Positions 1-64,000 of a stretch of 64,000 nucleotides of DNA are shown here, piece by piece (within the stretch, counting starts at the first letter, position 1; every line of letters starts with the position of its first letter). Source of the stretch: Acidiferrobacterales bacterium (lineage in GTDB: Bacteria > Pseudomonadota > Gammaproteobacteria > Acidiferrobacterales > SPGG2). Under the pieces are notes generated by a model that ran no database searches, was not told the origin of the DNA, and saw nothing but the letters and a program-made list of their open reading frames with translations. Made by a program: the position numbers and the translations under genes. The DNA lies in assembly GCA_046760105.1 (NCBI GenBank), contig JBHIDJ010000003.1, positions 19,718-83,717 of the forward strand, in the 5' to 3' direction.

Positions 1-727
1 CCATGACCATGACCTCGCGCCGGGTGAGGTCCCAGTACACTTGCGGAACATACAGCATGTCGGAGTCCGCGAAGTTCGCGCGGAGTTGGCTGGCGTTGGC
101 TGCTTCGCGTCGCAGGTCGAGCTCATCTCCTAGGGTTTTGTTGAACTCACCGACCACCTCTACCGGGCGCAACCGCCTGACGTCCGTGGAATAGCGTCTG
201 GCTAGACGCGCCACTACATGGAGAACCGCGATATCACGCGCCACCACTCGTTCCACGCCCGGCCTCAGGACTTTGACCGCCACCTCTGTTCCATCCGAGA
301 ACCGCGCGAAATGGACCTGCGCAACCGAAGCCGAGGCACCAGGTGAACGATCGAACTCATGGAAGTAGTCGCTTAGCTTCCCACCATAGCCGCGTTCGAT
401 GATCGCGACCGCCTGCTCTGCCGGAAACGGGGGCACGCGGTCTTGGAGCTTGCTGAGCTCCATCGCGACATCTTCTGGCAGCAGATCCGGCCGCGTGGAG
501 ATGATCTGACCGAACTTGACAAAGATGGGGCCCAGCTCCTCGAGCGCCTCGCGCAGCCGCACACCCCTCGGCACCGGTCGGCGGCGTCGCCAACGCCAGG
601 GCATCACCCGTAACAGCAACCGGTAGGGACGAAACAGGTGGATCGCCGTAACAAACTCGTCGAGGTCGTGCTTCACAAGGATACGAGTGATGCGAAGGAG
701 GCGCCCAAACTGGGCAGGCTTCATCAT
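1..727 (-). CDS. ubiB: UbiB (ABC1-family ubiquinone biosynthesis protein), N-terminal ~242 codons; the gene runs off the left edge
   Basis: Hand translation of the minus strand from the ATG at 727..725 gives MMKPAQFGRLLRITRILVKHDLDEFV...LEELGPIFVKFGQIISTRPDLLPEDVAMELSKLQDRVPPF...EVAVKVLRPGV..., a typical UbiB/ABC1 N-terminus. The frame stays open to position 2, so the ORF track (which needs a stop) misses it. The start overlaps the ubiJ stop as ATGA. The ubiE-ubiJ-ubiB order matches E. coli. Confidence 0.9.
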   Translation of the reverse strand, partial: MMKPAQFGRLLRITRILVKHDLDEFVTAIHLFRPYRLLLRVMPWRWRRRRPVPRGVRLREALEELGPIFVKFGQIISTRPDLLPEDVAMELSKLQDRVPPFPAEQAVAIIERGYGGKLSDYFHEFDRSPGASASVAQVHFARFSDGTEVAVKVLRPGVERVVARDIAVLHVVARLARRYSTDVRRLRPVEVVGEFNKTLGDELDLRREAANASQLRANFADSDMLYVPQVYWDLTRREVMVM

Positions 728-1350
728 CGCTTGTGCTCCCGTAAGCGGCGCAGCCGTGCCTCCAAACGATCCGTATCGGCTCGCAGGACATCGACCGCTT
801 CCAGAAAAGCCTCTACCCGGGCACGAGTAGCCAACACACGACTTTCTTCTTGCAAATACTCGGCGAGATCCGCGCCCAGCGTTTGCGCGGATTGCCGCTG
901 CCACGCCCGCGCGTCCCGCACAAAATTGCCGAGCTTGTGTGCCGCGACATCTCCGACCACGTGCGACACCTGCTCCTCCCAATCGATATCCAGATTTTCC
1001 ATGACTCGTTGAAAGCGCCTACCAAGCTCCACATCGCCACTCGTCTCCAGTTCGCCGGCGGCGAACAGCTCCAGTCTCGCACCACCTCGCAGCAGCCGGA
1101 GAAACGTCGGCAACGTGCCACGCAAGGTGACATCGACCTCGTCGTCATAATTGGAAAGCAGTCTTAGTCCTGCCGCCGTGGGTAACACATAGATCTCTGA
1201 GGCTGAAGCGAAAGGGACGCCCCCTGCGATGCACAGGCGGATCACCTTTCCCTCGAAAGGGGCAAGCCTGTCCAGGCTCTCACCATCCAGCCGCACCAGG
1301 CGATTGACTACCTGTTCCAGGACGTTGACCAAGAATCCTGGTTCATTCAC
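724..1350 (-). CDS. ubiJ: Ubiquinone biosynthesis accessory factor UbiJ (SCP2 sterol-carrier-like domain)
   Basis: 208-aa ORF between ubiE and ubiB. The N-terminal region (VNRLVRLDGESLDRLAPFEGKVIRLCI) looks like an SCP2 lipid-binding domain, and the position in the ubiE-J-B operon fits. Confidence 0.8.
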   Translation of the reverse strand: MNEPGFLVNVLEQVVNRLVRLDGESLDRLAPFEGKVIRLCIAGGVPFASASEIYVLPTAAGLRLLSNYDDEVDVTLRGTLPTFLRLLRGGARLELFAAGELETSGDVELGRRFQRVMENLDIDWEEQVSHVVGDVAAHKLGNFVRDARAWQRQSAQTLGADLAEYLQEESRVLATRARVEAFLEAVDVLRADTDRLEARLRRLREHKR

Positions 1351-1470
1351 ACGTGTACCTCAATCGATCATGTCACACAGCTCATGCCAATTGGTAGTTT
1401 TCACACAAATAGGTATGCGTGCACTGAAAAGAGGGTGAATGAACCGATTCGCGCTGTCGACACTCGCGTA

Positions 1471-2235
1471 CTAGATCTTATAGGCCTTGTGCAACGCTAC
1501 GATGCCGCCGCTCAGATTGAAATAATCGACACGCGCAAACCCAGCCGCTTGCATCATCCCCTTTAGTTCCTCCTGATCGGGATGCTTACGAATGGACTCG
1601 ACCAGGTAACGGTAGCTCGGCTCGTCGCGAGCCACCAGCCGACCCAATAGCGGTATGACACCGAACGAATAGGCACTATAGAGTGTTGCCAGACCAGGCC
1701 GTACCGGACGTGAGAATTCCAGTACAAGCATTCGTCCAGCCGGTCTCAGCACACGGTACATGGACTCCAGCGCCTGATCCATATGAGTCATATTACGGAG
1801 GCCGAACCCGATACTGATGCAATCGAAGTGATCGTCAGGGAACGGCAGGTTTTCCGCGTCCGCCTGCACAAACTCGACGTTACCGACTATCCCACGATCG
1901 ACAAGTCGCTGGCGGCCGACTTTGAGCATGGACTCGTTTACATCGGTGAGCACAACGCGACCGCGCGTGCCCACGCGTTTTGCAAACAAACACGCGAGAT
2001 CACCGGTGCCGCCGGCGACGTCAAGTACCCGCTGTCCCTCGCGAACGCCACTTTGCCGCGCGGTGAACTGCTTCCACAGGCGGTGAATGCCCAAGGACAT
2101 TAAGTCGTTCATCAGATCATATCTTTCGGCGACCGAATGAAAAACGTCCGCCACGAGGTTCTCTTTCGCGGACTCCGGGACCTCGTGAGAACCAAAATGG
2201 GTCGTCTTGTCGTGGCCTTTAGCTGCTTGTGTCAC
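1471..2235 (-). CDS. ubiE: Bifunctional demethylmenaquinone / ubiquinone C-methyltransferase UbiE
   Basis: 254 aa. Contains the [17 protein letters not shown] signature and the SAM motif [11 protein letters not shown], and ends in [11 protein letters not shown] as UbiE/MenG proteins do. Confidence 0.95.
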
Positions 2236-2244
2236 GGTGTGTGC

Positions 2245-2622
2245 TCACGCTACCGGCTTCGGGTCACGTTTGTGTCCGGCCTTTTGAAGGCGGTCGACAT
2301 ATTGCTGCCATAGCTGTTTCTGATTGACGCCGAGATGATATAACCATTCCCAAGAATACAAGCCGGTGTTATGGCCATCGTCGAAGTGCAGACAAACGGC
2401 GTAGGTTCCCACCGGCTCGATGTTGGTGATGTTTACGTTCTCCTTGCCGACCTGGAGTACGTCCTGGCCGGGCCCATGACCTTGCACCTCCGCCGACGGC
2501 GAATACACCCGTAAGTACTCACAAGGGAACTTGAAGCGCGTGTGGTCATCGAACGCGACTTCGAGGATACGCGACTTCTGGTGCAGCCTAATGTCAGTCG
2601 GCCTGACCTTGCGTTTTTCCAT
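2245..2622 (-). CDS. DUF971 family protein (gamma-butyrobetaine-hydroxylase-like N-terminal domain)
   Basis: 125 aa with LEVAFDDHTRFKFPCEYLRVYSPSAEV...HFDDGHNTGLYSWEWLY, the DUF971 pattern. This family commonly sits just upstream of ubiE. Confidence 0.8.
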   Translation of the reverse strand: MEKRKVRPTDIRLHQKSRILEVAFDDHTRFKFPCEYLRVYSPSAEVQGHGPGQDVLQVGKENVNITNIEPVGTYAVCLHFDDGHNTGLYSWEWLYHLGVNQKQLWQQYVDRLQKAGHKRDPKPVA

Positions 2623-2724
2623 AGTGAAACCTCAGACGTTTCCCGCATGGGAAACCATGCGATTATACCGGTTTCACGATAGATAAGTGCCTAAAAAAGC
2701 AGGCAAAACGCTACTAGGCTCGCG

Positions 2725-3996
2725 CTAGCGGCCGAACGAATCGATGAACATCCCTTTGAACATGAAGAAGAACATGATCGCTAGCAGTGCGCCCGCGGGC
2801 AGGGTAACAATCCAGGACATGAAGATGTTGGCCACCACGCGAATATTGATCGCGGCAATGCCGCGGGCGAAGCCAACGCCCAGTACGGCGCCCACCAGTG
2901 TATGGGTGGTAGAAATGGGCAGCCCCGTAAACGACGCCAACACGACTGTACTCGCCGCAGACAGATTGGCGGCAAACCCGCGGCTGGGGGTGAGTTCCGT
3001 AATTCTCTTACCGACGGTCAGCATGACCCGGTAACCAAACGTGAGTAGGCCGATCACGATGCCACCCCCACCGGCCAACAACACCCACGGAGGCAGCGGC
3101 GATTTCTGTAGTACCTGGCCGGTGGTGACTGTGCTTATGACCGCCGCCATGGGACCCACCGCGTTGGCGACATCATTGGAGCCGTGCGCAAACGCAACGG
3201 CGGCGGCCGTGAAGATCATCAATACCCCGAATACTTTTTCTACACTGGCGAAATGGAACTCGCGGTCGGCCTCCGGATCGATCTTGATGCGTTTAACCAA
3301 AGAGACGCCGAGCAACGTAGCCACAACAGCCAGTAGTAGTGCGATGCCGAAGCTTTCTGCCGACGTGAGGTTCAAGCCGACGTGCTTGAGCCCCTTTGTG
3401 AGGGTGAGCATGACGATGACAAAGCTGACGGCGAAGATATAGATCGGCCCGTATTTCTTGGCGTTCTTTAGGGGTTCCTCCGTATTGATGATTAGCGTCT
3501 GGATACTGTTGAACACAGCAAAGGCGACGGCGCCCGCGAGCACGGGTGACACCACCCAGCTCATGGCAATGGTTCCCACTTTTTTCCACTGTACCGCGTC
3601 CACGCCTATGCCGACGGCGGCAAAGCCTACCACCGCCCCGACAATCGTATGGGTAGTGGAGACGGGCCAACCCCGTCGCGACGCGATCAATAGCCACACC
3701 CCCGAGGCGAGCAGGGCGGCGAGCATCCCGTATATCAGTAGATCCGGCGCATCGGCGAAGACAGAGGCATCGATAATCCCTTTACGTATGGTGGAGGTCA
3801 CCTCGCCACCGGCGAGATAGGCCCCGGCGAACTCGAATATGGCGGCGATAATCACCGCCTGTATCACCGTGAGCGCGCGCGAGCCGACCGACGTCGCCAT
3901 CGCGTTGGCGACATCGTTGGCACCAATCCCCCAAGCCATAAACAGGCCGAAGGCGGTAGCAAGTGACAGGAAAACGAGGGTCGAATCTATGGACAC
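2725..3996 (-). CDS. Inorganic phosphate transporter, PiT family
   Basis: 423-aa polytopic membrane protein with duplicated GANDVANA / GSNDVANA signatures characteristic of PiT (PHO4) transporters. Confidence 0.9.
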   Translation of the reverse strand: MSIDSTLVFLSLATAFGLFMAWGIGANDVANAMATSVGSRALTVIQAVIIAAIFEFAGAYLAGGEVTSTIRKGIIDASVFADAPDLLIYGMLAALLASGVWLLIASRRGWPVSTTHTIVGAVVGFAAVGIGVDAVQWKKVGTIAMSWVVSPVLAGAVAFAVFNSIQTLIINTEEPLKNAKKYGPIYIFAVSFVIVMLTLTKGLKHVGLNLTSAESFGIALLLAVVATLLGVSLVKRIKIDPEADREFHFASVEKVFGVLMIFTAAAVAFAHGSNDVANAVGPMAAVISTVTTGQVLQKSPLPPWVLLAGGGGIVIGLLTFGYRVMLTVGKRITELTPSRGFAANLSAASTVVLASFTGLPISTTHTLVGAVLGVGFARGIAAINIRVVANIFMSWIVTLPAGALLAIMFFFMFKGMFIDSFGR

Positions 3997-4002
3997 GCCC
4001 GG

Positions 4003-4680
4003 CTATCTCGCTAGCAACAGTTGCAAGCGACTGCCGACTCGCTGGGCGTAATCCGCTACCTGCCCGACCCCCTCGATTAGCTGGTACGTAAACATCACAT
4101 CCGTGGGACGTAGATCGTCCTCGAGCCCGTAGAGAATGGCGCGCAGACGCACTTGTATGCGATCCGTCTCGCTCTCGATGGTGTTGAGCTCGACGATCAT
4201 ACTTTCCACACGTTCGACCTCGATGCCGCGAAAGCCAGTCTCCAACAGCTCGTCCAACTCATTGATGATCTCCAAGGCCTGCGCGGAGGCATCGATCACC
4301 CGATCTACGTATTCGCTAAAAAGCTCATGCATCTGTGGCGGCAAACGCATTTGGCGACCGCGCACAAGGCCAGCGATATCCTTCGCCTGATTCGCCATGT
4401 TGTCCTGCATCATCAAGACATCGAGCAGATCGCGCCGGTCAACCGGCATGAACAGGCCTATGTGAAGATTATGCCGTAGTTCTTTCTTTCGCGTGTCGGC
4501 TTCATGTTCCAACTGCGTAACCTGCTCTTGTATACGCGCGACTTCGGCCTCACTCCCGGTAAGCACGGCGGCAAAAAAGGGTTTTAACAGGCTCACACAC
4601 GAATGTACCTTGGTCATGTGTTCCTGCAAGGGGCGAATAGGTGATTTTCCGAAAAGCTTGGTGAAATAACCGGTGGGCAT
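4003..4680 (-). CDS. DUF47 / PhoU-like Pit accessory protein
   Basis: 225-aa helical protein lying 6 nt upstream of the PiT gene. N-terminus FGKSPIRPLQEHMTKVHSCV is typical of the TIGR00153/DUF47 family, which pairs with PiT. Confidence 0.8.
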   Translation of the reverse strand: MPTGYFTKLFGKSPIRPLQEHMTKVHSCVSLLKPFFAAVLTGSEAEVARIQEQVTQLEHEADTRKKELRHNLHIGLFMPVDRRDLLDVLMMQDNMANQAKDIAGLVRGRQMRLPPQMHELFSEYVDRVIDASAQALEIINELDELLETGFRGIEVERVESMIVELNTIESETDRIQVRLRAILYGLEDDLRPTDVMFTYQLIEGVGQVADYAQRVGSRLQLLLAR

Positions 4681-4869
4681 TCAGCTTTCCTCTCCAGTCA
4701 AAAAACGCCCTTTATTGTTGTAAAGGCATGAGTTAGGTACGCAATATAGGCACAACGCTGAGGCGCTGCAACGATGTTGTCGTCGCAAAGTTTGGTTACA
4801 CTACACGCCTTTCCTTAGCCGTTTAGATTTCGGTAATTACTGCTACCGCGCCCGGGGCGGCCCCTCTAT

Positions 4870-5889
<1,020 letters not shown>

Positions 5890-6070
5890 TTAGATCTCCA
5901 ACTGCGGGGACATGGCCTAGGGTATATAAAAACCCCTACCGACAGCAACGAACTTCCCTGCCCCGCAGCAGTTGCGCGCACATGGTGTAGGACACGTGGC
6001 CCGCAGATGTAGCGCTAGCAACGGCGCCCATCGGTGACCCCTGAGCGGTGGGTGGAGGTAGAACTATGGC

Positions 6071-7027
6071 CTATTTGGCCTTCTTTGCCTTCTTTTTCTT
6101 TGCCTTCTTGGCGGCCTTCTTCTTGGCTTTGGCTTTCTTTTTGACCTTTCTGGCCTTCTTGGCTGCTTTCTTCTTGGCCTTGGCCTTCTTCACTACTTTC
6201 ACTTTCTTTTTCGCCCTCACCTTCTTTTTAACCTTCTTGGCGGCCTTCTTTTTCGCTATCTTCTTCTTAGCCACTTTCTTTTTCGCTTTCTTTTTCTTGG
6301 GCTTTGCAGCCTTTGGCTTAACCGTCGGCGGGCGCGCCGACGCCGCTTCGACTCGGCTCATCGCAGCCGCCAGCGGACGAATCTGTGCTTCGACGACATC
6401 ACAGATATTCTTAAAGATGTCACTAACGCTCCCAATCCCGCGCACCGTCCGCAGCTTTCCTTGCGCTTTATAATAGGAAACCAACGGTGCGGTCTGTTCC
6501 TCGTAGACTTCGAGGCGCTTGCGCACCGCGTCTTCGTTATCGTCCGCCCGATGATGCAACACCTGACCGGTCTCGTCGTCCCTGCCAGGAACCTTAGGGG
6601 GATGAAAGTAGATGTTGTAGATCCTGCCGGTCGACGGGGCGATGCGCCGTCCCGTCAGCCGTTTCATCAACACCTCTTTGTCGACATCCACAAGAAGAGC
6701 GAGCTGCAACGGCTTACCCAGCCGCGCTAACATCGCGTCCAACTCCTGGGCCTGCGGGATATTGCGCGGGAACCCGTCGAGGATAAATCCCGATCTCGCA
6801 TCGGGTCTCGACAAGCGGTTTTGCACGACACCAAACATGACGTCGTCGGATACGAGCGCCCCCGCATCCATTGCCGCCTTCGCCCTTTTGCCTAGCTCCG
6901 TACCCGCTGCAACCTCATCGCGCAAGATATCGCCCGTCGCGATGTGGGGGATTTTAAACTTTTCGATCAATAGCTTAGCTTGTGTCCCCTTACCGGAACC
7001 TGGCGCTCCCAGAAGTACGATTCTCAT
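6071..7027 (-). CDS. adk: Adenylate kinase with a C-terminal Lys/Ala-rich histone-H1-like extension
   Basis: aa 1-~216 form a normal long-lid Adk (P-loop GAPGSGKGTQ, FILDGFPRN). aa ~237-318 are KKAK/AKKK repeats, about 50 Lys in 82 residues by hand count. No stop codon separates the two parts. Confidence 0.9.
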   Translation of the reverse strand: MRIVLLGAPGSGKGTQAKLLIEKFKIPHIATGDILRDEVAAGTELGKRAKAAMDAGALVSDDVMFGVVQNRLSRPDARSGFILDGFPRNIPQAQELDAMLARLGKPLQLALLVDVDKEVLMKRLTGRRIAPSTGRIYNIYFHPPKVPGRDDETGQVLHHRADDNEDAVRKRLEVYEEQTAPLVSYYKAQGKLRTVRGIGSVSDIFKNICDVVEAQIRPLAAAMSRVEAASARPPTVKPKAAKPKKKKAKKKVAKKKIAKKKAAKKVKKKVRAKKKVKVVKKAKAKKKAAKKARKVKKKAKAKKKAAKKAKKKKAKKAK

Positions 7028-7369
7028 CTTTCTTCTCGCTTAGGTCTGTCGGATTTGCGGTCCCTGCTTTTGCCCCCTTGGAGCCGCGGCGGGGCTAAAC
7101 TACCTTCTTGTCCCCCGACCGTCAATGGTTTTGGCGGCCTTAAGTACACGCAATTCTCCTATTTTCGCCGTAACCGTGATCGATTACAGAAATTGCGTTA
7201 ACCTACGCCCCGACTTTGAAGCTAGATCTTGGTCGCTACCTAAAGGGCGAACCGTCACGTGCGATTTGGCACCGCAGCCCCAACATTAAACATAAGGCGG
7301 ATACCCCATTTATCATTGAAAAAAATGCTCGGAATGCGGTGATTACGGTACTTTTTGGAAACTCATCCC

Positions 7370-8641
7370 ATGGCTAAAGCGAAACCAAAAAACGTGTTTT
7401 ATGCTCAGTCTGGAGGTGTGACGGCCGTTATTAACGCGACTGCCTGCGGTGTTATCGAGACTGCACGTAAGCACAAAAACAAACTTGGAAAAGTCCTAGC
7501 CGGACGCAACGGCATTATCGGCGCCCTCACCGAAGACTTGATCGATACGAGCAAGGAGTCATCATCGGCCATTCGCGGCTTGCGCTATACGCCCGGCGGG
7601 GCGTTTGGGTCAGCGCGCTACAAACTAAAGGGCCTGGACGAGAATAAGGCTGAATATGAGCGGCTGATCGAAGTATTCAAAGCCCATAACATCGGTTACT
7701 TTTTCTACAATGGCGGGGGCGACTCCCAAGACACCTCGCATAAAGTGTCGCGGATCGGCGAAAAACTCGGTTATCCGATGATATGCATCGGTATACCTAA
7801 GACTGTCGACAACGATCTACCTATTACTGACAACTGTCCGGGTTTCGGATCTGTCGCCAAGTACATCGCCACCTCGATTCGCGAGGCCGGATTCGATGTA
7901 GCCAGCATGGCCAAAACGTCGACCAAGGTCTTCGTGCTTGAAGCAATGGGACGTCATGCAGGTTGGATCGCTGCCGCCGGCGGGCTGGCGGCGGAAAAAG
8001 CCGGTGACGCGCCACATATGATTTTGTTCCCGGAGATAGTCTTTGACGAAGAGAAATTTCTCGCGAAGGTCGACAGCACCGTCAACAAATACGGTTACTG
8101 CGCCATCGTCGTCTCCGAGGGAATTAAGAACAAAGACGGCAAGTTCGTGGCCGAGGCTGGCACGCGGGACGCCTTTGGTCATGCCCAGCTCGGTGGCGTG
8201 GCACCCGCTGTCGCGCAACTGGTGAAGGACAGACTTGGGTATAAATACCACTGGGCGGTCGCCGACTACCTCCAGCGGTCTGCCCGTCATATCGCCTCCA
8301 AAACCGATGTCGAACAGGCTTATGCGCTCGGCAAGGCGGCAGTAAAGCTCGCCCTGAAGGGCCACAATGCGGTAATGCCGACTATTGTGCGTACTTCGAA
8401 CAAACCCTATAAGTGGAAGATCGGGGTGGCGAAGCTCGCCAATGTAGCCAATGTCGAAAAGAAGATGCCGCCGGACTTCATAACAAAGGATGGTTTTGGC
8501 ATTACGCGCAAGTGCCGTAACTACTTGGAACCGCTTATTAATGGCGAGGATTACCCGAAGTTCAAGAACGGCCTCCCGCAATACGTAATGCTAAAGAACG
8601 TGCCCGTAAAAAAGAAACTCAAAACACGTTTCACCGTTTAA
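7370..8641 (+). CDS. pfp: Pyrophosphate-dependent 6-phosphofructokinase (PPi-PFK)
   Basis: ~423 aa of the PFK fold (FYAQSGGVTAVINA, GGGDS, IGIPKTVDNDL, MGRHAGW). The length and motifs resemble the methanotroph/nitrifier-type PPi-PFK. The track start at 7355 is a TTG, so I prefer the ATG at 7370. An H+-PPase gene follows. Confidence 0.85.
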   Translation: MAKAKPKNVFYAQSGGVTAVINATACGVIETARKHKNKLGKVLAGRNGIIGALTEDLIDTSKESSSAIRGLRYTPGGAFGSARYKLKGLDENKAEYERLIEVFKAHNIGYFFYNGGGDSQDTSHKVSRIGEKLGYPMICIGIPKTVDNDLPITDNCPGFGSVAKYIATSIREAGFDVASMAKTSTKVFVLEAMGRHAGWIAAAGGLAAEKAGDAPHMILFPEIVFDEEKFLAKVDSTVNKYGYCAIVVSEGIKNKDGKFVAEAGTRDAFGHAQLGGVAPAVAQLVKDRLGYKYHWAVADYLQRSARHIASKTDVEQAYALGKAAVKLALKGHNAVMPTIVRTSNKPYKWKIGVAKLANVANVEKKMPPDFITKDGFGITRKCRNYLEPLINGEDYPKFKNGLPQYVMLKNVPVKKKLKTRFTV

Positions 8642-8799
8642 AAACAAATGTGAAATAACGTTCCTCATCACAAGCTGCTTTAGCTAACCTTTGGCAGGGC
8701 ACGGGAATAACGTCGGGAACGATGATAAACACGGCTGGAACCCGCCTTGAGAAACGGTCCGATTCAGAAATATAGCTAACGATAGGGGAGAAAAGCTCT

Positions 8800-10833
<2,034 letters not shown>

Positions 10834-10849
10834 CCGCCGAGACAAGCTA

Positions 10850-10877
10850 GAAAAACAAAGAGGGCTTTTCGTTTTTC
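10850..10877. terminator. Possible bidirectional hairpin between convergent hppA and hspQ
   Basis: GAAAAAC AAAG aggg CTTT tc GTTTTTC forms an AT-rich interrupted stem in a 54-nt convergent gap. It is weak and has no clean GC stem. Confidence 0.3.
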
Positions 10878-10887
10878 GTGCAGTGCT

Positions 10888-11205
10888 TCAATTAATCGAT
10901 CGACGAGCGATATATCGCCCGTCGCGGAATTCGTCGAATACTTGATCCACGAGCGGGTGGTTGATCGATCCACCCGCCTTATCGGGCTCGAGGTTGCGCT
11001 CAGCAACGTAGGTCTCGTGTTCGGCATTGTCAACGAGAACGCGATACCAGGGCTTATCCTTCGGCGGTCGGCTCCGCGCCATCTGCTCATACCACTCCTC
11101 CGTGCCTTGGAACGTGGGGTCGACATCCGCGATCACACCTCGATAATCAAACAACTTGTGATGCACAAGCTGTCCGACATGAAACTTTGCTTCGGAATCG
11201 CGCAT
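10888..11205 (-). CDS. hspQ: Heat-shock protein HspQ (YccV hemimethylated-DNA-binding domain)
   Basis: 105 aa: AKFHVGQLVHHKLFDYRGVIADVDP...PWYRVLVDNAEHETYVAERNL, close to the HspQ consensus. Confidence 0.85.
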   Translation of the reverse strand: MRDSEAKFHVGQLVHHKLFDYRGVIADVDPTFQGTEEWYEQMARSRPPKDKPWYRVLVDNAEHETYVAERNLEPDKAGGSINHPLVDQVFDEFRDGRYIARRSIN

Positions 11206-11216
11206 CAGATGTTCGT

Positions 11217-11399
11217 TTAATTCTTCAGCACCGAGGCATTGGCATCGAGGTGTCGACGATGCGCCGTCTGTGCTCGATAGATCAAGTCATTGAACGGTAA
11301 TTCGAACAGCGCCTCGATCTCCGTAATACCCGTCTTCATAAACCCTCCACGACAAAAGGTGTACGCCAAACTAGGCGAACGCTGCTTGGTTGTCAACAA
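11217..11399 (-). pseudogene. Probable remnant of the biotin synthase (bioB) N-terminus
   Basis: From M21, the sequence [37 protein letters not shown] resembles BioB residues ~8-45 (recalled E. coli [36 protein letters not shown]). The frame stops before the radical-SAM CxxxCxxC motif and abuts hspQ. Confidence 0.45.
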
Positions 11400-11630
11400 C
11401 CTTTCCTCCGAACGGTTGACGGTTTACGCATACCGATTCTCCGATAAGTCGGGCTTGAACTATCGCGGTGCATGACATCAACTCTGGCCAGCCCTGGTAC
11501 AATGTTCGGTGATCAATTTTAGTCAGATTTGAGATAGTGCACACGACTTGCCGGGCTCGGCGATACGCCAACCTTATACAAACAAAACTTCGCATCAAAA
11601 ACTATTGACACCAAACCTTTGGCAACAGAA

Positions 11631-12719
11631 ATGAAAGGGCCACAGAGTGAACGATATCGAACCCAGGTCGCCATCTGGCTGCTTATATGTTGCGCGTTTG
11701 TCCTCGCCATGGTGGTGCTGGGCGGCGTCACGCGTCTGACTCGATCTGGTCTTTCTATGGTGGATTGGGATCCGATCATGGGCGTGGTGCCGCCTCTAAA
11801 TCAGGCACAATGGGAACAGGTATTTAGCAGATATCAGCAATTTCCAGAGTACCAGCAGATCAATCGTAACATAAGCTTGACCGAATTTAAGTTCATCTTC
11901 TGGATGGAATACGCTCACAGACTATTGGGCCGTGTGATTGCGCTCGTGTTTCTTCTACCGTTTCTCTATTTCCTAACTCGGCGTCGTATAGACCGTCCGT
12001 TGATACCGAAATTGATAGGCATGTTTGCACTCGGTGGTCTACAGGGCTTGCTCGGATGGTTTATGGTTAAAAGCGGCTTGTTCGACGAGCCACACGTCAG
12101 CCCTTACCGCTTGACAGCGCATCTTGTTCTGGCTGTGATCATATACGGTTATATCCTCTGGGTCGCGTTGGGACTGTTGTTTCCCAAGGCGGAACACAGC
12201 GCATTGGCGTTCAAACCTATAAGGCGGTTCGGCCTTGCTGTTACCGGTATCATCGGCCTGACGATCCTTTCCGGCGGGTTCGTCGCCGGTACGAAAGCCG
12301 GTTTCGCCTTTAACACCTTCCCGCTGATGAACGGCCGACTCGTCCCGCAAGGGATGCTAGGGCTTAACCCGCTGTGGCGCAACTTCTTCGAAAACATCGC
12401 CACCGTACAGTTCGACCACCGGCTGATTGCCTACCTCTTATGTATCACGATTGCGGGGTTCTGGTACAAGGCGACCGCTGCTGACTTGCAGGGACGTGCC
12501 CACGCCGCTTCGCATGCCTTACTCGCGGTGCTAGCCATCCAGGTGGGGCTTGGGATTACAACTTTATTACTGATCGTACCAATGCCGCTGGCCGCCGCCC
12601 ATCAAGGAGGCGCGCTGCTACTGCTTACCGTTGCAATCTTTATAAACCACGAGCTGCGTCGCGGACCAACTCCACTGCCACGACGTGCAGCTACGACCAG
12701 TCTAGGCTCAGTGGGATAA
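11631..12719 (+). CDS. ctaA: Heme A synthase (COX15/CtaA family)
   Basis: Polytopic protein with GGVTRLTRSGLSMVDWDP...F.EYQ and conserved His-containing helices (EYAHRLLGR, FDHRLIAY). The track start at 11619 is a TTG; an ATG lies at 11631. Confidence 0.85.
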   Translation: MKGPQSERYRTQVAIWLLICCAFVLAMVVLGGVTRLTRSGLSMVDWDPIMGVVPPLNQAQWEQVFSRYQQFPEYQQINRNISLTEFKFIFWMEYAHRLLGRVIALVFLLPFLYFLTRRRIDRPLIPKLIGMFALGGLQGLLGWFMVKSGLFDEPHVSPYRLTAHLVLAVIIYGYILWVALGLLFPKAEHSALAFKPIRRFGLAVTGIIGLTILSGGFVAGTKAGFAFNTFPLMNGRLVPQGMLGLNPLWRNFFENIATVQFDHRLIAYLLCITIAGFWYKATAADLQGRAHAASHALLAVLAIQVGLGITTLLLIVPMPLAAAHQGGALLLLTVAIFINHELRRGPTPLPRRAATTSLGSVG

Positions 12720-13893
12720 CGACGATCCGATCACCTTGACCGAAGCCCGCGCTGCCAGCATCCACTTTGATAAAGCCGTTGGTTTCGCGAAGCGCTCCCA
12801 TCATATGTGATCCTTGACCAGCTAGCGCACGGGCGAACAAGCGGCCATGCTCTGTAAAAAGGCTGGCTCGTAAGAACTCGGTGCGCCCGGGGGCACGATC
12901 AGAACCGTTGGCGGCGATCGCTTCAAGCTCCACCCAGACAGGCACGGCATGATGCCATGCTATGAGGGCGGGTTCGACAAAGAGCTTGAACGTCACCAGA
13001 CTCGAGACCGGATTGCCGGGAAGCGCGAAGAAATGTGTCCGGCTGCCCATGCGTCCGAACGCGATTGGTTTACCAGGCTTAATATTGACTTTCCAGAAAT
13101 TGATTTCACCAATCTGCGAGAACACCTGCTTCACCAAATCATGATCGCCGACAGAGGCGCCCCCGCTGGTAATCACAAAATCATAGTCGGCACTGTCCTT
13201 GAGCACGCGCTTAAGTACCTGCGGATCATCCTCAACGATACCGCCGTCGTCAGCGACGACGCCGAGCTCCTGCAATTGCAGCAAAGTTGCCAGACGATTG
13301 GACTCATAAACCTGACCGGGCTTGAGTGGTGTACCCGGTGTGACCAACTCATCACCGGTGGCGATGACAAGCGCCCGCGGTCGCTGAAATGTGCTGATCT
13401 CAGCAACGCCAGCGGTCGATATTAACGCTAGGTCATAAGCCGACAGGCGCCGACCCGCACGGTAAAGCATGTCGCCTGCGTGAAAATCTTCGCCGCGGTA
13501 GCGGATATTTTGGCCCGACTCCACGTCGGTGGGAAAAACTGCCTTCGGCCCCACTAGTTTAACCTCTTCTTGGATGACCACTGCGTTCGCCCCGGTCGGT
13601 ACCGGCGCGCCGGTAAATATGCGCGTCGTGCTATGCGGCACCAGCGGCTGCGGACAATCGCCGCAGCGCGACTCACCAACTACGGATAACGTCAAGTCGT
13701 GGGCGTGCAGATCAGCAGCGTCCACGGCGTAACCGTCCATCGCCGAGTTATCAAACACCGGGTGATCCAGCCGCGCACATACGTCTTCGGCGAGGAAACG
13801 CCCATGTGCAAGATTAAGGGACAACATCTCGGTTTCAGTCGCTGCACCGACGTCAGCGATGATCGCGGCACGAGCCTGCTCTAGGGTCATCAT
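12691..13893 (-). CDS. moeA: Molybdopterin molybdenumtransferase MoeA
   Basis: 400 aa with NSAMDGYAV, ITSGGASVGDHD and LPGNPVSS motifs. Its 3' end overlaps the convergent ctaA by 29 nt. Confidence 0.9.
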   Translation of the reverse strand: MMTLEQARAAIIADVGAATETEMLSLNLAHGRFLAEDVCARLDHPVFDNSAMDGYAVDAADLHAHDLTLSVVGESRCGDCPQPLVPHSTTRIFTGAPVPTGANAVVIQEEVKLVGPKAVFPTDVESGQNIRYRGEDFHAGDMLYRAGRRLSAYDLALISTAGVAEISTFQRPRALVIATGDELVTPGTPLKPGQVYESNRLATLLQLQELGVVADDGGIVEDDPQVLKRVLKDSADYDFVITSGGASVGDHDLVKQVFSQIGEINFWKVNIKPGKPIAFGRMGSRTHFFALPGNPVSSLVTFKLFVEPALIAWHHAVPVWVELEAIAANGSDRAPGRTEFLRASLFTEHGRLFARALAGQGSHMMGALRETNGFIKVDAGSAGFGQGDRIVVIPLSLDWS

Positions 13894-13966
13894 GTCAGAG
13901 TGATTTAGCTACTGAGGGGAGCACAAATTAGTCTCCAGTATCGACCTGGGAAGACTCTGGAACAAA

Positions 13967-14050
13967 CGCAGAGAACGCAGAGGCGCAGAGGTCGCAAAGG
14001 GTTTAGTTGCCTGATCTTCTCTGCGTCTTTGCGCCTCCGCGGCCTCTGCG
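13967..14050. repeat. REP-like imperfect palindromic element built from GCAGAG-type units
   Basis: Left arm CGCAGAGAACGCAGAGGCGCAGAGGTCGCAAAGG, a 15-nt loop, then right arm CTTCTCTGCGTCTTTGCGCCTCCGCGGCCTCTGCG. By hand alignment about three quarters of positions are complementary. It is intergenic, between add and moeA. Confidence 0.5.
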
Positions 14051-14334
14051 TCGTATACCAGTATCCACAATAGACTGTAAAGGCCCTGCGTAGCCAAGTG
14101 CAAAGAATTATCTGCTCGCGGCAATATCCTTAGTTATCCGCACTAGGCGGGTTACAAGTGTCGATCACATATGGTACCAGGGAGATATGCTTCGCGGCAG
14201 CGAGATCCACGGTAAGCGTTGCATGTTAGCGTTCAGGCGACGGTCGCCCTCGCAAACGCGACGGGGGCGGCGACACTTAAACAGTGACCGACAACTGTTG
14301 CCTCAAACTAGCGGGGCAACACCCACTCAGTTTT

Positions 14335-15495
<1,161 letters not shown>

Positions 15496-15534
15496 TTAGA
15501 ATGGACGTCGGACGCGCGATACGCTTGACATTTG

Positions 15535-16701
15535 TTACTGGCCCACGCGCAAAAATTTCATCACTTCCTCTTTGCGTTGCATGGTATCTGCATAGCCCAG
15601 TGCAATCAATTTTCGGCAATACGCCTTTTCGAACAGCAGGTAGCTTACGAGGCTGGTTCCGCTTTGATGTTGCACGCCGATCCCCCGCAGAAGGAATCGC
15701 ATTGGACGAGGTAGATAGCGTTCGTAGCGTTCTGCGATCTCGCCGAGATCTTCACTTGGCGAGATCACCAATACCTCCACTTCACGCAGCGTAACGGCCC
15801 CTTCTTCCACTCGCTCCGCAGGAATCAGGCTTATGGTTCTGTTTATGCGTTGCAGGCGCTCGATATCTGCATCCAAACTTTCCAGAAAAATACTATTGAG
15901 CACGTGACCCGCAACCTCTGCAAGCGACGGATAGGATATTTGCTCCTCACTGCTTACACTCCCATCGTCCGTTTGGCGTACACCGATCACCAGCACCCGA
16001 TCAGCGCCCAGATGCAGCGCGGGACTAATGGGTGCTATTTGTCCCATTGAGCCGTCACCGAAATACTCGCGATCGAGCTTTACAGCAGGAAGAATAAAGG
16101 GTATCGCAGACGACGCCATCAAGTGATCAATGGTGATCTTGGCCGGCCTGCCTACGCGGCGTGCGCGTTGCCAGGGTGTCAGCGATTGCACGCCCTGGTA
16201 GAAACTTACCGACTGGCCGGAAGTGTACCCGGAAGCGGTGATGCTCAAGGCTTGTAACAACCCGTCATCGATCGCGTCCTGTATCTTTTCGCAGGGCACG
16301 GAGCGTACGAGTAACTGCCGCAGCGGCGTGCAATCCAGTAACGAAGTGGGATTATATTTGCCGAGACCGCCTAAAAGCATAGCCGTGAACCAATGCGCGC
16401 CGCTCTTCAATATCCCCCAGGTATCAGCTCGGAACACGTAGTGCACCCGAAAGAGCTTCCACACAAGGCTCAATCGTTTTACCCCTTCGCGGAAACGGGC
16501 TGAATAGATTGCGAGTGCTGCCGCGTTGATCGCGCCGGCCGATGTCCCGCAAATAATCGAAAAAGGGTTGCTCGCATCTCGCGGCAGCATTTGACTAATT
16601 GCCTTGAGCACGCCGACCTGATAGGCCGCGCGAGCGCCACCACCCCAAAGGATTAATCCGATCTTCGGGTCAGCAGATGCTTGCGTTTTTTCCCAGTCCA
16701 T
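15535..16701 (-). CDS. Patatin-like phospholipase family protein
   Basis: GGGARAAYQVGVL oxyanion motif, GTSAG nucleophile elbow and a downstream DGS/DGG-type Asp (FGDGSM). Confidence 0.85.
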   Translation of the reverse strand: MDWEKTQASADPKIGLILWGGGARAAYQVGVLKAISQMLPRDASNPFSIICGTSAGAINAAALAIYSARFREGVKRLSLVWKLFRVHYVFRADTWGILKSGAHWFTAMLLGGLGKYNPTSLLDCTPLRQLLVRSVPCEKIQDAIDDGLLQALSITASGYTSGQSVSFYQGVQSLTPWQRARRVGRPAKITIDHLMASSAIPFILPAVKLDREYFGDGSMGQIAPISPALHLGADRVLVIGVRQTDDGSVSSEEQISYPSLAEVAGHVLNSIFLESLDADIERLQRINRTISLIPAERVEEGAVTLREVEVLVISPSEDLGEIAERYERYLPRPMRFLLRGIGVQHQSGTSLVSYLLFEKAYCRKLIALGYADTMQRKEEVMKFLRVGQ

Positions 16702-16940
16702 CTTCGTGCTCTATTGGTAGGCCTTCCGGGTATTTAAACCGGCCACGGTTAGGCGCTAGATCGAACCTTTTACAAGACCTTTTTAAGTATAACTAACACC
16801 TGTTGTGACGGCTGCCTAGGTGTGTGCGCGCGCCGGACGCAGGCATATCGGCGAGCGACGGATCTAGATGGTTAGAGTCGATAGCGGTAGGCTATGTGTT
16901 TGCGCAGTAATCAGCGTCTACAGCCGATCATGGTTTCACC

Positions 16941-17630
16941 GTGAGGACGCGCTGGGGTTACCATTTGAACAACCGCTACACAGATAGAACTCTGGCACTT
17001 GCGGGCGTGTTCCAAGCCGCACGGCTAGTACAACAGCTGGCCCGCCATGGCCGTTCAGACAAAGGGGCGCTCGCTGCCAGCATCAATAGTGTACTCGAGC
17101 TCGATGCGCCGACGACCGAGGATGTCTACGGCGGTGTAGGTGGAGTCGCGCTTGGCCTACAGCTTCTTAGAGATAAGCTTAGTGGCCGCGCCGACCCTAG
17201 CGATGTAGAAATGACTCACTACGTAGTGAGTGTGCTCCAACTAGAACAACGTCTCAAACGCAACACGGCGATGTTGGAAACCATTCGCCGGGGCATAGAG
17301 TCGGTGCTTGCACAAATGCGATTCTTCGCGAGTGAAACCGCTGACGACGAACAGGTCCACCCGAACCTAGCGGCAAAGCTTTCGCAGCTCTATAGCATGA
17401 CACTCAGCACGCTTACGCCACGGATTGTCGTCAGCGGTGAGCGGGCCTACCTGGCTAATCCGGCTATTGCCGACAAGGTGCGGGCGCTCCTGCTTGCAGG
17501 CATCCGCTCCGCCTTCCTCTGGCGCCAGCTTGGTGGCACTCGCTGGCAGTTGCTGTTCAGGCGCAACGCGATTGTGCGCGAGGCGATAGGGATACTGGAA
17601 CTACTGCGCACCCAAGAGACAGCGGCCTAA
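16941..17630 (+). CDS. hflD: High-frequency-of-lysogenization protein HflD
   Basis: YTDRTLALAGVFQAARLVQQLARHGRSD matches the HflD N-terminal signature. The true start may be the TTG ~24 nt downstream of the GTG at 16941. Confidence 0.8.
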   Translation: MRTRWGYHLNNRYTDRTLALAGVFQAARLVQQLARHGRSDKGALAASINSVLELDAPTTEDVYGGVGGVALGLQLLRDKLSGRADPSDVEMTHYVVSVLQLEQRLKRNTAMLETIRRGIESVLAQMRFFASETADDEQVHPNLAAKLSQLYSMTLSTLTPRIVVSGERAYLANPAIADKVRALLLAGIRSAFLWRQLGGTRWQLLFRRNAIVREAIGILELLRTQETAA

Positions 17631-17665
17631 ACACTGAGGCACCTTAAGAACGACCCTATAGGCGA

Positions 17666-19111
17666 TCAACCGCTAAGCTTCTTCTTCAACACTTCATTAA
17701 CTTGTTTGGGGTTCGCCTTGCCGCGGGTGGCCTTCATAACCTGTCCGACAAAATAACCAAATACTTTTTCTTGACCGCTCCGATATTGTTCTACCTGTTT
17801 CGGGTTCGCTGTCAGAACTTCCTCAACTGCCTTTTCAATCAGGCCGGCATCCGTAATCTGTTTCAGTCCGCGTTTCTCGATAATCGCGTCGGCGTCGCCC
17901 TCACCCTTCCACATGGTATCGAATACTTCCTTGGCGATCTTTCCTGAGATCGTATTATCTGCAATGCGATCCGTGAGCCCTGCGAGCATAGTTGAGGAAA
18001 CAGCGGAGTCCTCGATCGAGCAGTTTTCTTTGTTTAAGTAACTGGACAACTCGCCCGTTACCCAGTTGGCTATCAGTTGAGGGTCAGCCGATGACGCCGT
18101 CGCTGTCTCCTCGAAGTAGTCAGCCATTTCACGCGTTGCCGTCAGAACCCCTGCATCGTAAGCGTTGACGGCATACTCGTGCATAAACCGCTTGCGTTTA
18201 GCATCCGGGAGCTCGGGCAATGTCTGTTTTACCTCCTCAATAAATGTCTCGTCCAGCTCAAGCGGCGGTAGATCCGGATCAGGAAAATAACGGTAATCGT
18301 GGGCCTCCTCTTTGCCACGCATTGATCGGGTCTCATCCTTGCCGGGATCGTAGAGCCGCGTTTCCTGCACAACCTCCCCGCCGCCCTCGAGGACATCGAT
18401 CTGCCGCTCGATCTCGTATTCGATTCCCTTCTCTATGAACTTGAACGAGTTGATGTTTTTCAACTCGGTGCGGATGCCAAATTCCTTCTGGCCCTTGCGA
18501 CGTACCGAGACATTGGCGTCACAACGGAACGAACCCTCTTGCATATTGCCGTCGCAGATCTCCAAATACCGGACCAGTTCGTGGAGTCTCTTCAGATAAG
18601 CGACGGCCTCTTGGGCAGAACGCATGTCGGGCTCCGAAACGATCTCCAGCAGCGGCGTGCCCGCACGGTTGAGATCGATCCCGCTCAGGCCCTGGAAGTC
18701 TTCGTGCAGGGATTTACCCGCGTCTTCTTCTAGGTGAGCGCGGGTAATGCGGATAGCCTTTGTCGAGCCATCGACTTCGATGTCGATGTGGCCGTGCTGC
18801 ACGATGGGCAACTCGTACTGGCTGATCTGATAACCCTTCGGCAGATCGGGGTAAAAGTAGTTCTTGCGGGCAAATACCGAATGGCGATTAATCTTCGCCC
18901 CGATGGCAAGACCAAACTTTATCGCCATTCGGGTGGTCTCCTTATTCATCACGGGAAGCACACCGGGCAGCGCTATATCGACGGCGCACGCCTGCGTGTT
19001 CGGCTCGGTACCGTACTTGGTCGACGCGCCAGAGAAAATCTTGCTCTGCGTCAACAATTGAGTGTGGACCTCAAGTCCAATAACCGGTTCCCAGTCCGTG
19101 TCTCTTAACAT
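17666..19111 (-). CDS. gatB: Asp-tRNA(Asn)/Glu-tRNA(Gln) amidotransferase subunit B
   Basis: [13 protein letters not shown]..., [15 protein letters not shown] and the C-terminal YqeY-like tail. I prefer the ATG at 19111 over the TTG at 19129. Confidence 0.95.
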
Positions 19112-19188
19112 ACGAGTTCCAAGTCTCAAGTACCAGGTAGCAAGGATTTTAGCAGCGTCCAGCTGCTTCGATCTTCACTTGCTACTTG

Positions 19189-20646
19189 CTACTCAAATCC
19201 CTTCGGGATTTGTCTATGCCAATCCGTCACCTGCTGGTAGCAGTGAGCGACGTTTAGGATGCGCGCTTCGTCAAAATACCGGCCGATGACGTGAAGGCCA
19301 ATCGGATGCCCAGCCTTGTCGAAACCCACAGGGATCGATAGACCGGGCAATCCAGCGAGATTTGCCGGGATCGTATAGATGTCGTTCAAATACATGGCCA
19401 CAGGATCATCAATTTTGGCGCCGATCTTGAATGCCGTCGTGGGTGTAGTCGGTCCCATAATTACATCACAGATGTCGAAAGCACGTTTGAAATCCTCCGC
19501 AATCAGACGCCTGAGTTTTAGGGCTTGCAAATAATACGCATCGTAGTAACCCGCAGACAGGGCATAGGTGCCAATCAGGACGCGCCGTTTGACTTCGGCG
19601 CCGAATCCCTGCGACCGGGTCTTTTTGTACATGTCGATTAGATCCGTGTACTCCGGCGCCCGGTAGCCGTAGCGCACACCGTCATAGCGGGCCAGGTTCG
19701 ATGAGGCCTCCGCCGGGGCCAACACGTAATAACAAGGGACGGCAAGGCTGCAGTTGGGCATGCTGACATCGACGATCTCGGCGCCAAGCCGCTTGTATTC
19801 ACCAAGTCCGGCCTCTACGGCTTGCGCCACCTCATTGCTGACGCCTTCCCCAAAGAACTCTTGCGGCAGTCCGATTGTTAAGCCCTTGATGTCGTGGTCG
19901 AGCTCCTTTGTGAAGTCCGGCACCGGCTCATCCACGGACGTGGAGTCGCGCGGATCAAAACCGGCCATCACGTTCAGGAGCCAGGCAGCATCCTCGACGC
20001 TGCGCGCCACTACGCCACCCTGATCTAGCGACGAGGCGAATGCCACCATGCCGTATCGTGAGACGCGGCCATAGCTCGGCTTCAAGCCGGTGATCCCACA
20101 AAAGGCCGCCGGCTGCCGGATCGAACCGCCGGTATCGGTCCCCGTTGCCGCCGGTGCCAGCGCAGCCGCAACCGCGGCGGCGGAACCACCAGAGCTGCCA
20201 CCGGGTACAGCCTCCTGGTCCCAAGGGTTCTTGACCGGCCCGAAGTAGGAGTTTTCATTGGACGAACCCATGGCAAACTCGTCCATATTGGTCTTGCCGA
20301 GGATCAGCGCGCCCGCCTGCTTAAATTTACGGATGACAGTGGCGTCATAGGGGGCGACAAAGTTGGCCAGGATCTTCGAGCCGCATGTCGTCAGCATACC
20401 GTCCGTGCAGAAGATGTCCTTATGCGCTAGCGGTATCCCTGTCAGCGGACTGGCATCCCCACGGGCAATACGCGCATCGGCGGCCCGTGCCTGCGCAAGC
20501 ACGCGCTCGCCATCAACCGTGATAAACGCGTTCAGGTGCTTATAGGTGCTGATCCGCCCGAGAAATGCCTCGGTGAGCTCGCTGCTGGAAAACGACTTGG
20601 CCTGCAGGCCTGCAGATAGGTCCGTGATCGGCTTATTATGTAACAC
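19189..20646 (-). CDS. gatA: Glutamyl-tRNA(Gln) amidotransferase subunit A
   Basis: 485 aa with the amidase signature [13 protein letters not shown] and full-length GatA-like sequence. Confidence 0.95.
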
Positions 20647-20775
20647 AGCGGCGCGCTCGCTGCGGTCTGAGCCGGATCAAGGCAACCGCGGCAGTGGCCA
20701 AGGTCTGATCTGTGCCAACGGATAGACTGATGCTCGATCCCTGCTCGAAATCGCCATACCCGCGTCGGCAGCGGC

Positions 20776-21063
20776 CTAATCGACGACCTTGGGCACCAGA
20801 TATAACCCGACCTCGGTGGCAGGGGCGAGCTGCTGGAACTTGTCGCGTCGGTCAGCCTCCGTAACGTTGTCTTCCCGCAGCCGCAGCCCGACATCCTGCG
20901 GATGCGCCATCGGTGTCACCCCGGTGGTATCGACTGCGTTCATCTGTTCAATCAGGTCGAGTATGCTCGACAGGCTGTCTGTAAACGACTTCGCCTCACG
21001 CTCATCGATCTCAAGTCGTGCGAGGTGTGCTATTCGCTCTACGTCGGCTCGACTCAGCGACAT
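20776..21063 (-). CDS. gatC: Glutamyl-tRNA(Gln) amidotransferase subunit C
   Basis: 95 aa starting MSLSRADVERIAHLARLEIDE, typical of GatC. It heads the gatCAB operon, though with an unusually long 129-nt gap before gatA. Confidence 0.9.
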   Translation of the reverse strand: MSLSRADVERIAHLARLEIDEREAKSFTDSLSSILDLIEQMNAVDTTGVTPMAHPQDVGLRLREDNVTEADRRDKFQQLAPATEVGLYLVPKVVD

Positions 21064-21187
21064 GGCTCAATGGCCCCATTGAAAGATGCGGCAAATTATC
21101 ATATTCACCAATCCGGTTGAACCCGCAACGTCCCGTTGATACAGTTAAATTAAAGCTTTCGCTGGCATTGAGGCCTGAGCAGGGAAT

Positions 21188-22231
21188 ATGTTTAGGAGTT
21201 TACGCGGTTTTTTTTCCAGTGATCTTGCCATCGACCTTGGCACCGCCAACACGCTGGTGTACGTGCGGGACAGGGGCATCGTGCTGGACGAACCCTCCGT
21301 CGTCGCCATCCGGCACGACCCCGGCCCGCGCAACAATCGCAGCATACTGGCGATAGGCGACCAGGCCAAACGCATGCTGGGGCGGACCCCGGGCAACATA
21401 CAGGCCATCCGACCGATGAAGGACGGCGTAATCGCCGACTTTACCGTCACCGGGGAGATGCTCAAATACTTCATTCGGCGCGTTCACGAAAATCGCCTGT
21501 TCCAGCCAAGCCCGCGGATCGTTGTTTGCGTGCCTTGCGGCTCGACCCAGGTGGAACGGCGGGCCATACGCGAATCGGCGATGGCAGCGGGCGCTCGTGA
21601 GGTCTACTTGATTGAAGAACCGATGGCCGCTGCCATCGGCGCTGACCTGCCGATTGTCGACCCGACGGGCTCCATGGTCCTTGACATCGGCGGCGGCACG
21701 ACAGAGGTGGGGGTGATTTCGCTCGGTGGCATCGTGTATTCCCAGTCTCTGCGGATGGCTGGTGACAAGATGGACGAGGCCATCATTAACTACATTCGTC
21801 GTAGCTACGGCCTGTTGGTTGGCGAAGCAACGGCGGAGCGGATCAAACGCGAAATCGGCACTGCCTGGCATCAAAGCGAGGTCCGCCGCATCGAGTTCAA
21901 GGGCCGGCACATCGCGGACGGCGTCCCCCGCAGCCAGGAAGTCGACAGTCAAGAGATCCATAGCGCGCTGACTGAATGCCTCAACGCGATTGTCAGCGCG
22001 ATCAAGGCGGCCCTGGAAAAGACCCCACCGGAGCTGGGCGCGGACGTCGCCGAGAAGGGCATCGTGGTAGCCGGCGGTGGGGCGCTGTTACGGGACATCG
22101 ATCGCATGCTCGGCGCCGAAACCGGCCTGCCGATTGTTATTACCGATGATCCGCTTACGTGCGTGGTCCAGGGTTGCGGGCGGGCACTGCAACAGGCGGA
22201 GACTCTGGGCGACGTTTTCCTGCAAGAGTAG
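21188..22231 (+). CDS. mreB: Rod-shape-determining protein MreB
   Basis: 347-aa actin-fold protein: [33 protein letters not shown]. Confidence 0.97.
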
Positions 22232-22249
22232 TCCGACGCGCTGTTTCGT

Positions 22250-23089
22250 ATGACGCATCTCTTCGCCCGGACGAGCGAACGCCCCTCGAGCTTGACACGA
22301 CTGGTGTTCGTGGTGGTCTTGTCTGCGTTCTTGATGGCACTGGATCACCGCAGCCAGTATCTTCCAGAAATCCGCGCCGCGCTGTCGGTGCTGATCTACC
22401 CCATCCAGGTCGTGGCTGCGCTACCGGTGCGAGTGAGCGCGTGGGTGACGGAAGTCGTCACGACCGAGAAAACGCTGCGCGACCGCATCGCCGAGCTGCG
22501 CAACGAGAACTTGGCGCACTTTGCGAGGCTGCAAAAGGTTGACGCCCTCGAGGCGGAAAACAAACGCTTGCGCGATTTGCTGGGATCAGCCCAGCGCGTT
22601 GCCGACCGAGCGGTAGTGGCCGAACTGGTAGAAGTCAGCCTTGAGCCGTTTACCCGCAAGATCGTGGTTGCCAAGGGAAGCCGTGACGGCGTTCGTCTGG
22701 GTCAGCCGGTGATTGACGCCCACGGTATCATGGGCCAGATCACAGAAGTGGGCGTGCTAACGAGTAAGGCCACCCTCATTACGGACCCCGGACATGCAAT
22801 TCCGGTCATCGTGAACCGCAATAGCTTGCGGGCGGTTGTGTTCGGTACGGGTGCACCCGATCGCGTGCGCATACCCTACATGACAGCCTCGGCGGATATT
22901 AAGGAAGGCGACCTGGTCGTAAGCTCGGGTATGGGCGGGCACTTCCCACCTGGTTATCCGGTAGCACAAGTAACCGAGCTCATAAAGGACCCGAACGAGG
23001 CGTTTTTGCGAATCAGCGCGAGGCCGATGGCCCGACTAAATTACGGGAAGGAGGTGCTGTTGATCTGGCCCGGTGACGATGAGGACTAG
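22250..23089 (+). CDS. mreC: Rod-shape-determining protein MreC
   Basis: 279 aa with an N-terminal TM segment, a coiled coil (LRNENLAHFARLQKVDALEAENKRLRDLL) and a beta-rich C-terminus. It lies immediately after mreB. Confidence 0.9.
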   Translation: MTHLFARTSERPSSLTRLVFVVVLSAFLMALDHRSQYLPEIRAALSVLIYPIQVVAALPVRVSAWVTEVVTTEKTLRDRIAELRNENLAHFARLQKVDALEAENKRLRDLLGSAQRVADRAVVAELVEVSLEPFTRKIVVAKGSRDGVRLGQPVIDAHGIMGQITEVGVLTSKATLITDPGHAIPVIVNRNSLRAVVFGTGAPDRVRIPYMTASADIKEGDLVVSSGMGGHFPPGYPVAQVTELIKDPNEAFLRISARPMARLNYGKEVLLIWPGDDED

Positions 23090-23095
23090 CACACC

Positions 23096-23569
23096 ATGCG
23101 CGGTGCACTGGTTATTGCCATCAGCTTTCTAGTGGCGTTCCTGTTGTCGATGCTTCCCGGGCCAGAATGGGCTCAGCAATTTCGTCCAAATTGGGTGGGG
23201 CTGGTTCTAATCTATTGGTGCATTGCTACGCCGACACGCGTAGGTGTCGGTATTGGTTGGTTGGTTGGTCTGGTACTGGATCTACTCTTCGGCTCGCTAT
23301 TGGGGCAGCACGCGCTGGCGATGGCGGTCATCGCCTACATCGCACATAAGCTGCACCTACAGCTTCGCATGTTCCCGCTATGGCAACAGGCGGTAACGGT
23401 GCTGATCCTGCTTGTCATCAATCAGCTGCTGGTTCTTTGGGTGAAGGGGGTTCTTGGTCAGGCCTCTACGCTCTGGCCCTACTGGACCTCAAGTATCGTC
23501 GGTATGGTGATCTGGCCGCTGGTGTTTGTCATCTTGCGAGATGTGCGCCGTCGGATAAATCTAAGCTAG
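23096..23569 (+). CDS. mreD: Rod-shape-determining protein MreD
   Basis: 157-aa polytopic membrane protein in the mreBCD position. Confidence 0.85.
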   Translation: MRGALVIAISFLVAFLLSMLPGPEWAQQFRPNWVGLVLIYWCIATPTRVGVGIGWLVGLVLDLLFGSLLGQHALAMAVIAYIAHKLHLQLRMFPLWQQAVTVLILLVINQLLVLWVKGVLGQASTLWPYWTSSIVGMVIWPLVFVILRDVRRRINLS

Positions 23570-23572
23570 ACC

Positions 23573-25462
23573 ATGCTTGACATACCGATCAAGGACTATT
23601 TTCGCGAGACCCGGCTGTTCAATTCACGTCTTTCCGTCGCCGTGGTCGTAGTGTCATTGCTGACAATAGCCCTGCTCGCACGGCTTGCCTATCTGCAAAT
23701 CATCAGCCACCGGCACTACGCTACGCTCTCCCAGGAGAATCGCATCCACCCGCGACCTATACCACCGGTTCGGGGGCGCATCTTCGATCGTAACGGCGTT
23801 GTGCTCGCGCAGAGCTTGCCGGTATTCACGCTGGAGATCGTGCCTGAGCAGGTCGAGGATATGGACGCGCTTCTGGCGCAGCTTGCCGATATTGTCGAGC
23901 TGCACCCTCGGGACTTAAAGACTTTCAAAAAGGAACTTCGTAAGCGTCCCCGATTTGAGAGCCTTACCCTGCGCACGCGCCTAAGCGACGAAGAAGCAGC
24001 ACGTATCGCGGTTAACCGCCCGCATCTGGATGGGGTTGAACTAGAGGCACGACTACAACGCCACTATCCATTAGGCGGGCTGGGCGTGCACGCCATTGGT
24101 TACGTCGGCCGCATCGATGAGCAGGAACTCGAAGGCATCGATCGGTCTGCGTATCGCGGTACTCAGCATATCGGTAAGCTCGGCGTCGAGCAGCGTTACG
24201 AGCAGCTGTTGTTAGGGGAGGTCGGTATCGAGAAGGTGGAGACCAACGCCTATGGTCGGGCGTTGCGCGTGGTAGAGCGCATTGCACCAAGGGCCGGGAA
24301 GAATATATACCTCAACCTTGATGCCAAACTGCAGGCTATCGCCGAGCACGAACTCAAGGGGCGTCGCGGTGCCGTAATTGCCTTAGTTCCCAGAACCGGT
24401 GAAGTGCTTGTGTTCGCAAGCACGCCCGTCTATGACCCCAATCCGTTTGTAAACGGCATCGATCCTGAGGCCTATCGCGTGCTGCTCGAGGATCCGAACA
24501 AACCGCTCATCAACCGCGCCATTAATGGCCAGTACGCGCCCGGATCGACGATTAAACCGTTCTTAGCGATGGCCGCATTAGAAACAGACGACTTCAATCC
24601 AGCCGAAACAGTTTTCTGTCGCGGCTGGTTTAGACTGCCGAGATCCACGCGTCGTTTCCGGGACTGGAAGAAGTATGGACACAAAGATGTCAATCTTCAC
24701 GACGCGATTGTCCAGTCGTGCGATGTATATTTTTACAGGCTAGCCGTAAAGCTCGGCATTGACCGGATGCAAGACTTTCTCGCGAATTTCGGCTTCGGTA
24801 CCGCTACGGGTATCGACCTCATGGGGGAAGCACAGGGGTTGCTGCCTTCACCGGGATGGAGACAGGCCCGCGGCGAAGCCTGGTATCCCGGTGAGACCGT
24901 GGTAACCGGCATCGGCCAAGGCCCGTTGCTTATTACACCGCTGCAGCTCGCGTCGGCGCTTAGCGCATTGGCCAACCACGGTAGCCGGGTCCAGCCCCGC
25001 TTGTTACGAGCGATCGAAGACCCCAAGACCAAGGCATTGACAGAATCAGCGCCGGAACCCGTTGGAGAGGTGGCTGTGACGCAATACGATCATTGGCATG
25101 CAGTGGTCGCAAGCCTAGTCGACGTGGTGCATGGAGAAAAAGGCACGGCACGCCGGATCGGCTGGAATGCGCCCTATCAGATCGCAGGCAAGACGGGCAC
25201 GGCGCAAGTCAAGGCTCTTGGCCAAACGGAGGAGTATGATGAAGAAAGCACGCCTGAGCACCTCCGCGATCATGCTTTGTTCATCGCCTTTGCCCCGGCC
25301 GAGGACCCCCGGATCGCCGTGGCGGTAGTCGTTGAAAATGGCGGCGCGGGCAGTTCGACCGCGGCCCCCATTGCCCGCAAGGTGATGGATCAGTATCTGC
25401 TGGACGGCAATAAAAAGAATGACGTTTCTTTAAGCGTAAGCCTGGAGCGCGCCAGCCAATGA
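23573..25462 (+). CDS. mrdA: Penicillin-binding protein 2 (elongasome transpeptidase)
   Basis: 629 aa with APGSTIKP (SxxK), a SxD/SxN-type motif (QSCD) and KTGTAQ (KTG) motifs. Confidence 0.93.
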   Translation: MLDIPIKDYFRETRLFNSRLSVAVVVVSLLTIALLARLAYLQIISHRHYATLSQENRIHPRPIPPVRGRIFDRNGVVLAQSLPVFTLEIVPEQVEDMDALLAQLADIVELHPRDLKTFKKELRKRPRFESLTLRTRLSDEEAARIAVNRPHLDGVELEARLQRHYPLGGLGVHAIGYVGRIDEQELEGIDRSAYRGTQHIGKLGVEQRYEQLLLGEVGIEKVETNAYGRALRVVERIAPRAGKNIYLNLDAKLQAIAEHELKGRRGAVIALVPRTGEVLVFASTPVYDPNPFVNGIDPEAYRVLLEDPNKPLINRAINGQYAPGSTIKPFLAMAALETDDFNPAETVFCRGWFRLPRSTRRFRDWKKYGHKDVNLHDAIVQSCDVYFYRLAVKLGIDRMQDFLANFGFGTATGIDLMGEAQGLLPSPGWRQARGEAWYPGETVVTGIGQGPLLITPLQLASALSALANHGSRVQPRLLRAIEDPKTKALTESAPEPVGEVAVTQYDHWHAVVASLVDVVHGEKGTARRIGWNAPYQIAGKTGTAQVKALGQTEEYDEESTPEHLRDHALFIAFAPAEDPRIAVAVVVENGGAGSSTAAPIARKVMDQYLLDGNKKNDVSLSVSLERASQ

Positions 25463-25513
25463 ACGAGCAATGTATATATTTGCGTTTAGGGTGTCTTGTC
25501 CTAACCTTGGAAT

Positions 25514-26596
25514 ATGACCTTTCTCGAACGCCTGCATCTCGATAGACCCTTCTTATATGGACTCTTAGTGCTTGCGTCCCTCAGCGTGGTGATTTTGTAT
25601 AGCGCGAGCGCGGGCACGGCGACGGTCGCGCTTGGGCAGGCATTTCGCTTGGCTCTCGGCTTCGCGATTATGTTGGCGATCGCGCAGGTACCCCCCAATC
25701 AGCTCGCACGGTGGTCGCCACATGTTTACATCACGGGGCTCGTACTGTTGATTGGCGTGCTGGTAGTCGGCGCCACTGGCAAGGGTGCACAACGGTGGTT
25801 GAGCCTCGGGGCGCTGAACTTCCAACCCTCCGAGATCATGAAAATCGGTGTCCCGATGGTGTTAGCGTTCTACCTCTCTCGCCGGCCACTACCACCGCCG
25901 TTGTCTTGCATTGCGGTAGCAATCATCCTGGTGCTGATTCCCACGCTGCTGATCGCTCGCCAGCCGGACCTCGGCACCGCGTTACTCGTGATGACATCTG
26001 GAATACTAGTGTTGTTTCTTGCAGGCATACGCTGGCGTTCGATCGCCGCGCTGCTGGCTGTGCTCGCAGCATCCGTGCCGTTGGTATGGCTTTACCTACA
26101 CGACTACCAAAAACAACGTATCATTACGCTCTTCACCCCTGAGTCAGATCCCCTCGGGACGGGATATCACATCATTCAATCCATGATTGCGGTCGGCTCG
26201 GGTGGGCTGTATGGAAAGGGATGGTTTAACAGCACCCAGACGCAACTGCAGTTTCTGCCGGAAAGTTCCACAGACTTTGTATTCGCCGTATTCGCAGAGG
26301 AATTCGGTTTGGTCGGGATTTTGGTAATCTTTGCCGCGTACGTGTTTGTCGTATTGCGGGGTCTAGCGATCGCCTTTTACGCGCAGGACTCCTACGCACG
26401 CCTGCTTGCAGCCAGCCTGACCCTGACTTTCTTTCTCTATTTCTTTGTGAACATTGGCATGGTCACCGGGATCTTGCCCGTTGTCGGGGTGCCGCTACCT
26501 ATTATCAGTTACGGTGGCAGTTCCCTCGTCACCTTGATGGCGGCATTTGGTATCCTTATGAGCATCCAGACCCACCGGAAGATCGTACAAATATAA
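25514..26596 (+). CDS. rodA: Peptidoglycan glycosyltransferase RodA (SEDS family)
   Basis: 360-aa polytopic protein with FQPSEIMK, TDFVFAVFAEEFG and PLPIISYGGSS motifs. Confidence 0.93.
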   Translation: MTFLERLHLDRPFLYGLLVLASLSVVILYSASAGTATVALGQAFRLALGFAIMLAIAQVPPNQLARWSPHVYITGLVLLIGVLVVGATGKGAQRWLSLGALNFQPSEIMKIGVPMVLAFYLSRRPLPPPLSCIAVAIILVLIPTLLIARQPDLGTALLVMTSGILVLFLAGIRWRSIAALLAVLAASVPLVWLYLHDYQKQRIITLFTPESDPLGTGYHIIQSMIAVGSGGLYGKGWFNSTQTQLQFLPESSTDFVFAVFAEEFGLVGILVIFAAYVFVVLRGLAIAFYAQDSYARLLAASLTLTFFLYFFVNIGMVTGILPVVGVPLPIISYGGSSLVTLMAAFGILMSIQTHRKIVQI

Positions 26597-26608
26597 CTTA
26601 AACACTGC

Positions 26609-27607
26609 ATGCGCTTCTGGTTGCGTGTCTTATCTCTGACCCTCTTTGTCCCCTGGCTCCTGCCCGGTCCGACCGCGGCTGTCAGCCTGAGCGATTATCC
26701 GCAGCTGCGAACATTCGTCGAAGACATGGCGAACAAACACGCCATGGCGCAACAGCAACTCAGCCAATGGTTCGAGCGCGCCACGATCCGACAGGATATT
26801 CTCCACGCCATCAACACACCAAAAGAGGCGCTGCCCTGGTACGAGTACCGCAAACTGTTCGTTACCAAACAAAGCGCCAGTCGTGGCCAGCGGTTCTGGC
26901 TATCGAACGCCGACGCGCTGTCGCGGGCCTGGCAAGATTATGGCGTAGATCCGGCAACGATCGTCGCCATTGTCGGCATCGAAACCCAGTATGGCCGCAA
27001 TCCTGGGGGCTTTCGCGTGATGGATGCGCTCACCACGTTGATGCTTGAATACCCCAAGCGCAGCGAATTTTTCCGGCGGGAACTGGAAGAATATTTGCTG
27101 TTGCTGCAAGAATTGAACATGGACCCATTCGAACTGCCCGGATCTTATGCGGGCGCCATAGGGATTCCGCAGTTCATTCCCAGCAGTTACCGTCAATATG
27201 CCATCGACTTCGACGGCGACGGTCAGCGCAACATCGTGCGCAGCGTCGCTGATTCCATCGGTAGCGTGGCCAATTTCCTAAAAAGGCACGGCTGGCAAAA
27301 GGGTGGGGGTGTCATTGAACAGATTCGATTGCAGGGCGAATTCGCAGCTTGGCTCGATAAGCTCGACGGCAAACCGATGCCATCACTAAGATACCTGGTG
27401 AGTTATGGTATCCTGCCGATGCGGTACAACGATGTAGACCAACGTGCGGCACTAATCAGGCTAGAAGACCAGGAAGGACCGGTCTATTACCTTGGGTACA
27501 ACAACTTTTATGTCATCACGCGCTACAATCGCAGTCAAAACTATGCTATGGCGGTGTACGAGTTGAGCGAATGGATCCGCCGGCTGCACAAGGCGAATGC
27601 ACCATGA
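26609..27607 (+). CDS. mltB: Lytic murein transglycosylase B
   Basis: 332 aa with a signal peptide, VAIVGIETQYG (catalytic Glu) and GAIGIPQFIPSSY motifs. Confidence 0.88.
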   Translation: MRFWLRVLSLTLFVPWLLPGPTAAVSLSDYPQLRTFVEDMANKHAMAQQQLSQWFERATIRQDILHAINTPKEALPWYEYRKLFVTKQSASRGQRFWLSNADALSRAWQDYGVDPATIVAIVGIETQYGRNPGGFRVMDALTTLMLEYPKRSEFFRRELEEYLLLLQELNMDPFELPGSYAGAIGIPQFIPSSYRQYAIDFDGDGQRNIVRSVADSIGSVANFLKRHGWQKGGGVIEQIRLQGEFAAWLDKLDGKPMPSLRYLVSYGILPMRYNDVDQRAALIRLEDQEGPVYYLGYNNFYVITRYNRSQNYAMAVYELSEWIRRLHKANAP

Positions 27608-28437
27608 GGAAGATTCTGCCTCTCATATTGGTAGCAGTCTTGCTCACCGCGTGCGGTGGTCTGCATCGAAAGGGTGGTTATTATGAGGATGATGGCCCGC
27701 CCAAACGCACCCGTGTCGACCTCTCCAAAATCCCCAGTGCCCTTCCGCGCGTCGAACCGCTCAGTCAGCACGGCAACAATCCTTATACCGTAAGCGGCAA
27801 GATGTACTTTCCACTAAGTAGCGCTAAAGACTACCGAGAACGCGGCATCGCTTCCTGGTATGGAAAGAAATTTCACGGCAAACAAACATCCAGCCGTGAA
27901 CGCTACGACATGTATGCGATGACAGCGGCGCATAAGGTACTTCCGTTGCCGACATACGTGCAGGTGCGAAACCTCCACAACGGGCGCGTTGTCGTTGTGC
28001 GCGTCAATGATCGTGGCCCGTTCCTGCGAAACCGTGTAATCGATCTATCCTATGCCGCTGCCGCCAAGCTCGACATGCTCAGGACAGGTACCGCCTTGGT
28101 CGAGGTGAGAGCGATCGATGGAGTCGAGCCTTACCCGACCACACTGCAAACCGCCGGCGTACAAGCAGCCACCGAGCACTCCAGCAGCGGTCAGCCGTCG
28201 GCACCGCGCCTGTATTTGCAAGTAGGTGCCTTTACGAGCTGGGAAAACGCGGTAAGACTGCGCGCCCGCCTCAACCGAGCACAGCTTGGACTAATACACA
28301 TTCAAAGCGAACTGCAGGACAATGTGCGCTTCTACCGCGTGCGCGTCGGCCCACTCGCGAGCATCGCGGAGAGTGATCGATTAGCGCAACGCGCGGCCGA
28401 GTATGGCGTTCCCGACGCCCATGTGATCGTCGAATAG
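27604..28437 (+). CDS. rlpA: Septal-ring lytic transglycosylase RlpA (DPBB + SPOR domains), lipoprotein
   Basis: Lipobox LLTAC. The DPBB region is GIASWYGKKFHGKQTSSRERYDMYAMTAAHKVLPLPTYVQVRNL..VVVRVNDRGPF, followed by a C-terminal SPOR-like YLQVGAF...YRVRVGP. The ATG at 27604 overlaps the mltB stop as ATGA. Confidence 0.88.
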   Translation: MRKILPLILVAVLLTACGGLHRKGGYYEDDGPPKRTRVDLSKIPSALPRVEPLSQHGNNPYTVSGKMYFPLSSAKDYRERGIASWYGKKFHGKQTSSRERYDMYAMTAAHKVLPLPTYVQVRNLHNGRVVVVRVNDRGPFLRNRVIDLSYAAAAKLDMLRTGTALVEVRAIDGVEPYPTTLQTAGVQAATEHSSSGQPSAPRLYLQVGAFTSWENAVRLRARLNRAQLGLIHIQSELQDNVRFYRVRVGPLASIAESDRLAQRAAEYGVPDAHVIVE

Positions 28438-28591
28438 CGGCTGGCGCCACTGATGGCGTGCACGAGCAATTGGACGGCCCGTATGGAGAGGTTGACCCGT
28501 TCAAACGTCCTGCACGACAATAGTTTGACAGTATAACGACCGTACGTTTGGTTTGGCTGTCGCTCAACGGCACGTTAAAGTCCCACAGGTT

Positions 28592-29494
28592 ATGCGAGCA
28601 CTAACCCAGGAATCCACAGGCGACATCGCGAGCATCAATAGCGTTTATGTCGCCGGAAAGTTTGTTTCCGCGCATGAAGCGCTTATTTCCCCGTTTGACC
28701 GAGGTTTTATCTTCGGTGACGGCGTCTACGAAGTGATTCCGGTTTTCAACGGCCGCCTCTTTCGGCTACATCATCATCTGCAACGTCTTGAGAATAGCCT
28801 GACCGCAATTGGGCTCGTGAATCCGCTAACGCACGCGCAATGGCAGCAGGTGTTGCAGCGCTTGATCGATGATAACGGCGCCGGCGATCAGTCGGTGTAT
28901 TTGCAAGTTACCCGCGGTGTAGCGCTAAGGAATCATGCATTCCCGAACGACGCCCAAGCGACCGTGTTTGCCTACGCCCAGCAGATGACATACACGGACC
29001 CGATGGCGCCGGTCAGTGGGGTGTCCGTGATTACCGCTCAGGAGATCCGCTGGCAACGATGTGACATCAAGTCCACCTCGCTGCTAGCCGCGGTGATGCT
29101 GCGCGAACAGGCAGCCCGGGAAGGATCGGTGGAGGCGATTCTCGTTCGCGGGGGTCTCGTTACTGAAGGCGCTGCCAGTAATGTCTTCATCGTGCACAAC
29201 GGCAAGCTAATGACGCCGCCCAAAGGCCCGTTCATTCTCGGCGGCATTACGCGCGATTTGGTCCTTGAGCTCGCGAGAGCGCGTGGCATCGTCTATGACG
29301 AGCGTGACGTGAAACAAAGCGAACTCACCGCCGCCGACGAGATATGGATAACGAGCTCGACTCAGGAGATCAAAGCTGTCACACAGCTCGACGGTACGCC
29401 CGTGGGAAGCGGTATACCGGGACCGTTGTACACGCGCCTATACACGCTCTACCAGGAATATAAGGAAGCATTTCGGCAGGGCAAAGTTGAATGA
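28592..29494 (+). CDS. Class IV (D-amino-acid / branched-chain type) aminotransferase, Dat-like
   Basis: ISPFDRGFIFGDGVYEVIPVFNG, YLQVTRG and the KSTSLL region carrying the class IV PLP lysine context. I prefer the ATG at 28592 over the TTG at 28553. Confidence 0.75.
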   Translation: MRALTQESTGDIASINSVYVAGKFVSAHEALISPFDRGFIFGDGVYEVIPVFNGRLFRLHHHLQRLENSLTAIGLVNPLTHAQWQQVLQRLIDDNGAGDQSVYLQVTRGVALRNHAFPNDAQATVFAYAQQMTYTDPMAPVSGVSVITAQEIRWQRCDIKSTSLLAAVMLREQAAREGSVEAILVRGGLVTEGAASNVFIVHNGKLMTPPKGPFILGGITRDLVLELARARGIVYDERDVKQSELTAADEIWITSSTQEIKAVTQLDGTPVGSGIPGPLYTRLYTLYQEYKEAFRQGKVE

Positions 29495-29596
29495 CGCCAG
29501 TAACCCGCTACCTATTAACCAAATCGCTTATGTAATGCAAAGCAAGCTTGTGTTCACGGCCCATCCTGGTTTCACCAGGCTACTGCCATAAAGGCT

Positions 29597-30271
29597 ATGC
29601 AAGCACTCGACGGCGTCATTGTGCGTGATCTTGGTCGCGTGGACTACCTAGCGACCTGGCGCGCAATGCGCGAATTTACAGAACGGCGTGATCCATCGAC
29701 TAACGATGAGATTTGGCTTCTCATGCACCCACGCGTTTATACCATTGGCCTCAAGGGCAGGGATCACGAATTTGTAAGTCGGGACGGAATTTCCTTTGTG
29801 CGCACGGATCGAGGTGGTGACATGACCTACCACGGACCAGGTCAGATAGTAGCGTATGTGTTGATGGACTTGCAGCGGCGTCGCTGGGGGGTGAGACAGC
29901 TCGTCCACGGCCTCGAGCAAGCGGTCATCGAGTTGTTGGTGGAACAGGGCATAGAGGGCCATCGGCGCTGCGGGGCGCCAGGTGTCTATGTTGAGGACAA
30001 GAAGATCGCCGCACTTGGACTGCGCGTGCGTCGCGGGCGTAGCTACCATGGACTCGCACTCAACGTAGACATGGACCTTACGCCATTTGCTGCCATCGAT
30101 CCCTGCGGTTATCCCGGAATGGACGTGACGCAGCTGCTCGCGCTTGCCCCACACCTCAATATAGAGCAAACAAATCAATTACTTATGTCGCATCTGATCA
30201 CGAGTTTAGGTTACAATGCGTTCGACGTTGATAGTGAGCAACCAACACCCAAACCTGCATCGGGCTACTAG
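29597..30271 (+). CDS. lipB: Octanoyltransferase LipB
   Basis: 224 aa with TDRGGDMTYHGPGQ and KIAALGLRV...HGLALN motifs. Confidence 0.92.
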   Translation: MQALDGVIVRDLGRVDYLATWRAMREFTERRDPSTNDEIWLLMHPRVYTIGLKGRDHEFVSRDGISFVRTDRGGDMTYHGPGQIVAYVLMDLQRRRWGVRQLVHGLEQAVIELLVEQGIEGHRRCGAPGVYVEDKKIAALGLRVRRGRSYHGLALNVDMDLTPFAAIDPCGYPGMDVTQLLALAPHLNIEQTNQLLMSHLITSLGYNAFDVDSEQPTPKPASGY

Positions 30272-30421
30272 CCAAAACATGCACCGCATCTCAGCTGACG
30301 GCACGCAGAAAGCACACTTGTTGGTTGCCCGACTGGCGCCGAGTATGCGCGGTGTTGGTGTGCGCGTAGTGAGTATGTCGAACAACATCGAGCGACAGGC
30401 CGTACGCGGGGTATATTAAAC

Positions 30422-31225
30422 ATGGAAGGGTGGCAAGAAATCGTCGCCCTTTTTCTGCTGCCGCCAGGATTGTTTATCTTGATCGCGATTCTTGGCTTTT
30501 TCGTGTACAGCAAATGGATATGGGGCGGCACCATAATCATTATGTTAAGCCTGGCATTGCTCATCGCGTTGAGCCTGCCGCTCACAGGCCAACAGTTGGC
30601 TTCCTCGCTGGAAACTTTCACCGAACCACTTTACCCAGAAACACTCGACGAGGCAGGGAAGCAAACGAAAGCCATCGTTGTTCTCGGTGCTGGCCGTTAC
30701 CCGGACGCGCCGGAATACGGGGCGGACACAGTGAGCCGTCTTGCGCTCGAGCGTTTACGCTATGGCGCGCACCTGCACAGACAAACGGGGCTACCCATCC
30801 TGGTTACCGGCGGTGCCCGGCACGGCGAACGAGTCCCCGAGGCCGAACTCATGCAGGCGGTACTGGAACGAGACTACCAGATCATTCCCGAATGGAAAGA
30901 ATCGAGATCGCGCAACACGTTCGAAAACGCGGTGCTCAGCAGCGAACTGTTGCGGGTTGGCGGCATTGACCATGTGCTCTTGGTAACCCATGCGTGGCAC
31001 ATGCGGCGCGCGGTGTGGGCGTTTGAAACTACGGGTCTACGAGTGACCGCTGCACCCACTGGTTTCACGACACTGAGTAAGCGCGAGCGTGGTATCTATG
31101 GCTACCTGCCCTCGGCCCGTGGGTTGTACCGGAGTAGCGAGGCGCTGCGCGAATGGCTGGGTTATTGGTGGTACTTAATGACGTATCGCTCAGGGGAGTC
31201 GGAACGCGTTGCCGAAGCTGGCTAG
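30422..31225 (+). CDS. DUF218 (YdcF/ElyC-like) membrane-anchored protein
   Basis: N-terminal TM helices, then AIVVLGAGR...ILVTGG...SRNTFENA...LLVTHAWHMRRA, the DUF218 pattern. Confidence 0.75.
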   Translation: MEGWQEIVALFLLPPGLFILIAILGFFVYSKWIWGGTIIIMLSLALLIALSLPLTGQQLASSLETFTEPLYPETLDEAGKQTKAIVVLGAGRYPDAPEYGADTVSRLALERLRYGAHLHRQTGLPILVTGGARHGERVPEAELMQAVLERDYQIIPEWKESRSRNTFENAVLSSELLRVGGIDHVLLVTHAWHMRRAVWAFETTGLRVTAAPTGFTTLSKRERGIYGYLPSARGLYRSSEALREWLGYWWYLMTYRSGESERVAEAG

Positions 31226-31331
31226 GTTGGGATGCCCAGCGCCAGCCGAAGTGTGCTTTCACGGATACCCGCCAGCCAATGCATCAAACAGTTGGCGAAT
31301 GCCCCTCTCGAAAATCGGCGCCGTCGCTATC

Positions 31332-31898
31332 TTAGGCGTGCTGACCCAATCCGGCACTCGAGAACCCGCCCTCGTGCACGGGGCGCTGCGCCTCATCAAG
31401 GAACTCACACAACCTCGCCCTTACCGTATCTGCATCAATTGGCTTGGCCCAAAATTCCGTCGCGCCCTGCGATAAAGCGTGCTGCCGGATAGCACTATCG
31501 GGCACTCCCGTGATCATGATGATAGGAATGCGGTCGAAGCCGGAAAGTTTGCGGGCCGCAGTCAAGAAGTCGAGGCCATCCAGGTCCGGCATCATATAGT
31601 CGATCAGACACAGGTCGGGTACACGCCGGCAGCACCAGCACCACGCCAGCGCCGCACGGCTGGAAGTGAAGCTGACCATGTCAACGGCGTAATCGAGTCC
31701 CTTAATCAAGTTTTCAAGAATAGTGAGATTATCCCTTTCGTCATCCAACAGCAGGATCGTTGATTTCACGTACAGAATGTCTCTTATGCACCATGCCAAG
31801 GCATCTTCAAGTTCCATGCCAAGGAACGTGACTAACTCGCTTTCGAGGCGCAGTCGTCGCCACTTGCGGAGTTGCACGAGTTGGCCCCTTTCCGACAA
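31332..31898 (-). CDS. Stand-alone response-regulator receiver (REC) protein
   Basis: ILLLDDE, LIDYMMPDLDG (phospho-acceptor Asp), IIMITG and AKP motifs. The N-terminal ~45 aa are uncertain and the start could be internal (e.g. M28). An unusual CWCCRR cluster sits in the alpha2-beta3 region. Confidence 0.75.
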   Translation of the reverse strand: MSERGQLVQLRKWRRLRLESELVTFLGMELEDALAWCIRDILYVKSTILLLDDERDNLTILENLIKGLDYAVDMVSFTSSRAALAWCWCCRRVPDLCLIDYMMPDLDGLDFLTAARKLSGFDRIPIIMITGVPDSAIRQHALSQGATEFWAKPIDADTVRARLCEFLDEAQRPVHEGGFSSAGLGQHA

Positions 31899-32197
31899 CA
31901 GAAGAAATATTCTAAAGATCAGTAGCTTAGGAGAGGGAGTGCGTCTGCGCGCGGCCTGGGCGATGCCCTAGGTGCTGGCGGTGACGGCCCATCAGGGGGG
32001 CCAGCGAGACGTGCCGGAGGGCCCGAATGTCAGGAAAAGCGGCCCGTCATGCACTCAGATTGGGTCACTCCGGGTTCGGGGAGCGTCACCCCCGCCTTTG
32101 CCGGTCTCAGTTAGGCGCAGCCGACACACGCAGCCACCAGTGGGTTTGCGGCTGGGACGGGGTTGTAGCGCGGGGTGAGCAGAGAATTCTATAGGAC

Positions 32198-34096
32198 TTA
32201 ACGGCCAACGCGCTTGCGCGGTCGGGAATCAGGAGTGCTCTCGCTATCGTGGAGGTCCGTCTCGCCGATGAAATCCTCGAGCTCCTTGATGGTCGACTCA
32301 ATGGCACCTACCTCGGATTGCCCGGATTCCTGCGATTCCTGCTCGGGTTTGACAAGCCCCTCGGCGATCGTCAGTTCCTTCGTGTTCGTTTCCGCGGGCC
32401 CCGGGTTCACCACGGGCTTAGCTGGCGATTGTTCGGCGTTCGGGTTCAGTCGCGGACGCCAGGGTGAATCCTCTAGCCAACGCGAGAAATCTTGGGCACT
32501 CAAAGGCCGGCTTATGTATTCACCTTGCGCGGCTTCACAACCCTGTTTTTCCAGTTGCGCAAACGCCTGCTCGCTTGACGTGCCCTCACCGATGACCTCC
32601 AGGCCGAGGTTATGGGCGAGATCGATGGTGGCACGCACAATCTTGGCATGCTTGGCGTTTTGGATCATGTCCATGACAAAGGACTTGTCGATCTTTATCT
32701 CCTGCACCGGCAGTTTACTGAGATATGACAACGATGAGTAACCGGTGCCAAAATCATCGATCGAAAGCCGCACGCCCATGTCGGCCAGCCTTGTCAGGAT
32801 CTGTAACGCGCGATCTTGGTCTACCATGATGCTGGTCTCGGTGATTTCGAGGATCAGCCGCTCAGCGGGGACGCCTTGCGCGGCGAGCAACCCCGCGATG
32901 AGATCGGGGAGCTCAAGATCAAGCAGCCCCTGGGGTGACATGTTGAAGGCGACACCGATATCCAAGCCCGCCCGGGCCCAGCTGCACTGCTGCTGAAGGC
33001 CATGGTTGAGTACCCACATGGTCAACGGCTTTATCAGGCCGGTGCGTTCCGCCAAAGGAATAAAGTCATCGGGCGGCATGAGATCATGTTGGGGATGCTG
33101 CCAGCGCACCAACGCCTCGACTTCCGTAACTTGCTTGGTCTTTATGGTGACCTTCGGTTGATAGTGCAAGACCAGTTCGTCAGTCTCGATCGCGTGGCGT
33201 AGCTCTCCCATGAGCGTCAGTCGATGGGGGCTGTGTTTATCAAGCCGCGGATCGTAGACGACGTAACCGCTTTTTTCCTGCTTCGCCATATACATAGCGA
33301 CGTCCGCCCGCTGCAGCAGGGTGTCGGGATCCGGACCATGCTCAGGGAAGACCGCAATACCGATACTGGCCTGTACATCCAGCTTTAGCCCTTCCAGCGC
33401 AAACGGTGTTTGCAACGCCTTGCCGATGTTACGCGCTACCTGCATAGCCTCCTTAACTACCGATATTTTTGGCAACAAGATCGCAAACTCATCACCACCA
33501 AGCCGTGCAACGGTAAAAGTATCCTGGATTGTTCCTTGCAGGCGTGCCGCCACCTGCTTCAGCACGCGGTCACCACTGAAATGGCCAAGCGTGTCGTTGA
33601 TCTCCTTGAACCGATCCAAGTCCATGACGAGAATCGCCAGGTGGGTTTTGTCATGCTGGGCGGCGTTTAACGCCTGTTCCAGGCGGTCCAGCAATAGCAC
33701 ACGATTAGGCAGGTCAGTCAGGTGATCATGGGTGACATCGTGCATCGCCTGCTGCTCGATCGCCGTTGTCTGCGCCCGCAGCTCGCTCGTCTGGTCAACG
33801 ACCAGGGCACTGGCCTCAAAGGCCATAACCGACCCGATGTATTGGCCCCAGATCGCGAAGAAAAACGGCATGCCGTCCAATAGCCACAGTGCCCCGTTCG
33901 TCCTCTGAGCCTCGATGATCCCGGTGAGAGTGACGCCGCCTGTTTGGTAATAGCTCACGAGCGCAGTGGCAATGACGATCGCCGCGCACGCGATCGTCAC
34001 GCCATAAACGGCATACTTGTTCGCCTTGCCTTTGAGCAGCTGGACGTTGCTAGATAAACTTTGGCTCGCTGTCAGCGCCACTCGTAAATTCTCCAC
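32198..34096 (-). CDS. Membrane-anchored GGDEF-EAL protein (diguanylate cyclase / c-di-GMP phosphodiesterase)
   Basis: Two or three N-terminal TM helices, an intact RLGGDEF active-site motif, an EVEALVRW EAL motif and DDFGTGYSS. A ~110-aa acidic low-complexity C-terminal tail follows. Confidence 0.9.
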   Translation of the reverse strand: MENLRVALTASQSLSSNVQLLKGKANKYAVYGVTIACAAIVIATALVSYYQTGGVTLTGIIEAQRTNGALWLLDGMPFFFAIWGQYIGSVMAFEASALVVDQTSELRAQTTAIEQQAMHDVTHDHLTDLPNRVLLLDRLEQALNAAQHDKTHLAILVMDLDRFKEINDTLGHFSGDRVLKQVAARLQGTIQDTFTVARLGGDEFAILLPKISVVKEAMQVARNIGKALQTPFALEGLKLDVQASIGIAVFPEHGPDPDTLLQRADVAMYMAKQEKSGYVVYDPRLDKHSPHRLTLMGELRHAIETDELVLHYQPKVTIKTKQVTEVEALVRWQHPQHDLMPPDDFIPLAERTGLIKPLTMWVLNHGLQQQCSWARAGLDIGVAFNMSPQGLLDLELPDLIAGLLAAQGVPAERLILEITETSIMVDQDRALQILTRLADMGVRLSIDDFGTGYSSLSYLSKLPVQEIKIDKSFVMDMIQNAKHAKIVRATIDLAHNLGLEVIGEGTSSEQAFAQLEKQGCEAAQGEYISRPLSAQDFSRWLEDSPWRPRLNPNAEQSPAKPVVNPGPAETNTKELTIAEGLVKPEQESQESGQSEVGAIESTIKELEDFIGETDLHDSESTPDSRPRKRVGR

Positions 34097-34430
34097 TAAT
34101 ACCTAAACTATCAGGGCGCCCGGCCAATGGCATGGCTCGACCGATACCGCGAACTGCCCTGTAACTCCCTCGCTTATTTAGATTCGATTCGCCCGATTGT
34201 CTAGGCCGAGGTCGGCGAGCAGTGGTCTCCTCCGGGCCGTCGGGCCCGACTCTATGATGAGTTTAATCGGAGGCCAGAGAGCGGAATAACTCAGCACCCA
34301 CTTAGGTAAGCGTAGACCATAGGAAAGCGCGATGGAACCGCACTCGCCTGGCAGCTCGTGGTCGATACGCGCTGCCTGTCACCCCGCTAAGTTACTGAAA
34401 ATTATTGAAAATCCGTAGTGGGCGGAAACG

Positions 34431-36257
34431 TCAGAATCCAAAAAGCTTCACCACGCCTACGCTGAGGGCCGGCACAAACGTGATAATCAAGACGCCAACC
34501 AGCGACAGCAGAAAGAAGGGGGCAGACGCCCAGCAGATCTCCAGAAGCGGTCGTTCAAAACGGAAAGCAGCCAGAAAGAGGTTCATGCCGACCGGCGGTG
34601 TCAAGTATCCAAGTTGCATGTTGGCAAGAAATACGATTCCCAGATGTACCGGATCGACACCAAAGGCCATGGCGACCGGAAGGATTAAAGGCACGATCAC
34701 GACGAGCGCTGAGAAAATGTCTAGCAGGCATCCTGCTATCAGAAGGAAACCATTAAGCGCAAGCAAGAACAGCCATGGTGACTCGATCGCCGACTGAACC
34801 CACTCCGTCGCCAATGTCGGCACATCCGCGAAAATAAGGTAGTTGGTGAGTCCCATGGCAGTCGCCAGGATAATCATGATGCCACCAATCATGACCGCGG
34901 CGTCCACCAGTAGCCGAGGTAGATCGTGCCGCACACTGAGTTCACGGTGGACCAGGAATTCCAAGAGCAGTGTATAAACGGCGGTCAGACCAGCCACCTC
35001 CACCAGCGTCGCATAACCCGAAAAAATGCCAAACAAGATTGCGACCGGTAACAGCACCTCGTACTTCGCCTCCCGGATCGCCGCTAACGCCGCACGCCCG
35101 TTAAATCGACTACGACCCCCCGGGATAAGCCAACCTGCGTGAACAGCGTAAACCGCAAACATGACGATCAATAAGAATCCCGGCAGCAGTCCGGCGAGAA
35201 ACAATCGATCGATCGGGGTGTGCGACGATACACCGTAGAGAATTATCAGCAGACTCGGCGGCAACAGGATGCCGAGGCTCCCCGAGGCAGTTAGCGCTCC
35301 CATCGAAAAGCGCTCGCGGTAGCCCTCGCGTATGAGCACGGGCAGGAGCAGTCCTCCAAGCGCCAGGATGGTGACACCGGAGCCACCGGTGAACGTGGTA
35401 AAGAAGGCACACACACCAATGCTGGCGATGGCTGTACCCCCGGGGATCCAGCCGAACAGCGCATGGAACAGATGCGCCAGACGATCAGACGACTTTCCCT
35501 CGGCCAATATGGTGCCTGCCAGGGTAAACAACGGTATGGTGGGTAATATCGGATTGGATGCAATGCGATACGCCTCCACCGGGATCGAGGCGAGTGGCAC
35601 CGCATCGACAAAAAACAGTAGGCTCGCGGCGGCCCCCAAGATGACAAATATCGGCGCACCGGCGAGCGCTGCCATCAAAATTACGCATACGCCCGGTAGC
35701 AGTAACAACCCTCGGCTTTCCTCCGGCCAAAAGGCAAAACCGACGACCAACAGCGTCATCGCCACCGCAACAATTCGCCCCCAATACCTGCCCGGCGTCT
35801 GCCATAGGAAACGCAGGCCGATGACTGCAAACCCGACAGGCATAATAACCTCGGCGACCCACTGCGGAATCAGACCACCTAGGGTAGTGGCCACCGCGCG
35901 ATCGACCCTCACCATGTCCAACGAGGCCCAAGCCAGCAGCAGCGCAACTGCCGTTGCCATGGATCCCGCGATAACGCTAGCGGCGGTCCGCCACCGTCCC
36001 CGCAGAAAGGATGCGAATCCCAGCGCCAGATGCTTTCCCCGCTTTGCCGCTACCATGGCGCCTAGGAACGCGACCCAAAGCGTTAAGTGACGAACATAGT
36101 CGATCGAACCCGGGACTCCGATGCCAACCAGGGCACGTCCGACGACTTCGATGATGGGAAGCAGGACGATACCCAGTAACGCCAGGGCTGTGGCCGTATT
36201 CTCTGCCTCGTACCACAAGGACTGGGTAGCCAGGCTTGCCTTGCGCACCCAGCTCAC
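34431..36257 (-). CDS. TRAP transporter fused small+large permease (DctQ-DctM fusion)
   Basis: 608-aa polytopic protein. The N-terminal ~160 aa are DctQ-like and the remainder DctM-like. It lies adjacent to a DctP-type binding protein gene. Confidence 0.88.
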   Translation of the reverse strand: MSWVRKASLATQSLWYEAENTATALALLGIVLLPIIEVVGRALVGIGVPGSIDYVRHLTLWVAFLGAMVAAKRGKHLALGFASFLRGRWRTAASVIAGSMATAVALLLAWASLDMVRVDRAVATTLGGLIPQWVAEVIMPVGFAVIGLRFLWQTPGRYWGRIVAVAMTLLVVGFAFWPEESRGLLLLPGVCVILMAALAGAPIFVILGAAASLLFFVDAVPLASIPVEAYRIASNPILPTIPLFTLAGTILAEGKSSDRLAHLFHALFGWIPGGTAIASIGVCAFFTTFTGGSGVTILALGGLLLPVLIREGYRERFSMGALTASGSLGILLPPSLLIILYGVSSHTPIDRLFLAGLLPGFLLIVMFAVYAVHAGWLIPGGRSRFNGRAALAAIREAKYEVLLPVAILFGIFSGYATLVEVAGLTAVYTLLLEFLVHRELSVRHDLPRLLVDAAVMIGGIMIILATAMGLTNYLIFADVPTLATEWVQSAIESPWLFLLALNGFLLIAGCLLDIFSALVVIVPLILPVAMAFGVDPVHLGIVFLANMQLGYLTPPVGMNLFLAAFRFERPLLEICWASAPFFLLSLVGVLIITFVPALSVGVVKLFGF

Positions 36258-36270
36258 GAGATCAGGTCTT

Positions 36271-37305
36271 TCAATTCGAGGACTTTGTAGCGCCTAGACG
36301 CTTCGCGCGAAACTCGTCACGCAGTCTAAGCACTTCGTCGAAAGATCCGGCCGGGACGATCTTGCCCCGAATGTCGGGATAGACCGATGTCGTTAACTCC
36401 TGCCATTCCTCGTAAGCGTCGGGCGGAACCGAGACCACCTGCAGACCGCGTTTGACCATCGCTCGAATCGCGTCTTGTTCTAACTGCCGAACCCTGTCGC
36501 GCAGCCGCAACCCGGCTTCGCGCGCTATTTGCGCCAACTTGGGTCTTAGGTCCGACGGAATTTTAGACCAGGCCCTTGTGCTGATAACGGTTCCACCGGT
36601 CAGTGGGGCCCACCTCATATCCGTCATTGAACCCGTAAACGCAAACCACTGATTCGCCAATGCCGCAAGCGGCGGAGCCTGATATGCCGTAATCATGCCG
36701 GTCTGAAGCGCTGGCAAAATGTCGTGCGACGCCAGCGGCACAGGTTTGAATCCGAGTTTCTTCCAAAGCTCCTCCGTCTCGGTGGTTTCAGCCGCGGCCC
36801 ACACAAACAGTTTTTGCTTCTTAAGATCATCTGGGCGCTGCACTGGGGACTTCGTAAAAAAGTGCACCCACCCCGCATCTCCCCAATTGAGCACGACGAA
36901 GCCTTTTTCTCGCAGGGCCTTTTCCATGGTTTTCGCTAACCCGGCCTGCACGTAGTCCAACTCTTCGTACGAAGCAAAAGCCAACGGGATATGCAGGGCC
37001 TTAGCCGACGGATCCACGATGCTAAGACCCACGGTCGAGACGGTGGCGGCATCGAGTTGCCCAATGCGGATCCGGCGCATAATGTCGCTTTCATCGCCGA
37101 GGGTGCCCGCATAAATCTTCAGCCGGACTTTGCCATCTGATGCTTCCGTCCACTTCTCATCGATCTCGGTCAGATACTCGTACCAAGTCGAGTCCTTGGG
37201 TACAACCGTCGCAAGTTTGACCACCACTGTCCGTGCACTCGCCTCAGCGACAAAAAGCGCCATACACATGGCCGCAAAGACTATCCGTTTAAGTCTCATA
37301 CTCAC
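36271..37305 (-). CDS. TRAP transporter substrate-binding protein (DctP/TatP-type)
   Basis: 344 aa with a signal peptide (MCMALFVAEASA) and periplasmic SBP-like sequence. A 4-nt overlap with the upstream TatT-like gene suggests translational coupling. Confidence 0.85.
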   Translation of the reverse strand: MSMRLKRIVFAAMCMALFVAEASARTVVVKLATVVPKDSTWYEYLTEIDEKWTEASDGKVRLKIYAGTLGDESDIMRRIRIGQLDAATVSTVGLSIVDPSAKALHIPLAFASYEELDYVQAGLAKTMEKALREKGFVVLNWGDAGWVHFFTKSPVQRPDDLKKQKLFVWAAAETTETEELWKKLGFKPVPLASHDILPALQTGMITAYQAPPLAALANQWFAFTGSMTDMRWAPLTGGTVISTRAWSKIPSDLRPKLAQIAREAGLRLRDRVRQLEQDAIRAMVKRGLQVVSVPPDAYEEWQELTTSVYPDIRGKIVPAGSFDEVLRLRDEFRAKRLGATKSSN

Positions 37306-38276
37306 TCCCCAATGAAAAAATCGTCGATTCGAAACATTAACACTTGCGCCCGCCTCTGCGCGATCAGGTTTGCCAGCCGATACTCAGGGGCTTTATCGGC
37401 GTTGAAGCCCAGGGCCTGCTGCAAAAGCGTTTTGAATTCCCGGCGATTCTGCATCTGTACCGAAACGGACTCTGCTAGCGACACCAATGGACTTACCTGT
37501 TGGTCATTGGCGAGTTCCATGGCACGCTGAAAGTGTTCGCGCGCTTTTTCCACACTGCCGCCCTGTGCGCTAGAGCGTCCACCCTCAAAGGCAATCAGAA
37601 ATTGATGGATTGCCCCTTGATTAAAGCTTTCGTCCAACTCCAAGCAGCGCTGAATCAACGGCCCGATTAAATTCAGATCAGCGACTAAATCCATATCTTG
37701 TTTATCTGCAGATATCGCCGCGCTCCACGATACCGCCGCCCAATAAAGCTCTGGAACATGTTTTGGCTTAAAGCGCGCAAGCGCGGATGTCGGATCCTGC
37801 CTCAGCTTTTCCACAAGGTCTGGCTCACGCAAATCCAACGCGCGTAAGGCGTAGTCACGGCCTCTGAGATAGAGCCGTTTCGCCCGTTGGCGAAGCTCGC
37901 GCGCACGGCGACGATCCGTTTCCTCCAATTCGAAAGCCTGGAAATCCACGTAGGCATAGGCGTATTGCGTAAAGCCGCTTGCCGCCGCAACCAGCAACCC
38001 GTGATGATCAGGGACTTCAGTAAGCAAACCTTCCATGGTCTTCAAACCGAAGGGCAGGGCATCGCCAATAAGCTCGATGTCGTCGTCAGATGCGTATACG
38101 GTTCCGGTTTCTGCTAACACGTTGCCCACCCGGTTGGCCGCGAACTTCCTTACCGAGCACCCCGAAGTCATAACCAGGACAAAAACGAGGAAAACCACCG
38201 TCCACAGCGGCCGCCTATCGGTCGTCCCCGTGATCGTTGGTGTGGGAAATATTGGTTGCGAGATACTTGTGATCAT
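37302..38276 (-). CDS. TRAP-associated TPR lipoprotein, TatT family
   Basis: Lipobox VMTSGC. The region GDALPFGLKTMEGLLTEVPDHHGLLVAAASGFTQYAYAYV resembles what I recall of TatT-family proteins. All-helical TPR-like remainder. The gene order T-P-QM matches Treponema tatT-tatP-tatQM. Confidence 0.7.
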   Translation of the reverse strand: MITSISQPIFPTPTITGTTDRRPLWTVVFLVFVLVMTSGCSVRKFAANRVGNVLAETGTVYASDDDIELIGDALPFGLKTMEGLLTEVPDHHGLLVAAASGFTQYAYAYVDFQAFELEETDRRRARELRQRAKRLYLRGRDYALRALDLREPDLVEKLRQDPTSALARFKPKHVPELYWAAVSWSAAISADKQDMDLVADLNLIGPLIQRCLELDESFNQGAIHQFLIAFEGGRSSAQGGSVEKAREHFQRAMELANDQQVSPLVSLAESVSVQMQNRREFKTLLQQALGFNADKAPEYRLANLIAQRRAQVLMFRIDDFFIGE

Positions 38277-38405
38277 TTGCTATGCGGCTAGCTCTACTCC
38301 GGCTGCATTATATCTATCTCCAACGCATGGCCATAGCTTAGGCCAGATGGGAGGGATCGTGCGAGGTTCGTCGAATCGACGGATAAGGTTGCAAGCAGCG
38401 TGATA

Positions 38406-39947
38406 CTACAGCTGGTTCTTGAACAGCAGTGCGAATAACTGATAAAAGCGCAGCTTGACAATCCTGCCAGACTTGGCGCGCGGAAAGCGACTGTCCTCGC
38501 CAATGGCTTTACCATCAGGACCTATTAACCACGCATTCGCCAGGTGCATGTCCATCGACACGCGCAATTGGCGCGCGAGCACTTCATCATGGGCGGCAAC
38601 CGCCAGCTCGGTATTCAAGAATTGTGAACGTGGATCGATATTAAAATTTCCGATAATGGCGATTGTGTTATCGATGACTACCGATTTTGCATGGAGCATC
38701 TTTGGGCCTTTGTACTCCCAAATCTCCAAACCCAGCCGCACTAAATCTGCTTTCTTCCCTTCGTAACCTCCTTGGGCGAAGAAATTCTGGGTCGATGCCA
38801 ATGAGTTGGTCAGCACACGTACTTGAACACCGCGATCGATCGCCCGCATGAACGCCGCCTTAGCGCTCTTAGAAAGAACAAGATAAGGCGATTCAATAAT
38901 AATGGATGATTTCGCGGAGTCTACATAGCGCAGAAACGCATCGAAGGTTCCAGGGTCCTTGCCTTTACGGCCCACTGGATCGTGGAAAAAACGTATATCG
39001 GTTACGTCTCGCTGTCCCGCAGACCAATCAGTGGCCGGATTGAGATGAACAAGCGTATTCTGGCTGAGATCTGCCCGGTGCCAGTCCAACAGCGCCGCTG
39101 CTTCTTGCAGTGCTTTGGCAGCGCGAATCTGTGACTGCTCACAGCGTTCGTATGAATGCCCATTCCTCGATTCGTCACATTGTTGAGGCAAGAATTCCGG
39201 ATCATGCGGTCCAAGCGCGGCGTCGCTAACTTCTTGGCTATTCCACAACCGCATGAAGTAACGGGAGGTCGCTTCGACTACCTTGCCGGCAACATACACG
39301 TCGCGGTCGACGTAAGCCCTTTCGACGTAACTCTTTTCGGTAACACCAAACCACGGATTCTCAAGATTGCGCCCGCCAATCAACATTTCGCGACCATCGA
39401 CAAGAATTAGCTTGTCGTGTAGCCGCCGATTGAACCAGCCGAGTTTTGTGATACGCAAGGGGTGGTACTCCTTGATCGCTACGCCTTCTTGTATTAAATG
39501 CGCAAGGACCGGCTTAGAGATCTCGTTAAAGTACCCGTCAATAAGGAATCTGACTTTTACTCCTCGACGGGCCGCATCCCGCAGCAGAGCGAGATAGGAC
39601 AGCACCATCCGGTCCTCTGAGGCCCTGTAAAGCTCGATAAGGATTTCCTCCCGAGCCTGCTGAATCATATCCACACGCACCTGTGCCGCCTCTTGGTCTG
39701 CATCTATAATGCGAAATGTGTCGGCGCAGGTTGGATTGGGAAACCAAACGAAAGAAAGCACGACAAGTGCAACGAATGTCGAGGCTCTCAGACGAAAAAC
39801 GGTCTCTTGCATTAAGCGCGTGTGATCCACGGGCAGTTTAGTGTGCACGGAACCTGGCATCGGACTAACAGACCTAGAGCCTACCTGAGTGATACACGCG
39901 ACCGCAATAACGAGAGGGCGTCGGGCTTGGGGCTGCGAGGAGCACAC
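38406..39947 (-). CDS. Phospholipase D / cardiolipin-synthase-like family protein (two HKD motifs), probably secreted
   Basis: HDKLILVDG and LHAKSVVIDN HKD motifs. The likely native start is the ATG at 39812 (MQETVFRLRASTFVALVVLSFVWFPNPTCA, a signal peptide); the track ORF begins at a GTG at 39947. Confidence 0.85.
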   Translation of the reverse strand: MCSSQPQARRPLVIAVACITQVGSRSVSPMPGSVHTKLPVDHTRLMQETVFRLRASTFVALVVLSFVWFPNPTCADTFRIIDADQEAAQVRVDMIQQAREEILIELYRASEDRMVLSYLALLRDAARRGVKVRFLIDGYFNEISKPVLAHLIQEGVAIKEYHPLRITKLGWFNRRLHDKLILVDGREMLIGGRNLENPWFGVTEKSYVERAYVDRDVYVAGKVVEATSRYFMRLWNSQEVSDAALGPHDPEFLPQQCDESRNGHSYERCEQSQIRAAKALQEAAALLDWHRADLSQNTLVHLNPATDWSAGQRDVTDIRFFHDPVGRKGKDPGTFDAFLRYVDSAKSSIIIESPYLVLSKSAKAAFMRAIDRGVQVRVLTNSLASTQNFFAQGGYEGKKADLVRLGLEIWEYKGPKMLHAKSVVIDNTIAIIGNFNIDPRSQFLNTELAVAAHDEVLARQLRVSMDMHLANAWLIGPDGKAIGEDSRFPRAKSGRIVKLRFYQLFALLFKNQL

Positions 39948-40013
39948 CGATCGCGGGCAGCGGCTAATTTATGGTAAACAAGGGGTACAGCGTAAGTTGA
40001 AAGGGGCGAGCTT

Positions 40014-40559
40014 ATGATATCAAGCAACTCCTGGTTACGAATATCGACCTTGTTGAGTCTCCTACTACCTATAGCGCAGGCAGGACCGCTGCACGATGCC
40101 GCAGAACGGGGAGACCTAGACCGGGCAAGAACGCTTATTGCCCAGGGTGCCAATGTCAACGCGCGGGACACAAATGCCGCCACACCGCTCCATTGGGCAG
40201 TCTACGGGGGTCACACGGCGCTCGCGCGATGGCTAATTGCGCAGGGCGCGGATGTCTACGCGAACGAAACACCGTTTTGCCCCACACCTCCGCAAGTTGC
40301 TGCGACCTTAAGTGACGATGCGTTAACGGCGTGGCTTGATCATCAGACCGCCCACATTAACGACAACACCCAAAACGGTGTCAGGCCGTTACACTGGGCT
40401 GCAGCCGGCGGCCACCTAGCCACGGTCGAGCTGCTGATTACTGAGGGCGCCAACATTAATGCAGAAACGGCCGAAGGCATCACCCCGTTGCAAACCGCCG
40501 CTGGTATGGGCCATGAGCACATCGTGAAGTTGCTACGACGGCATGGCGCCAAAGAATAA
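40014..40559 (+). CDS. Secreted ankyrin-repeat protein
   Basis: Signal peptide (LLSLLLPIAQA), then at least 4 ANK repeats (GANVNARDTNAATPLHWAVYGGH..., GANINAETAEGITPLQTAAGMGH...). Confidence 0.85.
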   Translation: MISSNSWLRISTLLSLLLPIAQAGPLHDAAERGDLDRARTLIAQGANVNARDTNAATPLHWAVYGGHTALARWLIAQGADVYANETPFCPTPPQVAATLSDDALTAWLDHQTAHINDNTQNGVRPLHWAAAGGHLATVELLITEGANINAETAEGITPLQTAAGMGHEHIVKLLRRHGAKE

Positions 40560-40650
40560 TATGTAGCACGAGTCAGGTAGGCTTGGTCTTGTCAACGGCG
40601 GCGCGCGACGCGGTCGCCGCTACGGCAACACATTTCTTGAGACTGCGCGA

Positions 40651-41034
40651 ATGCTCAATCGGTCTCTGCCGAAGGTAATCATTTTGATCTTTGCTCTTAC
40701 TATGGCAGCCTGCAAACAGGGCGAAAGTAAGACAGCGCCTACCAGTGGCGAACAGCTGGTGACCCCAGTGGCAAAAGGCTCGGTTACGCTCAGGTGGCAA
40801 CCACCCACTCGAAATACCGATGGATCAAAGCTGACCGACTTGGCTGGCTACAAGATTTACTACGGAACGTCCAAAGAATATTACCAACGGGTAATCGACA
40901 TAAAGGACCCAACCATAACGCAATACACGATCAACCACCTACCGCCATATACATACTACTTCGTGATAATAGCGTACAACCGCGCCGGCGCCGAGAGCCA
41001 CTACTCGAACGTCGGCAGCAAGACCATCCAGTAA
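40651..41034 (+). CDS. Small lipoprotein with a fibronectin-type-III-like domain
   Basis: Lipobox LTMAAC. Then VTLRWQPPTRNTDGSKLTDLAGYKIYYG...YYFVIIAYNRAGAES, a typical FN3 strand pattern. Confidence 0.6.
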   Translation: MLNRSLPKVIILIFALTMAACKQGESKTAPTSGEQLVTPVAKGSVTLRWQPPTRNTDGSKLTDLAGYKIYYGTSKEYYQRVIDIKDPTITQYTINHLPPYTYYFVIIAYNRAGAESHYSNVGSKTIQ

Positions 41035-41139
41035 CGCCAAGCCATTCGCTCAGTAACTCCAACACCAAGCGACGAGGCGCTTGGCGTTCTTGGCCTGCTT
41101 TTTGCTTGGCTCTAACTCGATCAGTTCACGCCAACGTAG

Positions 41140-42135
41140 ATGGGCATCGACAAGAGCATCTGGCTTCCGGTAGCGGCGTTATTCAGTCCTGGCTTATCGC
41201 CCCGCACTTCGCGCGATAGCACGTGGGAGACGTTGATGGACGCCGGTACCATAGCCTACGAGCAAGGTCGCTACGCAAAAGCCGAGGAGCAGCTATGGGC
41301 CGCGCTCAAACGCGCCGAGACCTTTGGGCTTGCGGATCTGCGCGTCGTCACTAGCCTCAACAGCCTTGCCGAAGTCCATCGCGCGCAAGCTAAGTATACC
41401 GACGCGGAATCGCTCATTAAGCAAGCCTTGGCACTCCGCGAGAACACGTTCGGACCTGTCCATGCTGACGTGGCGGCTAGCCTCAACAACCTAGCGGAGC
41501 TCTTCCGAGCTCAGAGCAAACACGACGAGGCCAAATCGCTTCTCAAGCGTGCCGTATCCATTTATCAGAAGATCGTGGACACGGAACACCCTGATGTTGC
41601 CACAACCCTCAACACTCTGGCGCTCTGCTACCGTGATCAAGGCGAGCATGCTAAAGCAAAGTCATTGCTGAAAGACGCCTTAGCGATTCGGAAGAAGTCG
41701 CTGGGATCAAGACATCCGCGCGTCGCCACTACGCTCAACAATCTCGCGCTTTGTTACCGTGCCGAGGGTAACGACGCCAAAGCCGAGCCGCTGCTGAAGC
41801 AGGCTTTGAAGATCCGCGAGAAGACTCTCGGACCGCGGCATCCGCGCGTGGCCACCAGTCTCAACAATCTGGCGCAGCTCTATCGAACCCTGGGTCGACA
41901 CGGTGAGGCCGAGCGCCTATACAAGCGCGCCTTGAAGATTCTGGAGAAAGCAAAAGGAAGAAACCACGCAAAGGTGGCCAACGTCTTGGATAACTACGCC
42001 CACCTTTTGACAGACATGAAAAAACCGAAGCAGGCGGCAAAGCTTGTTGCTCGCGCAAAAATCGTTAGAAAAAAAATGGTGGATAGCGGTCCGTCAGTTG
42101 TTGGCCGTGGGCGCTACGTCCTCGGAAGTTTCTGA
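41140..42135 (+). CDS. Tetratricopeptide repeat protein (kinesin-light-chain-like TPR_10/12 repeats)
   Basis: Six or seven 42-aa repeats of the form HPxVATxLNNLAxLYRxQGxxxxAExLxKxAL. The start is uncertain (41140 or an internal Met). Confidence 0.85.
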   Translation: MGIDKSIWLPVAALFSPGLSPRTSRDSTWETLMDAGTIAYEQGRYAKAEEQLWAALKRAETFGLADLRVVTSLNSLAEVHRAQAKYTDAESLIKQALALRENTFGPVHADVAASLNNLAELFRAQSKHDEAKSLLKRAVSIYQKIVDTEHPDVATTLNTLALCYRDQGEHAKAKSLLKDALAIRKKSLGSRHPRVATTLNNLALCYRAEGNDAKAEPLLKQALKIREKTLGPRHPRVATSLNNLAQLYRTLGRHGEAERLYKRALKILEKAKGRNHAKVANVLDNYAHLLTDMKKPKQAAKLVARAKIVRKKMVDSGPSVVGRGRYVLGSF

Positions 42136-42147
42136 ACCCAGCCGTGA

Positions 42148-42176
42148 GGTGCCTGCGGCAGAGCATTCGAGGCACC
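42148..42176. terminator. Possible bidirectional hairpin between the convergent TPR gene and the HExxH gene
   Basis: GGTGCCT - 15 nt - AGGCACC, a 7-bp GC-rich stem in the 44-nt convergent gap. No U-tract. Confidence 0.35.
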
Positions 42177-42179
42177 GCG

Positions 42180-42647
42180 TCACATCCGCCAGCAGGTGCT
42201 GACTAATAATATGTGGATGTCGTTGAACGCGGGTGCCCTCCCATGTTGGGCCAGGTATTCGGCCTGCGCCGCGTATGCTGTCGGCTCTAGTTTGCGCACA
42301 CATGAAACTGCCTTATCGAATCCGTGACGATATTGAAGATAATGCACAAGCTCGTGCACAAGCACAGCCCGACCTTCTATCGTGGTGAGGTCCACGTCGT
42401 CTAACAGGTAAATCGTGCCATCTCTGGGATTGTAAACGCCGGCCACACTGATATTGTTGATATCTGGCCCGCGGGGAACGTTACCCTGGTAGAAAATTTG
42501 CACCAGCGTTCCCTGCGGAACGCTTATTACGTCAGGCACATGGGAGCCATCATACGCCAGAGGCGAATGGCCGCTGATCCACATCAACATCGCAACCGTG
42601 AGTTCTTTCATCGCGCTGCCGTAACTGAACGAGAGGATTCGTATCAA
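42180..42647 (-). CDS. Hypothetical protein with an HExxH motif (HELVHYLQ), possibly DUF6647-like
   Basis: 155-aa ORF, last gene of a tightly packed three-gene minus-strand operon. The LLDDVDLTTIEGRAVLVHELVHYLQY motif is zincin-like. The family assignment is from memory only. Confidence 0.6.
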   Translation of the reverse strand: MIRILSFSYGSAMKELTVAMLMWISGHSPLAYDGSHVPDVISVPQGTLVQIFYQGNVPRGPDINNISVAGVYNPRDGTIYLLDDVDLTTIEGRAVLVHELVHYLQYRHGFDKAVSCVRKLEPTAYAAQAEYLAQHGRAPAFNDIHILLVSTCWRM

Positions 42648-42820
42648 TCTTCAATCAACCCATCGGGCAGGAGGTCCGTGAGGTCTTGCAGTGTCCACGC
42701 CTCAGGAGGCTCCGGAACATCTTCCGGCGGCCAGATATCGAGAACATCAGGAATAACGTCGTTGCCGAACGGGTCGCCGTCCGTCCACAGGTGATCGATT
42801 TCGTCGAAAATCGGGGCCAT
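42644..42820 (-). CDS. Small, very acidic hypothetical protein (58 aa), below the ORF-track cutoff
   Basis: Hand translation gives MAPIFDEIDHLWTDGDPFGNDVIPDVLDIWPPEDVPEPPEAWTLQDLTDLLPDGLIED*. A GGGAGG Shine-Dalgarno sits ~8 nt before the ATG. The ORF starts 3 nt after the upstream stop, and its TGA overlaps the TTG start of the next ORF. Confidence 0.55.
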   Translation of the reverse strand: MAPIFDEIDHLWTDGDPFGNDVIPDVLDIWPPEDVPEPPEAWTLQDLTDLLPDGLIED

Positions 42821-42823
42821 GTC

Positions 42824-43042
42824 TTATACCTCCCACCGGTCACCACAATGATTTACGTAGTAGCCCTCCCCGGGATGCAGCAAAGGCGTACCAACGTGGA
42901 TCGTCGCGTCACGCGTGACGCTCGCCCACACTTCATCGGGGTTAAAGCCATGGTTAAAGCGGCGACGTTTCGCGACTTCCCGGGCGATCATCGCAGCCGC
43001 AAATTGGCACGCACGTGCAAGTCTTGGATTAATATGGTCCAT
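42824..43042 (-). CDS. Small basic hypothetical protein (72 aa)
   Basis: ORF preceded by AAGGAGGT ~7 nt upstream of the ATG. First gene of the three-gene operon. No family recognised. Confidence 0.55.
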   Translation of the reverse strand: MDHINPRLARACQFAAAMIAREVAKRRRFNHGFNPDEVWASVTRDATIHVGTPLLHPGEGYYVNHCGDRWEV

Positions 43043-43368
43043 AGCTCTACCTCCTTGCCCTCACACATGCGCCCCGCAAATCTCACTGCCCGCTTGTCCG
43101 CCTACCGACCTTGTTAAAAGCAATTGCTATACGGATCTGCTAGCTGCGCCGCTTGTCCTGGGGCGCTGTAGTGCAGTTGGGTCCAACAGTACAGAGATAG
43201 AGCAGCGTGATCTGTTAAGTAATACGTCGAGCGTTCGTGAAATATTTACGGTAGGGGTCCGATCAAGAAGCCAACTTTTTATCAAGCCTTTAGCAACCGC
43301 GTCTTACGTGTGTCAGCTCGTTTGTTGGATGTCCTGAGCTTTCGGCCGACCCCCACCGCGAAGAAGGC

Positions 43369-43385
43369 TTGTTAATTTTTCACAG
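43369..43385. promoter_or_regulatory. CRP-like operator candidate (TGTTA-N5-TCACA)
   Basis: TTGTTAATTTTTCACAG lies in the divergent intergenic region, 157 nt upstream of the Sel1 gene ATG. It is one mismatch from the palindrome TTGTGAA-TTT-TTCACAA seen at 57099. Confidence 0.4.
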
Positions 43386-43541
43386 CTTTTTAACAGCATA
43401 TTTCACAGAAGCTACACGCGTCTTTGGACTAATGTATTGAGCATATACAAAGGCGGTCTTGGCATACCTTCGAGGAGCTAACTGGTCGTCGAGAACAAGG
43501 TAAACCGGGTAGTTCCGTGCCTGACCGCAAGCGAGGACACT

Positions 43542-44324
43542 ATGTGCAGATTGCAGAGAAGAACAGCATCAACCATAGCGGAAGGTGAGGTGAAGGGTGA
43601 AGAATCAGGGAGAACTCTGCTGTTCAGCGGTCTCCTCCTGGGCACGCTCTATTTTTTTACTCCGTGCATAAGCCAGGCCACAGTCACGTACCATCATCAG
43701 GTGGCGGACAAGGCGCTACCTTCGCTACACGAAACAGGCCTCCTCGCGTATCGCTACAGTGAAGCCGACAAGGCAATAGAGCGCGGAAATTATGAGCAGG
43801 CTATCCATATCCTCCAGTTGCTAGCGAAACAGGGAGCCATGAAGTCCCAGTATGATCTAGGGGTCATGTATTACCATGGGCTTGGCGTTAAGCAAGACAA
43901 GGCCGAGGCCATGCGATGGAACCGTATGGCGGCCGAACAGGGGCACATAGCCGCGCAATACAACATGGGCATCGCCTATTCAACGGGGACAGGCGTCGAC
44001 CTAGACGCCGTTAAAGCTGCCGACTGGTGGCGCAAAGCCGCCCTTCAAGGCAGCACCGAGGCACAGTTTAATCTCGGTCTGATGTACGCCCAGGGTGACG
44101 GCGTGACCCAGAATATGATGCAGGCAGCCCGATGGTGGTACGAGGCAGCGACGCATGGCGATGCCGCTGCGCAGTATGCCCTCGGTCTCATGTTTGCCAG
44201 GGGCGATGGCGTTACCCAGAACCTCAACGAAGCGGCGAAGTGGTGGTATCTGGCAGCAAGCCAGGGATTTGAACGCGCCAAGAATGCCTTGAACAAGCTT
44301 CGCCTTATCGTGATACCGAAATAA
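43542..44324 (+). CDS. Sel1-like repeat (SLR) protein, probably secreted
   Basis: About five Sel1 repeats (AQYNMGIAYSTGTGV..D..KAADWWRKAA..G). A hydrophobic signal-like segment LLFSGLLLGTLYFFTPCISQA suggests the start may be downstream of 43542. The last 49 nt lie inside direct-repeat copy A. Confidence 0.85.
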   Translation: MCRLQRRTASTIAEGEVKGEESGRTLLFSGLLLGTLYFFTPCISQATVTYHHQVADKALPSLHETGLLAYRYSEADKAIERGNYEQAIHILQLLAKQGAMKSQYDLGVMYYHGLGVKQDKAEAMRWNRMAAEQGHIAAQYNMGIAYSTGTGVDLDAVKAADWWRKAALQGSTEAQFNLGLMYAQGDGVTQNMMQAARWWYEAATHGDAAAQYALGLMFARGDGVTQNLNEAAKWWYLAASQGFERAKNALNKLRLIVIPK

Positions 44325-44361
44325 AAGGCGCGCAGACGCTATCGCAGTCCTCACCGATGAC
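44276..44361 (+). repeat. 86-bp direct repeat, copy A (covers the Sel1 gene 3' end, stop and 37 nt downstream)
   Basis: CGCCAAGAATGCCTTGAACAAGCTTCGCCTTATCGTGATACCGAAATAAAAGGCGCGCAGACGCTATCGCAGTCCTCACCGATGAC. It matches 46542..46627 at 83 of 86 positions by hand alignment. Confidence 0.85.
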
Positions 44362-44608
44362 ACGGAATCAGGGATTCCCTAATATAGAGGGTCACGGAAT
44401 CCTTGATTGACGCGGAGCCCGAAATCGGCGTTGATTTCATAGGACCAACGACTAGCAACAATAATAGCAATAGCGCGTTTTCCAGCGCCAAACGTCTCCG
44501 GGGAAGGGATCCCCAGCATGCACAGCCACAACGGCTCCGACAAGAAGCTACGGGGCTTTGGTCCGCCTCTGACGCAAATAGACGCATCCACCTGAGGGAG
44601 GGTCCAAC

Positions 44609-46315
44609 ATGAAAAACCTCCAAATAGTGCTGAACCTCACGCGCAACCACAATCGTTTCGCCAGCCAGAGCGTTGATCTGATCGCGTCAAACTCGTGGAT
44701 TAGCCAGTTCGCACGGCTCGCCATGACCTCCTCGCTGCCGAACAGCTACTGCATCGGTCTGCCGGGTAACCGCCTCTACGGCGGATGCACCTACATCGAC
44801 ATGATCGAACGGGAGATTTGTCGACTCGCCCGCGAACTGTTCCCGATGGAGCACGTGGTGTTGCAGTTCCTCTCAGGCATGCAGGCCAACATCGGTGCCT
44901 ACAACGCCGTACTCAAACGGGGTAATACTGTAATGGCTGCCCAGTTGAAGCACGGGGGCCACTACAGTCACAACCCGCAAGGCCCATTGCGCCTTTTTTC
45001 GGCAAAACTCGTGCCGGTGCCCTTCGACGACTCCTGTTACAACATCGACGTCGATGAGCTCGCCAAGTCGCTCGCAACGCAGAAGCCAAAGCTTCTTATC
45101 GTGGGCTGGAGCGAGTTTCTGTTCCCCCATCCGCTCCCTGAGATCCGCGCGCTGTGCGACAAGCACGGCGTTCGCTTGATGTACGACATGTCGCACGTTG
45201 CCGGGCTGATCGCTGGGAAAGTCTTCCAGCCCGATGCGACCAAGTATGCCGACATCGCCACCAGCTCAACCGGCAAGTCGCTGCACGCGCCCGACCACGG
45301 CATGGTCTTTTTCAACGACAAGTCGCTAGAGACGGGTGTCCTTGACGCCGTGATGCCCCTGCTTACTTCCAATACGCACCCACACGAGATGGCGGCACTC
45401 GGCGTTGCCTTTGCCGAGATGGTAGAGTTCGGCCGAGACTACGCCTTACAGGTCGTGCGCAACTCCAAGGCCCTGGGCCGTGCGCTCGAAGAGGAGGGGC
45501 TCAAAGTCCTTTATGCGCATCTAGACTATAGCGAGAGCCATACCGTGCTCGTGGAATACGTCGCCTCGAGCGTTGCCGTGGCCCTGCTGGACCGGACCGG
45601 TATTCTGTGCAACACGTGCCCACTTCCATGGGATCCCCCACGTACCGAGACGGGTCTGCGGCTCGGGACTCAGGTCCTAACACGGCGCGGGATGCGCGAG
45701 CCCGAAATGCAGGTGATCGCCCAAGGGATCGCACGGGTACTTCTGCATGGCGAACACCCGGATCGCGTGGCCTACGAGTTTGTCAAGCCACTCGCCCAGC
45801 GATTCGATCGAACGGTGTACTCGTTTGACTTTCACTTCCCGCTGCAGCAGGACTGGTATGGCGCCCCGTACGAAGGCTACCGCGCGGAAAATGTCGACGA
45901 TGTAATCCACGAGCTCGTACCGTTCGCAAACTGCACACCCGAGCAGATCCGATCACTCGCCGAACAGCTTACTCTCGTCGTTATCGACAAGGAACAAGTG
46001 TTATTCGAGACGGGCGATGCCTCGGATAGCGTGTACTTCATCAGTGAGGGAATCGTGGAGATCATGGACCGGTCCGGTAACACGGATGTTGTGATCGGGT
46101 CTCTCGGAGAAGGCAAGCACTTCGGGGAGCTTGGTGTGATGAAAGGCATCAACCGTACCATGACTGCACGAGCACAGCCTCGCACGCGTCTGTTCCGCAT
46201 GAAGGCCGCAAACTTCGAAGAGCTGCTCAAAGACGTCCTACCGCTCAGACAGTACTTCGAGGATTACGTCCACATCATCGAAGAACAAAACCGCTGGCGA
46301 CAGCGCGCCATGTAA
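44609..46315 (+). CDS. SHMT-fold PLP-dependent enzyme fused to a C-terminal cyclic-nucleotide-binding (CAP_ED) domain
   Basis: aa 1-~430 carry GlyA-like motifs: LIASNSW, LYGGC, SGMQAN, HGGHYSH, DMSHVAGLIAG, SSTGKSL (Lys223). aa ~434-545 form a cNMP domain with the cassette FGELGV...RTMTARA. A GAGGGAGGG Shine-Dalgarno precedes the ATG. Confidence 0.85.
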   Translation: MKNLQIVLNLTRNHNRFASQSVDLIASNSWISQFARLAMTSSLPNSYCIGLPGNRLYGGCTYIDMIEREICRLARELFPMEHVVLQFLSGMQANIGAYNAVLKRGNTVMAAQLKHGGHYSHNPQGPLRLFSAKLVPVPFDDSCYNIDVDELAKSLATQKPKLLIVGWSEFLFPHPLPEIRALCDKHGVRLMYDMSHVAGLIAGKVFQPDATKYADIATSSTGKSLHAPDHGMVFFNDKSLETGVLDAVMPLLTSNTHPHEMAALGVAFAEMVEFGRDYALQVVRNSKALGRALEEEGLKVLYAHLDYSESHTVLVEYVASSVAVALLDRTGILCNTCPLPWDPPRTETGLRLGTQVLTRRGMREPEMQVIAQGIARVLLHGEHPDRVAYEFVKPLAQRFDRTVYSFDFHFPLQQDWYGAPYEGYRAENVDDVIHELVPFANCTPEQIRSLAEQLTLVVIDKEQVLFETGDASDSVYFISEGIVEIMDRSGNTDVVIGSLGEGKHFGELGVMKGINRTMTARAQPRTRLFRMKAANFEELLKDVLPLRQYFEDYVHIIEEQNRWRQRAM

Positions 46316-46541
46316 CGCCAGTAATCAACTGACCAGGCGGCAAATTTTTTGGCGCCAGCTGCCGGCCGTCCCGACCCCGCATCCAGATACGCTAGGCACC
46401 GAAGCTTGGCCCTGCCGGTTTCGATTGACCCTCTTGATCACTCTCTCGCGAGCCTCGACGCTCTATCTTCCCCTTGACCTAGGTGCGCGGCAGTTGCCGA
46501 TACCGAAAGTGCGGGCCCAGAGATTCCACGGTTTCTTTGGC

Positions 46542-46627
46542 CGCCAAGAATGCATTGAACAAGCTTCGCCTTATCGTGATACCGAAATAAAAGGCGCGTA
46601 AACGCTATCGCAGTCCTCACCGATGAC
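46542..46627 (+). repeat. 86-bp direct repeat, copy B (orphan copy of the Sel1 gene 3' end)
   Basis: Same sequence as 44276..44361 with 3 substitutions, 2266 bp downstream. The sequence upstream of copy B is not Sel1-like in the matching frame. Confidence 0.85.
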
Positions 46628-46719
46628 GACCGGCTGGGCGCCACCGCAAGCTGTGGCCAGCGCCCCAGGCGATAATTCAATACCACCTCAATGCTAAAGA
46701 TGCGGCGGTGACGACAGAG

Positions 46720-47454
46720 CTACCAGCCTGCTGGCAGCTTTTTCTTGATAGTAATCCTCTTGTCTTCGACTCTTATATATCCACCCGTCGCAAGATCTTT
46801 CAAGATGCGGCTTACCATCTCCCTTGATGCCCCCACCATGTTAGCAATATCCTGCTGAGTTAACTTTTCGGAGATTACGAAATTGCCGTTTTCCGCTGTA
46901 GCGAGGTTTGATAATGTTCTCGCAACCCGTCCGTAGACGTCCCTTAGGGCGAGGCCTTTCACGTTATCAGTCAGCATCCGTATTCGATGCGTTAACTCCT
47001 TGATGAGGGTAATCGCAATATCGGGATTCTTGGCCAGACACTCCTTGAAATCGCTCTTCGAGATGATCGAAAACCTTGAGGGCTCCAACGTCATAACAGA
47101 TGCGGACCTGGGGGCGTCATCAAGTAACGCTATTTCGCCAAAGTACTCTCCTGGCCCTTCTATATCGAGGATGATTTCTCTTCCTTGCTCGTCACTCAGA
47201 AACACTTTCACTTTGCCCGTCAGAATAACGTAGAGCGAGTCAGTAGTATCCCCCTCATTGATGACGATGGTATTTCTTGGGAATGTCTTCGTGACTGCGT
47301 GGCCGGATACCGTCGCGAGATCCGCTTGTGCCAGGCTCGCAAAAAGCGGGATGCCCTCGAAGACGCCCCCCGTCTGCGCGGCGGTGAGACCCGTATACCG
47401 GACTGAATTGTAGCCCACCGTCGCTTGCGCTGCGCTCAGATTGCTGGTAGTCAC
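46720..47454 (-). CDS. Crp/Fnr-family transcriptional regulator with a cNMP-binding domain
   Basis: 244 aa. The cNMP cassette is FGEIALLDDAPRSASVMT (RS as in the E. coli CRP cAMP site). The HTH is TQQDIANMVGASREMVSRILKDL, retaining the CRP R-E-x-x-x-R DNA-contact pattern (CRP: SRETVGR). Confidence 0.9.
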   Translation of the reverse strand: MTTSNLSAAQATVGYNSVRYTGLTAAQTGGVFEGIPLFASLAQADLATVSGHAVTKTFPRNTIVINEGDTTDSLYVILTGKVKVFLSDEQGREIILDIEGPGEYFGEIALLDDAPRSASVMTLEPSRFSIISKSDFKECLAKNPDIAITLIKELTHRIRMLTDNVKGLALRDVYGRVARTLSNLATAENGNFVISEKLTQQDIANMVGASREMVSRILKDLATGGYIRVEDKRITIKKKLPAGW

Positions 47455-47550
47455 CGTTCTACCCTCCTTGCGTTCTCACGAACGCGCTAATACTGCGGCT
47501 GCGCTGAAACTACACCAATTATTACTATACATAGATTTAGGAACTGCTCG

Positions 47551-47566
47551 TGTGTAAGATTTCACA
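47551..47566. promoter_or_regulatory. CRP-consensus-like site (TGTGT-N6-TCACA)
   Basis: TGTGTAAGATTTCACA starts 97 nt upstream of the crp-like gene start, adjacent to the N5 palindrome at 47573. Confidence 0.35.
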
Positions 47567-47572
47567 GGGATT

Positions 47573-47589
47573 CTGTGAAAAATTCACGG
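47573..47589. promoter_or_regulatory. CRP-like operator candidate (TGTGA-N5-TCACG)
   Basis: CTGTGAAAAATTCACGG lies 119 nt upstream of the crp-like gene (possible autoregulation). It also forms the inverted repeat TTTCACAG-GGATT-CTGTGAAA with the preceding half-site. Confidence 0.45.
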
Positions 47590-47629
47590 TTTACGGTACC
47601 CACCAGCAACGAGATGGGAAGATTTGTAG

Positions 47630-47673
47630 TGCGAACGAGCTGGTCGGGAGTTCGAGTCTCTCCGGGCGTGCCA
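47630..47673 (+). other. tRNA 3'-half fragment with encoded CCA (tRNA-Arg-like architecture); no 5' half present
   Basis: TGGTC GGGAG TTCGAGT CTCTC CGGGCGT G CCA reads as variable loop, canonical T-arm (G53, T54 T55 C56, A58, C61), 7-nt acceptor strand, discriminator and CCA. No complementary ACGCCCG-type 5' acceptor strand occurs in the preceding ~100 nt, and the anticodon stem cannot pair. Confidence 0.55.
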
Positions 47674-47974
47674 ATAATCAAAGAGTTACACTCACCCTCG
47701 CGGTAGCAGGTCGTGGCGAATCACCAATGAGTCACCACAGGGGCGGCTGTTCAACCGCGTCGGAGAGGCAGACCGAGCAAACATGTAGTCGAGCTGTGAT
47801 CAAGGCTTTTAAATTTTCACAATCTCCCCTCCGTATTGGTACGCCTTCGCCCGGCGCAAGCGGGAATTACGATACGGAAGATCGCAACACCCGTCGCAGT
47901 GCACTCCTTGGGTTAGTCGGCCCGCAAGTAACTCACGCCCCTGCTGAGTGCCGGCATGCCCCGAAGTCGTCAGG

Positions 47975-48838
47975 TCACACAGTTCCAACCGTGAGCACTT
48001 CGAGCATGCTGAAGTAGAGCTCGTCTCGGTCGAGGATATACTCATCAGAGGCGGGGTCAAAATGCGCTCTCCACTGCGCATAGTCTTCCACTGATAGATA
48101 TGGCTCTGCCATTCTCGCGTGCCATTCACTATTGCCGGCGATGTATCGCTTGGCCGCAGGCGTCAACGGCGCGAGCTTCTGAATGGCATAACTCTTCGTC
48201 CACACGTCCTTGAGCCCCGCTTTTAGAAACGACCCATGCGTTTTTCTCCCAGCGAAATTGTCAAAGTACTTTTCTGATCGATCACGAGCGCGCGAGGCCC
48301 CCAGAAGGACCTTCAGGGTCAGGGTAGGATCGATGGGATGTAATATAAAGTCGGCGCCGTCGAAATCCTTGGCCGCAATCCTCCCGCCTTTTCTTGTCAC
48401 GCGCTTCTGCTCCTCCAGAATCCTGAGATGATCCTCGACATAAGTGAAGCAACCTCCGAAAAACACGAAGTCGACCCTGTCATCGTCGAGCGGTATCGCT
48501 GAGAAATCGGCTTGGCGAAAGCTCATCAGGTCCTTCAGTGGGTTATGCTGGCGTTGCTTTTCGGCGTACGCCAACAGCTCCACAGAGATATCAACGCCGA
48601 TGATCCGCCCATCCGGCTTGACCTTCTCTGCAAACAGGGGACTCCATAAACCTGGTCCACATCCCAGGTCCAACACCACATCCCCGGGGGTGAGATAGAG
48701 GTCATCGACCAGTTGCCGTCGCTCGTGTTGCTTTGTTTCATGATGATCCAGGAGCCACCGGAGCTCGGTCAGCTCCAGGCCATCCGGACCGGTGTTGAAT
48801 GCGACATCGACGGACATGGGACCCCCTTGTTGTGACAT
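47975..48838 (-). CDS. Class I SAM-dependent methyltransferase
   Basis: 287 aa with SAM motif I VLDLGCGPGLW and a downstream acidic loop IGVDIS; Methyltransf_11/25-like. Confidence 0.85.
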   Translation of the reverse strand: MSQQGGPMSVDVAFNTGPDGLELTELRWLLDHHETKQHERRQLVDDLYLTPGDVVLDLGCGPGLWSPLFAEKVKPDGRIIGVDISVELLAYAEKQRQHNPLKDLMSFRQADFSAIPLDDDRVDFVFFGGCFTYVEDHLRILEEQKRVTRKGGRIAAKDFDGADFILHPIDPTLTLKVLLGASRARDRSEKYFDNFAGRKTHGSFLKAGLKDVWTKSYAIQKLAPLTPAAKRYIAGNSEWHARMAEPYLSVEDYAQWRAHFDPASDEYILDRDELYFSMLEVLTVGTV

Positions 48839-49241
48839 TGGGAACCGTATTTCCCATTGTTCACGGCGCCATACGGCGCCAGTTTATCCTGAAGCCGGCC
48901 GCAATAGTTGCCAGGGGGCGGCCACATCCCGACTCAGGACGCGCTGAGCGGTAGGCCTGTCGGCGGGCCTCAGAGCTGTTTTGAAATTCTGAGTGACCCC
49001 TGTGCCGAACATAGAGACAACAACGAGGCTATTGTCAAATTATACGCCGAAAGACCGTCCCAGCCCGAATTGACATTTCACCAAATTAGTCGAATCCTTT
49101 GTTCTTTACGGCGAGGTAAGAGGTAATATACGGTGCCGTACTCAGAACGCACTATAAAGACATAAACGAGCTACTCTCAACGAGTCCCGTGCCGTTCAAA
49201 TCAGAGGGCACCGCCCCGCGACCTCTGGCGAGGAGACAACT

Positions 49242-50891
49242 ATGAGCGAGCGTAAAGAGCACGCGTATATTCGGGTGCTCAGGAGACAGCTTGCCGAAGG
49301 AAAGATCGACCGTCGCGAGTTTCTGCGCACCGTAACCCTTCTCGGCTTATCCGCGAGCGCCGCCTATGCTTTTGCCGGCAAGGCAAAAGCTGAGACCAAG
49401 CCGGCTATGCCCAAGGGCGGCATCCTTCGGATAAGCATGCCCGTTAGGAAAATCGAAGACCCGCACACCTTCAGCTCGCTTTCGGACAGCAACGTCGTCC
49501 GACAGGTCACCGAATATCTGACCAAAACCGGCCACGACAACATTACGCGTCCGTACCTTCTGCAATCATGGAAGCCCAGCGAGGATCTAAAGACCTGGAC
49601 GCTGCACTTACGCCGGGGCATCAAATGGCACAATGGCCGCGACTTCACGGCTGACGATGTCATCTGGAACCTCAAGCACGTGCTCGATGACAAAACAGGC
49701 TCATCGGTCCTGGGCCTTATGAAGGGCTATATGCTCGAGGAAGACGGCGAGGGAAAAACCCGGCTGTGGGATGCGAACGCGATCGAGAAGGTCGATTCGT
49801 TCACCATCCGGCTGAACTGCAAAGTACCCCAGCTAGCGGTGCCCGAGCATCTGTTCCACTACCCGCTGCTCATTCTCGACCCTGAAGAAGGCGGGGTCTT
49901 CGGACCCGGCTCCAGCGGCACGGGTGCGTTCGAGCTGGTCGAACATGAGGTCGGCAAGCTCTCGGTGCTCAAAGCCCGTAAGGACTACTGGGGCGACGGA
50001 CCGCATCTGGACACCCTCGAATTCATCGACCTGGGCGGTGACCCACAAACGGAGGTTTCCGCCTTCCGCACGAAAAAGGTCGATGGCGCAGACTCCATTG
50101 ACGTGGTCGAGTTCGAAGCGCTGAAACTCATGCCGCACCTTAAGAGGTACGACGCGGTAACGGCAGGTACGGGGCTGGCCCGCGGGAAGGTGACTGAGAA
50201 ACCATTCGACGATGCCAGAGTGCGCAAGGCGCTCCGGCTTGCGATCGACCCCCGCCTCACCCAAGAGCTGGTGCGGGGCGTGCTCGGCTCCCCGGCGGAG
50301 CATCATCACGTTTCGCCTATCCACCCCGAATACGCGAAGCTCCCTCCCATGTGGGTTGACAAGAAACGGAACGTCGAGGCTGCCAAGAGACTCCTGGCCG
50401 AGGCGGGCTATTCCAGGGGTATCGACCTAGGGAGGATCGATTGCAGGGCATCACCGGACTGGGAGGCCAGTGCCGCGCAAGCGATCGTCGAGCAGTGGAG
50501 GGATATTGGCGTGCGCTGTGGGGTCAATACGATGCCGGACGCAAAGTACTGGGAAATCTGGGATAAGACCCGGTTGGGCTTCACCGCCTGGTCCCACCGA
50601 CCGCTCGGCATCATGGTGCTGGGTCTCGCCTATCGCTCTGGCGTACCGTGGAACGAATCCTCGTATTCAAACCCCGAATTTGATCGGCTGCTGACCGAGG
50701 CCGAGGGCGAGCCCGATGTTGACAAACGGCGCGAGGTGATGGCCAAGCTCGAAAAAATCATGCAGGAGGATGGCCCCATTGTTCAGCCGTTCTGGCGGAC
50801 TGTGGTGACCTTTATGGACAAGCGGGTGAAGGGCTTCGAAATGCACCCAACCTTCTATATCTTTGGTAACGAGTTGGCCATCGAATCTTAA
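49242..50891 (+). CDS. ABC-transporter family-5 (peptide/nickel/opine type) substrate-binding protein, Tat-exported, orphan
   Basis: 549 aa. Twin-arginine leader DRREFLRTVTLLGLSASAAYAFA, with family-5 SBP-like sequence throughout. No permease or ATPase genes are nearby. Confidence 0.85.
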   Translation: MSERKEHAYIRVLRRQLAEGKIDRREFLRTVTLLGLSASAAYAFAGKAKAETKPAMPKGGILRISMPVRKIEDPHTFSSLSDSNVVRQVTEYLTKTGHDNITRPYLLQSWKPSEDLKTWTLHLRRGIKWHNGRDFTADDVIWNLKHVLDDKTGSSVLGLMKGYMLEEDGEGKTRLWDANAIEKVDSFTIRLNCKVPQLAVPEHLFHYPLLILDPEEGGVFGPGSSGTGAFELVEHEVGKLSVLKARKDYWGDGPHLDTLEFIDLGGDPQTEVSAFRTKKVDGADSIDVVEFEALKLMPHLKRYDAVTAGTGLARGKVTEKPFDDARVRKALRLAIDPRLTQELVRGVLGSPAEHHHVSPIHPEYAKLPPMWVDKKRNVEAAKRLLAEAGYSRGIDLGRIDCRASPDWEASAAQAIVEQWRDIGVRCGVNTMPDAKYWEIWDKTRLGFTAWSHRPLGIMVLGLAYRSGVPWNESSYSNPEFDRLLTEAEGEPDVDKRREVMAKLEKIMQEDGPIVQPFWRTVVTFMDKRVKGFEMHPTFYIFGNELAIES

Positions 50892-51029
50892 GCAGGCGGA
50901 CCAGGGCGCTCAAGAAGCTCACATTCCAGCGTGCATGACGCCCGCTTAGAACCACCTAGAGGACGTTGCCGCAGCGCGCAGTGACCGCCACGCGACCGGG
51001 AGCGGCGGCGATATCAGGAGAGCACTATC

Positions 51030-53291
51030 ATGTTGCGATTGCTTTCGATCCGAGACCGACTCTTCCTTCTGCTGATGCTGCTCGTCGCGTCGCTCGTCTT
51101 CACCAACCTCCTGCTGATCAACCAGACGAGAAACCTCGAGCACTCCATCCGTCAACAGGCGCACAACATCGATCGCATGGTGAAAGTCGATGCAGCGGTC
51201 AAGACCTTCGGCGACCTTAAGTACTGGCTGACTGCCTGGGCACTTAACGTCGACGCCCATGCCGAGAAGCGTGCCAAGGACGCCCGCGACCTCCTAAACG
51301 GACAGCTATCCGAGCTCAAACCGGATCTGCCGGAGGTGGTCGCCGATGTGCCTGGGCAGGCGGCCGATCTGGTGAGCGAGACAAGCGCGGCCGCGGAAGC
51401 GTTCGCGCGTGATAACTATGCCGTTGCCAAGGGCCTGATCCGCAGGGGGCATGGGCATGTTTTGGCGGTTGATGCCAAGCTTTCAACGGTGGTGGGTAGC
51501 CTCCAAGAAAAAGCTCAGAGTGCTGCCGCGAGAGCGTTGCGGGAGACTTCGCAGGATGTTCAAACCGCCTTATGGATCGTCGTGCTGGTGAGCCTCGTGG
51601 CCGCCACCTTGACCTTTCTAATCGTGCGCTCGGTGGTCATGCCGCTGCGACAAGTGGGCGGGGTGATAGGCGCTATGAGCGCTGGCGAGATGGACGTCCC
51701 TCTGCCGCCAGCGAGCCGTGATGAGATCGGGGATATGGTGCAGGTGCTCACCCTGTTCCGGGAGAACGTCGCACGACGCAGGGCAATCGAACAGGACTTG
51801 CGCGAGGTGCTCGATGCCATCGAATACGGCATCCTGTTCATGGATTCGAATTTGCAGATTCGCATCGATAACCGCGCCTACCGCGAAATCTGGGGTATCC
51901 CCGAGAGCTTTCTCGCCCAGAAGCCCCACCTGCGGGAGTTAATGGAGTACAACCGCGAACACGAGATCTACGATGTCCCCGAGGGTGGGTGGGAGAACTA
52001 CGTCGAAGGCCGTATCGACTCCATTCAAAAGGGGAGTATTCCCCCGACGGAGCTGCACCGCGCCGACGGCAAGATAATCCAGTATCAGTGCGTCGCCCTT
52101 CCAGACGGCGGTCGGATGCTCACGTATTTCGACATTACCGAGATCAAGCGCGCCGAGCAGGCGCTGCGCGAGAGCGAGGAGCGTTACGCCCTGGCGATGA
52201 TGGGCGCCAATGAAGGGCTGTGGGACTGGGACTCGCGCGCCAATGAGATTTACGTCTCCCCGCGCTTCAAGACGATCTTCGGGATGGAGACGGAGGCCCT
52301 CAAAATCACGCCAGCCGACTGGGAGGCCTGCATCCATCCGGATGACCGTGCCCACTACCGCCAGGCATTTCAGGCGCACTTGCGCGGTGACACCGAGTTC
52401 TACCAATCCGAATGCCGCGTGCTGTTGCCCGATGGAGCCCAGCGCTGGGTCCGGATGCGCGGCATCGGCCTGCGCGATGAACGCGGCCGGGTATATCGCA
52501 TGGCCGGATCCGTCGGCGATATCACTGCGGGCAAGCAAGCTGAAATCGAGCTACGCCAAGCCAAGGATGAGGCCATGCAAGCGAGCAACGCCAAAACCCA
52601 GTTCCTCGCCAACATGAGCCATGAGCTGCGCACACCTCTGAACGCCATCTTGGGTTATACGGAGCTGATCCTGGACCAGGTATACGGCGAGGTGCCCGAC
52701 CAGACCCGGGATGTTCTCGAGCGCGTGGAGCAGAGCGGCCGCCACCTACTTGGGCTCATCAACGACGTTCTCGACCTCTCCAAGATCGAGGCAGGTCGCT
52801 TCACGCTGCCCCTCGCCGACTATTCCATGCAGGAGGTGGTCGGGAACGTCATTAGCACAGTCGAATCATTGGGGGCGGAAAAAAATCTGGCCCTGAACGT
52901 TTCGCTTCCACCTGATCTGCCTATCGGAAGGGGGAACGAACAACGCATCACCCAGGTCCTGCTGAATCTCATCGGGAACGCAATCAAGTTTACTGACGTC
53001 GGGGAGGTTTCAGTAGAGGTAACGGTATCCGACGAAAACTTTGTCGTTTCCGTGTCCGACACCGGGATCGGCATATCGGAAGCGGATCAAGCGGAGATTT
53101 TCAAAGAATTTCAGCAGGCGGACAATTCCGTCACACGCGAACGTGGGGGCACAGGCCTCGGTCTCGCCATCGCCAGGCGCATGATCGAAATACAGGGGGG
53201 GCGCGTGTGGGTTCAGTCGACCCGGGGCAAGGGTTCGACCTTTTCGTTCTCACTGCCCATCCGGGTCGAGCCACAGCCGGAGGCGACATGA
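51030..53291 (+). CDS. Sensor histidine kinase (2 TM + periplasmic helical domain, HAMP, 2x PAS, HisKA, HATPase_c)
   Basis: H-box FLANMSHELRTPLNAILGYTE, N-box LLNLIGNAIKFT, G-boxes DTGIGI and GGTGLGLAI. Two PAS-like blocks occupy aa ~270-520. Confidence 0.9.
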   Translation: MLRLLSIRDRLFLLLMLLVASLVFTNLLLINQTRNLEHSIRQQAHNIDRMVKVDAAVKTFGDLKYWLTAWALNVDAHAEKRAKDARDLLNGQLSELKPDLPEVVADVPGQAADLVSETSAAAEAFARDNYAVAKGLIRRGHGHVLAVDAKLSTVVGSLQEKAQSAAARALRETSQDVQTALWIVVLVSLVAATLTFLIVRSVVMPLRQVGGVIGAMSAGEMDVPLPPASRDEIGDMVQVLTLFRENVARRRAIEQDLREVLDAIEYGILFMDSNLQIRIDNRAYREIWGIPESFLAQKPHLRELMEYNREHEIYDVPEGGWENYVEGRIDSIQKGSIPPTELHRADGKIIQYQCVALPDGGRMLTYFDITEIKRAEQALRESEERYALAMMGANEGLWDWDSRANEIYVSPRFKTIFGMETEALKITPADWEACIHPDDRAHYRQAFQAHLRGDTEFYQSECRVLLPDGAQRWVRMRGIGLRDERGRVYRMAGSVGDITAGKQAEIELRQAKDEAMQASNAKTQFLANMSHELRTPLNAILGYTELILDQVYGEVPDQTRDVLERVEQSGRHLLGLINDVLDLSKIEAGRFTLPLADYSMQEVVGNVISTVESLGAEKNLALNVSLPPDLPIGRGNEQRITQVLLNLIGNAIKFTDVGEVSVEVTVSDENFVVSVSDTGIGISEADQAEIFKEFQQADNSVTRERGGTGLGLAIARRMIEIQGGRVWVQSTRGKGSTFSFSLPIRVEPQPEAT

Positions 53292-53653
53292 ACGGGCGGA
53301 TTCTGGTAGTCGAGGATCAAGAGGATAACCGTAAGATCATGCGCGACCTGCTGACCAACGCCGACTACGAAGTGATCGAAGCGGTGACCGGCGACGAGGG
53401 GGTGGCCATGGCGCAAACCCACGTTCCCGACGTCATCCTCATGGACATAAACCTCCCCGGGCTCGATGGATACGAAGCGACGCGCCAGATCAAAGCCAAT
53501 CCCGCGCTCCACCACATTCCGATCATCGCAGTCACCTCCTACGCGCTAAGCGGCGACGAGGCAAAGGCCCGGGAGGCCGGCTGCGACGCCTATTTCAGCA
53601 AACCGGTCAGCCCGCGCGCGCTCCTGGCCAAGGTGCGCGAGTACACCGGATAA
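53288..53653 (+). CDS. Single-domain response regulator (CheY-like)
   Basis: MNGRILVVEDQEDN..., ILMDINLPGLDG, AVTSYA, FSKP. The ATG at 53288 overlaps the kinase stop as ATGA. Confidence 0.88.
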   Translation: MNGRILVVEDQEDNRKIMRDLLTNADYEVIEAVTGDEGVAMAQTHVPDVILMDINLPGLDGYEATRQIKANPALHHIPIIAVTSYALSGDEAKAREAGCDAYFSKPVSPRALLAKVREYTG

Positions 53654-53672
53654 GCGCCCCGAGGAGCAAATT

Positions 53673-54842
53673 GTGAGAACGCCACCGCAGATCCTCATCG
53701 TGGACGACAACCCGACGAACGTGGATATCCTTCAGGCACGCCTCACCGTGCACGGCTATGACATTCTCACGGCGAGCGACGGCGAGCAAGCTGTAAGCAT
53801 CGCCAGAGAAAGGCAGCCAGATCTCATTTTGTTGGATGTCATGATGCCAAAAATGGATGGCATCGAGGTCTGTCGACACCTCAAAGGCGATCCCTCGCTG
53901 CCGTTTATGCCGATTATCCTGGTCACAGCTAAGTCGGATTCGAAGGACGTGGTCGCCGGTCTGGAGGCGGGTGCCGAGGAGTATCTGACCAAGCCCGTAG
54001 ACCAACAGGCGCTCGTGGCAAGGGTCAAGTCGATGTTGAAGATTAAGGACCTCCACGATACGACCCAAGAGCAGGCGGCCCAGCTCTCGCAGTGGAACCG
54101 GACGCTCGAGGAGCGCGTCAAGGAGCAACTCGCAGAGCTGGAGCGCATGAGCCAGCTGAAGCGATTCTTCTCTCCGCATCTCGCGAAGCTCATCGTGTCC
54201 TCCGGAGACAAGAGCTTCCTCAAAAGCCACCGACAGGATATCACCGTGCTCTTCTGTGACCTCCGCGGGTACACGACATTCGCGACGAGCGCCGAGCCCG
54301 AAGAGGAAATCCAGCTGCTGGACGAGTACCACAAGGTCGTCGGTTCCTTGGTATTCGGCTTCGAGGCAACCCTGGAGCACTACGCCGGGGATGGGATCAT
54401 GGCGTTCTTCAACGACCCGATACCCTGTCCTTCTCCGGCGGTGCGCGCCATCCGGATGGCATTGGCGATGCAACGGGAGGTCGGCGAGTTGCTCGAGGGG
54501 TGGCGGAAACGCGGCTTCGACTTGGGGTTCGGCGTGGGGATTGCCATGGGGTACGCCACGTTGGGACAGATCGGTTTCGAAGGCCAATTTCACTACGCCG
54601 CCGTCGGCTCTGTGTCTAACCTTGCGGCGCGCCTTTGCGACAAGGCCCAAAGCGGGCAGATCCTGATCTCCCAGCGGGTCTACGCGGAACTCGAGGGGCT
54701 GGCAGAGGCTGAACCGGTCGGAGAGCTCGCTCTCAAGGGATTCGAGAAGCCCTTACCCGCCTATAACGTGCTCGCAATAAAGGCCGATGAATCTCCTCAC
54801 GAGGAAACTCAGTCTCCGGGGTCGAGCGACGGGAGGCGGTGA
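53673..54842 (+). CDS. Response regulator with a class III adenylate/guanylate cyclase output domain
   Basis: REC (ILIVDDNPTN, ILLDVMMPKMDG, VTAKS, LTKP), a coiled-coil linker, then CYCc (ITVLFCDLRGYTTFA..., GDGIMAFFNDP, GIAMGYATLGQIGF..., NLAARL). Confidence 0.88.
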   Translation: MRTPPQILIVDDNPTNVDILQARLTVHGYDILTASDGEQAVSIARERQPDLILLDVMMPKMDGIEVCRHLKGDPSLPFMPIILVTAKSDSKDVVAGLEAGAEEYLTKPVDQQALVARVKSMLKIKDLHDTTQEQAAQLSQWNRTLEERVKEQLAELERMSQLKRFFSPHLAKLIVSSGDKSFLKSHRQDITVLFCDLRGYTTFATSAEPEEEIQLLDEYHKVVGSLVFGFEATLEHYAGDGIMAFFNDPIPCPSPAVRAIRMALAMQREVGELLEGWRKRGFDLGFGVGIAMGYATLGQIGFEGQFHYAAVGSVSNLAARLCDKAQSGQILISQRVYAELEGLAEAEPVGELALKGFEKPLPAYNVLAIKADESPHEETQSPGSSDGRR

Positions 54843-55107
54843 CGCGTGCATTCGGCCCTTGCGGATAACAGACAGATATCATGTATTGACCTACCCGTTC
54901 TCAAGCGACGTGAGTTAGGTCGGCCGTAAGCAATGGGATGGACTCCTCCTCACCTCAACGGCATCTAGGTGCCAGACTATATCGGCTTCATCCACATAGG
55001 ACCATGTTCCACATCGTTGAATCACGGTTAGCCTTGCCCAATTGAGACAAGAGGGGCAGTCGGTTTGTAGGTCGGCCTAGGAGATCGCGTCACATAAGGA
55101 TCATTCC

Positions 55108-56340
55108 GTGCAAAGCAGCCTTCAACAGCATCCCGTCCTCGTTCTGGGTGCCTTCTTCCCAGCTCTTGGGGTTGTCCACTCCTTGGCGCCCAAGGGCGCC
55201 ACATGCTGGATCTGCGATTCACGCCGAAACGTTGCTGGTTGGTCCCGTCACGCGCACTACCGGTGCATACCCGATCCCCGACTCGACGACCGGAGAATGA
55301 TCGATCGGCTGCTTGCACTCGCGCGCACGGTCGGAGGTAAGCCGATCCTGGTGCCCACGGACGATCATTTTGCGCAAGTGCTTGCCCGCCATCGGGTTGA
55401 ATTGGAAGAGGCCGCGATCCCATGCGTCGCACCGAGTGAAGCTGTCGAGCTGCTTGTCGATCAACAGCGGTTCTGTGAATGGGGGCAAGCGAACGATGTC
55501 AGCTGTCCAAAAGCTGTCCGGGTCAGCGAAGCCCTCGGCTCGCTTGCTCTGCCCTTTGTTGCGAAGCCCATCAACAAGTCGTCCTTCGAAGTGACTGCGC
55601 GCAAGCTCCCACGTGGTCAACAGGCGAGCGACTTGCGTTTCAAGTTCATCCGCAGCGCGGAGGAATGGCAGGTTTACAAAGATGAAATCTGCCCCAATCT
55701 CGAGCATATTCTGGTCCAGGAGTTCATCGAGGGTACGACCACCGATATGTACTCGATCGGCGTCTACGCCGATCGGCAATCCTGCATCAAGGGGCTCTTC
55801 GTTGGTCGGAAGCTTCGCGGTTACCCTGCCTTGTACGGGAACACGAAACTTGGACAGAACGACCGCGTTCCCAACGATGTGTTGGACGAAGTGACGCGCA
55901 TCGTCCGAGAACTTGCCTACACCGGCATCGCTGAGTTCGAATATAGGCGGGAACCCACGACCGGCCACTTTCGCCTTATCGAGATCAATCCGAGATGCTG
56001 GAGCTGGATCGGTGCCACCGCTGTGTCCAAGGCCGACATTCCTTGGATCGCCTTTCAGGATTTGACCGGCGCGAAACTAGGCGGCGTTATCCAAAATGGC
56101 TCCCCAGGATCGATCAAATACGTGCAGATCATGTCGGACTTCGCAAACGTGTTCTTGCGCTACCGCTGGGATTATCCTGCTTGGCTCATGGGGCCGCGGG
56201 CCTGGTGGAACAGTCTCAAAGCTGAAAAGTTAGTGATTGCGGAATTCGACCGGGGTGACTGGCCTGTCGCGCTTTTCTACTTCGCATTGGTCTTACAGAA
56301 TGCCGCCATACTTCTTATTAGGCGACTAAGGAAGCGTTGA
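55108..56340 (+). CDS. ATP-grasp domain protein (COG3919-like predicted carboxylate-amine ligase)
   Basis: 410 aa, GTG start with AAGGA upstream. Pre-ATP-grasp Rossmann-like N-terminus (VLVLGAFFPALGVVHSLAPKG), a central LVQEFIEG motif and EFEYRREPTTGHFRLIEINPR, typical of ATP-grasp C-lobes. Confidence 0.7.
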   Translation: MQSSLQQHPVLVLGAFFPALGVVHSLAPKGATCWICDSRRNVAGWSRHAHYRCIPDPRLDDRRMIDRLLALARTVGGKPILVPTDDHFAQVLARHRVELEEAAIPCVAPSEAVELLVDQQRFCEWGQANDVSCPKAVRVSEALGSLALPFVAKPINKSSFEVTARKLPRGQQASDLRFKFIRSAEEWQVYKDEICPNLEHILVQEFIEGTTTDMYSIGVYADRQSCIKGLFVGRKLRGYPALYGNTKLGQNDRVPNDVLDEVTRIVRELAYTGIAEFEYRREPTTGHFRLIEINPRCWSWIGATAVSKADIPWIAFQDLTGAKLGGVIQNGSPGSIKYVQIMSDFANVFLRYRWDYPAWLMGPRAWWNSLKAEKLVIAEFDRGDWPVALFYFALVLQNAAILLIRRLRKR

Positions 56341-56443
56341 TTCCTGGACCGGCTCCGCTCACGGTCCAACTGTTGATTGCGCAGCTGCAGACGGCGGTCG
56401 CAACGCTGATTAATACCTTTGATGACTCACAGGAGGAACGAAG

Positions 56444-56818
56444 ATGCGGGTTGTGCGAAAGGACTTTTCGGACCTTTTGAAGCTGTTCATATTGGCGATC
56501 TGTGCATGGGGTTTACCTGAACGCCATTGGTCCGGCGTTTGCCGCAGGCTCACCAAGGCAGAGTTGTGGAAGAACAAGAAAAGGACTGAGACTGCTGTCC
56601 ACCGAATTCGAACCGCATGCGACGGTCGGGCCATACCCCTCAGCCCGGAAGACGTGGAGCTCGAACGCGCGGCGGCGCATTACCTGGATCGCCTTCAGAT
56701 CTTCGCCGATTATCGCCCCCGCGGCTGGTCTCCAGAGATCGAGTTACACGGGCGAGAGCATCTGGATGAGGCCCTCGCCCAGGGCCGGGGCGCAATCCTC
56801 TGGGCGCTGCACGGATGA
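56444..56818 (+). pseudogene. Possible truncated lysophospholipid/lipid-A acyltransferase (LPLAT, LpxL-like) N-terminal fragment
   Basis: The 124-aa ORF (AGGAGG Shine-Dalgarno) ends ...IELHGREHLDEALAQGRGAILWALHG*, exactly where LpxL/LPLAT proteins carry the H(x)4D catalytic block. No continuation appears in any frame downstream. It could instead be an intact small protein. Confidence 0.4.
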
Positions 56819-57098
56819 ACCCCAGTGCGGTTGGTCTAAACAAACGGATTCTAAGCTTGCCATTCTGAACAGACGTCTCTGTGGCATTAATAACGGCCGA
56901 CCTAAAAAAGTCGTGCAAGACAGTCCTCGCTCGCTCGCTTAGGCCATCCGCCCTCCGCGGCGGCGATGCGGGACAGGAAATACCATAGTGCTCCAGGTGA
57001 GCCGCTGCCCAGCGAGCTCTCTTTGACCTAACGCACACAAATACCCCTTTGAGGCCGCTCGAAGCAGCATCTTGCCTGTTGCCTGCTGTTGTATAGGG

Positions 57099-57115
57099 TT
57101 GTGAATTTTTCACAA
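57099..57115. promoter_or_regulatory. Perfect 17-bp palindrome, CRP-like operator candidate (TGTGA-N5-TCACA)
   Basis: TTGTGAATTTTTCACAA, followed 5 nt later by an extra half-site TTGTGAA (57121..57127). A TATAGT -10-like hexamer lies at 57159..57164. Confidence 0.5.
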
Positions 57116-57187
57116 ATTGTTTGTGAAAACCTCCCTGGAGTACTGATGCTCACCGCAATATAGTGAGGATCGCCATCGGGCTCGTGG

Positions 57188-57204
57188 GCGTGAATTTCTC
57201 ACAA
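57188..57204. promoter_or_regulatory. CRP-like operator candidate (CGTGA-N5-TCACA)
   Basis: GCGTGAATTTCTCACAA lies 89 bp downstream of the perfect palindrome, in the same ~700-bp non-coding stretch upstream of the second Sel1 gene. Confidence 0.4.
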
Positions 57205-57512
57205 TTTCTGATGGCAACGCTACATAGAGCGAGCAACCAGGAGTCTAGTAAGGTGACAAGCATCCAAACATTTAGCGGGTTATCCGGGCGAGGGCTCGCG
57301 CTGCAGACGCGAGGCTTATCCGCTGCGGCACCCACAGTGACTATGAACAGAAGGAATGACGAGACGATACAAGAGTACGAACGCCCGATACCTGGGGTAA
57401 CTGGTAGGGACGTTTTTTGTGCATGGATTGTAGTCGCTACATTTCTGCTCGGGTTGCTTGTGTTGTCCGTGGTTTAACGAGAACCCGAAAAATAGCAAGA
57501 GAGAATTCGCGA

Positions 57513-57938
57513 ATGCGGTTGACCAAACTCATAGCCTCGCTATTTGTCAGAGGTGGGCAAACGCTCCACATGCGAACTTATAAGGAAGGATTGGCCGCCT
57601 ATAAGTCTGGGCACTATAGCGCGGCAGTAGCTAGTCTAAGGCCGTATGCTAAGAAGGGCGATGCACTGGCGCAGCTGACGCTTGGCAACATGTACAAGAA
57701 AGGTCTTGGGGTGCCGAAGGACCTCGATCAAGCGGCGCATTGGTACCGCAAAGCGGCGACTCAGGGGGATCCTGACGCGAAGTTTAATCTGGGAATCATG
57801 TACATCAGGGGGGACGGTGTAACCGGCGACAAAGGTCAAGCGTTAAACTGGCTGAAGGACGCGGCAGAACAGGGCCACAGACAAGCCAGGCTCGCTTATG
57901 AATACATCACGAGGCAAGAGTACCAGAACGTCTGTTGA
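57513..57938 (+). CDS. Sel1-like repeat protein (short)
   Basis: About three Sel1 repeats (AQLTLGNMYKKGLGVPKDLDQAAHWYRKAATQGDPDAKFNLGIMYIRGDGV...). I prefer the ATG at 57513 over the longer track ORF from 57417. Confidence 0.8.
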   Translation: MRLTKLIASLFVRGGQTLHMRTYKEGLAAYKSGHYSAAVASLRPYAKKGDALAQLTLGNMYKKGLGVPKDLDQAAHWYRKAATQGDPDAKFNLGIMYIRGDGVTGDKGQALNWLKDAAEQGHRQARLAYEYITRQEYQNVC

Positions 57939-57981
57939 CCGGCGATCGCAGCAAAGGTCAGCATTGATGCGCACGCACTGA

Positions 57982-58278
57982 CGCAAACTTCAGTTTCGCA
58001 TCGGCATCGACCTGAGGGATGTCATCGTCGATCGACACCACATTTATGGCGACGGCGTCAATGTGACAGTGCGCTTTCAAAGTCTGGCTGAGCCGGGTGG
58101 CATTTGTCTCTCCCAAACGGCGCACGAAGCCATCAGCAACAAACTACCGCTTACCTACGAATTCATAGGCGAGCAATCCGCGAAGAACATTAGCAAGCTG
58201 CTACCGGCCTTGCGTGTCAGGATGGAACCGGGCTACCAGCCAACCGATATCCCTGCCCTCATATCCCAACTAGTGTGA
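57982..58278 (+). pseudogene. 3' fragment of a class III adenylate/guanylate cyclase gene
   Basis: The frame reads, straight after a TGA at 57979: RKLQFRIGIDLRDVIVDRHHIYGDGVNVTVRFQSLAEPGGICLSQTAHEAISNKL..FIGEQSAKNISKLLPALRV. This matches the C-terminal half of CYCc domains (RIGIh.G.v....d.yGdgVN.AARLesLAepGgI.iS). The N-terminal half is absent and AARLES has degenerated to TVRFQS. Confidence 0.6.
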
Positions 58279-58289
58279 ATACTTCACAG
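58273..58289. promoter_or_regulatory. CRP-like operator candidate (TGTGA-N5-TCACA; 15-bp perfect core)
   Basis: GTGTGAATACTTCACAG lies 213 nt upstream of the ATG at 58502. Confidence 0.5.
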
Positions 58290-58501
58290 TCGCCGCGCCT
58301 AACCGATCACAGCGATCGGATGGTGACTTGGATACAGTGCACGCTACAAGACGGCCTTACACAGGCACTTGTATTGGCGGAGATCCGCGCTAGCTAGAGT
58401 CCGAGTCGTAGCTCATGCAGGTGGCACTCCGCAAGCCAGGCGTCGACCTGGATCTACGAGTTAGAGTTAACCGCGAAAATACTTCAGAAAGGAGAGTCAA
58501 A

Positions 58502-59161
58502 ATGGTAGCAACGTCTGAGAAGTTTGAAGAGCTTGAAAAGCTTAATGAGGTAGAAGCGTTACGCGAGCAGGAACACGAGGGAGAGGTTCCTGAAGTAGAG
58601 GATGGGGAACAGGGTGACGAGTCTCCACAGTTTTTTGAGGAACATGGAACGTTTCCTGAATTAGAATACGGAAGGCACGGGGGCTGGCCTGGCAAGTACC
58701 GAAAATTTGGAAAGTGTAAGTTTGAAGTCGGGCTTCCCCACTACCCGCCCCTCACGGGTGCCATAAGAGCGGAAGTCTACGAGAATGGTAAACCCTCAAA
58801 TTGCATCATCCGCGCAGACAAGGAGTGGTCTGTTCGAGTTCATTGGTATCTGAAGGGTGCACTGCAAGACTGTATCTGCGGATATTGGTGTCTCAATTTG
58901 TTCATGGAGTCCATCGGCCCGGGACCTGAGCTTGTGATCCCCTATCATAAACTCATTCCGCTGAGGCCCTGCGGAAATGGCCATTATTGGTACGAGATCA
59001 AGGTTCCGGCAGGCTTCATCACCCCGAAGCACTGCTCGATCCCTTACCAGCTGGTCGCTGGCGTCACTTATCGTACGCCTTGCAAGAAGCCGGGCCCGAT
59101 ATCGGGGTTCTGCAAGCTGCCAATGATTCAATTTTATGAATCCAGCAAGAGATTTACATAA
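58502..59161 (+). CDS. Hypothetical protein: acidic N-terminal region plus Cys/aromatic-rich C-terminal domain
   Basis: The ATG at 58502 is preceded by AAAGGAGAG. The first ~50 aa are Glu-rich (EKFEELEKLNEVEALREQEHEGEVPEVEDGEQGDE). The rest holds about 11 Cys (GKCKFEV, QDCICGYWCLN, RPCGNGHYWY, KHCSIPY, TPCKKPGPISGFCK). No family recognised. GC content is visibly lower than in neighbouring genes. Confidence 0.6.
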   Translation: MVATSEKFEELEKLNEVEALREQEHEGEVPEVEDGEQGDESPQFFEEHGTFPELEYGRHGGWPGKYRKFGKCKFEVGLPHYPPLTGAIRAEVYENGKPSNCIIRADKEWSVRVHWYLKGALQDCICGYWCLNLFMESIGPGPELVIPYHKLIPLRPCGNGHYWYEIKVPAGFITPKHCSIPYQLVAGVTYRTPCKKPGPISGFCKLPMIQFYESSKRFT

Positions 59162-59832
59162 GCACTAGTGTCACACGTTTATTGACCTCCTGGCCCTGGC
59201 GGTGCATCTATTGCGCTGCCAGGGTCAGCGTCTTAGGGCAATTTGCCAGGGGAAGAACCGGTCGCCCATGATACGAGCGCATGGATGCCGGTCAACGTAA
59301 TCCTAGCTTGGCTGCAACACAACCTGCTTGTTTTGCGACAGCTCGCGTTTCACGCGCTACTTCGTAGAGAACCAGGAGAGCGACATGCTGCTTACCATAA
59401 AGACTAATCAAATCGGTCTAGTGTCACACGATCGTCCTTATCGCAGGGCAAGTATACGCGAACTATGCCGAGAGCGAGATTAAACACAGAGAGCTATGAG
59501 GTCACGGATGCCTATGGGGGCTGTGCTTAAAGGCAGACTTTCTGACCAAATTGGAGGCCGGAAGCCAACTGGTGACAAGAATACTTTCCGTATCGGGCGG
59601 GAGGAGAATGACTCAAATTCGATTGGTGATGAGGCGTAGGGACGGCACGGAGAGAAAGCCAGTGTGACCCGGGGGGAGTGCTGTAGTCTCCTTGCTCCAT
59701 GAGGGGTAAGATTGGTGGAGGTACACGAAGCAGAAACCGAATACCGAGGAGGCAGCGGATCGAGCGCCGAGCTACGGGTCTGTTAGCTCTCGGAGACCGG
59801 ACTCTTTGACCGCTGCGCAAAGGAGGGGAACT

Positions 59833-61206
59833 ATGGGAGGCATAAAGGTCCAGAACTGGAAACGCGCGATTACATACTACGCCAAGGTTGTGGAGGTGGT
59901 GCACAGCGTCGACGACATCGTCCGGATCGTCAAGGACAAGCAGCGGTATCCCTCCCCCGTCCGAGTGAAGGGATCCCATCACTCCACCACCCGCTGCATC
60001 GTGGCAGAGGACGGCACGGTCATCGACATCACCAAGATGAACCAGATCCTCGACATCGACGAGAAGGCGAAGACCATTACGATGCAGGCGGGTGTGTTCC
60101 ACATCGACGCCGCCCGTGAGCTGGAGAAGCACAATTTGCAATTCTACGTGAACGTGGAGATAGGCAACCTCACGGTGGGCAGCGGCGCCTGTGGGGCTAC
60201 TAAGGACGCTTCGTATTTTTCCGAGGAGTTGGGGAAATACGAGTTCGGTCAGGTTGCTTCCTACGTGGTGGGATTGAAGGCGGTGCTCCCCAGTGGGGAG
60301 ATCCTAGAGGTCACCGAGGACCAAGGGGAGCTGTTGGAGGTGATGCGTTCGAGCTACGGGATGCTCGGGATCATCTTCGAGGTCACCTACAAGGTCAAAG
60401 AGATCAAACCTATGGCGGTGGAGCACGTCTCCTACCATGTCGATGAATTCGCCGACCGGCTCGATGAGCTGATCGGTGGGAACCGATCGATGATGCTCTA
60501 CCTCTTCCCCTTCCTCGACCGTGTGGTGGTCGAATACCGTTACGACGGGAGTGGCCCAATCACCTCGAACAGTTGGCAGTGGCGGCTCCGGAACTGGGTC
60601 TGGAAGACGGCGGGCCCTGCCTTCGGGAAGACCGTAACCACGTTCATACCCTTCAAGGGGATTCGATACTGGCTGATAGACCGCTTCAACCAGCTTACCC
60701 AGGCGCTCATGCCCTGGGTGCTGCGGGGCTGTCACACCAGTCCCGTCGATCAGATCATCCGCTACCCGGAGACCGCAGGCTACGCGTCCTACACCTTCAG
60801 CATCTGGGCTTTCCCACGGGAGGAGTACCCTCAGACCATCCGAGCCTACTACCGGTTCTGCAAGGATTACTACAAGGAGAACGGTTACCGTTGTGATCTG
60901 TTAAACGTGGGCTACAACATCGCAAAGGACACAAGCTCTCTCTTTTCTTACACCAGCAAGGGCCCGGCACTCACCCTCGACCCAGTCTCCACCGCCTCGA
61001 AAGGCTGGTTCGCGTTCCTGACCGCCTATAACGAGTTCTGCATCCAGCACAACGGGACCCCCTTGTTCAACCAGACCCCGAGGATCACACCGCTCCAAGC
61101 CAAGGCGGCCTTCGGCCCGGAGATCGAGAAGTTCCAAGAGTACCGCCGAAAGTACGACCCCGAAGACCGGTTCTACATCGAGTATTTCCGGAAGCGGTTC
61201 GAGTAG
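59833..61206 (+). CDS. FAD-linked oxidase (PCMH-type FAD-binding domain; aldonolactone-oxidase-like)
   Basis: VQNWKRAI...VVEVVHSVDDIVRIVKD......VRVKGSHHS...IDITKMNQILDID...ITMQAGV fits the FAD_binding_4 N-terminus. The C-terminus ends ...YRRKYDPEDRFYIEYF, like ALO/GULO-type oxidases. An AAAGGAGGGG Shine-Dalgarno precedes the ATG at 59833. Confidence 0.85.
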   Translation: MGGIKVQNWKRAITYYAKVVEVVHSVDDIVRIVKDKQRYPSPVRVKGSHHSTTRCIVAEDGTVIDITKMNQILDIDEKAKTITMQAGVFHIDAARELEKHNLQFYVNVEIGNLTVGSGACGATKDASYFSEELGKYEFGQVASYVVGLKAVLPSGEILEVTEDQGELLEVMRSSYGMLGIIFEVTYKVKEIKPMAVEHVSYHVDEFADRLDELIGGNRSMMLYLFPFLDRVVVEYRYDGSGPITSNSWQWRLRNWVWKTAGPAFGKTVTTFIPFKGIRYWLIDRFNQLTQALMPWVLRGCHTSPVDQIIRYPETAGYASYTFSIWAFPREEYPQTIRAYYRFCKDYYKENGYRCDLLNVGYNIAKDTSSLFSYTSKGPALTLDPVSTASKGWFAFLTAYNEFCIQHNGTPLFNQTPRITPLQAKAAFGPEIEKFQEYRRKYDPEDRFYIEYFRKRFE

Positions 61207-61211
61207 CAGCT

Positions 61212-62078
61212 CGGGCGGTCTAGAAAGAGTGGCAGCAATGCGCTACCAGCACTACAAATCGCTCAGGTGGTTCCGCATTACTGTCGGGCTTGGTTTCGTG
61301 GGCAACATGATCTTCGTGCTACCCGCCCTCTTCGCTCCCCGGTACCTGGAGACACTGATTGAGGTCGGGACGACCAACACACTCCACTGGCTGCAGAACG
61401 TCGGGATCCTGCTGCTGATCATCACGATCATGTACATCCCGGCGATCAAGGATCCTTTCCGCTACCTCTTCATCTCGTACCTGCTCGTGGCAGGTCGATT
61501 TTCTGCTGGACTACTCTTCTTGCTGGGAGTTCTGTTCATGAACTACCCCTCAGGTATGTTGGTCCTTTCGGGCAGCGATCTCATCCTATCAAGCATCCAA
61601 GCTGTCCTTCTCTACTTCATGCTCCGGGACGGGGATCCCCGGGCGGTCTAGAAAGAGTGGCAGCAATGCGCTACCAGCACTACAAATCGCTCAGGTGGTT
61701 CCGCATTACTGTCGGGCTTGGTTTCGTGGGCAACATGATCTTCGTGCTACCCGCCCTCTTCGCTCCCCGGTACCTGGAGACACTGATTGAGGTCGGGACG
61801 ACCAACACACTCCACTGGCTGCAGAACGTCGGGATCCTGCTGCTGATCATCACGATCATGTACATCCCGGCGATCAAGGATCCTTTCCGCTACCTCTTCA
61901 TCTCGTACCTGCTCGTGGCAGGTCGATTTTCTGCTGGACTACTCTTCTTGCTGGGAGTTCTGTTCATGAACTACCCCTCAGGTATGTTGGTCCTTTCGGG
62001 CAGCGATCTCATCCTATCAAGCATCCAAGCTGTCCTTCTCTACTTCATGCTCCGGGACGGGGATCCCCGGGCGGTCTA
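61212..62078 (+). repeat. Perfect tandem duplication: 2 x 428 bp plus an 11-bp third-copy stub
   Basis: Unit 61212..61639 equals 61640..62067, judged from identical sense and antisense ORF translations at a 428-nt offset. All three junctions share CGGGCGGTCTA (61212, 61640, 62068). Confidence 0.9.
61229..61651 (+). CDS. Small 4-TM membrane protein, copy 1
   Basis: ~137-140 aa with four hydrophobic helices (ITVGLGFVGNMIFVLPALFA, VGILLLIITIMYIPAI, LFISYLLVAGRFSAGLLFLLGVLF, LVLSGSDLILSSIQAVLLYFML). The start is the GTG at 61229 or the ATG at 61238. No family recognised. Confidence 0.65.
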   Translation: MAAMRYQHYKSLRWFRITVGLGFVGNMIFVLPALFAPRYLETLIEVGTTNTLHWLQNVGILLLIITIMYIPAIKDPFRYLFISYLLVAGRFSAGLLFLLGVLFMNYPSGMLVLSGSDLILSSIQAVLLYFMLRDGDPRAV

Positions 62079-62082
62079 CTGA
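61657..62082 (+). CDS. Small 4-TM membrane protein, copy 2 (identical except for one extra C-terminal Tyr)
   Basis: Same sequence as copy 1. It ends ...DPRAVY* because the duplication junction changes the stop context. Confidence 0.65.
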   Translation: MAAMRYQHYKSLRWFRITVGLGFVGNMIFVLPALFAPRYLETLIEVGTTNTLHWLQNVGILLLIITIMYIPAIKDPFRYLFISYLLVAGRFSAGLLFLLGVLFMNYPSGMLVLSGSDLILSSIQAVLLYFMLRDGDPRAVY

Positions 62083-62108
62083 CGCCTGCCCGCAACGGAA
62101 GGCCGAAC

Positions 62109-63689
62109 ATGGAAACCTTCGACCGACTCACGCCTCAGGAGAGCCGCCTTCACGGCCGGCGCTTTCGCCTTGCCTGCGGAATCGCGGTCATCGGCATCTT
62201 GGGGTTGCTGGCCTTTTTCAATGCTTTCGCCTCTAACCGTCCTGTCGACTACGAGAGCGATGAGGACCACTTCTACTACGGCTCCATCGGCTCCGATATC
62301 TCCGGGGGTTTGCCCCTCAAGGTGATGCAGGTTCTCCCGGCGATGTTCCCCGAGTACCTTCCGACGGGGGCCGAGCGACACGACTACACGGTCTTCGGAT
62401 TCATTCAGGAGCCTGGGGCGAAGATGCCCATCGGCTTCTCCATCCGCCAACAGTTTATCGACCTCACCTCGATCAACTGCGGGGTTTGCCACACCGGCTC
62501 CGTGCGCGAGACCGTCGACAGCGAGCCTGTGATCATTCCGGCCATGCCGGCGAACACCATGGACTTACTCGCCTTTTTCGAGTTCCTCTTCGACTGCGCC
62601 GGGGACCAACGGTTCAACAGCGAGGAGATCCTCGCCGCAATGGAGAAGGCCGATATCTCTGGGCCCCTTGACGGTCTGATCTACCGTTTCGTGATCCCAC
62701 GCATGAAGGAGGGGCTGCTCGCGCGGTCCAAGAAGATCAGCTTCCTGTTCGAGCCGGATTACCCCCGTTTCGGGCCGGGCAGGGTCAACACCTTCGACAC
62801 CTTCAAGTACGATCAGTTCGCATATTACTACCAGGCCCACGGCCAGGAGATCGACCCGGACGAAATCTACGGCACGGTGGCCCTCCCGTCGATCTGGAAT
62901 CAAGCCGCCCGGGAGGGTCTGAAGCTCCATTGGGACGGAAACAACTCTTCCGTCCGGGAACGGAATTTCAGCGCCGCCATCGGCGCAGGCGCTAAGCCGC
63001 AGGACATGGACATCGAGCGAATGTTTCGGATCGAGAGATGGCTCGCCACCCTTCCTCCACCCGCCTACCCCTTTTCCATCGACGAGAAGAAGGCGAAGCA
63101 GGGCGAGGCTATCTACAAAAAGTACTGCCTCGATTGCCACGACTTCACGGGGAAGCAGGTGGGACAGGTCTTCCCGCTCGCGAAGATCGGCACGGACCGT
63201 CACCGTCTGGATTCTTACACGCAGTTTCTGCTGGAAGCCCAGCAGGACTACACCGAGGGTTATTTCTGGTCCTTCACCCACTTCACCAAGACCCACGGCT
63301 ACGCAAGCCAGCCCCTTGATGGCATCTGGGCCCGGGCGCCTTACCTGCACAACGGCTCGGTTCCCACGATGTGGGATCTCCTGACCCCTGCCGAGGAGCG
63401 TCCCCAGGCGTTCACCATCGGCGGAGACGTCTACGACCAGGAGAAGATGGGGTTCGTGCACGAGGCGCTGACCGGTTCTCCAGAATCCGGCTACATCCGC
63501 AACGACGGGAGCTCTTACACAGGGACGGCCTTCGTGCTCGATACGAACCTTCGGTCGAACAGCAGCCAGGGCCACACGGGGCCTGCCTACGGCACGGAGC
63601 TCAGCGACGACCAGAAGCGAGCCCTGATCGAGTATTTCAAGTGGCAGGACCGCCCTAGTGGGCGTCCCGTACAAACCTCAGGAGAGTAG
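62109..63689 (+). CDS. Membrane-anchored di-haem c-type cytochrome (CCP/MauG/RoxA-like oxidoreductase superfamily)
   Basis: N-terminal TM anchor (ACGIAVIGILGLLAFF). Two CxxCH haem motifs (SINCGVCHTG and KKYCLDCHDF). LHWDGNNSSVRERNFSAAIGAG and APYLHNGSVPTMWDLL blocks are typical of this uncharacterised di-haem family, from memory. Confidence 0.8.
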   Translation: METFDRLTPQESRLHGRRFRLACGIAVIGILGLLAFFNAFASNRPVDYESDEDHFYYGSIGSDISGGLPLKVMQVLPAMFPEYLPTGAERHDYTVFGFIQEPGAKMPIGFSIRQQFIDLTSINCGVCHTGSVRETVDSEPVIIPAMPANTMDLLAFFEFLFDCAGDQRFNSEEILAAMEKADISGPLDGLIYRFVIPRMKEGLLARSKKISFLFEPDYPRFGPGRVNTFDTFKYDQFAYYYQAHGQEIDPDEIYGTVALPSIWNQAAREGLKLHWDGNNSSVRERNFSAAIGAGAKPQDMDIERMFRIERWLATLPPPAYPFSIDEKKAKQGEAIYKKYCLDCHDFTGKQVGQVFPLAKIGTDRHRLDSYTQFLLEAQQDYTEGYFWSFTHFTKTHGYASQPLDGIWARAPYLHNGSVPTMWDLLTPAEERPQAFTIGGDVYDQEKMGFVHEALTGSPESGYIRNDGSSYTGTAFVLDTNLRSNSSQGHTGPAYGTELSDDQKRALIEYFKWQDRPSGRPVQTSGE

Positions 63690-63757
63690 TCAACTCAGGC
63701 GTCCCAGGTTAAAGGGCGAGCAGGGCTGTGGATGCTGCAGCTCTTTGGAGAAGGTCA

Positions 63758-64000
63758 ATGTATAAGATCCTTTTGTGCCACCGCCGGAAGAAAGGGCTCG
63801 GGTACGGCAAGTTCCACAATCACTGGATGGAACCGCGCAGCCGTCTGGTCCTTGACCTTCACGCGAAGCTGGGCTACAGCCGGTATGCACAGCTACACCA
63901 GGTCCGCCGGATAAACTTGCTCTACCAAGGGATCCGATTCACTCGGAGCCCGGTGGTCACCGCTTTGCTTTCCGTGATTCAGGGCAAAAAGGTACCTAAG
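63758..64000 (+). CDS. EthD-like protein, N-terminal 81 codons; the gene runs off the right edge
   Basis: Hand translation from the ATG at 63758 (GGAGAAGG Shine-Dalgarno) gives MYKILLCHRRKKGLGYGKFHNHWMEPRSRLVLDLHAKLGYSRYAQLHQ..., which fits the EthD pattern (M.K...L.KRK.G.s.eeF..hW...H..l.....g..rY.Q.H). It is absent from the track because it has no stop. Confidence 0.45.
   Translation, partial: MYKILLCHRRKKGLGYGKFHNHWMEPRSRLVLDLHAKLGYSRYAQLHQVRRINLLYQGIRFTRSPVVTALLSVIQGKKVPK

Follow-up and report, generated by a model that had tools for sequence, protein, structure and literature searches.

The locus and the question it raises

Does an adenylate kinase gene that stays open far beyond its normal end encode one long protein, and what might the added residues do for the enzyme? 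The question is raised by adk in a 64,000-nt stretch of DNA from an Acidiferrobacterales bacterium (the window; GCA_046760105.1, JBHIDJ010000003.1:19718-83717). The original prediction, made from the sequence of the window, described an adk frame that runs far past the usual C-terminus through an Ala/Pro linker into a segment with about 50 lysines in 82 residues, mirrored on the opposite strand by a Phe/Leu-rich ORF. We find a single 318-aa ORF that agrees with this description to the base, a linker that occupies exactly the predicted residues, and a lysine-rich segment for which both the hand count and the coordinates are exact (Table 1). The opposite-strand ORF is present as well and is simply the antisense image of the AAG/AAA-rich tract.

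Table 1 Features of the adk locus in window coordinates
Feature	Position	Strand	Remarks
PhoU_div (DUF47) and Pit/PHO4 phosphate transporter pair	2725..4680	(-)	Pfam
hemB, porphobilinogen synthase	4870..5883	(-)	directly downstream of adk; Pfam ALAD, 2.5e-140
Phe/Leu-rich antisense ORF	6048..6473	(+)	mirror of the tail, not a gene
adk, complete ORF	6071..7027	(-)	318 codons by ORF reading (318 aa) plus TAG stop at 6071-6073; core, linker and Lys-rich tail
Lys-rich tail, aa 237-318	6074..6319	(-)	82 aa; 50 K; net charge +52; pI 12
Ala/Pro-rich linker, aa 217-236	6320..6379	(-)	20 aa, RPLAAAMSRVEAASARPPTV; Ala-rich
LID insertion, aa 127-162	6542..6649	(-)	Pfam ADK_lid, E 6e-12
Adenylate kinase core, aa 1-216	6380..7027	(-)	long type with LID; Pfam ADK at aa 5-190, E 9e-56
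P-loop GAPGSGKGT, aa 7-15	6983..7009	(-)	read directly; columns invariant in relatives
adk-pfp intergenic region	7028..7369	(.)	between divergent genes; weak promoter-like site at 7287-7316 (+)
pfp, PPi-dependent phosphofructokinase	7370..8641	(+)	Pfam PFK, 1e-48; 423 aa in other assemblies
hppA, H+-translocating pyrophosphatase	8800..10833	(+)	Pfam H_PPase, 1e-272

The adenylate kinase core

The first part of the protein has the attributes of a long-type adenylate kinase (PF00406 plus PF05191): P-loop, Arg and Asp residues and a LID of ~36 aa are all in place, and only the length of 318 aa departs from the single-domain size of about 180–245 aa. The P-loop and residues R36, R88, R123, R127, R128, R160, D162, D163 and R171 show no variation among 41 relatives; we take R36, R88, R123, R160, D162, D163 and R171 to be the counterparts of E. 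coli R36, R88, R123, R156, D158, D159 and R167. The LID of the window protein is a non-zinc variant (APST...DDET) that lacks the Cys4 zinc site, and the majority consensus among the 41 close relatives is a Cys4 zinc site (CxSCG...KCDKCG). From the conserved residues we infer that the core is an active adenylate kinase (AMP + ATP <-> 2 ADP).

The best match in the PDB is 5x6j (E 4e-65, aa 1–211), and E. coli 1ake is matched with E 6e-59. The solved structures among the matches listed (60 Adk/AK entries of 203–245 aa) align only to query residues 1–214, and the extension therefore lies outside the known Adk fold. At the junction of core and extension, R217, P218 and L219 of the motif IRPL are invariant in the 41 relatives.

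Distribution of the extension among relatives

A first homologue search returned, among the matches listed, 120 proteins of 285–392 aa, all with Lys-rich C-termini. Since Lys words in the query could bias such a search, we repeated it with the core only. Patterns derived from the core alone were used to search GTDB species genomes, from which the 80 best loci with 54–85% core identity were taken. A Lys-rich extension is found in 80/80 of these nearest species genomes, seven of the genes running off the end of a contig. In the complete genes the extensions hold 21–93 lysines, and extension length ranges from 58 to 254 aa with a median of 158 (79 genes of at least 270 aa). The genomes are labelled Acidiferrobacterales, 'Candidatus Muproteobacteria', Thiohalobacterales, Thiohalomonadales, Natronospirales, Ectothiorhodospiraceae and Chromatiales MAGs, and include the cultured isolate Thiohalobacter thiocyanaticus Hrh1 (448 aa); a few relatives labelled 'Nitrospira' or 'Bacillota' are probably mis-binned. 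The tail, which might have been an isolated oddity, is very widespread.

We further searched representatives of protein clusters (1.84 billion proteins), again with the core only. Unfiltered matches were dominated by multi-Adk, apparently eukaryotic, giants, and matches were hence filtered to single-domain proteins. All single-domain matches at identities of at least 57% are 318–488 aa long, and the first adenylate kinase of normal length (P0209, 224 aa) appears at 56% identity. Lys-rich tails of 89–294 aa occur in 32 representatives that passed the filter, and the junction motif IRPLE.KV is present in many distant ones. As a control, the tail-less P0209 was used as query to collect its own relatives from metagenomes. 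In this sister Adk group, 78 of 79 complete genes have normal length and none carries a Lys-rich tail.

In a neighbour-joining tree of 150 cores, which is without support values and indicative only, the tail-less proteins are basal and the tailed proteins, apart from two short exceptions, fall into essentially one group. A single old acquisition of the tail with rare loss is the simplest reading of these sequences, and the shared junction motif IRPL supports a common origin of the tailed enzymes.

Reality of the reading frame

Purine-rich repeats are error-prone in sequencing, and an indel or frameshift could in principle mask a true stop near codon 220, leaving the tail as non-coding DNA or as a separate gene. 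The same 957-nt gene was, however, assembled independently from five sequencing runs, all of them identical, and adk always lies between pfp and hemB wherever the contig extends to those genes. The extension is in frame in 80/80 species genomes, including the isolate genome L007, and in all 120 database homologues among the matches listed. Across the tail, the Lys frame is the sole open frame on the coding strand, because the remaining two frames are interrupted by 5 and 2 stops, even in a tract that is 80% purine and has just 11 T. As far as sequence data can decide, we therefore reject a sequencing artefact, to which we assign a practically negligible probability, and with it the finding that was to overturn the original prediction, an indel restoring a stop near codon ~220.

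The composition of the tract at the nucleotide level adds to this picture. Tandem repeats of the tail tract are imperfect or weak, and every period is a multiple of 3. GC3 is equal in tail and core (0.68 vs 0.67). When Lys codons are shuffled, 2.5 AAA-AAA codon neighbours are expected in the window tail and none is observed, and the longest A-run is 5 nt vs 7.9 nt expected. For 79 pooled tails, runs of at least seven A are observed 56 times vs 309 expected, and AAA-AAA neighbours 164 times vs 273 expected. The order of Lys codons avoids poly(A), the signature of a sequence that needs faithful replication and translation. The fusion of Adk with a Lys-rich tail is thus real and in frame, as predicted, and not an assembly error: open frame, assemblies and relatives agree.

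Composition, selection and predicted structure of the tail

Residues 237–318 comprise 50 K, 20 A, 7 V, 2 P, 2 R and 1 I. At the Lys frequency of the core (14/216), the binomial probability of at least 50 lysines in 82 residues is about 3e-38, and the net charge of the core is +4 compared with that of the tail given in Table 1. The motif AKKK occurs seven times in the protein, KKAK six times and AKKA three times, KPAA is absent from the whole protein, and S/TPKK motifs are absent from the window tail. Pooled over 79 extensions, the composition is K 34.5, A 23.3, V 7.8, P 7.0, T 6.4, R 4.2 and S 4.0%, with D+E at 3.8%, F+W+Y at 0.2% and L+I at 3%; the window tail is more extreme than this pool (K 61%, P 2.4%).

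The C-terminal-domain composition of H1-type proteins is ~35–40% Lys and 20–30% Ala with some Pro, Ser and Thr, far more Lys than Arg, nearly no aromatic or acidic residues, and disorder. The pooled extensions fall into this class, and with regard to disorder so does the window tail (AF2 pLDDT <50). The resemblance to the tails of H1, AlgP and PhaF that had been proposed at the level of composition is borne out by both the window counts and the pooled extensions. The window tail lies outside the KPAA-repeat class of AlgP and PhaF, which is built of KPAA, KPVA or KTAAA tandem repeats.

Only Adk and P-loop families were matched by Pfam anywhere in the protein at E<=1, with nothing beyond aa 190; the models for linker histones and Hc1 gave no match at this threshold, although filters for composition bias may mask matches of this kind. 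In the absence of a Pfam match, we rejected the idea that the tail is homologous to a named family. As KPAA and S/TPKK motifs are missing too, the resemblance to Hc1, linker histones and AlgP is compositional and not one of homology.

In the AF2 model the core has a pLDDT of about 90, the last Adk helix continues across aa 201–231, pLDDT falls below 50 for aa 244–280, and a low-confidence helix follows at aa 282–316. From this model we infer that the tail is an intrinsically disordered polycation that leaves the CORE domain via an extended terminal helix.

Selection acts on lysine specifically; neither positive charge as such nor a drift towards AT accounts for the composition. The ratio K/R is 8.2 in the extensions vs 0.57 for the cores and does not follow genome GC between 43 and 68% (r = -0.15). 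The extensions are 55–62% identical in the closest genomes, compared with 80–85% for the cores, and about 30% identical further out, and some relatives (L026 and L008) carry recent, perfect tandem arrays of KKKATS and KKAAT. Poor conservation of sequence and variable length fit any function that depends on charge only.

The tail is also specific to Adk within the sampled DNA. No other Lys-rich ORF is present in the 64-kb window, and the flanks of the 80 relatives, 740 kb in total, contain no Lys-rich tail of comparable kind; the borderline matches there comprise the C-terminus KKKLKK of a PPi-PFK, a short N-terminal Lys stretch on the PPi-PFK of one relative (L041) and off-frame readings of the Adk tail. 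A lineage-wide habit of Lys-rich tails was accordingly rejected for this DNA (window and flanks).

These observations bear on whether the tail has a partner at all. It might be a low-complexity expansion that is tolerated or of slight use, for instance an entropic bristle or a modulator of solubility or half-life, as the poor conservation of its sequence and length and the signs of recent tandem duplication would allow. Such an expansion would not be expected to be kept throughout a deep clade without exception and on Adk only, to show strong selection of Lys over Arg independent of GC, or to avoid poly(A), and we regard this explanation as very improbable.

Gene neighbourhood

The phosphate- and PPi-related setting of the gene, to which the original prediction had drawn attention, is real and conserved. 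At the 80 related loci, a divergent pfp is present in 55, hppA in 31, hemB in 24 and the PhoU_div and Pit pair in 17–18. A soluble pyrophosphatase (ppa, named by eye from sequence) lies beyond pfp in 16/80 loci, and the common neighbour clusters, read by eye, include RNase D, Mpl, soluble PPase, AroE, UbiX and HemL. Adjacency to pfp is not tied to the tail, because pfp is nearby in 11/80 tail-less controls too. Thiotrophic and methanotrophic Gammaproteobacteria are known to have pfp and hppA as a pair (PMC4136832). A structured RNA between adk and pfp was rejected, the Rfam match being at chance level (15 bits vs a gathering score of 40).

A proposed electrostatic tether

In the sampled DNA such a tail is specific to Adk, a large clade has conserved the fusion, and selection has favoured Lys and disfavoured poly(A). 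We consider it rather probable, by analogy with known polycationic tails, that the extension is an electrostatic tether that holds an active adenylate kinase on a cellular polyanion, probably the nucleoid (DNA/RNA) and/or polyphosphate (polyP). In this proposal, (i) one polypeptide would combine a catalytically intact adenylate kinase with a disordered polycation, joined by a short Ala-rich linker into which the last helix of the enzyme extends; (ii) the polycation would grip nucleoid DNA or RNA and/or polyP electrostatically; and (iii) the equilibration AMP + ATP <-> 2 ADP would be concentrated at the polyanion site instead of throughout the cytoplasm. Both the binding of a polyanion and the identity of the target are suggested by composition and analogy. 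Nucleoid DNA or RNA and polyP would be the realistic targets, between which sequence alone cannot choose.

Several reports point in this direction. The K/A/P-rich C-terminal domain of AlgP not only binds DNA but also resides at polyP granules, which need it for their spacing, and PhaF ties PHA granules to the nucleoid through a domain homologous to that of AlgP (PMC9239181). PolyP is bound strongly and without covalent linkage by lysine-rich sequences (PMC12077175; PMC12345225). Overexpression of PPK1 in E. coli leads to more polyP:AMP phosphotransferase activity via adenylate kinase (PMC3163519). Eukaryotic AK isoforms are placed by appended sequences, and E. coli Adk is listed as part of the T4 dNTP synthetase complex (both PMC2680645).

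A narrower form of the tether would have the tail park Adk on polyP granules specifically, where the enzyme together with PPK would act as polyP:AMP phosphotransferase and regenerate ADP and ATP. The strong polyP binding of Lys-rich sequences, the fact that the compositionally similar AlgP is a genuine protein of polyP granules, the documented PPK1-Adk link in E. coli and the phosphate- and PPi-themed neighbourhood (Pit, PhoU_div, pfp, hppA, and ppa in 16 loci) all speak for it, as do some sister tails ending in His/Lys/Asp repeats (KKHKKDKKK), for which the link between histidine repeats and polyP is relevant. Against it, neither ppk1, ppk2 nor ppx was detected in the window (Pfam on long ORFs, which showed no sulfur-oxidation gene either), and no ppk or other polyP gene is seen among the common neighbours of the relatives (read by eye), so that a polyP gene next door was rejected. 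PASK-type sequences are defined by at least 75% D/E/S/K within 20 aa, and the best window of the tail, KKAKAKKKAAKKAKKKKAKK, stays below this strict limit with a fraction of 0.70; simple Lys repeats, however, are reported to bind polyP as well. Moreover, nothing separates polyP from DNA as target, and we treat polyP as the specific target as a minority possibility.

A polybasic membrane anchor would hold Adk on anionic phospholipids near the H+-PPase or the respiratory chain. Polybasic stretches are able to bind acidic lipids, and hppA in the conserved neighbourhood encodes a membrane protein. Against this, the low F+W+Y and L+I contents of the pooled extensions, the lack of an apparent amphipathic helix and a composition that fits DNA- and polyP-binding tails instead make the anchor highly improbable. 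Of the four targets originally proposed, membranes are the least favoured, because aromatics are essentially absent from the extensions.

A possible internal start and free Lys-rich protein

In 17/80 loci, the Lys-rich part is directly preceded by the Shine-Dalgarno sequence AAGGAG, a spacing of 8 nt and an in-frame ATG followed by (A/T)AKK. The surrounding linker is unalignable, and the nucleotide island gccAa.AAGGAg.Cca..Acc ATG.C.GcaAAa is nevertheless recognisable in these 17 loci and is kept between lineages whose cores are just 67–81% identical. The island suggests either an internal start for a free H1-like protein of ~50–150 aa or a relic of the fusion of a small Lys-rich gene. Two tail-less relatives carry a free ORF of ~195 aa starting MAKAKKK two genes downstream of adk. 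The window gene has a conserved Met223, and in the window's own clade no Shine-Dalgarno-like sequence precedes it; an internal start in this gene was rejected on these grounds.

Conceivably, the Lys-rich segment itself is the functional unit, an H1-like nucleoid protein for which adk is mainly a carrier and which a sister sub-clade may also make in free form. The persistence of the island within an otherwise unalignable linker and the free MAKAKKK ORF near adk speak for such a role. On the other hand, the window clade is devoid of a Shine-Dalgarno sequence before Met223, the frame from core to tail is open in 80/80 loci including the 17 with the motif, which would be unexpected if only the free protein mattered, and free genes nearby in 2/80 could be coincidence. 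We therefore judge this explanation improbable and retain the tethered enzyme as the preferred one.

Speculatively, and with the odds clearly against the full combination, the Adk of this clade could be a resident of chromatin or polyP granules that serves both as an architectural component and as a local buffer of AMP/ADP/ATP (and Mg2+). On polyP, the enzyme and PPK together might constitute a hard-wired polyP:AMP phosphotransferase, and in the sister sub-clade a free H1-like protein would be made from the internal SD-ATG, a histone-like gene nested inside adk.

Implications and comparison with known systems

The energy metabolism of bacteria is commonly regarded as well mixed. If the tether is confirmed, polyanion-fixed adenylate equilibration would stand as a clear bacterial example of nucleotide metabolism organised in space, and it would link the field of polyP, nucleoid and condensates (AlgP, Hfq, lysine-polyP interactions) to core energetics. 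The tailed enzyme is common in abundant sediment and symbiont-type Gammaproteobacteria with a PPi-based economy (pfp, hppA), a large and mainly uncultured clade that includes sulfur oxidisers. The cultured member Thiohalobacter thiocyanaticus makes the tail directly testable. The feature is invisible in databases because annotation pipelines call the tailed proteins 'adenylate kinase'.

Novelty had been made conditional on the fusion not being both widespread and already characterised. It is widespread, and no paper describing a Lys-rich-tailed Adk was found in a literature covered mostly by open-access sources, where absence is not proof. Lys-rich bacterial tails and Adk are each known; for an H1-like tail borne clade-wide by a small-molecule metabolic enzyme, we found no description.

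Canonical long-type adenylate kinases (E. coli 1AKE/4AKE, Bacillus 1P3J/1ZIN) align end to end with aa 1–214 (E 4e-65 to 6e-59) and share P-loop, NMP-binding region, LID and catalytic Arg/Asp with the window protein, but have no counterpart to its ~100 extra C-terminal residues. Pseudomonas AlgP and PhaF likewise end in a disordered K/A/P-rich tail, to which the pooled Adk extensions are very similar in composition. Their tails consist of regular KPAA repeats with ~25% Lys, however, whereas the window tail has 61% Lys, no KPAA and two Pro, and their partner domain is structural or a phasin, whereas that of the Adk tail is a metabolic enzyme.

Chlamydia Hc1/Hc2, Bordetella BpH1 and the C-terminal domain of eukaryotic histone H1 are Lys/Ala-rich polycations that condense or bind DNA. 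They resemble the Adk tail in composition, although the window tail has neither a Pfam match nor S/TPKK motifs, and they are free-standing or sit on a winged-helix globular domain, unlike the tail described here. Lys-repeat C-terminal tails on the housekeeping proteins actinobacterial topoisomerase I and HupB/MDP1 raise residence on polyanions. DNA is the substrate there, whereas Adk acts on small nucleotides, so that its tail could serve localisation or scaffolding only.

The principle of bringing Adk activity to defined sites is shared with eukaryotic AK isoforms, in which the targeting devices differ: myristoylation of AK1-beta, nuclear AK6 and flagellar AKs (PMC2680645). For a bacterial Adk positioned by an appended sequence, no example was found in the literature searched. 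A functional parallel is E. coli PPK1-Adk, in which Adk is likewise coupled to polyP, but the E. coli enzyme is without a tail and the coupling needs PPK. By this analogy, a tail that binds polyP would hard-wire the PPK1-Adk coupling into the enzyme itself.

An AAGGAG-N8-ATG island within adk

In 17 of the 80 nearest species loci, in which adenylate kinase (Adk) carries a Lys-rich extension, the sequence AAGGAG, followed by 8 nt and an in-frame ATG, is conserved immediately 5′ of the Lys-rich part of adk, in a linker that is otherwise unconserved in the same loci (L023, L029, L030, L031, L033, L034, L036, L041, L047, L058, L063, L064, L066, L067, L074, L076 and L080). No such island is found in the window's clade. 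The island may mark an internal translation start, in which case an H1-like gene would be nested inside adk, or it may be left over from a fusion.

Two relatives with tail-less Adk (L108 and L112) have a separate Lys/Ala-rich ORF of ~195 aa, starting MAKAKKK, two genes downstream of adk. Apart from the Adk tails, the sole Lys-rich appendage seen across 740 kb of flanks is the short N-terminal extension MAKKATKKTAKKKAVKKTAKK of the PPi-phosphofructokinase adjoining adk in L041. At the distant tail-less loci L159 and L163, where adk adjoins ribosomal protein genes, ribosomal protein S11 carries the short Lys-rich N-terminal extension MAKKKKDSEKRPKRKAFKKKEKR.

Variation in the tail and the LID

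The Cys4 site CxSCG...KCDKCG is the majority consensus of the LID among 41 close tailed relatives; the window's Adk has a non-zinc LID, and its zinc site looks to have been recently lost. One sub-clade of tailed Adk (L050–L053, L055, L056, L061, L065, L068 and L069) has C-termini of His/Asp/Lys repeats, e.g. KKHKKDKKKHKKEKKKDKKKHKK, instead of Ala/Lys, and these loci also have no PPi-phosphofructokinase gene (pfp) beside adk.

Neighbouring genes

Past pfp, 16 loci encode a soluble family-I inorganic pyrophosphatase, identified by eye, in the region that the H+-pyrophosphatase gene hppA occupies in the window. Elsewhere in the window, eukaryote-like repeat proteins cluster at 40014–44324, and a 568-aa protein combines an SHMT-like PLP domain (aa 8–372) with a C-terminal cyclic-nucleotide-binding domain (aa 458–541).

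Coordinates of the features described
Feature	Location	Strand
Lys/Ala-rich free ORF	L108 2613-3218	+
Lys/Ala-rich free ORF	L112 2759-3448	+
PPi-phosphofructokinase, Lys-rich N-terminus	L041 4163-5536	-
S11, Lys-rich N-terminus	L159 5662-6099	
S11, Lys-rich N-terminus	L163 3720-4157	
AAGGAG-N8-ATG island (example)	L041, adk codon 290	
Non-zinc LID of Adk (APST...DDET)	window 6542-6649	-
Soluble family-I pyrophosphatase, 182-aa ORF (by eye)	L063, 2272-2820 nt upstream of adk	-
PLP/cyclic-nucleotide-binding protein	window 44609-46315	+
Crp-family regulator, near the PLP protein gene	window 46720-47454	
Response-regulator/cyclase gene, near the PLP protein gene	window 53673-54842	
Ankyrin protein	window 40014-40559	
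TPR protein	window 41140-42135	
Sel1 protein	window 43542-44324	
Second Sel1 protein	window 57417-57938

What the first reader, a model, noticed from the sequence alone, without database searches (positions are those of the whole stretch)
43369..58289. Recurrent TGTGA-N5-TCACA palindrome at five intergenic sites: candidate regulon of the adjacent CRP-like regulator
Seen in sequence:
- TTGTGAATTTTTCACAA (57099), a perfect 17-bp palindrome.
- GTGTGAATACTTCACAG (58273), with a perfect 15-bp core.
- CTGTGAAAAATTCACGG (47573).
- TTGTTAATTTTTCACAG (43369).
- GCGTGAATTTCTCACAA (57188).
All five are intergenic, all have AT-rich 5-nt spacers, and all lie in the accessory half. There is also one classical-spacing site, TGTGTAAGATTTCACA (47551), and an extra half-site at 57121. 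The sites lie upstream of the crp-like gene itself, both Sel1-repeat genes and the Cys-rich hypothetical gene.
Established knowledge: E. coli CRP recognises TGTGA-N6-TCACA through Arg180/Glu181/Arg185 of the recognition helix (SRETVGR). The regulator at 46720..47454 keeps this pattern (SREMVSR).
Inference: these are its operators, but with a spacing 1 bp shorter than canonical CRP sites, which is unusual for the family. The regulon would link cNMP levels to secreted repeat proteins.
Basis: partly seen in the sequence, partly recalled or inferred. Interest (0 to 1): 0.65.

Follow-up and report, generated by a model that had tools for sequence, protein, structure and literature searches.

The report
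CRP-like regulator with 15-bp operator
The repeated TGTGAA-N3-TTCACA palindrome is a real, evolutionarily conserved DNA signal that travels with one subfamily of CRP-like cyclic-nucleotide regulators, and is almost certainly their operator, with half-sites one base pair closer than in every characterised CRP/FNR protein I know of.

Summary
With the refined consensus TGTGAA-WWW-TTCACA, the window has 6 sites at 2 mismatches or fewer against 0.15 expected, and 7 at 3 or fewer. All lie at 43.2-58.3 kb around the CRP-like gene (46720-47454, minus strand).

The motif is not a local accident. In 62 independent loci that encode regulators with the same recognition helix (SREM[V/I]SR), TGTGAA-N3-TTCACA at 1 mismatch or fewer occurs 26 times, against 0-2 at every other spacing. 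It occurs 0 times in 63 loci of the sister SREMVN[R/K] group. In an unbiased enumeration of 5,145 dyads, TGTGA-N5-TCACA ranks first (19 observed, 0.24 expected).

Sites are intergenic and mostly independent in their flanks. In four orthologues (76-84% identity), an invariant GTGAATTTTTCACA sits about 125-128 bp upstream of the regulator's start codon. The two Sel1-repeat targets and their sites are conserved in the 76% orthologue.

No LysR or LacI regulator genes accompany the sites, and the RNA hairpins are weak.

The gene module resembles the S. meliloti CHASE2-cyclase/Clr cascade, but the operator is 15 bp, not 16.

Binding, the ligand and the direction of regulation remain untested.

The parts
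46720..47454 (-). CRP/FNR-family regulator (244 aa) with recognition helix SREMVSR. Proposed binder of the 15-bp sites.
   Evidence: Pfam cNMP_binding + HTH_Crp_2 + Crp. 34% identical to E. coli CAP, with R180/E181/R185, E72 and R82/S83 equivalents kept and T127/S128 changed to L/T. Closest solved structure is M. tuberculosis CRP, E 5e-35. Scores 134.9 bits against the NCBIfam CRP equivalog, whose cut-off is 266.
47574..47588 (-). Autoregulatory N5 site. On the gene's strand it reads CGTGAATTTTTCACA; its centre is 127 bp upstream of the GTG start.
   Evidence: GTGAATTTTTCACA is invariant in window, L164 (84%), L084 (80%) and L001 (76%), while the flanks diverge.
47551..47566 (-). Second, N6-type element. 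On the gene's strand it reads TGTGAAATCTTACACA; its centre is 22.5 bp downstream of the N5 centre.
   Evidence: Conserved as GTG.A.T...AC..A in four orthologues. As a count it is at chance level. It would be centred at -41.5 if the conserved ATAGT is the -10 element (inference).
47524..47529 (-). Conserved -10-like hexamer TATAGT of the regulator promoter. It places the N5 site centre near -64.
   Evidence: ATAGT is invariant in the four-way alignment, 52 nt downstream of the N5 centre. No TSS data exist, so the position is inferred.
47807..47821 (.). Distal degenerate site TTTTAAATTTTCACA, 233 bp upstream of the main autoregulatory site.
   Evidence: 2 mismatches. L084 has a second site 96 bp upstream of its main site. 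A tRNA-3'-like stretch lies between the two sites in the window.
43236..43250 (.). Distal site upstream of the 260-aa Sel1 gene, CGTGAAATATTTACG.
   Evidence: Aligns with the perfect L001 site TGTGAAATATTCACA upstream of the orthologous Sel1 gene. Found at 3 mismatches or fewer.
43370..43384 (.). Proximal site upstream of the 260-aa Sel1 gene, TGTTAATTTTTCACA. A conserved half-site TTCACAGAA follows at 43402.
   Evidence: Aligns with CGTTAATTTGCCACA, and the TTCACAGAA half-site is identical, in L001.
43542..44324 (+). Sel1-repeat protein (260 aa), a target gene.
   Evidence: Pfam Sel1, E 2.5e-41. 50-53% identical to the L001 248-aa Sel1 protein (the figure depends on which is used as query), which also has an N5 site upstream.
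57100..57114 (.). Strongest site in the window, TGTGAATTTTTCACA (7+7 perfect arms including the flanking T/A). A half-site TGTGAAA follows at 57122-57128.
   Evidence: It has no counterpart in the L001 alignment.
57189..57203 (.). Proximal site of the small-ORF/Sel1 operon, CGTGAATTTCTCACA.
   Evidence: Aligns with the perfect L001 site TGTGAATTTTTCACA. The conserved 12-nt block CTACATAGAGCG (57220-57231) starts 17 nt downstream.
57343..57477 (+). Conserved 44-aa ORF (hydrophobic C-terminal half) between the site and the Sel1 gene. Probably the first gene of the regulated operon.
   Evidence: The reading frame and ATGAACAGAA start are conserved in L001. Translated by eye.
57513..57938 (+). Sel1-repeat protein (141 aa), a target gene.
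   Evidence: Pfam Sel1. 74% identical to the L001 141-aa Sel1 protein, which has an N5 site upstream.
58274..58288 (.). Site TGTGAATACTTCACA upstream of a Cys-rich hypothetical gene.
   Evidence: It sits at the end of a cyclase gene fragment.
58415..59161 (+). Hypothetical Cys-rich protein, a putative lineage-specific target. The likely start is the ATG near 58502, after AGGAGA.
   Evidence: No Pfam or NCBIfam hit. No homologue in any fetched locus.
51030..54842 (+). HAMP-PAS histidine kinase (51030-53291) and response-regulator/class III cyclase (53673-54842). Candidate local source of the cyclic nucleotide.
   Evidence: Pfam. A 51% orthologue of the RR-cyclase lies near the regulator in L014. 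The link to the regulator is inferred only.

Best explanation
The sites are operators of the neighbouring CRP/FNR-family regulator.

**Proposed binding mode.** The regulator is a homodimer. Each subunit reads the CAP-type half-site TGTGA(A) through the conserved Arg-Glu...Arg recognition helix (SREMVSR). The two half-sites are arranged as a 15-bp dyad, TGTGAA-WWW-TTCACA. That is TGA-N5-TCA rather than the TGA-N6-TCA geometry of CAP, FNR, Clr and CgrA. The centre-to-centre distance of the pentamers is 10 bp instead of 11, which still puts them on one face of the helix. The AT-only centre probably supplies the narrow or bendable minor groove at the dyad.

**Proposed function.** On binding a cyclic nucleotide, the protein controls:
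- its own promoter, with the N5 site near -64, an N6-like element near -41.5 and a conserved TATAGT;
- a small local regulon. In this genome that is two Sel1-repeat genes (one preceded by a 44-aa membrane ORF) and a Cys-rich hypothetical gene. In other genomes it includes Sel1, PAS-GGDEF and BTAD-regulator genes.

In most relatives the regulator is divergent from a CHASE2-domain class III cyclase followed by a FecR/TPR/beta-barrel protein. The pathway is therefore most likely envelope signal, then cyclase, then cNMP, then regulator, then protein-interaction or signalling proteins. In this window the CHASE2 cyclase is absent, and a two-component-controlled cyclase 6 kb away is the candidate input.

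**Shown:** the motif, its subfamily-specific enrichment, conservation of sites and targets, and the protein features.

**Inferred:** binding itself, dimer geometry, activation versus repression, the ligand and promoter positions.
For: - **Window enrichment.** 6 sites against 0.15 expected, all within 15 kb around the regulator.
- **First set of related loci.** In 1.07 Mb, exact TGTGA-N5-TCACA occurs 10 times, against 0-2 for N2-N9.
- **Split by recognition helix.** GTGAA-N3-TTCAC occurs 12 times exactly in S-type loci, against 0-1 at other spacings and 1 in N-type loci.
- **Independent metagenome replication.** 7 against 0-1.
- **Pooled counts.** 26 against 0-2 at other spacings, and 0 in N-type loci.
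- **Unbiased dyad enumeration.** The motif is rank 1 of 5,145, with 19 observed, 0.24 expected, P about 1e-29, and 0 in N loci.
- **Independence of sites.** 30 sites fall into 24 flank-independent groups.
- **Centre composition.** The three centre positions, which the search did not constrain, are 96% A/T.
- **Location.** 20 of 27 sites, and every site with 0-1 mismatch outside the window, are intergenic in DNA that is 81% coding. The one 0-1-mismatch site scored as coding (47574) lies in the doubtful ORF 47550-48017.
- **Autoregulatory position.** 9 of 59 S-type regulators have a site with 1 mismatch or fewer within 350 bp upstream, against 0 of 62 N-type. The block is invariant in four orthologues.
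- **Conserved targets.** Orthologous Sel1 targets carry orthologous sites.
- **Accompanying DNA-binding families.** Crp is the only DNA-binding family found in most site-bearing loci: Crp 15, BTAD 4, and no LysR or LacI among the top 25 families.
- **DNA-contact residues.** The CAP contact residues are conserved.
Against: - There is no experimental binding or expression evidence.
- Only 18 of 63 S-type loci show a site with 1 mismatch or fewer. Many of those contigs are short, but some long ones (L166, L170) have none.
- By construction, every locus contains the regulator. A trans-acting factor encoded elsewhere that co-occurs phylogenetically with this subfamily cannot be excluded.
- No whole genome could be scanned, so the genome-wide density of the motif is unknown.
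- Nothing in the protein sequence explains the shorter spacing. The N-type sister group has the same domain lengths.
- Sigma-70 scans found no clear promoters at the sites.
Confidence: 0.8

Rival explanations
1. The palindrome is the recognition site of a different transcription factor. One candidate is a LysR-type regulator: GTGA-N7-TCAC fits the T-N11-A LTTR box, and a strong dyad near -65 plus a weaker element near -40 resembles the RBS/ABS layout. Another is a LacI-type repressor: lacO1 reads TGTGA-N5-TAACA.
For: The motif formally contains T-N11-A. A GTGA-N7-TCAC string occurs in a P. putida paper on the GntR regulator CsiR and the LysR regulator GcdR (PMC6667623, listed; the paper was not opened). 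The strong-plus-weak element layout at the regulator's promoter also fits.
Against: - No LysR (HTH_1/LysR_substrate) or LacI family appears among the 25 most frequent Pfam families in 124 proteins encoded within 3 kb of sites. Crp is present in 15 and BTAD in only 4.
- The motif tracks the recognition-helix subtype of the CRP-like protein.
- The half-site is exactly the CAP half-site.
- LacI-family operators have a central CG, whereas this centre is 96% A/T.
Confidence: 0.08
2. The sites are bound by the host's housekeeping CRP, or another CRP paralogue, which tolerates a 5-bp spacer. The adjacent regulator is merely one of its targets.
For: The half-site TGTGA is identical to the CAP half-site. 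E. coli CRP sites are known to vary in spacer length, with 6- and 8-bp classes (review PMC10187061). A classical-spacing element lies next to the N5 site in the regulator's promoter.
Against: - No enrichment of N6 sites accompanies the N5 sites.
- N5 sites are absent from 749 kb around the sister subfamily.
- The density is about 1 near-perfect site per 25 kb, clustered around the S-type gene. That is not what a global regulon looks like.
- According to the review, the GT-N10-AC core is conserved across characterised CRPs.
Confidence: 0.07
3. The motif has no regulatory role. It is chance, a dispersed repeat or MITE end, or an RNA hairpin or terminator.
For: The sites lie in AT-rich intergenic DNA, where A/T-rich dyads are commoner. 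Two window sites share 27 nt at 81% identity (D14).
Against: - Shuffles: 0 of 100 reach the observed count.
- The motif recurs across unrelated taxa with unrelated flanks, giving 24 independent groups.
- Other spacings are not enriched.
- The RNA hairpins are weak, at -3.2 to -5.9 kcal/mol with z between -0.25 and -1.35.
- No terminator-like features occur at the sites.
- There are no Rfam hits.
Confidence: 0.02

Closest known systems
Sinorhizobium meliloti Clr with the CHASE2 cyclases CyaD1/CyaD2/CyaK and the outer-membrane protein NsrA
   Same: A CRP-family cNMP receptor is encoded next to a CHASE2-domain class III cyclase. Signal perception goes through an outer-membrane beta-barrel protein. 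Targets are extracytoplasmic or protein-interaction proteins with FecR and TPR domains (PMC5498481, PMC13001267). Orthologous loci here carry CHASE2-cyclase plus a FecR/TPR/TonB-barrel-like protein beside the regulator, with Sel1 (TPR-like) targets.
   Different: The Clr operator is 16 bp, HGTYHC-N4-GRWACA (GT-N10-AC), with recognition helix RPKVNR. Here the operator is 15 bp, TGTGAA-W3-TTCACA, with helix REMVSR. The hosts are Gammaproteobacteria/Acidiferrobacterales, not rhizobia. The window itself lacks the CHASE2 cyclase.
E. coli CAP/CRP
   Same: Same domain architecture and 34% identity. R180/E181/R185, E72 and R82/S83 are conserved. The half-site TGTGA is identical.
   Different: - CAP uses TGTGA-N6-TCACA (a minority class has N8); here the spacing is N5.
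- The regulator scores far below the CRP equivalog cut-off, 134.9 against 266 bits.
- T127/S128 are replaced by L/T.
- The AR1 loop is 3 residues shorter.
- This is a local regulon, not a global one.
Rhodospirillum centenum CgrA (cGMP-responsive CRP homologue)
   Same: A CRP homologue encoded with its cyclase genes (gcyB, gcyC). It is autoregulated through a strong palindrome upstream of its own operon (PMC4681086).
   Different: The CgrA site is the canonical TGTGAAGCAGTTCACA (N6). ChIP-seq variants are GTG-N8-CAC and GTG-N10-CAC, never N7.
Mycobacterium tuberculosis CRP (Rv3676)
   Same: Closest solved structure by sequence (3d0s, E 5e-35, full length).
   Different: It recognises a 16-bp CAP-like site (own knowledge). 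The query has a 4-residue deletion between helix D and the first strand of the DNA-binding domain.

Membership tests
CRP/FNR superfamily | N-terminal cNMP-binding beta-roll domain plus C-terminal Crp-type helix-turn-helix | tested here: met
   PF00027 5e-26, PF13545 5e-16, PF00325 8e-10. Full-length matches to CRP structures.
CRP/FNR superfamily, CAP-like DNA reading | Recognition helix with Arg180, Glu181 and Arg185 equivalents | tested here: met
   ASREMVSRILK aligns with CSRETVGRILK.
Canonical CRP (NCBIfam NF008732 equivalog) | Whole-protein score at or above the curated cut-off (266 bits) | tested here: not met
   134.9 bits.
Canonical CRP / characterised CRP-FNR regulators | Even-length operator with TGA-N6-TCA (GT-N10-AC) geometry: TGTGA-N6-TCACA, TTGAT-N4-ATCAA or HGTYHC-N4-GRWACA | tested here: not met
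   The associated dyad is TGTGA-N5-TCACA. N6 is not enriched. The statement about known geometry comes from the review PMC10187061.
Canonical CRP | cAMP contacts E72, R82, S83, T127, S128 | tested here: inconclusive
   E72, R82 and S83 are conserved; T127/S128 are replaced by L/T. The ligand cannot be assigned.
Any CRP-type regulon | Demonstrated cNMP-dependent binding of the protein to the sites | not testable with these tools
   Needs EMSA, DAP-seq or ChIP.
Clr/CyaD-type CHASE2 cyclase-CRP module | CHASE2-domain class III cyclase encoded beside the regulator | tested here: inconclusive
   Met in orthologous loci L001, L009, L013, L164, L170 and L171. Not met in the window itself: tblastn finds no CHASE2 cyclase.
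LysR-type operator (rival) | T-N11-A dyad with a divergently or closely encoded LTTR gene | tested here: not met
   The motif fits T-N11-A formally, but no LysR family is among the top 25 Pfam families near sites.

The most novel reading that the evidence does not exclude
A widespread clade of CRP-family receptors (recognition helix SREMVSR; sulfur-oxidising and other Gammaproteobacteria, some Desulfobulbaceae) has shifted its operator geometry by one base pair, to a 15-bp dyad. This would make its circuit orthogonal to the housekeeping CRP in the same cell, even though both read the same TGTGA half-site.

The shift would insulate a second cyclic-nucleotide pathway. That pathway is fed by CHASE2 cyclases whose substrate-specifying residues (Asp/Arg instead of Lys/Asp or Glu/Cys) hint at a non-cAMP product.

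The autoregulated promoter combines an N5 site near -64 with an N6-type site near -41.5. It could therefore integrate both regulators.
Probability: 0.35. Interest if true: 0.75.

Novelty: new variant of a known kind. Interest (0 to 1): 0.6.

Why it matters
According to a 2023 review, CRP/FNR proteins keep the GT-N10-AC operator core 'even in phylogenetically distant species'. A natural subfamily that reads the same half-site at a 1-bp shorter spacing would matter in three ways:
- It would show that dimer/DNA geometry in this fold is evolvable.
- It would give a simple mechanism for insulating paralogous cNMP circuits.
- It would supply an orthogonal CRP/operator pair for synthetic biology.

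It also assigns a testable regulon (Sel1-repeat proteins, PAS-GGDEF, BTAD regulators, self) to an uncharacterised, environmentally common CHASE2-cyclase signalling module. That module is analogous to the Clr cascade of rhizobia. The prediction is cheap to test, because Marinobacterium nitratireducens (L013) is cultured.

Tried and rejected
- **tRNA and Rfam scans** of the window and of 47400-48000: nothing found.
- **Sigma-70 promoter scans**: no hits at the sites, so promoter positions rest only on conserved -10-like blocks.
- **Iterated PWM**: it drifted onto a conserved coding segment inside the regulator genes of the Burkholderiales group and was dropped in favour of mismatch counting.
- **Dyad enumeration in N-type loci**: uninformative, because those loci are syntenic and closely related.
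- **Full-text literature search** for the motif and spacing strings: no paper describes it. This is absence in the held library only.
- **Source contig**: it could not be retrieved beyond the window. Exact protein matches lie only on contigs of 1-6 kb, so no genome-wide scan was possible.
- **More distant S-type loci with adjacent Sel1 genes** (L126, L039) have no N5 site. L166 and L170 have none either.
- **The Cys-rich target gene** has no homologue in any fetched locus.
- **Structure prediction** was not run, because a monomer model cannot address dimer spacing.

Full report
**1. Observation**

- TGTGA-N5-TCACA at 1 mismatch or fewer gives 5 matches against 1.42 expected; 1 of 100 shuffles reaches 5.
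- The classical N6 pattern gives 1 match against 1.15 expected.
- After comparison with related loci, the consensus sharpens to TGTGAA-WWW-TTCACA. With it the window has 6 matches at 2 mismatches or fewer against 0.15 expected; 0 of 100 shuffles reach this.
- At 3 mismatches or fewer there are 7 matches. All 7 lie between 43236 and 58288, and none lies in the remaining ~49 kb.
- The half-site TTTCACA occurs 9 times in 64 kb, 7 of them in these intergenic regions.

Minor corrections:
- The arms are perfect, but the 3-nt centres are not self-complementary, so '17-bp perfect palindrome' is overstated.
- Two sites were missed (43236 and 47807).

**2. The neighbouring protein**

ORF 46720-47454 (minus strand) has cNMP_binding plus HTH_Crp_2/Crp domains.

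- It is 34% identical to E. coli CAP. The recognition helix ASREMVSRILK aligns with CSRETVGRILK, so R180, E181 and R185 are kept. E72 and R82/S83 are kept. T127/S128 become L/T, and the AR1 loop is 3 residues shorter.
- The closest solved structure is M. tuberculosis CRP.
- It reaches only 134.9 bits against the NCBIfam CRP equivalog, whose cut-off is 266. It is therefore a CRP-family member but not an orthologue of CRP.
- The same protein is annotated only as 'Crp/Fnr family transcriptional regulator [Acidiferrobacterales bacterium]' in a MAG. A near-identical 6-kb contig, L163, has the same gene order.

**3. Comparative test**

This is the key result.

- Eighty loci encoding relatives were fetched from species-representative genomes. 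In their 1.07 Mb, exact TGTGA-N5-TCACA occurs 10 times, against 0-2 for every spacing from N2 to N9. The hits read TGTGAA(A/T)3TTCACA.
- The relatives split by recognition helix:
  - an SREM[V/I]SR group ('S': gammaproteobacterial MAGs, Marinobacterium nitratireducens, Thioalkalivibrio, one Desulfobulbaceae);
  - an SREMVN[R/K] group ('N': mostly Burkholderiales, next to ftsK).
- GTGAA-N3-TTCAC is exact 12 times in S loci, against 0-1 at other spacings and 1 in N loci.
- An independent scan of metagenome contigs, with duplicates removed, replicated this: 7 against 0-1 in 33 new S loci.
- Pooled, TGTGAA-N3-TTCACA at 1 mismatch or fewer occurs 26 times in 62 S loci (649 kb, window excluded). Every other spacing gives 0-2, and 63 N loci (749 kb) give 0.
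- An enumeration of all 5-mer inverted dyads with spacers of 0-10, done without prior assumptions, ranks TGTGA-N5-TCACA first of 5,145 in S loci. It has 19 observed against 0.24 expected (Poisson P about 1e-29) and 0 in N loci.
- The 30 best sites fall into 24 groups with unrelated flanks, so this is not a dispersed repeat.
- The three central positions, which the search left free, are 96% A/T in genomes of about 55% G+C.
- Twenty of 27 sites are intergenic where about 81% of the DNA is coding. Every 0-1-mismatch site outside the window is intergenic. The one scored as coding (47574) lies in the doubtful ORF 47550-48017.

**4. Link to the regulator**

*Autoregulatory position.*
- Nine of 59 S-type genes have a site with 1 mismatch or fewer within 350 bp upstream, against 0 of 62 N-type genes and 0-1 for other spacings.
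- In the four closest orthologues (window, L164 at 84%, L084 at 80%, L001 at 76%), GTGAATTTTTCACA is invariant at about 125-128 bp from the start codon, while the surrounding DNA has diverged.
- Three conserved features lie downstream of it:
  - an invariant ATAGT, which is TATAGT in the window at 47524-47529 on the minus strand, 52 nt from the N5 centre;
  - the AGGAGG ribosome-binding site.
- If TATAGT is the -10 element, the N5 site is centred near -64 and the N6-type element at -41.5. That is a class I plus class II-like layout. This step is inference, because no TSS data exist and the sigma-70 scan is silent.

*Conserved targets.*
- L001 has three N5 sites. One is in the regulator/cyclase divergent region. 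Two are upstream of Sel1-repeat genes of 141 and 248 aa.
- These are orthologues of the window's Sel1 genes: 74% identity to 57513-57938, and 53% to 43635-44321.
- Pairwise alignment of the upstream regions shows islands of identity exactly at the sites:
  - 57189-57203 together with a 12-nt block, CTACATAGAGCG, 17 nt downstream;
  - 43236-43250 and 43370-43384, together with the half-site TTCACAGAA.

*Accompanying DNA-binding families.*
- Among 124 proteins encoded within 3 kb of sites in 18 loci, Crp is the only DNA-binding family found in most of them (15 proteins). BTAD/Trans_reg_C occur in 4 and 3.
- No LysR or LacI family is among the 25 most frequent families.

**5. Gene context and probable pathway**

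- In many S loci the regulator is divergent from a 733-772-aa CHASE2 plus class III cyclase protein. That is followed by a 1,081-1,128-aa FecR/TPR/TonB-barrel-like protein.
- Sites elsewhere precede other gene types:
  - PAS-GGDEF genes, in L012 and L015;
  - BTAD regulators, each with two sites, shown by Pfam in L009 and L037. L093 and L129 have the same two-site layout, but their downstream genes were not scanned individually;
  - small unknown genes.
- Extra cNMP-binding proteins are common in these neighbourhoods: 18 cNMP_binding against 15 Crp.
- The window has no CHASE2 cyclase or FecR/TPR gene. It does have a HAMP-PAS histidine kinase and a response-regulator/cyclase at 51030-54842, and an SHMT-cNMP_binding fusion at 44609-46315.
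- The best-supported model is: an envelope or two-component signal activates a class III cyclase, the cNMP activates the CRP-like dimer, and the dimer binds the 15-bp operators at its own promoter and at a handful of nearby genes.
- The ligand is unresolved.
  - The C-helix pair that reads the base in CAP is L/T here.
  - By eye, the CHASE2 cyclases carry Asp and Arg where adenylyl cyclases have Lys/Asp and guanylyl cyclases have Glu/Cys.

**6. Geometry (inference)**

- In CAP, FNR, Clr and CgrA, the TGA/TCA cores are separated by 6 bp. The CRP review states that the GT-N10-AC core is conserved even in distant species (PMC10187061). CgrA footprints on TGTGAAGCAGTTCACA (PMC4681086).
- Here the cores are separated by 5 bp.
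- The centre-to-centre distance of the pentamers is 10 rather than 11 bp. Both are within half a base pair of one helical turn, so same-face binding of a dimer remains plausible with a somewhat different DNA twist or bend.
- The strictly A/T centre fits a compressed minor groove at the dyad.
- Nothing in the sequence (domain lengths, hinge) distinguishes S from N proteins, so the structural cause is unknown.

**7. Rivals**

- *LysR-type box.* The motif formally contains T-N11-A, and a strong-plus-weak element layout is LTTR-like. But no LTTR genes accompany the sites, and the motif tracks the CRP-like subtype. Probability about 0.08, together with other non-CRP factors.
- *LacI-type operators.* They share TGTGA...TCACA but have a central CG.
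- *Housekeeping CRP tolerating N5.* This does not explain the absence of N6 enrichment or the clustering around S-type genes. Probability about 0.07.
- *Chance, repeat or RNA hairpin.* Excluded. Shuffles never reach the observed count, flanks are independent, hairpins are only -3.2 to -5.9 kcal/mol with z between -0.25 and -1.35, and there are no terminator-like features or Rfam hits.

**8. Comparison with known systems and novelty**

- The closest system is the S. meliloti cascade: NsrA, then CHASE2 cyclases CyaD1/D2/K, then Clr, with FecR-domain and TPR targets (PMC5498481, PMC13001267). It has the same logic and domain set but a different, 16-bp operator.
- CAP and CgrA share the half-site but not the spacing.
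- Full-text searches for the motif and for N5 notations found no description.
- I therefore rate this a new variant of a known kind: a CRP-family subfamily with a 15-bp operator and a local regulon.
- Membership of the CRP/FNR superfamily is met. Membership of 'canonical CRP' is not met, on both the score and the operator geometry.

**9. Limits**

- There are no binding, expression or TSS data.
- No whole genome could be scanned.
- Only about 30% of S loci show a strong site.
- The direction of regulation and the ligand are inferred or unknown.

Confidence that the motif is a genuine conserved cis-element is about 0.97. Confidence that the adjacent CRP-like protein binds it is about 0.8.

Noticed in passing
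window 44276-44361 and 46542-46627: An 86-nt direct repeat (97% identical) duplicates the 3' end of the Sel1 gene on both sides of the SHMT + cNMP-binding fusion gene (44609-46315). The 84% orthologous locus L164 has only a Sel1 fragment and a cyclase-cNMP gene at that place. This suggests a gene insertion with target duplication.
   Followed up: partly
window 44609-46315 (+): Serine hydroxymethyltransferase fused to a C-terminal cyclic-nucleotide-binding domain (568 aa). This is an unusual enzyme-sensor fusion inside the same cNMP-signalling neighbourhood, and is also present on contig L163.
   Followed up: no
window ~47632-47675 (+): A stretch resembling the 3' half of a tRNA (T-arm GGGAGTTCGAGTCTCTCC, acceptor, CCA) lies between the two sites upstream of the regulator. 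ARAGORN and Rfam report nothing. It may be a remnant att site of an integrated element.
   Followed up: partly
window 57343-57477 (+): A conserved 44-aa ORF with a hydrophobic C-terminal half lies between site 57189 and the 141-aa Sel1 gene. Its frame and start are conserved in L001, so it is probably a small membrane protein co-transcribed with Sel1.
   Followed up: partly
window ~57990-58278 (+): A C-terminal fragment of a class III nucleotide cyclase (pseudogene remnant) ends at the 58274 site. A further fragmentary ORF at 56444-56818 has no Pfam hit.
   Followed up: no
L001 7329-9647, L009 7572-9812, L013 7379-9619: The CHASE2 cyclases beside the orthologous regulators carry Asp (SDV[IV]GD) at the position of the adenine-specifying Lys or guanine-specifying Glu. 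They carry Arg (EFRAVGD/EYRA[IV]GD) at the second specificity position. The product nucleotide is therefore unclear (read by eye and not validated against structures).
   Followed up: no
L024 11139, L027 10928, L029 4537: Arenicellales relatives with recognition helix SREMVNK have TGTTAA-N4-TTCACA (classical 16-bp spacing) right next to the regulator gene. This hints that spacing differs between sister subfamilies.
   Followed up: no
window 47551-47566 with L164, L084 and L001 counterparts: The N6-type element next to the N5 site is conserved as GTG.A.T...AC..A. It would be centred at -41.5 if the invariant ATAGT is the -10 element, which suggests a composite promoter that might take input from two CRP-type proteins.
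   Followed up: partly
L167 (Logan SRR29324584), site at 1265: The same sequencing run that holds the window's exact regulator also holds a second S-type regulator, 67% identical. It has a TGTTAATTTTTCACA site downstream of it, so it is either a paralogue or a co-occurring relative.
   Followed up: no

Follow-up and report, generated by a model that had tools for sequence, protein, structure and literature searches.

In Escherichia coli K-12, the element e14 is associated with direct repeats of ~165 nt and ~92% identity, which are formed by the 3' end of icd and the icdC pseudogene (PMC13626634). The locus described here shares with e14, and with phage 21, which also resides in icd, the position of the element in the 3' end of a protein-coding gene, a substitute end that keeps this gene intact and the orphaning of the displaced end; as in e14, its direct repeats are non-identical (86 nt at 96.5% identity). 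However, e14 measures 15.2 kb and encodes both an integrase (intE) and an excisionase (xisE), whereas here the segment in question is 2.2 kb long, carries one metabolic or signalling gene and has no recombinase within 64 kb. CIMEs are a further kind for comparison, ICEs or IMEs in decay whose attL and attR persist although their integration and transfer genes are gone (PMC5704250). In form the present locus would resemble a CIME if its repeats were att sites, an integrase being absent. CIMEs are nevertheless recognised through a cognate ICE or IME at the same att site; neither such an element nor a further 86-mer was found in collections that lack the host species, and the insert contains no decayed integrase fragment. 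In size, too, the insert falls below the CIMEs that have been described.

A different precedent is offered by Campbell-type integration, as practised with suicide plasmids, where one crossover in a short common segment duplicates that segment, as seen here, and where the host RecA suffices. Joining by one-sided homology with an illegitimate second joint has been documented in several bacteria (PMC3240628). All these Campbell-type cases, and those of homology-facilitated illegitimate recombination during natural transformation, are nonetheless laboratory or induced ones, and a natural donor circle bearing both a Sel1 end and the cargo is hypothetical; a search of the literature on duplications made by illegitimate recombination returned nothing directly applicable. 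Transposons and insertion sequences likewise place an inserted gene between direct repeats, but their target-site duplications span 2-15 bp, and the locus has an 86-nt duplication, no transposase and no terminal inverted repeats. Integron cassettes, finally, resemble it in their single-gene cargo, but neither an attC-like fold nor intI is present here.

The locus lies in a 64-kb window (the whole stretch of Acidiferrobacterales DNA that was analysed, 64,000 nt, to which all coordinates refer) and comprises the following features:

42824-43042, minus strand: small ORF of 72 aa upstream of Sel1, left synteny anchor (tblastn match to L015, the relative introduced below; no Pfam or PHROG match)
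43590-44324, plus strand: Sel1-repeat gene, the intact target (Pfam Sel1, E = 2.5e-41, 4 repeats)
44276-44361, plus strand: repeat copy A (1 nt of an Arg codon, 15 full codons encoding AKNALNKLRLIVIPK, the stop at 44322-44324 and 37 nt of 3' flank)
44362-44608, plus strand: left non-coding part of the insert, 247 nt, with a hairpin and two direct copies of CACGGAATC
44609-46315, plus strand: cargo gene for an SHMT-like PLP enzyme with a C-terminal cyclic-nucleotide-binding domain, 568 aa (Pfam)
46316-46541, plus strand: right non-coding part of the insert, 226 nt, with no recognisable relic of Sel1 or another gene
46542-46627, plus strand: repeat copy B, the orphan Sel1 gene end (repeat comparison; stops upstream in the Sel1 frame)
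46631-46671, no strand assigned: GC-rich hairpin in the native Sel1/Crp intergenic region (RNA fold of the plus strand -23.2 kcal/mol, z = -1.5)
46720-47454, minus strand: Crp/Fnr-family regulator convergent with Sel1, right synteny anchor (Pfam cNMP_binding, E = 5e-26; HTH_Crp_2, E = 5e-16)

A repeat search of the window returned 44276-44361 and 46542-46627 as a direct repeat of 86 nt with sharp boundaries on both sides, 83 of the 86 positions being identical (97%) and the starts lying 2266 nt apart; coordinates, identity and spacing are exactly those of the original prediction. The two copies differ at repeat position 13 (C in copy A, A in copy B, a synonymous GCC/GCA change of an Ala codon in the Sel1 frame) and at positions 58 (C/T) and 60 (G/A), their longest unbroken identity is 44 bp, and a 26-nt stretch of the 86-mer, ACGCTATCGCAGTCCTCACCGATGAC, is non-coding. 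By blastn the pair scores E = 5e-38, the next-best matches within the window being 13-mers, and a 57-nt core of the repeat, with up to 3 mismatches allowed, occurs at two sites only in the 64 kb and nowhere in 100 of 100 dinucleotide shuffles. The 10-mer GATACCGAAA at 46499, 43 nt upstream of copy B, was considered as a third, degenerate copy and rejected as a chance-level match (E = 8.5). A head-to-tail tandem duplication is excluded, because 2180 nt of unique sequence separate the copies and only 1.04 'units' occur. The window does contain a perfect tandem duplication of 428 nt elsewhere, at 61212-62078, bounded by 11-nt microhomology. Outside the window, a degenerate 33-mer covering 10 codons (NKLRLIVIPK) and the stop had 0 matches in genome, metagenome and viral collections, a weak negative given that the host species is absent from them.

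Copy A belongs to a complete gene. The Sel1 ORF opens at the ATG at 43542, its probable start being the GTG at 43590, which is followed by a signal-peptide-like N-terminus, and the product is predicted to be secreted. It aligns end to end with homologues of 52-57% identity, including the C-terminus encoded by copy A, which is conserved among them (e.g. ...NALNKLRLLVVPE and ...ALYKLRLIVVPQ); copy A thus has the appearance of a native, family-conserved Sel1 3' end. The stop and the 37 nt of flank had been placed correctly in this copy, and the 16 codons once assigned to it become 15 full codons plus 1 nt, a shift of at most one codon. Copy B, by contrast, had been described as an orphan with unrelated DNA upstream, and so it proved: stops interrupt the Sel1 frame in the preceding sequence, whose resemblance to the Sel1 body is not significant (local score 24; shuffles 18.8 +/- 2.3, of which 9 in 200 reached it). 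Because native intergenic sequence adjoins copy B, it can be read as the displaced native Sel1 end. The pair displays a trait of integrative elements, with a repeat that overlaps the end of its target gene, a Sel1 gene reconstituted via copy A and an orphan in copy B. The adjoining hairpin at 46631-46671 is possibly a shared terminator of the two convergent genes, though it lacks a U-tract and was not called by a terminator scan. A second, more distant Sel1 gene occurs in the window at 57417-57938.

The 2.18 kb between the repeats (44362-46541) consist of a single cargo gene with non-coding DNA on either side. The cargo protein matches the Pfam families SHMT (residues 8-372, E = 2e-64) and cNMP_binding (residues 458-541, E = 7e-18), and no other ORF in the segment has any family match, in agreement with the earlier view of the SHMT-cNMP fusion as the sole gene there. 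Its homologues of identical architecture reach 79% identity; those at 79% and ~60% sit in three unrelated contexts free of flanking repeats, never next to Sel1 or Crp, and no viral contig encodes a relative. In the window the cargo has landed beside a Crp-family regulator and ~7 kb from a response-regulator/nucleotide-cyclase gene. Upstream of it, the 247-nt non-coding part is presumably where the cargo gene has its promoter or operator. This part includes an inverted repeat with a 13-bp stem (44366-44378/44396-44408, 92% complementary; RNA fold -19.1 kcal/mol, z = -2.45, with 3 of 200 shuffles equally stable), whereas the promoter-like match at 44357-44385 and the terminator-like matches are at chance level, the window shows no enrichment of the motif CACGGAATC and the small ORFs overlapping 44362-44608 match no family. 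Downstream, 46316-46541 is interrupted by stops in the Sel1 frame, resembles neither the Sel1 body nor the flanks to a significant degree and has no Pfam match. The composition of the insert is native-like (GC 58%, GC3 73.5%, codon-usage distance 0.78 in a window range of 0.59-1.38) and therefore gives no independent sign of foreign origin; the comparison with the flanks, proposed earlier as a check, found no difference and is uninformative rather than contrary.

Signatures of mobility were sought at several levels. Pfam scans found no recombinase domain in the insert, its small ORFs included, and no recombinase, integrase, transposase or intI among the 46 ORFs of the 64-kb window and some smaller ones (the 46 being those of at least 150 aa taken as genes, overlapping alternatives left out), and the search for terminal inverted repeats of the insert yielded nothing beyond a weak 7/9 match. 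The original statement that integrase, transposase and terminal inverted repeats are all missing is thereby borne out. Folding of the 86-mer revealed no attC-like structure better than that of shuffles on either strand (z = -0.14, +1.03, -0.24), no Rfam family or tRNA maps to the locus, and the 2.5-kb region has no match among plasmids and phages. Nor did a donor, a circular form or a further copy of the 86-mer emerge from the collections searched, a weak negative again, the host species being absent from them. As it stands, the element looks like a fixed scar rather than an active mobile element.

The closest relative available is a Gammaproteobacteria MAG (21_Jan_SF_Bin47; L015, the same record as L099), in which the small ORF, Sel1 and Crp are contiguous, Sel1 and Crp being convergent and 117 nt apart, and in which no SHMT-cNMP gene occurs across the 20.7 kb examined. 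Protein identity to the window amounts to 68% over 72 aa for the small ORF (tblastn; 17938-18153 in L015, adjoining its Sel1), 55% for Sel1 and 76-78% for Crp, of which L015 carries two paralogues, one abutting Sel1. If the window site is rebuilt with one repeat copy, the resulting 129-nt spacer aligns with L015 at both coding ends, and we infer that the ancestral site was uninterrupted. The empty site that the original prediction proposed to look for is present in L015, by gene order only and in one moderately distant relative. Searches of genomes and metagenomes with Crp identified L015 as the sole syntenic relative (L100, with 80% Crp identity, lacks Sel1 and carries Crp as a tandem pair), while Sel1 homologues other than the self matches reach 52-62% identity at best, those examined lying in a FA_hydroxylase - Sel1 - PgpA/rib operon context. 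An empty-site allele from the same population was not among the exact-protein matches of Sel1, Crp and a methyltransferase, which comprised a second MAG (L001) and short Logan contigs ending before the repeat. Taken together, the Sel1-Crp adjacency in L015 and the unrelated, repeat-free contexts of the cargo homologues imply that the 2.18-kb segment is a lineage-specific insertion. Since the repeat copies diverge by 3.5% and Sel1 by ~45% in amino acid sequence between the window and L015, the duplication must also be much younger than the split of the two lineages.

How did the insert come to lie between two copies of a gene end? We consider a single crossover within the 86 bp, of the Campbell type, the most likely origin of this lineage-specific insertion at the Sel1/Crp junction, with a probability of about 0.5. 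On one side would have been the Acidiferrobacterales chromosome, on the other an incoming DNA, probably a circle, on which a slightly divergent Sel1 end was already present. One reciprocal crossover in the 86 bp would have put a repeat copy on each flank of the insert, preserving the Sel1 frame via copy A and leaving copy B orphaned beside the native hairpin and Crp. As the insert encodes no recombinase, the catalyst would have been the homologous recombination machinery of the host or else a site-specific integrase that acted in trans or was later deleted. The conserved C-terminus from copy A, the orphan copy B and the sharp edges make a layout typical of integration via a common gene end, and the non-identity of the copies would fit a donor from a related lineage. 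Recombination with diverged relatives does happen at the locus, as indicated by L001, which is identical to the window across 44187-49213 and differs only in ~9% divergent patches just to the left, at 43110-43510 and 44118-44186. A weak point of the crossover model is that the Sel1 end must pre-exist on the donor, which moves the origin of the junction one step back. The earlier reading of the locus as an insertion or recombination scar is supported both by the gene order of L015 and by the contrast between an intact and an orphan Sel1 end.

Before other origins are weighed, it may be asked whether the structure is real. Every dataset is metagenomic, and a small circle or a strain variant could in principle have been threaded into the chromosome via the common 86-mer during assembly; moreover, Logan contigs, built at k=31, break within the repeat and do not phase position 13 with positions 58 and 60. 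Even so, such an artefact is extremely improbable. The separate MAG L001 (GCA_046759405.1) has both copies with all three copy-specific differences matching, so that two MAG assemblies agree on the phase (C, C, G beside Sel1; A, T, A beside Crp) and on the junctions. Contigs from three further runs contain both insert-to-repeat junctions, and two Logan contigs from other runs (L002 and L003) span 44332-46584 at 100% identity and join the left end of the insert to A-type bases (58, 60) and its right end to the B-type base (13). The doubt that one copy might be an assembly artefact, entertained when the repeats were first noted, is hence dispelled. It could also be argued that Sel1, SHMT-cNMP and Crp with the repeats represent the ancestral order and that in L015 the segment was deleted through recombination of one repeat with the other, given that such a deletion is easy and would yield exactly the L015 order, and that a single relative serves for comparison. 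This is decidedly unlikely: an orphan, non-coding copy could not have stayed 96.5% identical while the Sel1 proteins came down to ~55%, and the cargo homologues elsewhere never adjoin Sel1 or Crp.

Among the explanations that take the insertion as derived, a duplication of the target in situ is possible, if doubtful. A linear fragment would have been caught at an 86-nt staggered break, followed by fill-in and end-joining, or template switching would have resumed 86 nt back; the copies would at first have been identical, and the three mismatches may equally be substitutions acquired after such an event. No recombinase and no Sel1 end on the donor would be needed, which fits the absence of mobility genes; the sharp boundaries and a one-off event without further copies in the window also speak for this origin, and the native-like composition would suit an intragenomic source. 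The 428-nt tandem duplication shows that duplication-generating errors occur in the genome or its assembly. On the other hand, no microhomology is evident at the junctions GATGAC|ACGG and TTTGGC|CGCC, and chance would have to explain why the duplication has just the extent that preserves Sel1, though selection against a truncated Sel1 could also account for it. We also know of no bacterial enzyme or repair route that makes regular 86-nt target duplications around kilobase inserts. Alternatively, the whole or a large part of Sel1 might once have flanked the cargo on both sides, a later deletion leaving only the downstream 86 nt. Eroded gene duplicates commonly yield orphan ends, the left edge of copy B could be a deletion endpoint, and the window does have its second Sel1 gene; yet no leftover Sel1 similarity precedes copy B, two events are required, and both the placement of the cargo between the duplicates and the right edge of the repeat go unexplained, all of which makes this history unlikely. 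Very improbable is the idea that the 86 bp are recognised by a recombinase encoded elsewhere, unlinked and acting in trans, that moves integrase-less single-gene cassettes into gene 3' ends with preservation of the target. Such a system would be distinct from integrons, having no attC fold and no adjacent integrase, and SHMT-cNMP would be one of its cargoes, whose context differs in each genome examined.

What remains is a real and fairly ordinary insertion scar without a mobility gene. The locus alone reveals no new mechanism, and its practical value is limited. Small 'islets' of this kind account for much of the variation in gene content among bacteria, and their routes of entry are seldom visible. 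In this case the trace can still be read: the arrival of the fusion gene can be dated and oriented, a precise pair of junctions is available, and the locus shows how a single accessory gene came into a core part of the chromosome in an uncultured Acidiferrobacterales member, a relative of sulfur bacteria, with its target undamaged and no mobility gene linked to it.

The 86-nt direct repeats described in the original prediction were recovered at the same coordinates, with the same identity (83/86) and start-to-start spacing (2266 nt), by a repeat search of the window, and the two copies match each other by blastn at E = 5e-38. The locus comprises the following features:

44276-44361: copy A of the direct repeat
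44362-46541: the 2.18-kb segment between the copies (the insert)
44366-44408: inverted repeat AATCAGGGATTCC / GGAATCCTTGATT, with a 13-bp stem and 17-nt spacer, 5 nt inside the insert's left end
44609-46315, plus strand: SHMT-cNMP gene (the cargo gene)
46542-46627: copy B of the direct repeat
46631-46671: GC-rich hairpin, right of copy B
46720-47454: Crp-family regulator gene

The repeat edges are sharp on both sides. With three mismatches allowed, a 57-nt core matches the window at the two copies only and finds nothing in 100 dinucleotide shuffles, and blastn returned no other match to the 86-mer in the window longer than 13 nt. Mismatches between copies A and B fall at repeat positions 13 (C/A; synonymous in the Sel1 frame, GCC/GCA), 58 (C/T) and 60 (G/A), leaving 44 nt as the longest exactly shared stretch; the 86-mer folds no better than shuffles on either strand. 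The structure is real. A contig of a second MAG (L001, GCA_046759405.1), which matches window positions 43055-49213 at 99.3%, has both copies and, in each, the same bases at the three positions where they differ, and two Logan contigs from other runs (L002 and L003) match 44332-46584 at 100%. The latter end inside the two copies because the k=31 graph branches at the 44-nt shared stretch, and they connect the A-type bases with the left edge of the insert and the B-type base with the right edge. An artefact, in which a separate circle was threaded into the chromosome through the repeat, would show positions 13 and 58/60 in the opposite phase; neither full assembly does so, and the artefact reading is extremely unlikely.

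Copy A was said to hold the last 16 codons of the Sel1-repeat gene, the stop and 37 nt of flank; the stop (44322-44324) and flank stand, and the codon count becomes 15 full codons (AKNALNKLRLIVIPK) preceded by 1 nt of an Arg codon. The Sel1 ORF (Pfam Sel1, E = 2.5e-41) is alignable end to end with homologues at 52-57% identity, and copy A is its functional, native-type end, because the C-termini of these homologues resemble the one it encodes. Upstream of copy B there are stop codons in the Sel1 frame and no significant residual similarity to the Sel1 body, in agreement with its description as an orphan gene end preceded by unrelated sequence.

The genome, metagenome and viral collections do not represent the species itself. 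A Crp protein search yielded one informative relative, a Gammaproteobacteria MAG contig (L015, also L099), in which homologues of the small ORF at 42824-43042 (68% amino acid identity), the Sel1 gene (55%) and the Crp gene (76-78%) are contiguous; the same synteny occurred in no other of 160 fetched loci. Sel1 and Crp are convergent there, 117 nt apart with nothing in between, and the window locus rebuilt with one repeat copy has a 129-nt spacer and can be aligned with L015 at both coding ends. The empty site that was to be sought in relatives is therefore represented by gene order in one of them. Together with the intact and orphan gene ends, this gene order supports the predicted insertion or recombination scar and indicates that the segment entered between Sel1 and Crp as a lineage-specific insertion. 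An ancestral segment since lost from L015 is very unlikely, because the orphan, non-coding copy could not have stayed 96.5% identical while Sel1 fell to ~55% protein identity. L015 also carries a homologue of a second, shorter Sel1-repeat gene of the window (57417-57938) and two Crp paralogues ~5 kb apart (10001-10738, 15939-16637); another Crp-bearing relative (L100) has two in tandem (889-1554, 1999-2640), all 76-80% identical to the window's single Crp gene.

The cargo gene (SHMT + cNMP_binding, 568 aa) is, in line with the prediction, the only ORF between the copies with any family match; its protein is recorded from Acidiferrobacterales MAG sequence (MFQ6021401.1, MFQ5936117.1). The proposed compositional comparison places the insert within the window's range (GC 58%, GC3 73.5%, codon usage likewise), and no plasmid or phage similarity was found. 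Homologues sharing the two-domain architecture reach 79% identity at best and ≤62% thereafter, and those examined lie in three unrelated contexts:

context 1: CoA-transferase / SpoIIE response regulator
context 2: STAS-PAS / AMP-ligase
context 3: sulfatase / methyltransferase

None of these has flanking direct repeats, and homology to the window ends where the coding sequence ends. No convincing terminal inverted repeats bound the insert. The inverted repeat at its left end (fold -19.1 kcal/mol, z = -2.45) more probably serves regulation than recombination; two direct copies of CACGGAATC lie in its region (at 44361 and 44393) and a weak inverted copy (7/9; GATTCCACG) near the right end (46521-46529), with no enrichment of the motif elsewhere in the window. 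A 9-mer, CAGGGATTC, is common to its left arm (44366-44378) and a perfect 19-bp palindrome, TTCACAG-GGATT-CTGTGAA (47561-47579), a candidate operator that precedes the start of the Crp ORF by ~107 nt.

The window is an ordinary stretch of chromosome (ubiE, hemB, adk, H+-PPase, gatAB, mreBC-PBP2-rodA, a TRAP transporter and signalling genes). Neither integrase nor transposase occurs among the 46 non-overlapping ORFs of at least 150 aa taken as genes, which, with the inverted-repeat search, confirms the earlier impression that no such genes or terminal inverted repeats are visible; no tRNA was found, nor any Rfam family near the locus. To the left of Sel1 lie a DUF6647 protein and a cluster of eukaryote-like repeat proteins (ankyrin, 40014-40559; fn3, 40651-41034; TPR_12, 41140-42135). 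To the right, the hairpin is followed by the convergent Crp-family regulator, a methyltransferase, a solute-binding protein, a PAS histidine kinase and a response-regulator/nucleotide-cyclase. The cargo gene adjoins a Crp-family regulator and lies ~7 kb from the kinase and the response-regulator/adenylate-guanylate cyclase (51030-53291, 53673-54842), and a GGDEF-EAL protein and response regulator occupy 31332-34096; we infer that it may be functionally linked with these cyclic-nucleotide signalling neighbours. Elsewhere, a degenerate CTT/GCC-rich repeat run (6092-6313, minus strand) at the 3' end of the adenylate kinase ORF (6071-7027) encodes a Lys/Ala-rich C-terminal tail of ~100 aa, the ADK domain ending at about residue 190 of 318.

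How did a second Sel1 end come to lie beside the native flank? Campbell-type integration, in which chromosome and incoming DNA recombined by one reciprocal crossover inside the 86 bp, has roughly even odds (about 0.5). The incoming DNA would have brought a Sel1 end of its own, slightly different in sequence, and one exchange inside the repeat would have joined the two molecules, catalysed by host RecA, with 44 bp of uninterrupted identity on offer, or by an integrase that worked in trans or was later deleted. In its favour are diverged patches just to the left of the repeat. The window and L001 show 42 differences, all left of 44187, with none from 44187 to 49213; 36 fall within ~400 nt upstream of Sel1 (43110-43510; ~9%) and six in a 69-nt stretch inside Sel1 (44118-44186), five of them synonymous. 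They form a mosaic of short tracts recombined from a diverged lineage, which ends ~90 nt before copy A. Diverged relatives therefore do exchange DNA at this locus, and donor and recipient copies differing by 3.5% would be nothing unusual.

Duplication in situ by staggered-break repair or template switching, the principal alternative, is possible, if rather doubtful. It works without a copy of the Sel1 end already present on the incoming DNA, and that such errors occur is shown by a perfect tandem duplication elsewhere in the window (61212-62078; 428 nt, 2.03 copies, 100% identical, bounded by the 11-nt microhomology CGGGCGGTCTA). Microhomology is, however, not seen at the insert junctions, and no route known to us duplicates 86 nt around an insert of kilobase size. 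That a longer Sel1 duplication was eroded is less probable still. The 428-nt duplication, itself either very recent or an assembly artefact, doubles a small ORF of ~137 aa (61239-61650, 61667-62081), probably a membrane protein by sequence, between a FAD_binding_4 gene and a RoxA-like cytochrome c gene.

One repeat copy closes the intact gene and the displaced orphan end adjoins the native flank, which is how elements using a shared gene end for integration are arranged. In the classic example, the 15.2-kb e14 prophage of E. coli K-12 lies between the 3' end of icd and the icdC pseudogene (PMC13626634), and the direct repeat, checked directly here, is ~165 nt long and ~92% identical. Both loci have gene-end direct repeats with the intact gene and the orphan end on either side of the element; unlike e14, the insert has no integrase, spans only 2.2 kb and holds one gene, a difference decisive for membership. 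In form it would also match a CIME, defined as a decayed element keeping attL and attR (PMC5704250), and neither a cognate element nor another copy of the site was found in collections without the host species. There is no evidence for an active or recurrent cassette system, which is very unlikely. The segment looks like a fixed insertion scar of a generally known kind, an islet bounded by direct repeats at the 3' end of a gene, unusual only in its very small size and in having no linked recombinase.

Follow-up and report, generated by a model that had tools for sequence, protein, structure and literature searches.

The gene at 44,609..46,315 on the forward strand of the window (the whole stretch of DNA analyzed, 64,000 nt) encodes an SHMT-like PLP catalytic domain, a linker, a cyclic-nucleotide-binding (CNB) domain and a C-terminal helix in a single protein. 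Fusions of an SHMT-like and a cNMP-binding domain are rare, but the same architecture recurs in separate assemblies with its key residues conserved. On balance, we lean towards the view that cNMP binding gates the protein, which would be a PLP enzyme that works on an alpha-amino acid without folate.

The ORF starts with an ATG located 6 nt beyond a Shine-Dalgarno-like GAGGGAGGG (44,594..44,602, +), and comprises 568 codons plus a stop. The ORF list and GAGGGAGGG thus agree with an earlier reading of this DNA made from its letters alone (the sequence-only reading), which had described one uninterrupted 568-codon ORF with a strong ribosome-binding site. The 568-aa translation consists of an SHMT-fold (fold-type I) PLP catalytic domain recognized by Pfam, phmmer, and Foldseek (aa 1-407; 44,609..45,829, +), a conserved aromatic linker delimited by alignment column counts and pLDDT (aa 408-432; 45,830..45,904, +), a CAP/PKA-type CNB domain assigned from Pfam PF00027 and solved relatives (aa 433-545; 45,905..46,243, +), and a C-terminal “lid” helix (46,244..46,312, +), which was placed by column counts and by helix 544-567 of the structure model. 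Pfam placed both domains far over their gathering scores, SHMT (PF00464) at E=2e-64 (aa 8-372; 218 bits vs a cut-off of 27) and cNMP_binding (PF00027) at E=7.3e-18 (aa 458-541; 64.8 bits vs 27.5). The SHMT motifs quoted in the sequence-only reading were all located in the translation: LIASNSW at 24-30, SGMQAN at 89-94, HGGHYSH at 115-121, DMSHVAGLIAG at 193-203, and SSTGKSL at 219-225. The protein (P0001 in our set) corresponds to NCBI MFQ5936117.1/MFQ6021401.1; identical copies are recorded from three contigs and under two NCBI MAG accessions.

The source of the window is a metagenome-assembled genome, and the fusion could in principle be an artefact, either a chimeric assembly join or a stop or frameshift missed between two genes. 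The same continuous two-domain architecture, however, was found in ~40 other 90%-identity clusters from separate metagenomes (47-79% identity), and it extends to P0071, P0146, and P0147, fused lineages that lie deeper, at about 34% identity (33-35%). In a scan of GTDB species genomes, five MAG loci also carried the fusion. Alignment columns of the fused homologues demonstrated conserved residues around the junction, namely S405, F406, and D407 at the end of the catalytic domain adjoining the linker, and F410, P411, and W416 in the linker proper, which was itself modelled with high confidence (pLDDT 83-93). Since the same fusion recurs in dozens of separate assemblies with a conserved linker, a chimeric assembly is ruled out, and so, on the same grounds, is a stop or frameshift overlooked between the domains. 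The join is genuine and recurrent, and the probability that it is an artefact is negligible.

The clade to which the catalytic domain belongs takes in fused and stand-alone proteins as well as members from diatoms and other stramenopiles. In a tree of the catalytic domain, which was built by neighbor-joining only, fused and stand-alone forms were interspersed and the deepest branch was fused. It suggests that the fusion is old, possibly ancestral, and that the sensor domain was later lost in some lineages.

Residues of the catalytic domain were compared with E. coli GlyA, which served as numbering reference in a MAFFT alignment (its sequence was checked to be identical to 1dfo), and columns of the fused homologues were counted over 37 sequences (alignment A1). 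The residues that handle PLP were kept: Tyr47, Tyr57, His118, Asp193, His196, and Lys223 correspond to E. coli Y55, Y65, H126, D200, H203, and K229, and the PLP-binding Ser168 corresponds to Ser175. Lys223, Asp193, His118, His196, and Ser168 are invariant in the family, and the carboxylate-binding Arg351 (E. coli R363) is retained as well. By contrast, Ile49 (codon at 44,753..44,755, +) occupies the site of the glutamate that serves SHMT as acid-base catalyst (E57 in E. coli, E53 in T. thermophilus). The replacement was seen with both MAFFT and the alignment to M. jannaschii SHMT (MjSHMT), in which YAEG of the YAEGYPG motif pairs with YCIG of YCIGLPG, and the site holds Ile or another non-acidic residue across clade P0001-P0072. 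Further swaps relative to E. coli are invariant in the clade: E36 to N, S99 to M, L127 to Y, H228 to G, and R235 to D, with C, T or Q at the N347 site. In the fusion protein, Asn28 stands at the E36 site, Gly222 at that of His228, Asp229 at that of Arg235, and Cys at that of N347. The Arg235 site is Arg in bacterial and eukaryotic SHMTs and Gln in archaeal ones, and Asn347 is a folate/pterin contact.

The sequence-only reading was right that the Schiff-base Lys is retained and that the His of the THK motif has become Gly. It was also correct in noting the change of the SENF Glu (E36) to Asn, but not in treating this residue as catalytic, a role that belongs to E57. The decisive loss, in which E57 has become Ile, R235 Asp, and N347 Cys, was overlooked there.

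Directly around the Schiff-base lysine, the clade has acquired a motif of its own. GKSLHAPDH (aa 222-230; 45,272..45,298, +) combines Lys223 with the clade-specific His226, Asp229, and His230; it is a feature of clade P0001-P0072 and invariant in 37/37 fused homologues. Among the sequences examined, the full signature SN[SA]W / Y-x-I-G / STGKSLHAPDH was confined to the present clade. Because the PLP machinery is intact but several of the catalytic and folate residues that define SHMT are replaced throughout the clade, the residue pattern supports the earlier suggestion that the enzyme catalyzes something other than Ser/Gly interconversion with folate. Judged by its sequence, the catalytic domain is a distinct SHMT-like subfamily descended from archaeal-type SHMT, and not a true GlyA.

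The closest solved relative was M. jannaschii SHMT (4bhd/4uqv; phmmer, 1.3e-79 over aa 14-407), with a TM of 0.88 relative to 4uqv in a Foldseek search against the PDB. Sequence identity was 36-40% to archaeal SHMTs and 36-38% to MjSHMT. The two proteins share the fold, the stacking His, the Asp to N1, the Schiff-base Lys, and the Arg for the substrate carboxylate, and the fusion protein has archaeal-style LPWD and SN loops. Unlike MjSHMT, it has Ile49 in place of the catalytic Glu and Gly222 in place of the His that precedes the Lys; the pterin-contacting Asn is also missing, and ~160 additional C-terminal residues form a cNMP domain. Its Asp/His pair stands where an SHMT has Arg or Gln and then Gly or His.

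This kinship could be read as a genuine GlyA, folate- or H4MPT-dependent, whose regulatory cNMP domain brings one-carbon metabolism under cAMP control. The top HMM and PDB matches are indeed SHMTs, JGI pipelines call relatives “glycine hydroxymethyltransferase”, and the NCBIfam SHMT model NF000586 was missed by merely 1.7 bits (333.3 vs a cut-off of 335), a borderline result. Such an enzyme would nevertheless have to work with Ile for E57, Gly for H228, Asp for R235, and Cys for the pterin-contacting N347, whereas the archaeal SHMTs nearest to the clade retain E36, E57, H228, and N347. According to PMC11323337, all SHMTs conserve the acid-base Glu (Glu53 in T. thermophilus), and its change to Gln is by itself enough to nearly abolish THF-dependent catalysis. 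We thus regard a genuine GlyA as very improbable. The name “glycine hydroxymethyltransferase” given to some members of the subfamily is probably wrong; for the fusion protein itself, PGAP/NCBI uses a generic PLP enzyme name only.

Loss of folate chemistry within the SHMT fold has precedents in ObiH/ObaG, LipK, and FTase, transaldolases that dropped it for aldehyde-exchanging aldol chemistry. The C-terminal domain of FTase is of the aldolase-II type and not a CNB domain. That the catalytic domain is itself an L-threonine transaldolase (TTA) of the ObiH/LipK/FTase kind, serving a natural-product pathway, would fit with the routine mis-annotation of these SHMT-fold enzymes as SHMT (PMC10495429, PMC5490192) and with a match to the fluorothreonine-transaldolase model (TIGR04506) at 9e-49. 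The score of that match, however, was 166.7 bits, far under the cut-off of 650, while the SHMT model gave 333. ObaG is ~25% identical to bacterial SHMTs (PMC5490192), in contrast to the 36-40% that links the fusion protein to archaeal SHMTs, and the two fall into separate clades. Biosynthetic-cluster genes were absent from the flanks of the gene in the window. No testable residue-level rule for TTAs was found in PMC10495429 or PMC5490192. Taken together, we consider a transaldolase of this kind improbable.

Two of the relatives raised the question of whether the PLP domain is an enzyme at all. In P0033, the cNMP domain is followed by a GGDEF output domain. In P0148, a distant lineage with the fusion, the cNMP domain is intact but the Schiff-base Lys is gone together with the stacking His and His196, which shows that the fused architecture can persist without catalysis. 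Both would be in line with a sensor or scaffold pseudoenzyme comparable to GabR/MocR, i.e. a signalling adaptor that combines an amino-acid signal with a cNMP. In the fusion protein and 37/37 close homologues, however, all PLP- and carboxylate-binding residues are retained and a new conserved His/Asp/His cluster is present at the active site. A signalling partner domain is absent from stand-alone members of ~440 aa and from the diatom members that share the signature, and the sole output domain of the 568-aa protein is the enzyme. A pseudoenzyme therefore has little probability here, and we retain the reading of a catalytically active, folate-independent enzyme.

The second half of this reading concerns the CNB domain, for which the closest solved relatives were PKA RI-alpha, PKG, HCN, SthK, and Bd1971. 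Its phosphate-binding cassette FGELGVMKGINRTMTARA (aa 505-522; 46,121..46,174, +) matches the PKA RI-alpha cassette FGELALIYGTPRAATVKA residue for residue, and the motifs quoted earlier lie within it (FGELGV at aa 505-510 and RTMTARA at aa 516-522). In such cassettes, the Gly-Glu pair contacts the ribose 2'-OH and the Arg contacts the phosphate. The corresponding residues are conserved in the fused homologues (Gly506 in 37/37, Glu507 in 36/37, and Arg516 in 35/37) and are also kept in the fused lineages at 34% identity. The Pfam match and this conservation confirm the canonical CAP-type cNMP domain with phosphate-binding cassette that the sequence-only reading had recognized. The C-terminal helix likewise has conserved residues, i.e. 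Tyr549, Phe550 (37/37), and Tyr553.

The position after the cassette Arg, canonically Ser, Thr or Ala, is Thr in the fusion protein and K, R, A or T in the family, and this variation makes cNMP affinity and specificity uncertain. Conservation is also lower over the cNMP domain as a whole, with a mean top-residue frequency of 0.48 vs 0.73 in the enzyme domain. Within the CRP/FNR superfamily, moreover, CooA, NtcA, and CprK are sensors with ligands other than cAMP or cGMP. It is accordingly conceivable that the domain has a CNB fold but binds another small molecule, or serves only oligomerisation or stability, in which case the enzyme would not be under second-messenger control. The near-complete conservation of the ribose-phosphate contacts down to 34% identity, the genuine cAMP- or cGMP-binding domains among the closest matches, and the proximity of a cyclase and a canonical Crp speak against it, and we consider it unlikely.

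An AlphaFold2 model of the full two-domain chain had a pLDDT of 91 and a pTM of 0.91. Read from these two values of the single-chain model, both domains are predicted to be packed rigidly together. Foldseek found no single chain in the PDB that spans both domains.

Beyond the architecture, its recurrence, and the conserved residues, which the sequences show, we infer nucleotide binding, allosteric coupling, the type of reaction, and the substrate of the gated PLP enzyme as follows. The N-terminal ~400 residues descend from an archaeal-type SHMT; they have lost the acid-base Glu and the folate/pterin contacts and gained a conserved His-x-x-Asp-His cluster directly after the Schiff-base lysine. 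An external aldimine of PLP with an amino acid is most likely formed, since the Arg, Ser, and Tyr that bind the carboxylate are retained. Folate-independent chemistry on the C-alpha carbanion would then follow, most likely a retro-aldol, aldol, transaldol-type or related reaction of an alpha-amino-acid substrate. The C-terminal ~135 residues are a CAP/PKA-type CNB domain with an intact cassette, predicted to be docked rigidly onto the enzyme via the aromatic linker and the C-terminal helix. When cAMP or cGMP binds, the hinge and the lid helix may move and thereby turn catalysis on or off, in the manner of the cAMP-gated Pat of mycobacteria.

Pat (Rv0998 / MSMEG_5458) joins a cNMP-binding domain to a GNAT acetyltransferase that is allosterically activated by cAMP. 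It resembles the fusion protein in being a bacterial enzyme fused directly to a CAP/PKA-type CNB domain, and the NCBIfam Pat model matched the CNB domain of the fusion protein at 3.1e-09. We propose Pat as a working analogy for gating by lid and hinge. Homology is limited to this domain, which is N-terminal in Pat and C-terminal here, and the partner is a GNAT domain in the one and a fold-type I PLP domain in the other. Bd1971 from Bdellovibrio (PDB 6hq2/6hq3; CNB match at 7.6e-09) is another bacterial CNB-enzyme fusion; it senses cAMP with an EAL phosphodiesterase of second-messenger turnover as output, whereas the partner here is a metabolic PLP enzyme. Pat and Bd1971 are thus precedents for the principle of a cNMP-enzyme fusion, and only the PLP partner is new. 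No description of a PLP + CNB fusion was found in the literature searched for this architecture, in agreement with the sequence-only reading, to which no described example of an SHMT-fold/cNMP fusion was known.

Several neighbors of the gene are related to cNMP signalling. A convergent gene (46,720..47,454, -) encodes a Crp-family regulator with cNMP_binding and HTH_Crp_2 domains (Pfam), whose translation contains the canonical cassette FGEIALLDDAPRSAS. Further along, Pfam identified a HAMP-PAS-PAS histidine kinase (51,030..53,291, +) and, 7.4 kb downstream of the fusion gene, a protein that joins a response-regulator receiver to a class III nucleotidyl cyclase (53,673..54,842, +; Response_reg 4e-33, Guanylate_cyc 1.1e-16). 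The cyclase domain is closest to the P. aeruginosa adenylate cyclase CyaB (3r5g, 2.7e-30), and its specificity residues are non-canonical on direct reading of the sequence. The receiver/cyclase is a possible source of cNMP, and the histidine kinase might in turn act upstream, as an input to its local production. At another locus (L013), a class III cyclase is located ~1.2 kb upstream of the fusion on the same strand. Class III cyclases are common, and one was found near the fusion in these two loci only.

The remaining neighborhood of the gene is not conserved. Besides Crp, the window contains ankyrin, TPR, and Sel1 repeat proteins, a methyltransferase, and a solute-binding protein; reverse tblastn detected no synteny of these neighbors with 18 related loci, and Crp is not a conserved partner. 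Conversely, relatives in one subclade carry the fusion in an operon with a GCS2 ligase, a tandem-cNMP protein, and an EgtC-like hydrolase (loci L001, L002, L007, and L019). A tblastn search with these partners found none of them in the window and gave only cross-matches of cNMP domains to the Crp gene. The two tblastn comparisons rule out a conserved operon in the window, and gene context yields no substrate for this copy because neighborhoods are not conserved in its own subclade. Contexts of stand-alone relatives were mixed (a molybdopterin oxidoreductase; an ABC transporter with an amine oxidase; CLIPPER proteins), and at a Chloroflexota locus (L012) the nearby genes were transporters only.

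Bacterial second-messenger control is known chiefly through transcription factors, kinases, channels, and enzymes of nucleotide turnover. To our knowledge, very few metabolic enzymes have been shown to be gated directly by a cNMP, the Pat acetyltransferase being the main example. We tentatively propose, as a reading we would still hold open to considerable doubt, that the fusion represents the first second-messenger-gated PLP enzyme, an ancient family so far found in metagenomes and MAGs only, in which a neofunctionalized, folate-independent SHMT descendant may make or cleave an amino-acid metabolite solely in its cAMP- or cGMP-bound state. One subclade might pass this product on to a GCS2-type carboxylate-amine ligase and to an EgtC-like amidohydrolase that are transcribed together with the fusion, partners that point to a gamma-glutamyl-type pathway, and in diatoms and other stramenopiles the catalytic subfamily might also work without the sensor domain. 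If true, a cNMP-gated PLP enzyme would carry direct gating into amino-acid metabolism and would provide a natural ligand-switchable scaffold for PLP biocatalysts. The SHMT-like subfamily itself has a sharply distinct active-site signature that is common to diverse bacteria and stramenopile algae, and knowledge of its reaction would mend annotations and may uncover a new metabolite.

The fusion gene at 44609-46315 on the forward strand is a single open reading frame of 568 codons, starting with ATG and preceded at a spacing of six bases by GAGGGAGGG. Its product matches SHMT (PF00464) over aa 8-372 (Pfam, 2e-64) and cNMP_binding (PF00027) over aa 458-541 (7.3e-18), confirming both domains claimed in the sequence-only reading, and every motif quoted there was present in the translation. 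Weaker Pfam matches to other fold-type I PLP families were also obtained, as with any SHMT-fold protein. The best solved relative was the archaeal M. jannaschii SHMT (4bhd/4uqv, 1.3e-79). With the NCBIfam SHMT naming model the protein scored 333.3, narrowly missing the cut-off of 335, and its C-terminus matched the Pat, family-2B encapsulin and CRP models solely via the cNMP domain. A specific L-threonine transaldolase is disfavored by the score with the fluorothreonine-transaldolase model, far below cut-off (166.7 vs 650), by placement in a different clade, and by the lack of a biosynthetic cluster at the window locus. That this is one real gene is practically certain.

Three contigs and two NCBI MAG accessions carry the identical protein; NCBI places it in Acidiferrobacterales under no more specific name than ‘aminotransferase class I/II-fold PLP-dependent enzyme’. 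Assemblies from ENA, JGI, NCBI and Logan contributed about 40 more clusters, defined at 90% identity, with the same architecture at 47-79% identity. Scanning the genomes of 185,579 GTDB species with two family-specific peptide patterns returned five true relatives, all from MAGs, labelled Gemmatimonadales (two loci), ‘uncultured bacterium’, Chloroflexota and Deltaproteobacteria. When 1.84 billion cluster representatives were searched exhaustively with HMMER, the family came down to a handful of clusters at 50% identity, and deeper fused lineages (P0146, P0147 and P0148) were found at 33-35% identity. The linker residues S405, F406, D407, F410, P411 and W416 are conserved, and AlphaFold2 modelled the linker with confidence. 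The recurrence of the fusion and this linker evidence thus exclude an assembly artefact in the form of a chimeric join, a possibility raised earlier.

In a neighbour-joining tree of the catalytic domain, stand-alone bacterial members (about 410-450 aa) and fused members are intermixed, the stramenopile members form a separate stand-alone clade, and the deepest family branch, P0071, is fused. The intermixing and the fused deepest branch suggest, within the limits of this crude method, an old fusion from which the sensor was repeatedly lost. One related locus (L008) carries two paralogous SHMT-like-cNMP genes (8001-9656 and 16453-17656) about 7 kb apart on a 33-kb contig.

Active-site residues were compared in an alignment of 120 homologues with an E. 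coli GlyA reference identical to PDB 1dfo. The clade P0001-P0072 takes in all fused proteins together with the stand-alone bacterial and the diatom/bolidophyte ones (Amphora, Epithemia, Triparma). Kept in this clade are E. coli Ser35, Tyr55, Tyr65, His126, Asp200, His203, Lys229 and Arg363 (Ser27, Tyr47, Tyr57, His118, Asp193, His196, Lys223 and Arg351 of the window protein), which make up the PLP and alpha-carboxylate sites, intact in the window protein. Nearly without exception across the clade, in E. coli numbering, Glu36 is replaced by Asn, Glu57 by Ile, Ser99 by Met, Leu127 by Tyr, His228 by Gly, Ala232 by His, Arg235 by Asp, Gly236 by His, and Asn347 by Cys, Thr or Gln. Glu36, Glu57, His228 and Asn347 are retained in the next-closest sequences, archaeal-type SHMTs at ~40% identity, and YAEGLPG of MjSHMT pairs with YCIGLPG of the window protein. 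The position of E. coli Glu57, Ile49 in the window protein, is that of T. thermophilus Glu53, which a 2024 neutron and X-ray study described as ‘conserved in all SHMT enzymes’, and Glu-to-Gln substitutions at this acid-base glutamate nearly abolished THF-dependent catalysis (PMC11323337).

A true GlyA that has acquired a regulatory domain conflicts with these residue losses. The protein does not pass three of the residue tests that define the SHMT family and falls just short of the naming cut-off, and was therefore not filed as an SHMT; its catalytic domain is SHMT-derived but very likely not a canonical SHMT. Public annotation of the family is generic or reads ‘glycine hydroxymethyltransferase’, which is probably wrong for these relatives. 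The sequence-only reading had already suggested a different reaction from altered SHMT residues, and the clade-wide losses uphold that conclusion. It was right that the SENF glutamate is changed (Glu36 to Asn), but the decisive replacement is Glu57 to Ile, to which the changes at Arg235 and Asn347, absent from that reading, add. The GKSLHAPDH motif is invariant and places a new His/Asp/His cluster beside the Schiff-base lysine, where it may supply a relocated acid-base or polar site, and the hydrophobic replacements Ile49, Met91, Tyr119 and Trp30 may remodel the former pterin pocket. With the PLP and carboxylate sites kept and SHMT-specific catalytic and folate residues lost, the most likely predicted chemistry is folate-independent and proceeds through a C-alpha carbanion of an alpha-amino acid, in an aldol, retro-aldol, transaldol or related reaction.

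The stand-alone stramenopile members (P0063, P0065/P0139 and P0066, from Amphora, Epithemia and Triparma) share the active-site signature N36, I57, G228, D235 and H236; Epithemia has two adjacent member genes (KAL7576463 and KAL7576464), and no function is recorded for the stramenopile members. A second SHMT-like group of about 410-455 aa (P0078, P0083, P0102, P0149 and P0153), one member of which is from a Roizmanbacteria MAG, branches between the archaeal SHMTs and clade P0001-P0072. It keeps Glu36 and has Tyr/Val/Cys for Glu57, Asn for His228 and Asp/Asn/Cys for Arg235, and may be intermediate or another neofunctionalized group.

Two fused relatives depart from this pattern. P0148, a distant one of 555 aa that represents a 50%-identity cluster, shares 32% identity; its Schiff-base lysine (SSTGGSAHAPERG), His196 and the HGGH segment bearing the stacking His are gone, cassette and linker remain, and it is probably a pseudoenzyme version. 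P0033 (744 aa; from a 2.9-kb metagenomic contig) is a triple fusion of SHMT-like (aa 21-388), cNMP_binding (473-556) and GGDEF (585-735) domains, tying the SHMT-like-cNMP module to c-di-GMP synthesis. The missing lysine and stacking His of the former and the added GGDEF domain of the latter speak for the PLP domain being a sensor or pseudoenzyme. This does not fit the window copy, where all catalytic PLP residues are present and there is no further output domain.

The closest solved relatives of the CNB domain are PKA RI-alpha/RII, PKG, HCN, SthK and the cAMP-sensing Bd1971. The cassette FGELGVMKGINRTMTARA aligns with the PKA cassette FGELALIYGTPRAATVKA, with the Glu that contacts the ribose and the Arg that contacts the phosphate both present. 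Gly506 is conserved in all 37 fused homologues, Glu507 in 36, and Arg516 and His504, which lies ahead of these residues, in 35 each; cassette conservation also holds in the 34%-identity lineages. Such conservation argues against the possible alternative that the fold binds another ligand or is purely structural. The domain looks competent for cyclic nucleotides, and we consider that the window protein probably binds one. The residue following the cassette Arg varies among the 37, so no assignment between cAMP and cGMP was made. In the C-terminal helix, Tyr549, Phe550 (37/37) and Tyr553 are conserved. The AlphaFold2 model, built from the 37-sequence alignment, reached pLDDT 91 and pTM 0.91, the latter hard to attain unless the relative domain placement is confident, and it appears rigid. 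A structural search of the PDB revealed no chain spanning both domains (query-normalised TM-score at most 0.67).

The fusion gene is apparently monocistronic, with a 284-nt gap after the upstream Sel1-repeat gene and 404 nt before a convergent Crp-family regulator (46720-47454, minus strand; canonical cassette FGEIALLDDAPRSAS), which was not syntenic in any related locus examined. Just upstream lies a run of eukaryote-like repeat proteins (40014-44324), including ankyrin (40014-40559), TPR_12/NPHP3-like (41140-42135) and Sel1 (43542-44324) proteins, beside a PLD-like protein (38406-39947, minus); such sets are often found in host-associated bacteria. Further upstream, a GGDEF-EAL protein (32198-34096) adjoins a TRAP transporter set of DctQM (34431-36257), DctP (36271-37305) and TAtT (37302-38276) in a minus-strand block (32198-38276). 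Downstream are a SAM methyltransferase and a family-5 solute-binding protein, then, on the plus strand, a HAMP-PAS-PAS histidine kinase (51030-53291) followed by a receiver/class III nucleotidyl cyclase (53673-54842), 7.4 kb from the fusion gene. The substrate-specifying positions of the cyclase domain, for which P. aeruginosa CyaB adenylate cyclase is the best match, look non-canonical (LEHYAGD vs the K-x-x-G-D or E-x-x-G-D type); the cyclase is a possible local source of cNMP signal. None of the window neighbours is syntenic in relatives, including two loci of its own subclade.

In a Deltaproteobacteria MAG (locus L013), the fusion gene shares a strand and a 4-kb stretch with a class III cyclase and an acyltransferase; here and for the window cyclase, the links to cNMP production are suggestive only. 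In a subclade other than that of the window protein (P0021, P0030, P0032 and P0035), a 474-aa GCS2-type carboxylate-amine ligase lies directly downstream at all four loci sampled, followed at three by a tandem-cNMP protein and then an EgtC-like class-II amidohydrolase (148.6 bits vs a cut-off of 218.65). These clusters, fusion gene first, span 8001-13100 (L001), 8001-14529 (L002, with a second GCS2), 2241-7325 (L007) and 8001-11140 (L019), and represent an uncharacterized cNMP-linked, possibly gamma-glutamyl-type pathway. The arrangement hints that the enzyme's amino-acid product might be ligated, e.g. gamma-glutamylated, in this subclade; a search of the window found no GCS2, tandem-cNMP or EgtC-like genes. 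Other relatives adjoin cNMP domains fused to CADD/heme-oxygenase-like proteins of the di-iron oxidase type (L003 6609-7775; L004 5328-6494) and an Rce1/CPBP-type intramembrane protease (L002 2888-4018), so the CNB domain may be a plug-in regulator for several enzymes in these organisms. In L003, a GAF-sulfotransferase fusion lies directly 3' of the SHMT-like gene.

One polypeptide thus carries intact PLP and carboxylate sites, lost SHMT and folate residues, and a conserved cassette, linker and lid, in a confident model that appears rigid. We propose that the enzyme would first bind an alpha-amino acid as an external aldimine and then carry out folate-independent C-alpha chemistry. Binding of cAMP or cGMP at the cassette would reposition the hinge and C-helix, and via the aromatic linker this shift would open or close the active site or shift the dimer. 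Mycobacterial Pat is activated by cAMP, and serves as the working analogy for such hinge/lid gating. We lean towards this whole chain, a folate-independent PLP enzyme acting on an alpha-amino acid under cNMP gating. In fold and descent, archaeal SHMT is the nearest relative of the window protein; in working principle, its nearest counterparts are the few bacterial enzymes fused to a CNB domain, Pat and Bd1971.

Literature searches turned up no description of an SHMT-CNB fusion, nor of a PLP-CNB fusion of any kind. The finding is clear-cut, testable and somewhat surprising to specialists in PLP enzymes and cNMP signalling, and overturns no principle. The architecture is rare and known only from uncultured bacteria, and its uncharacterized catalytic subfamily reaches diatoms.
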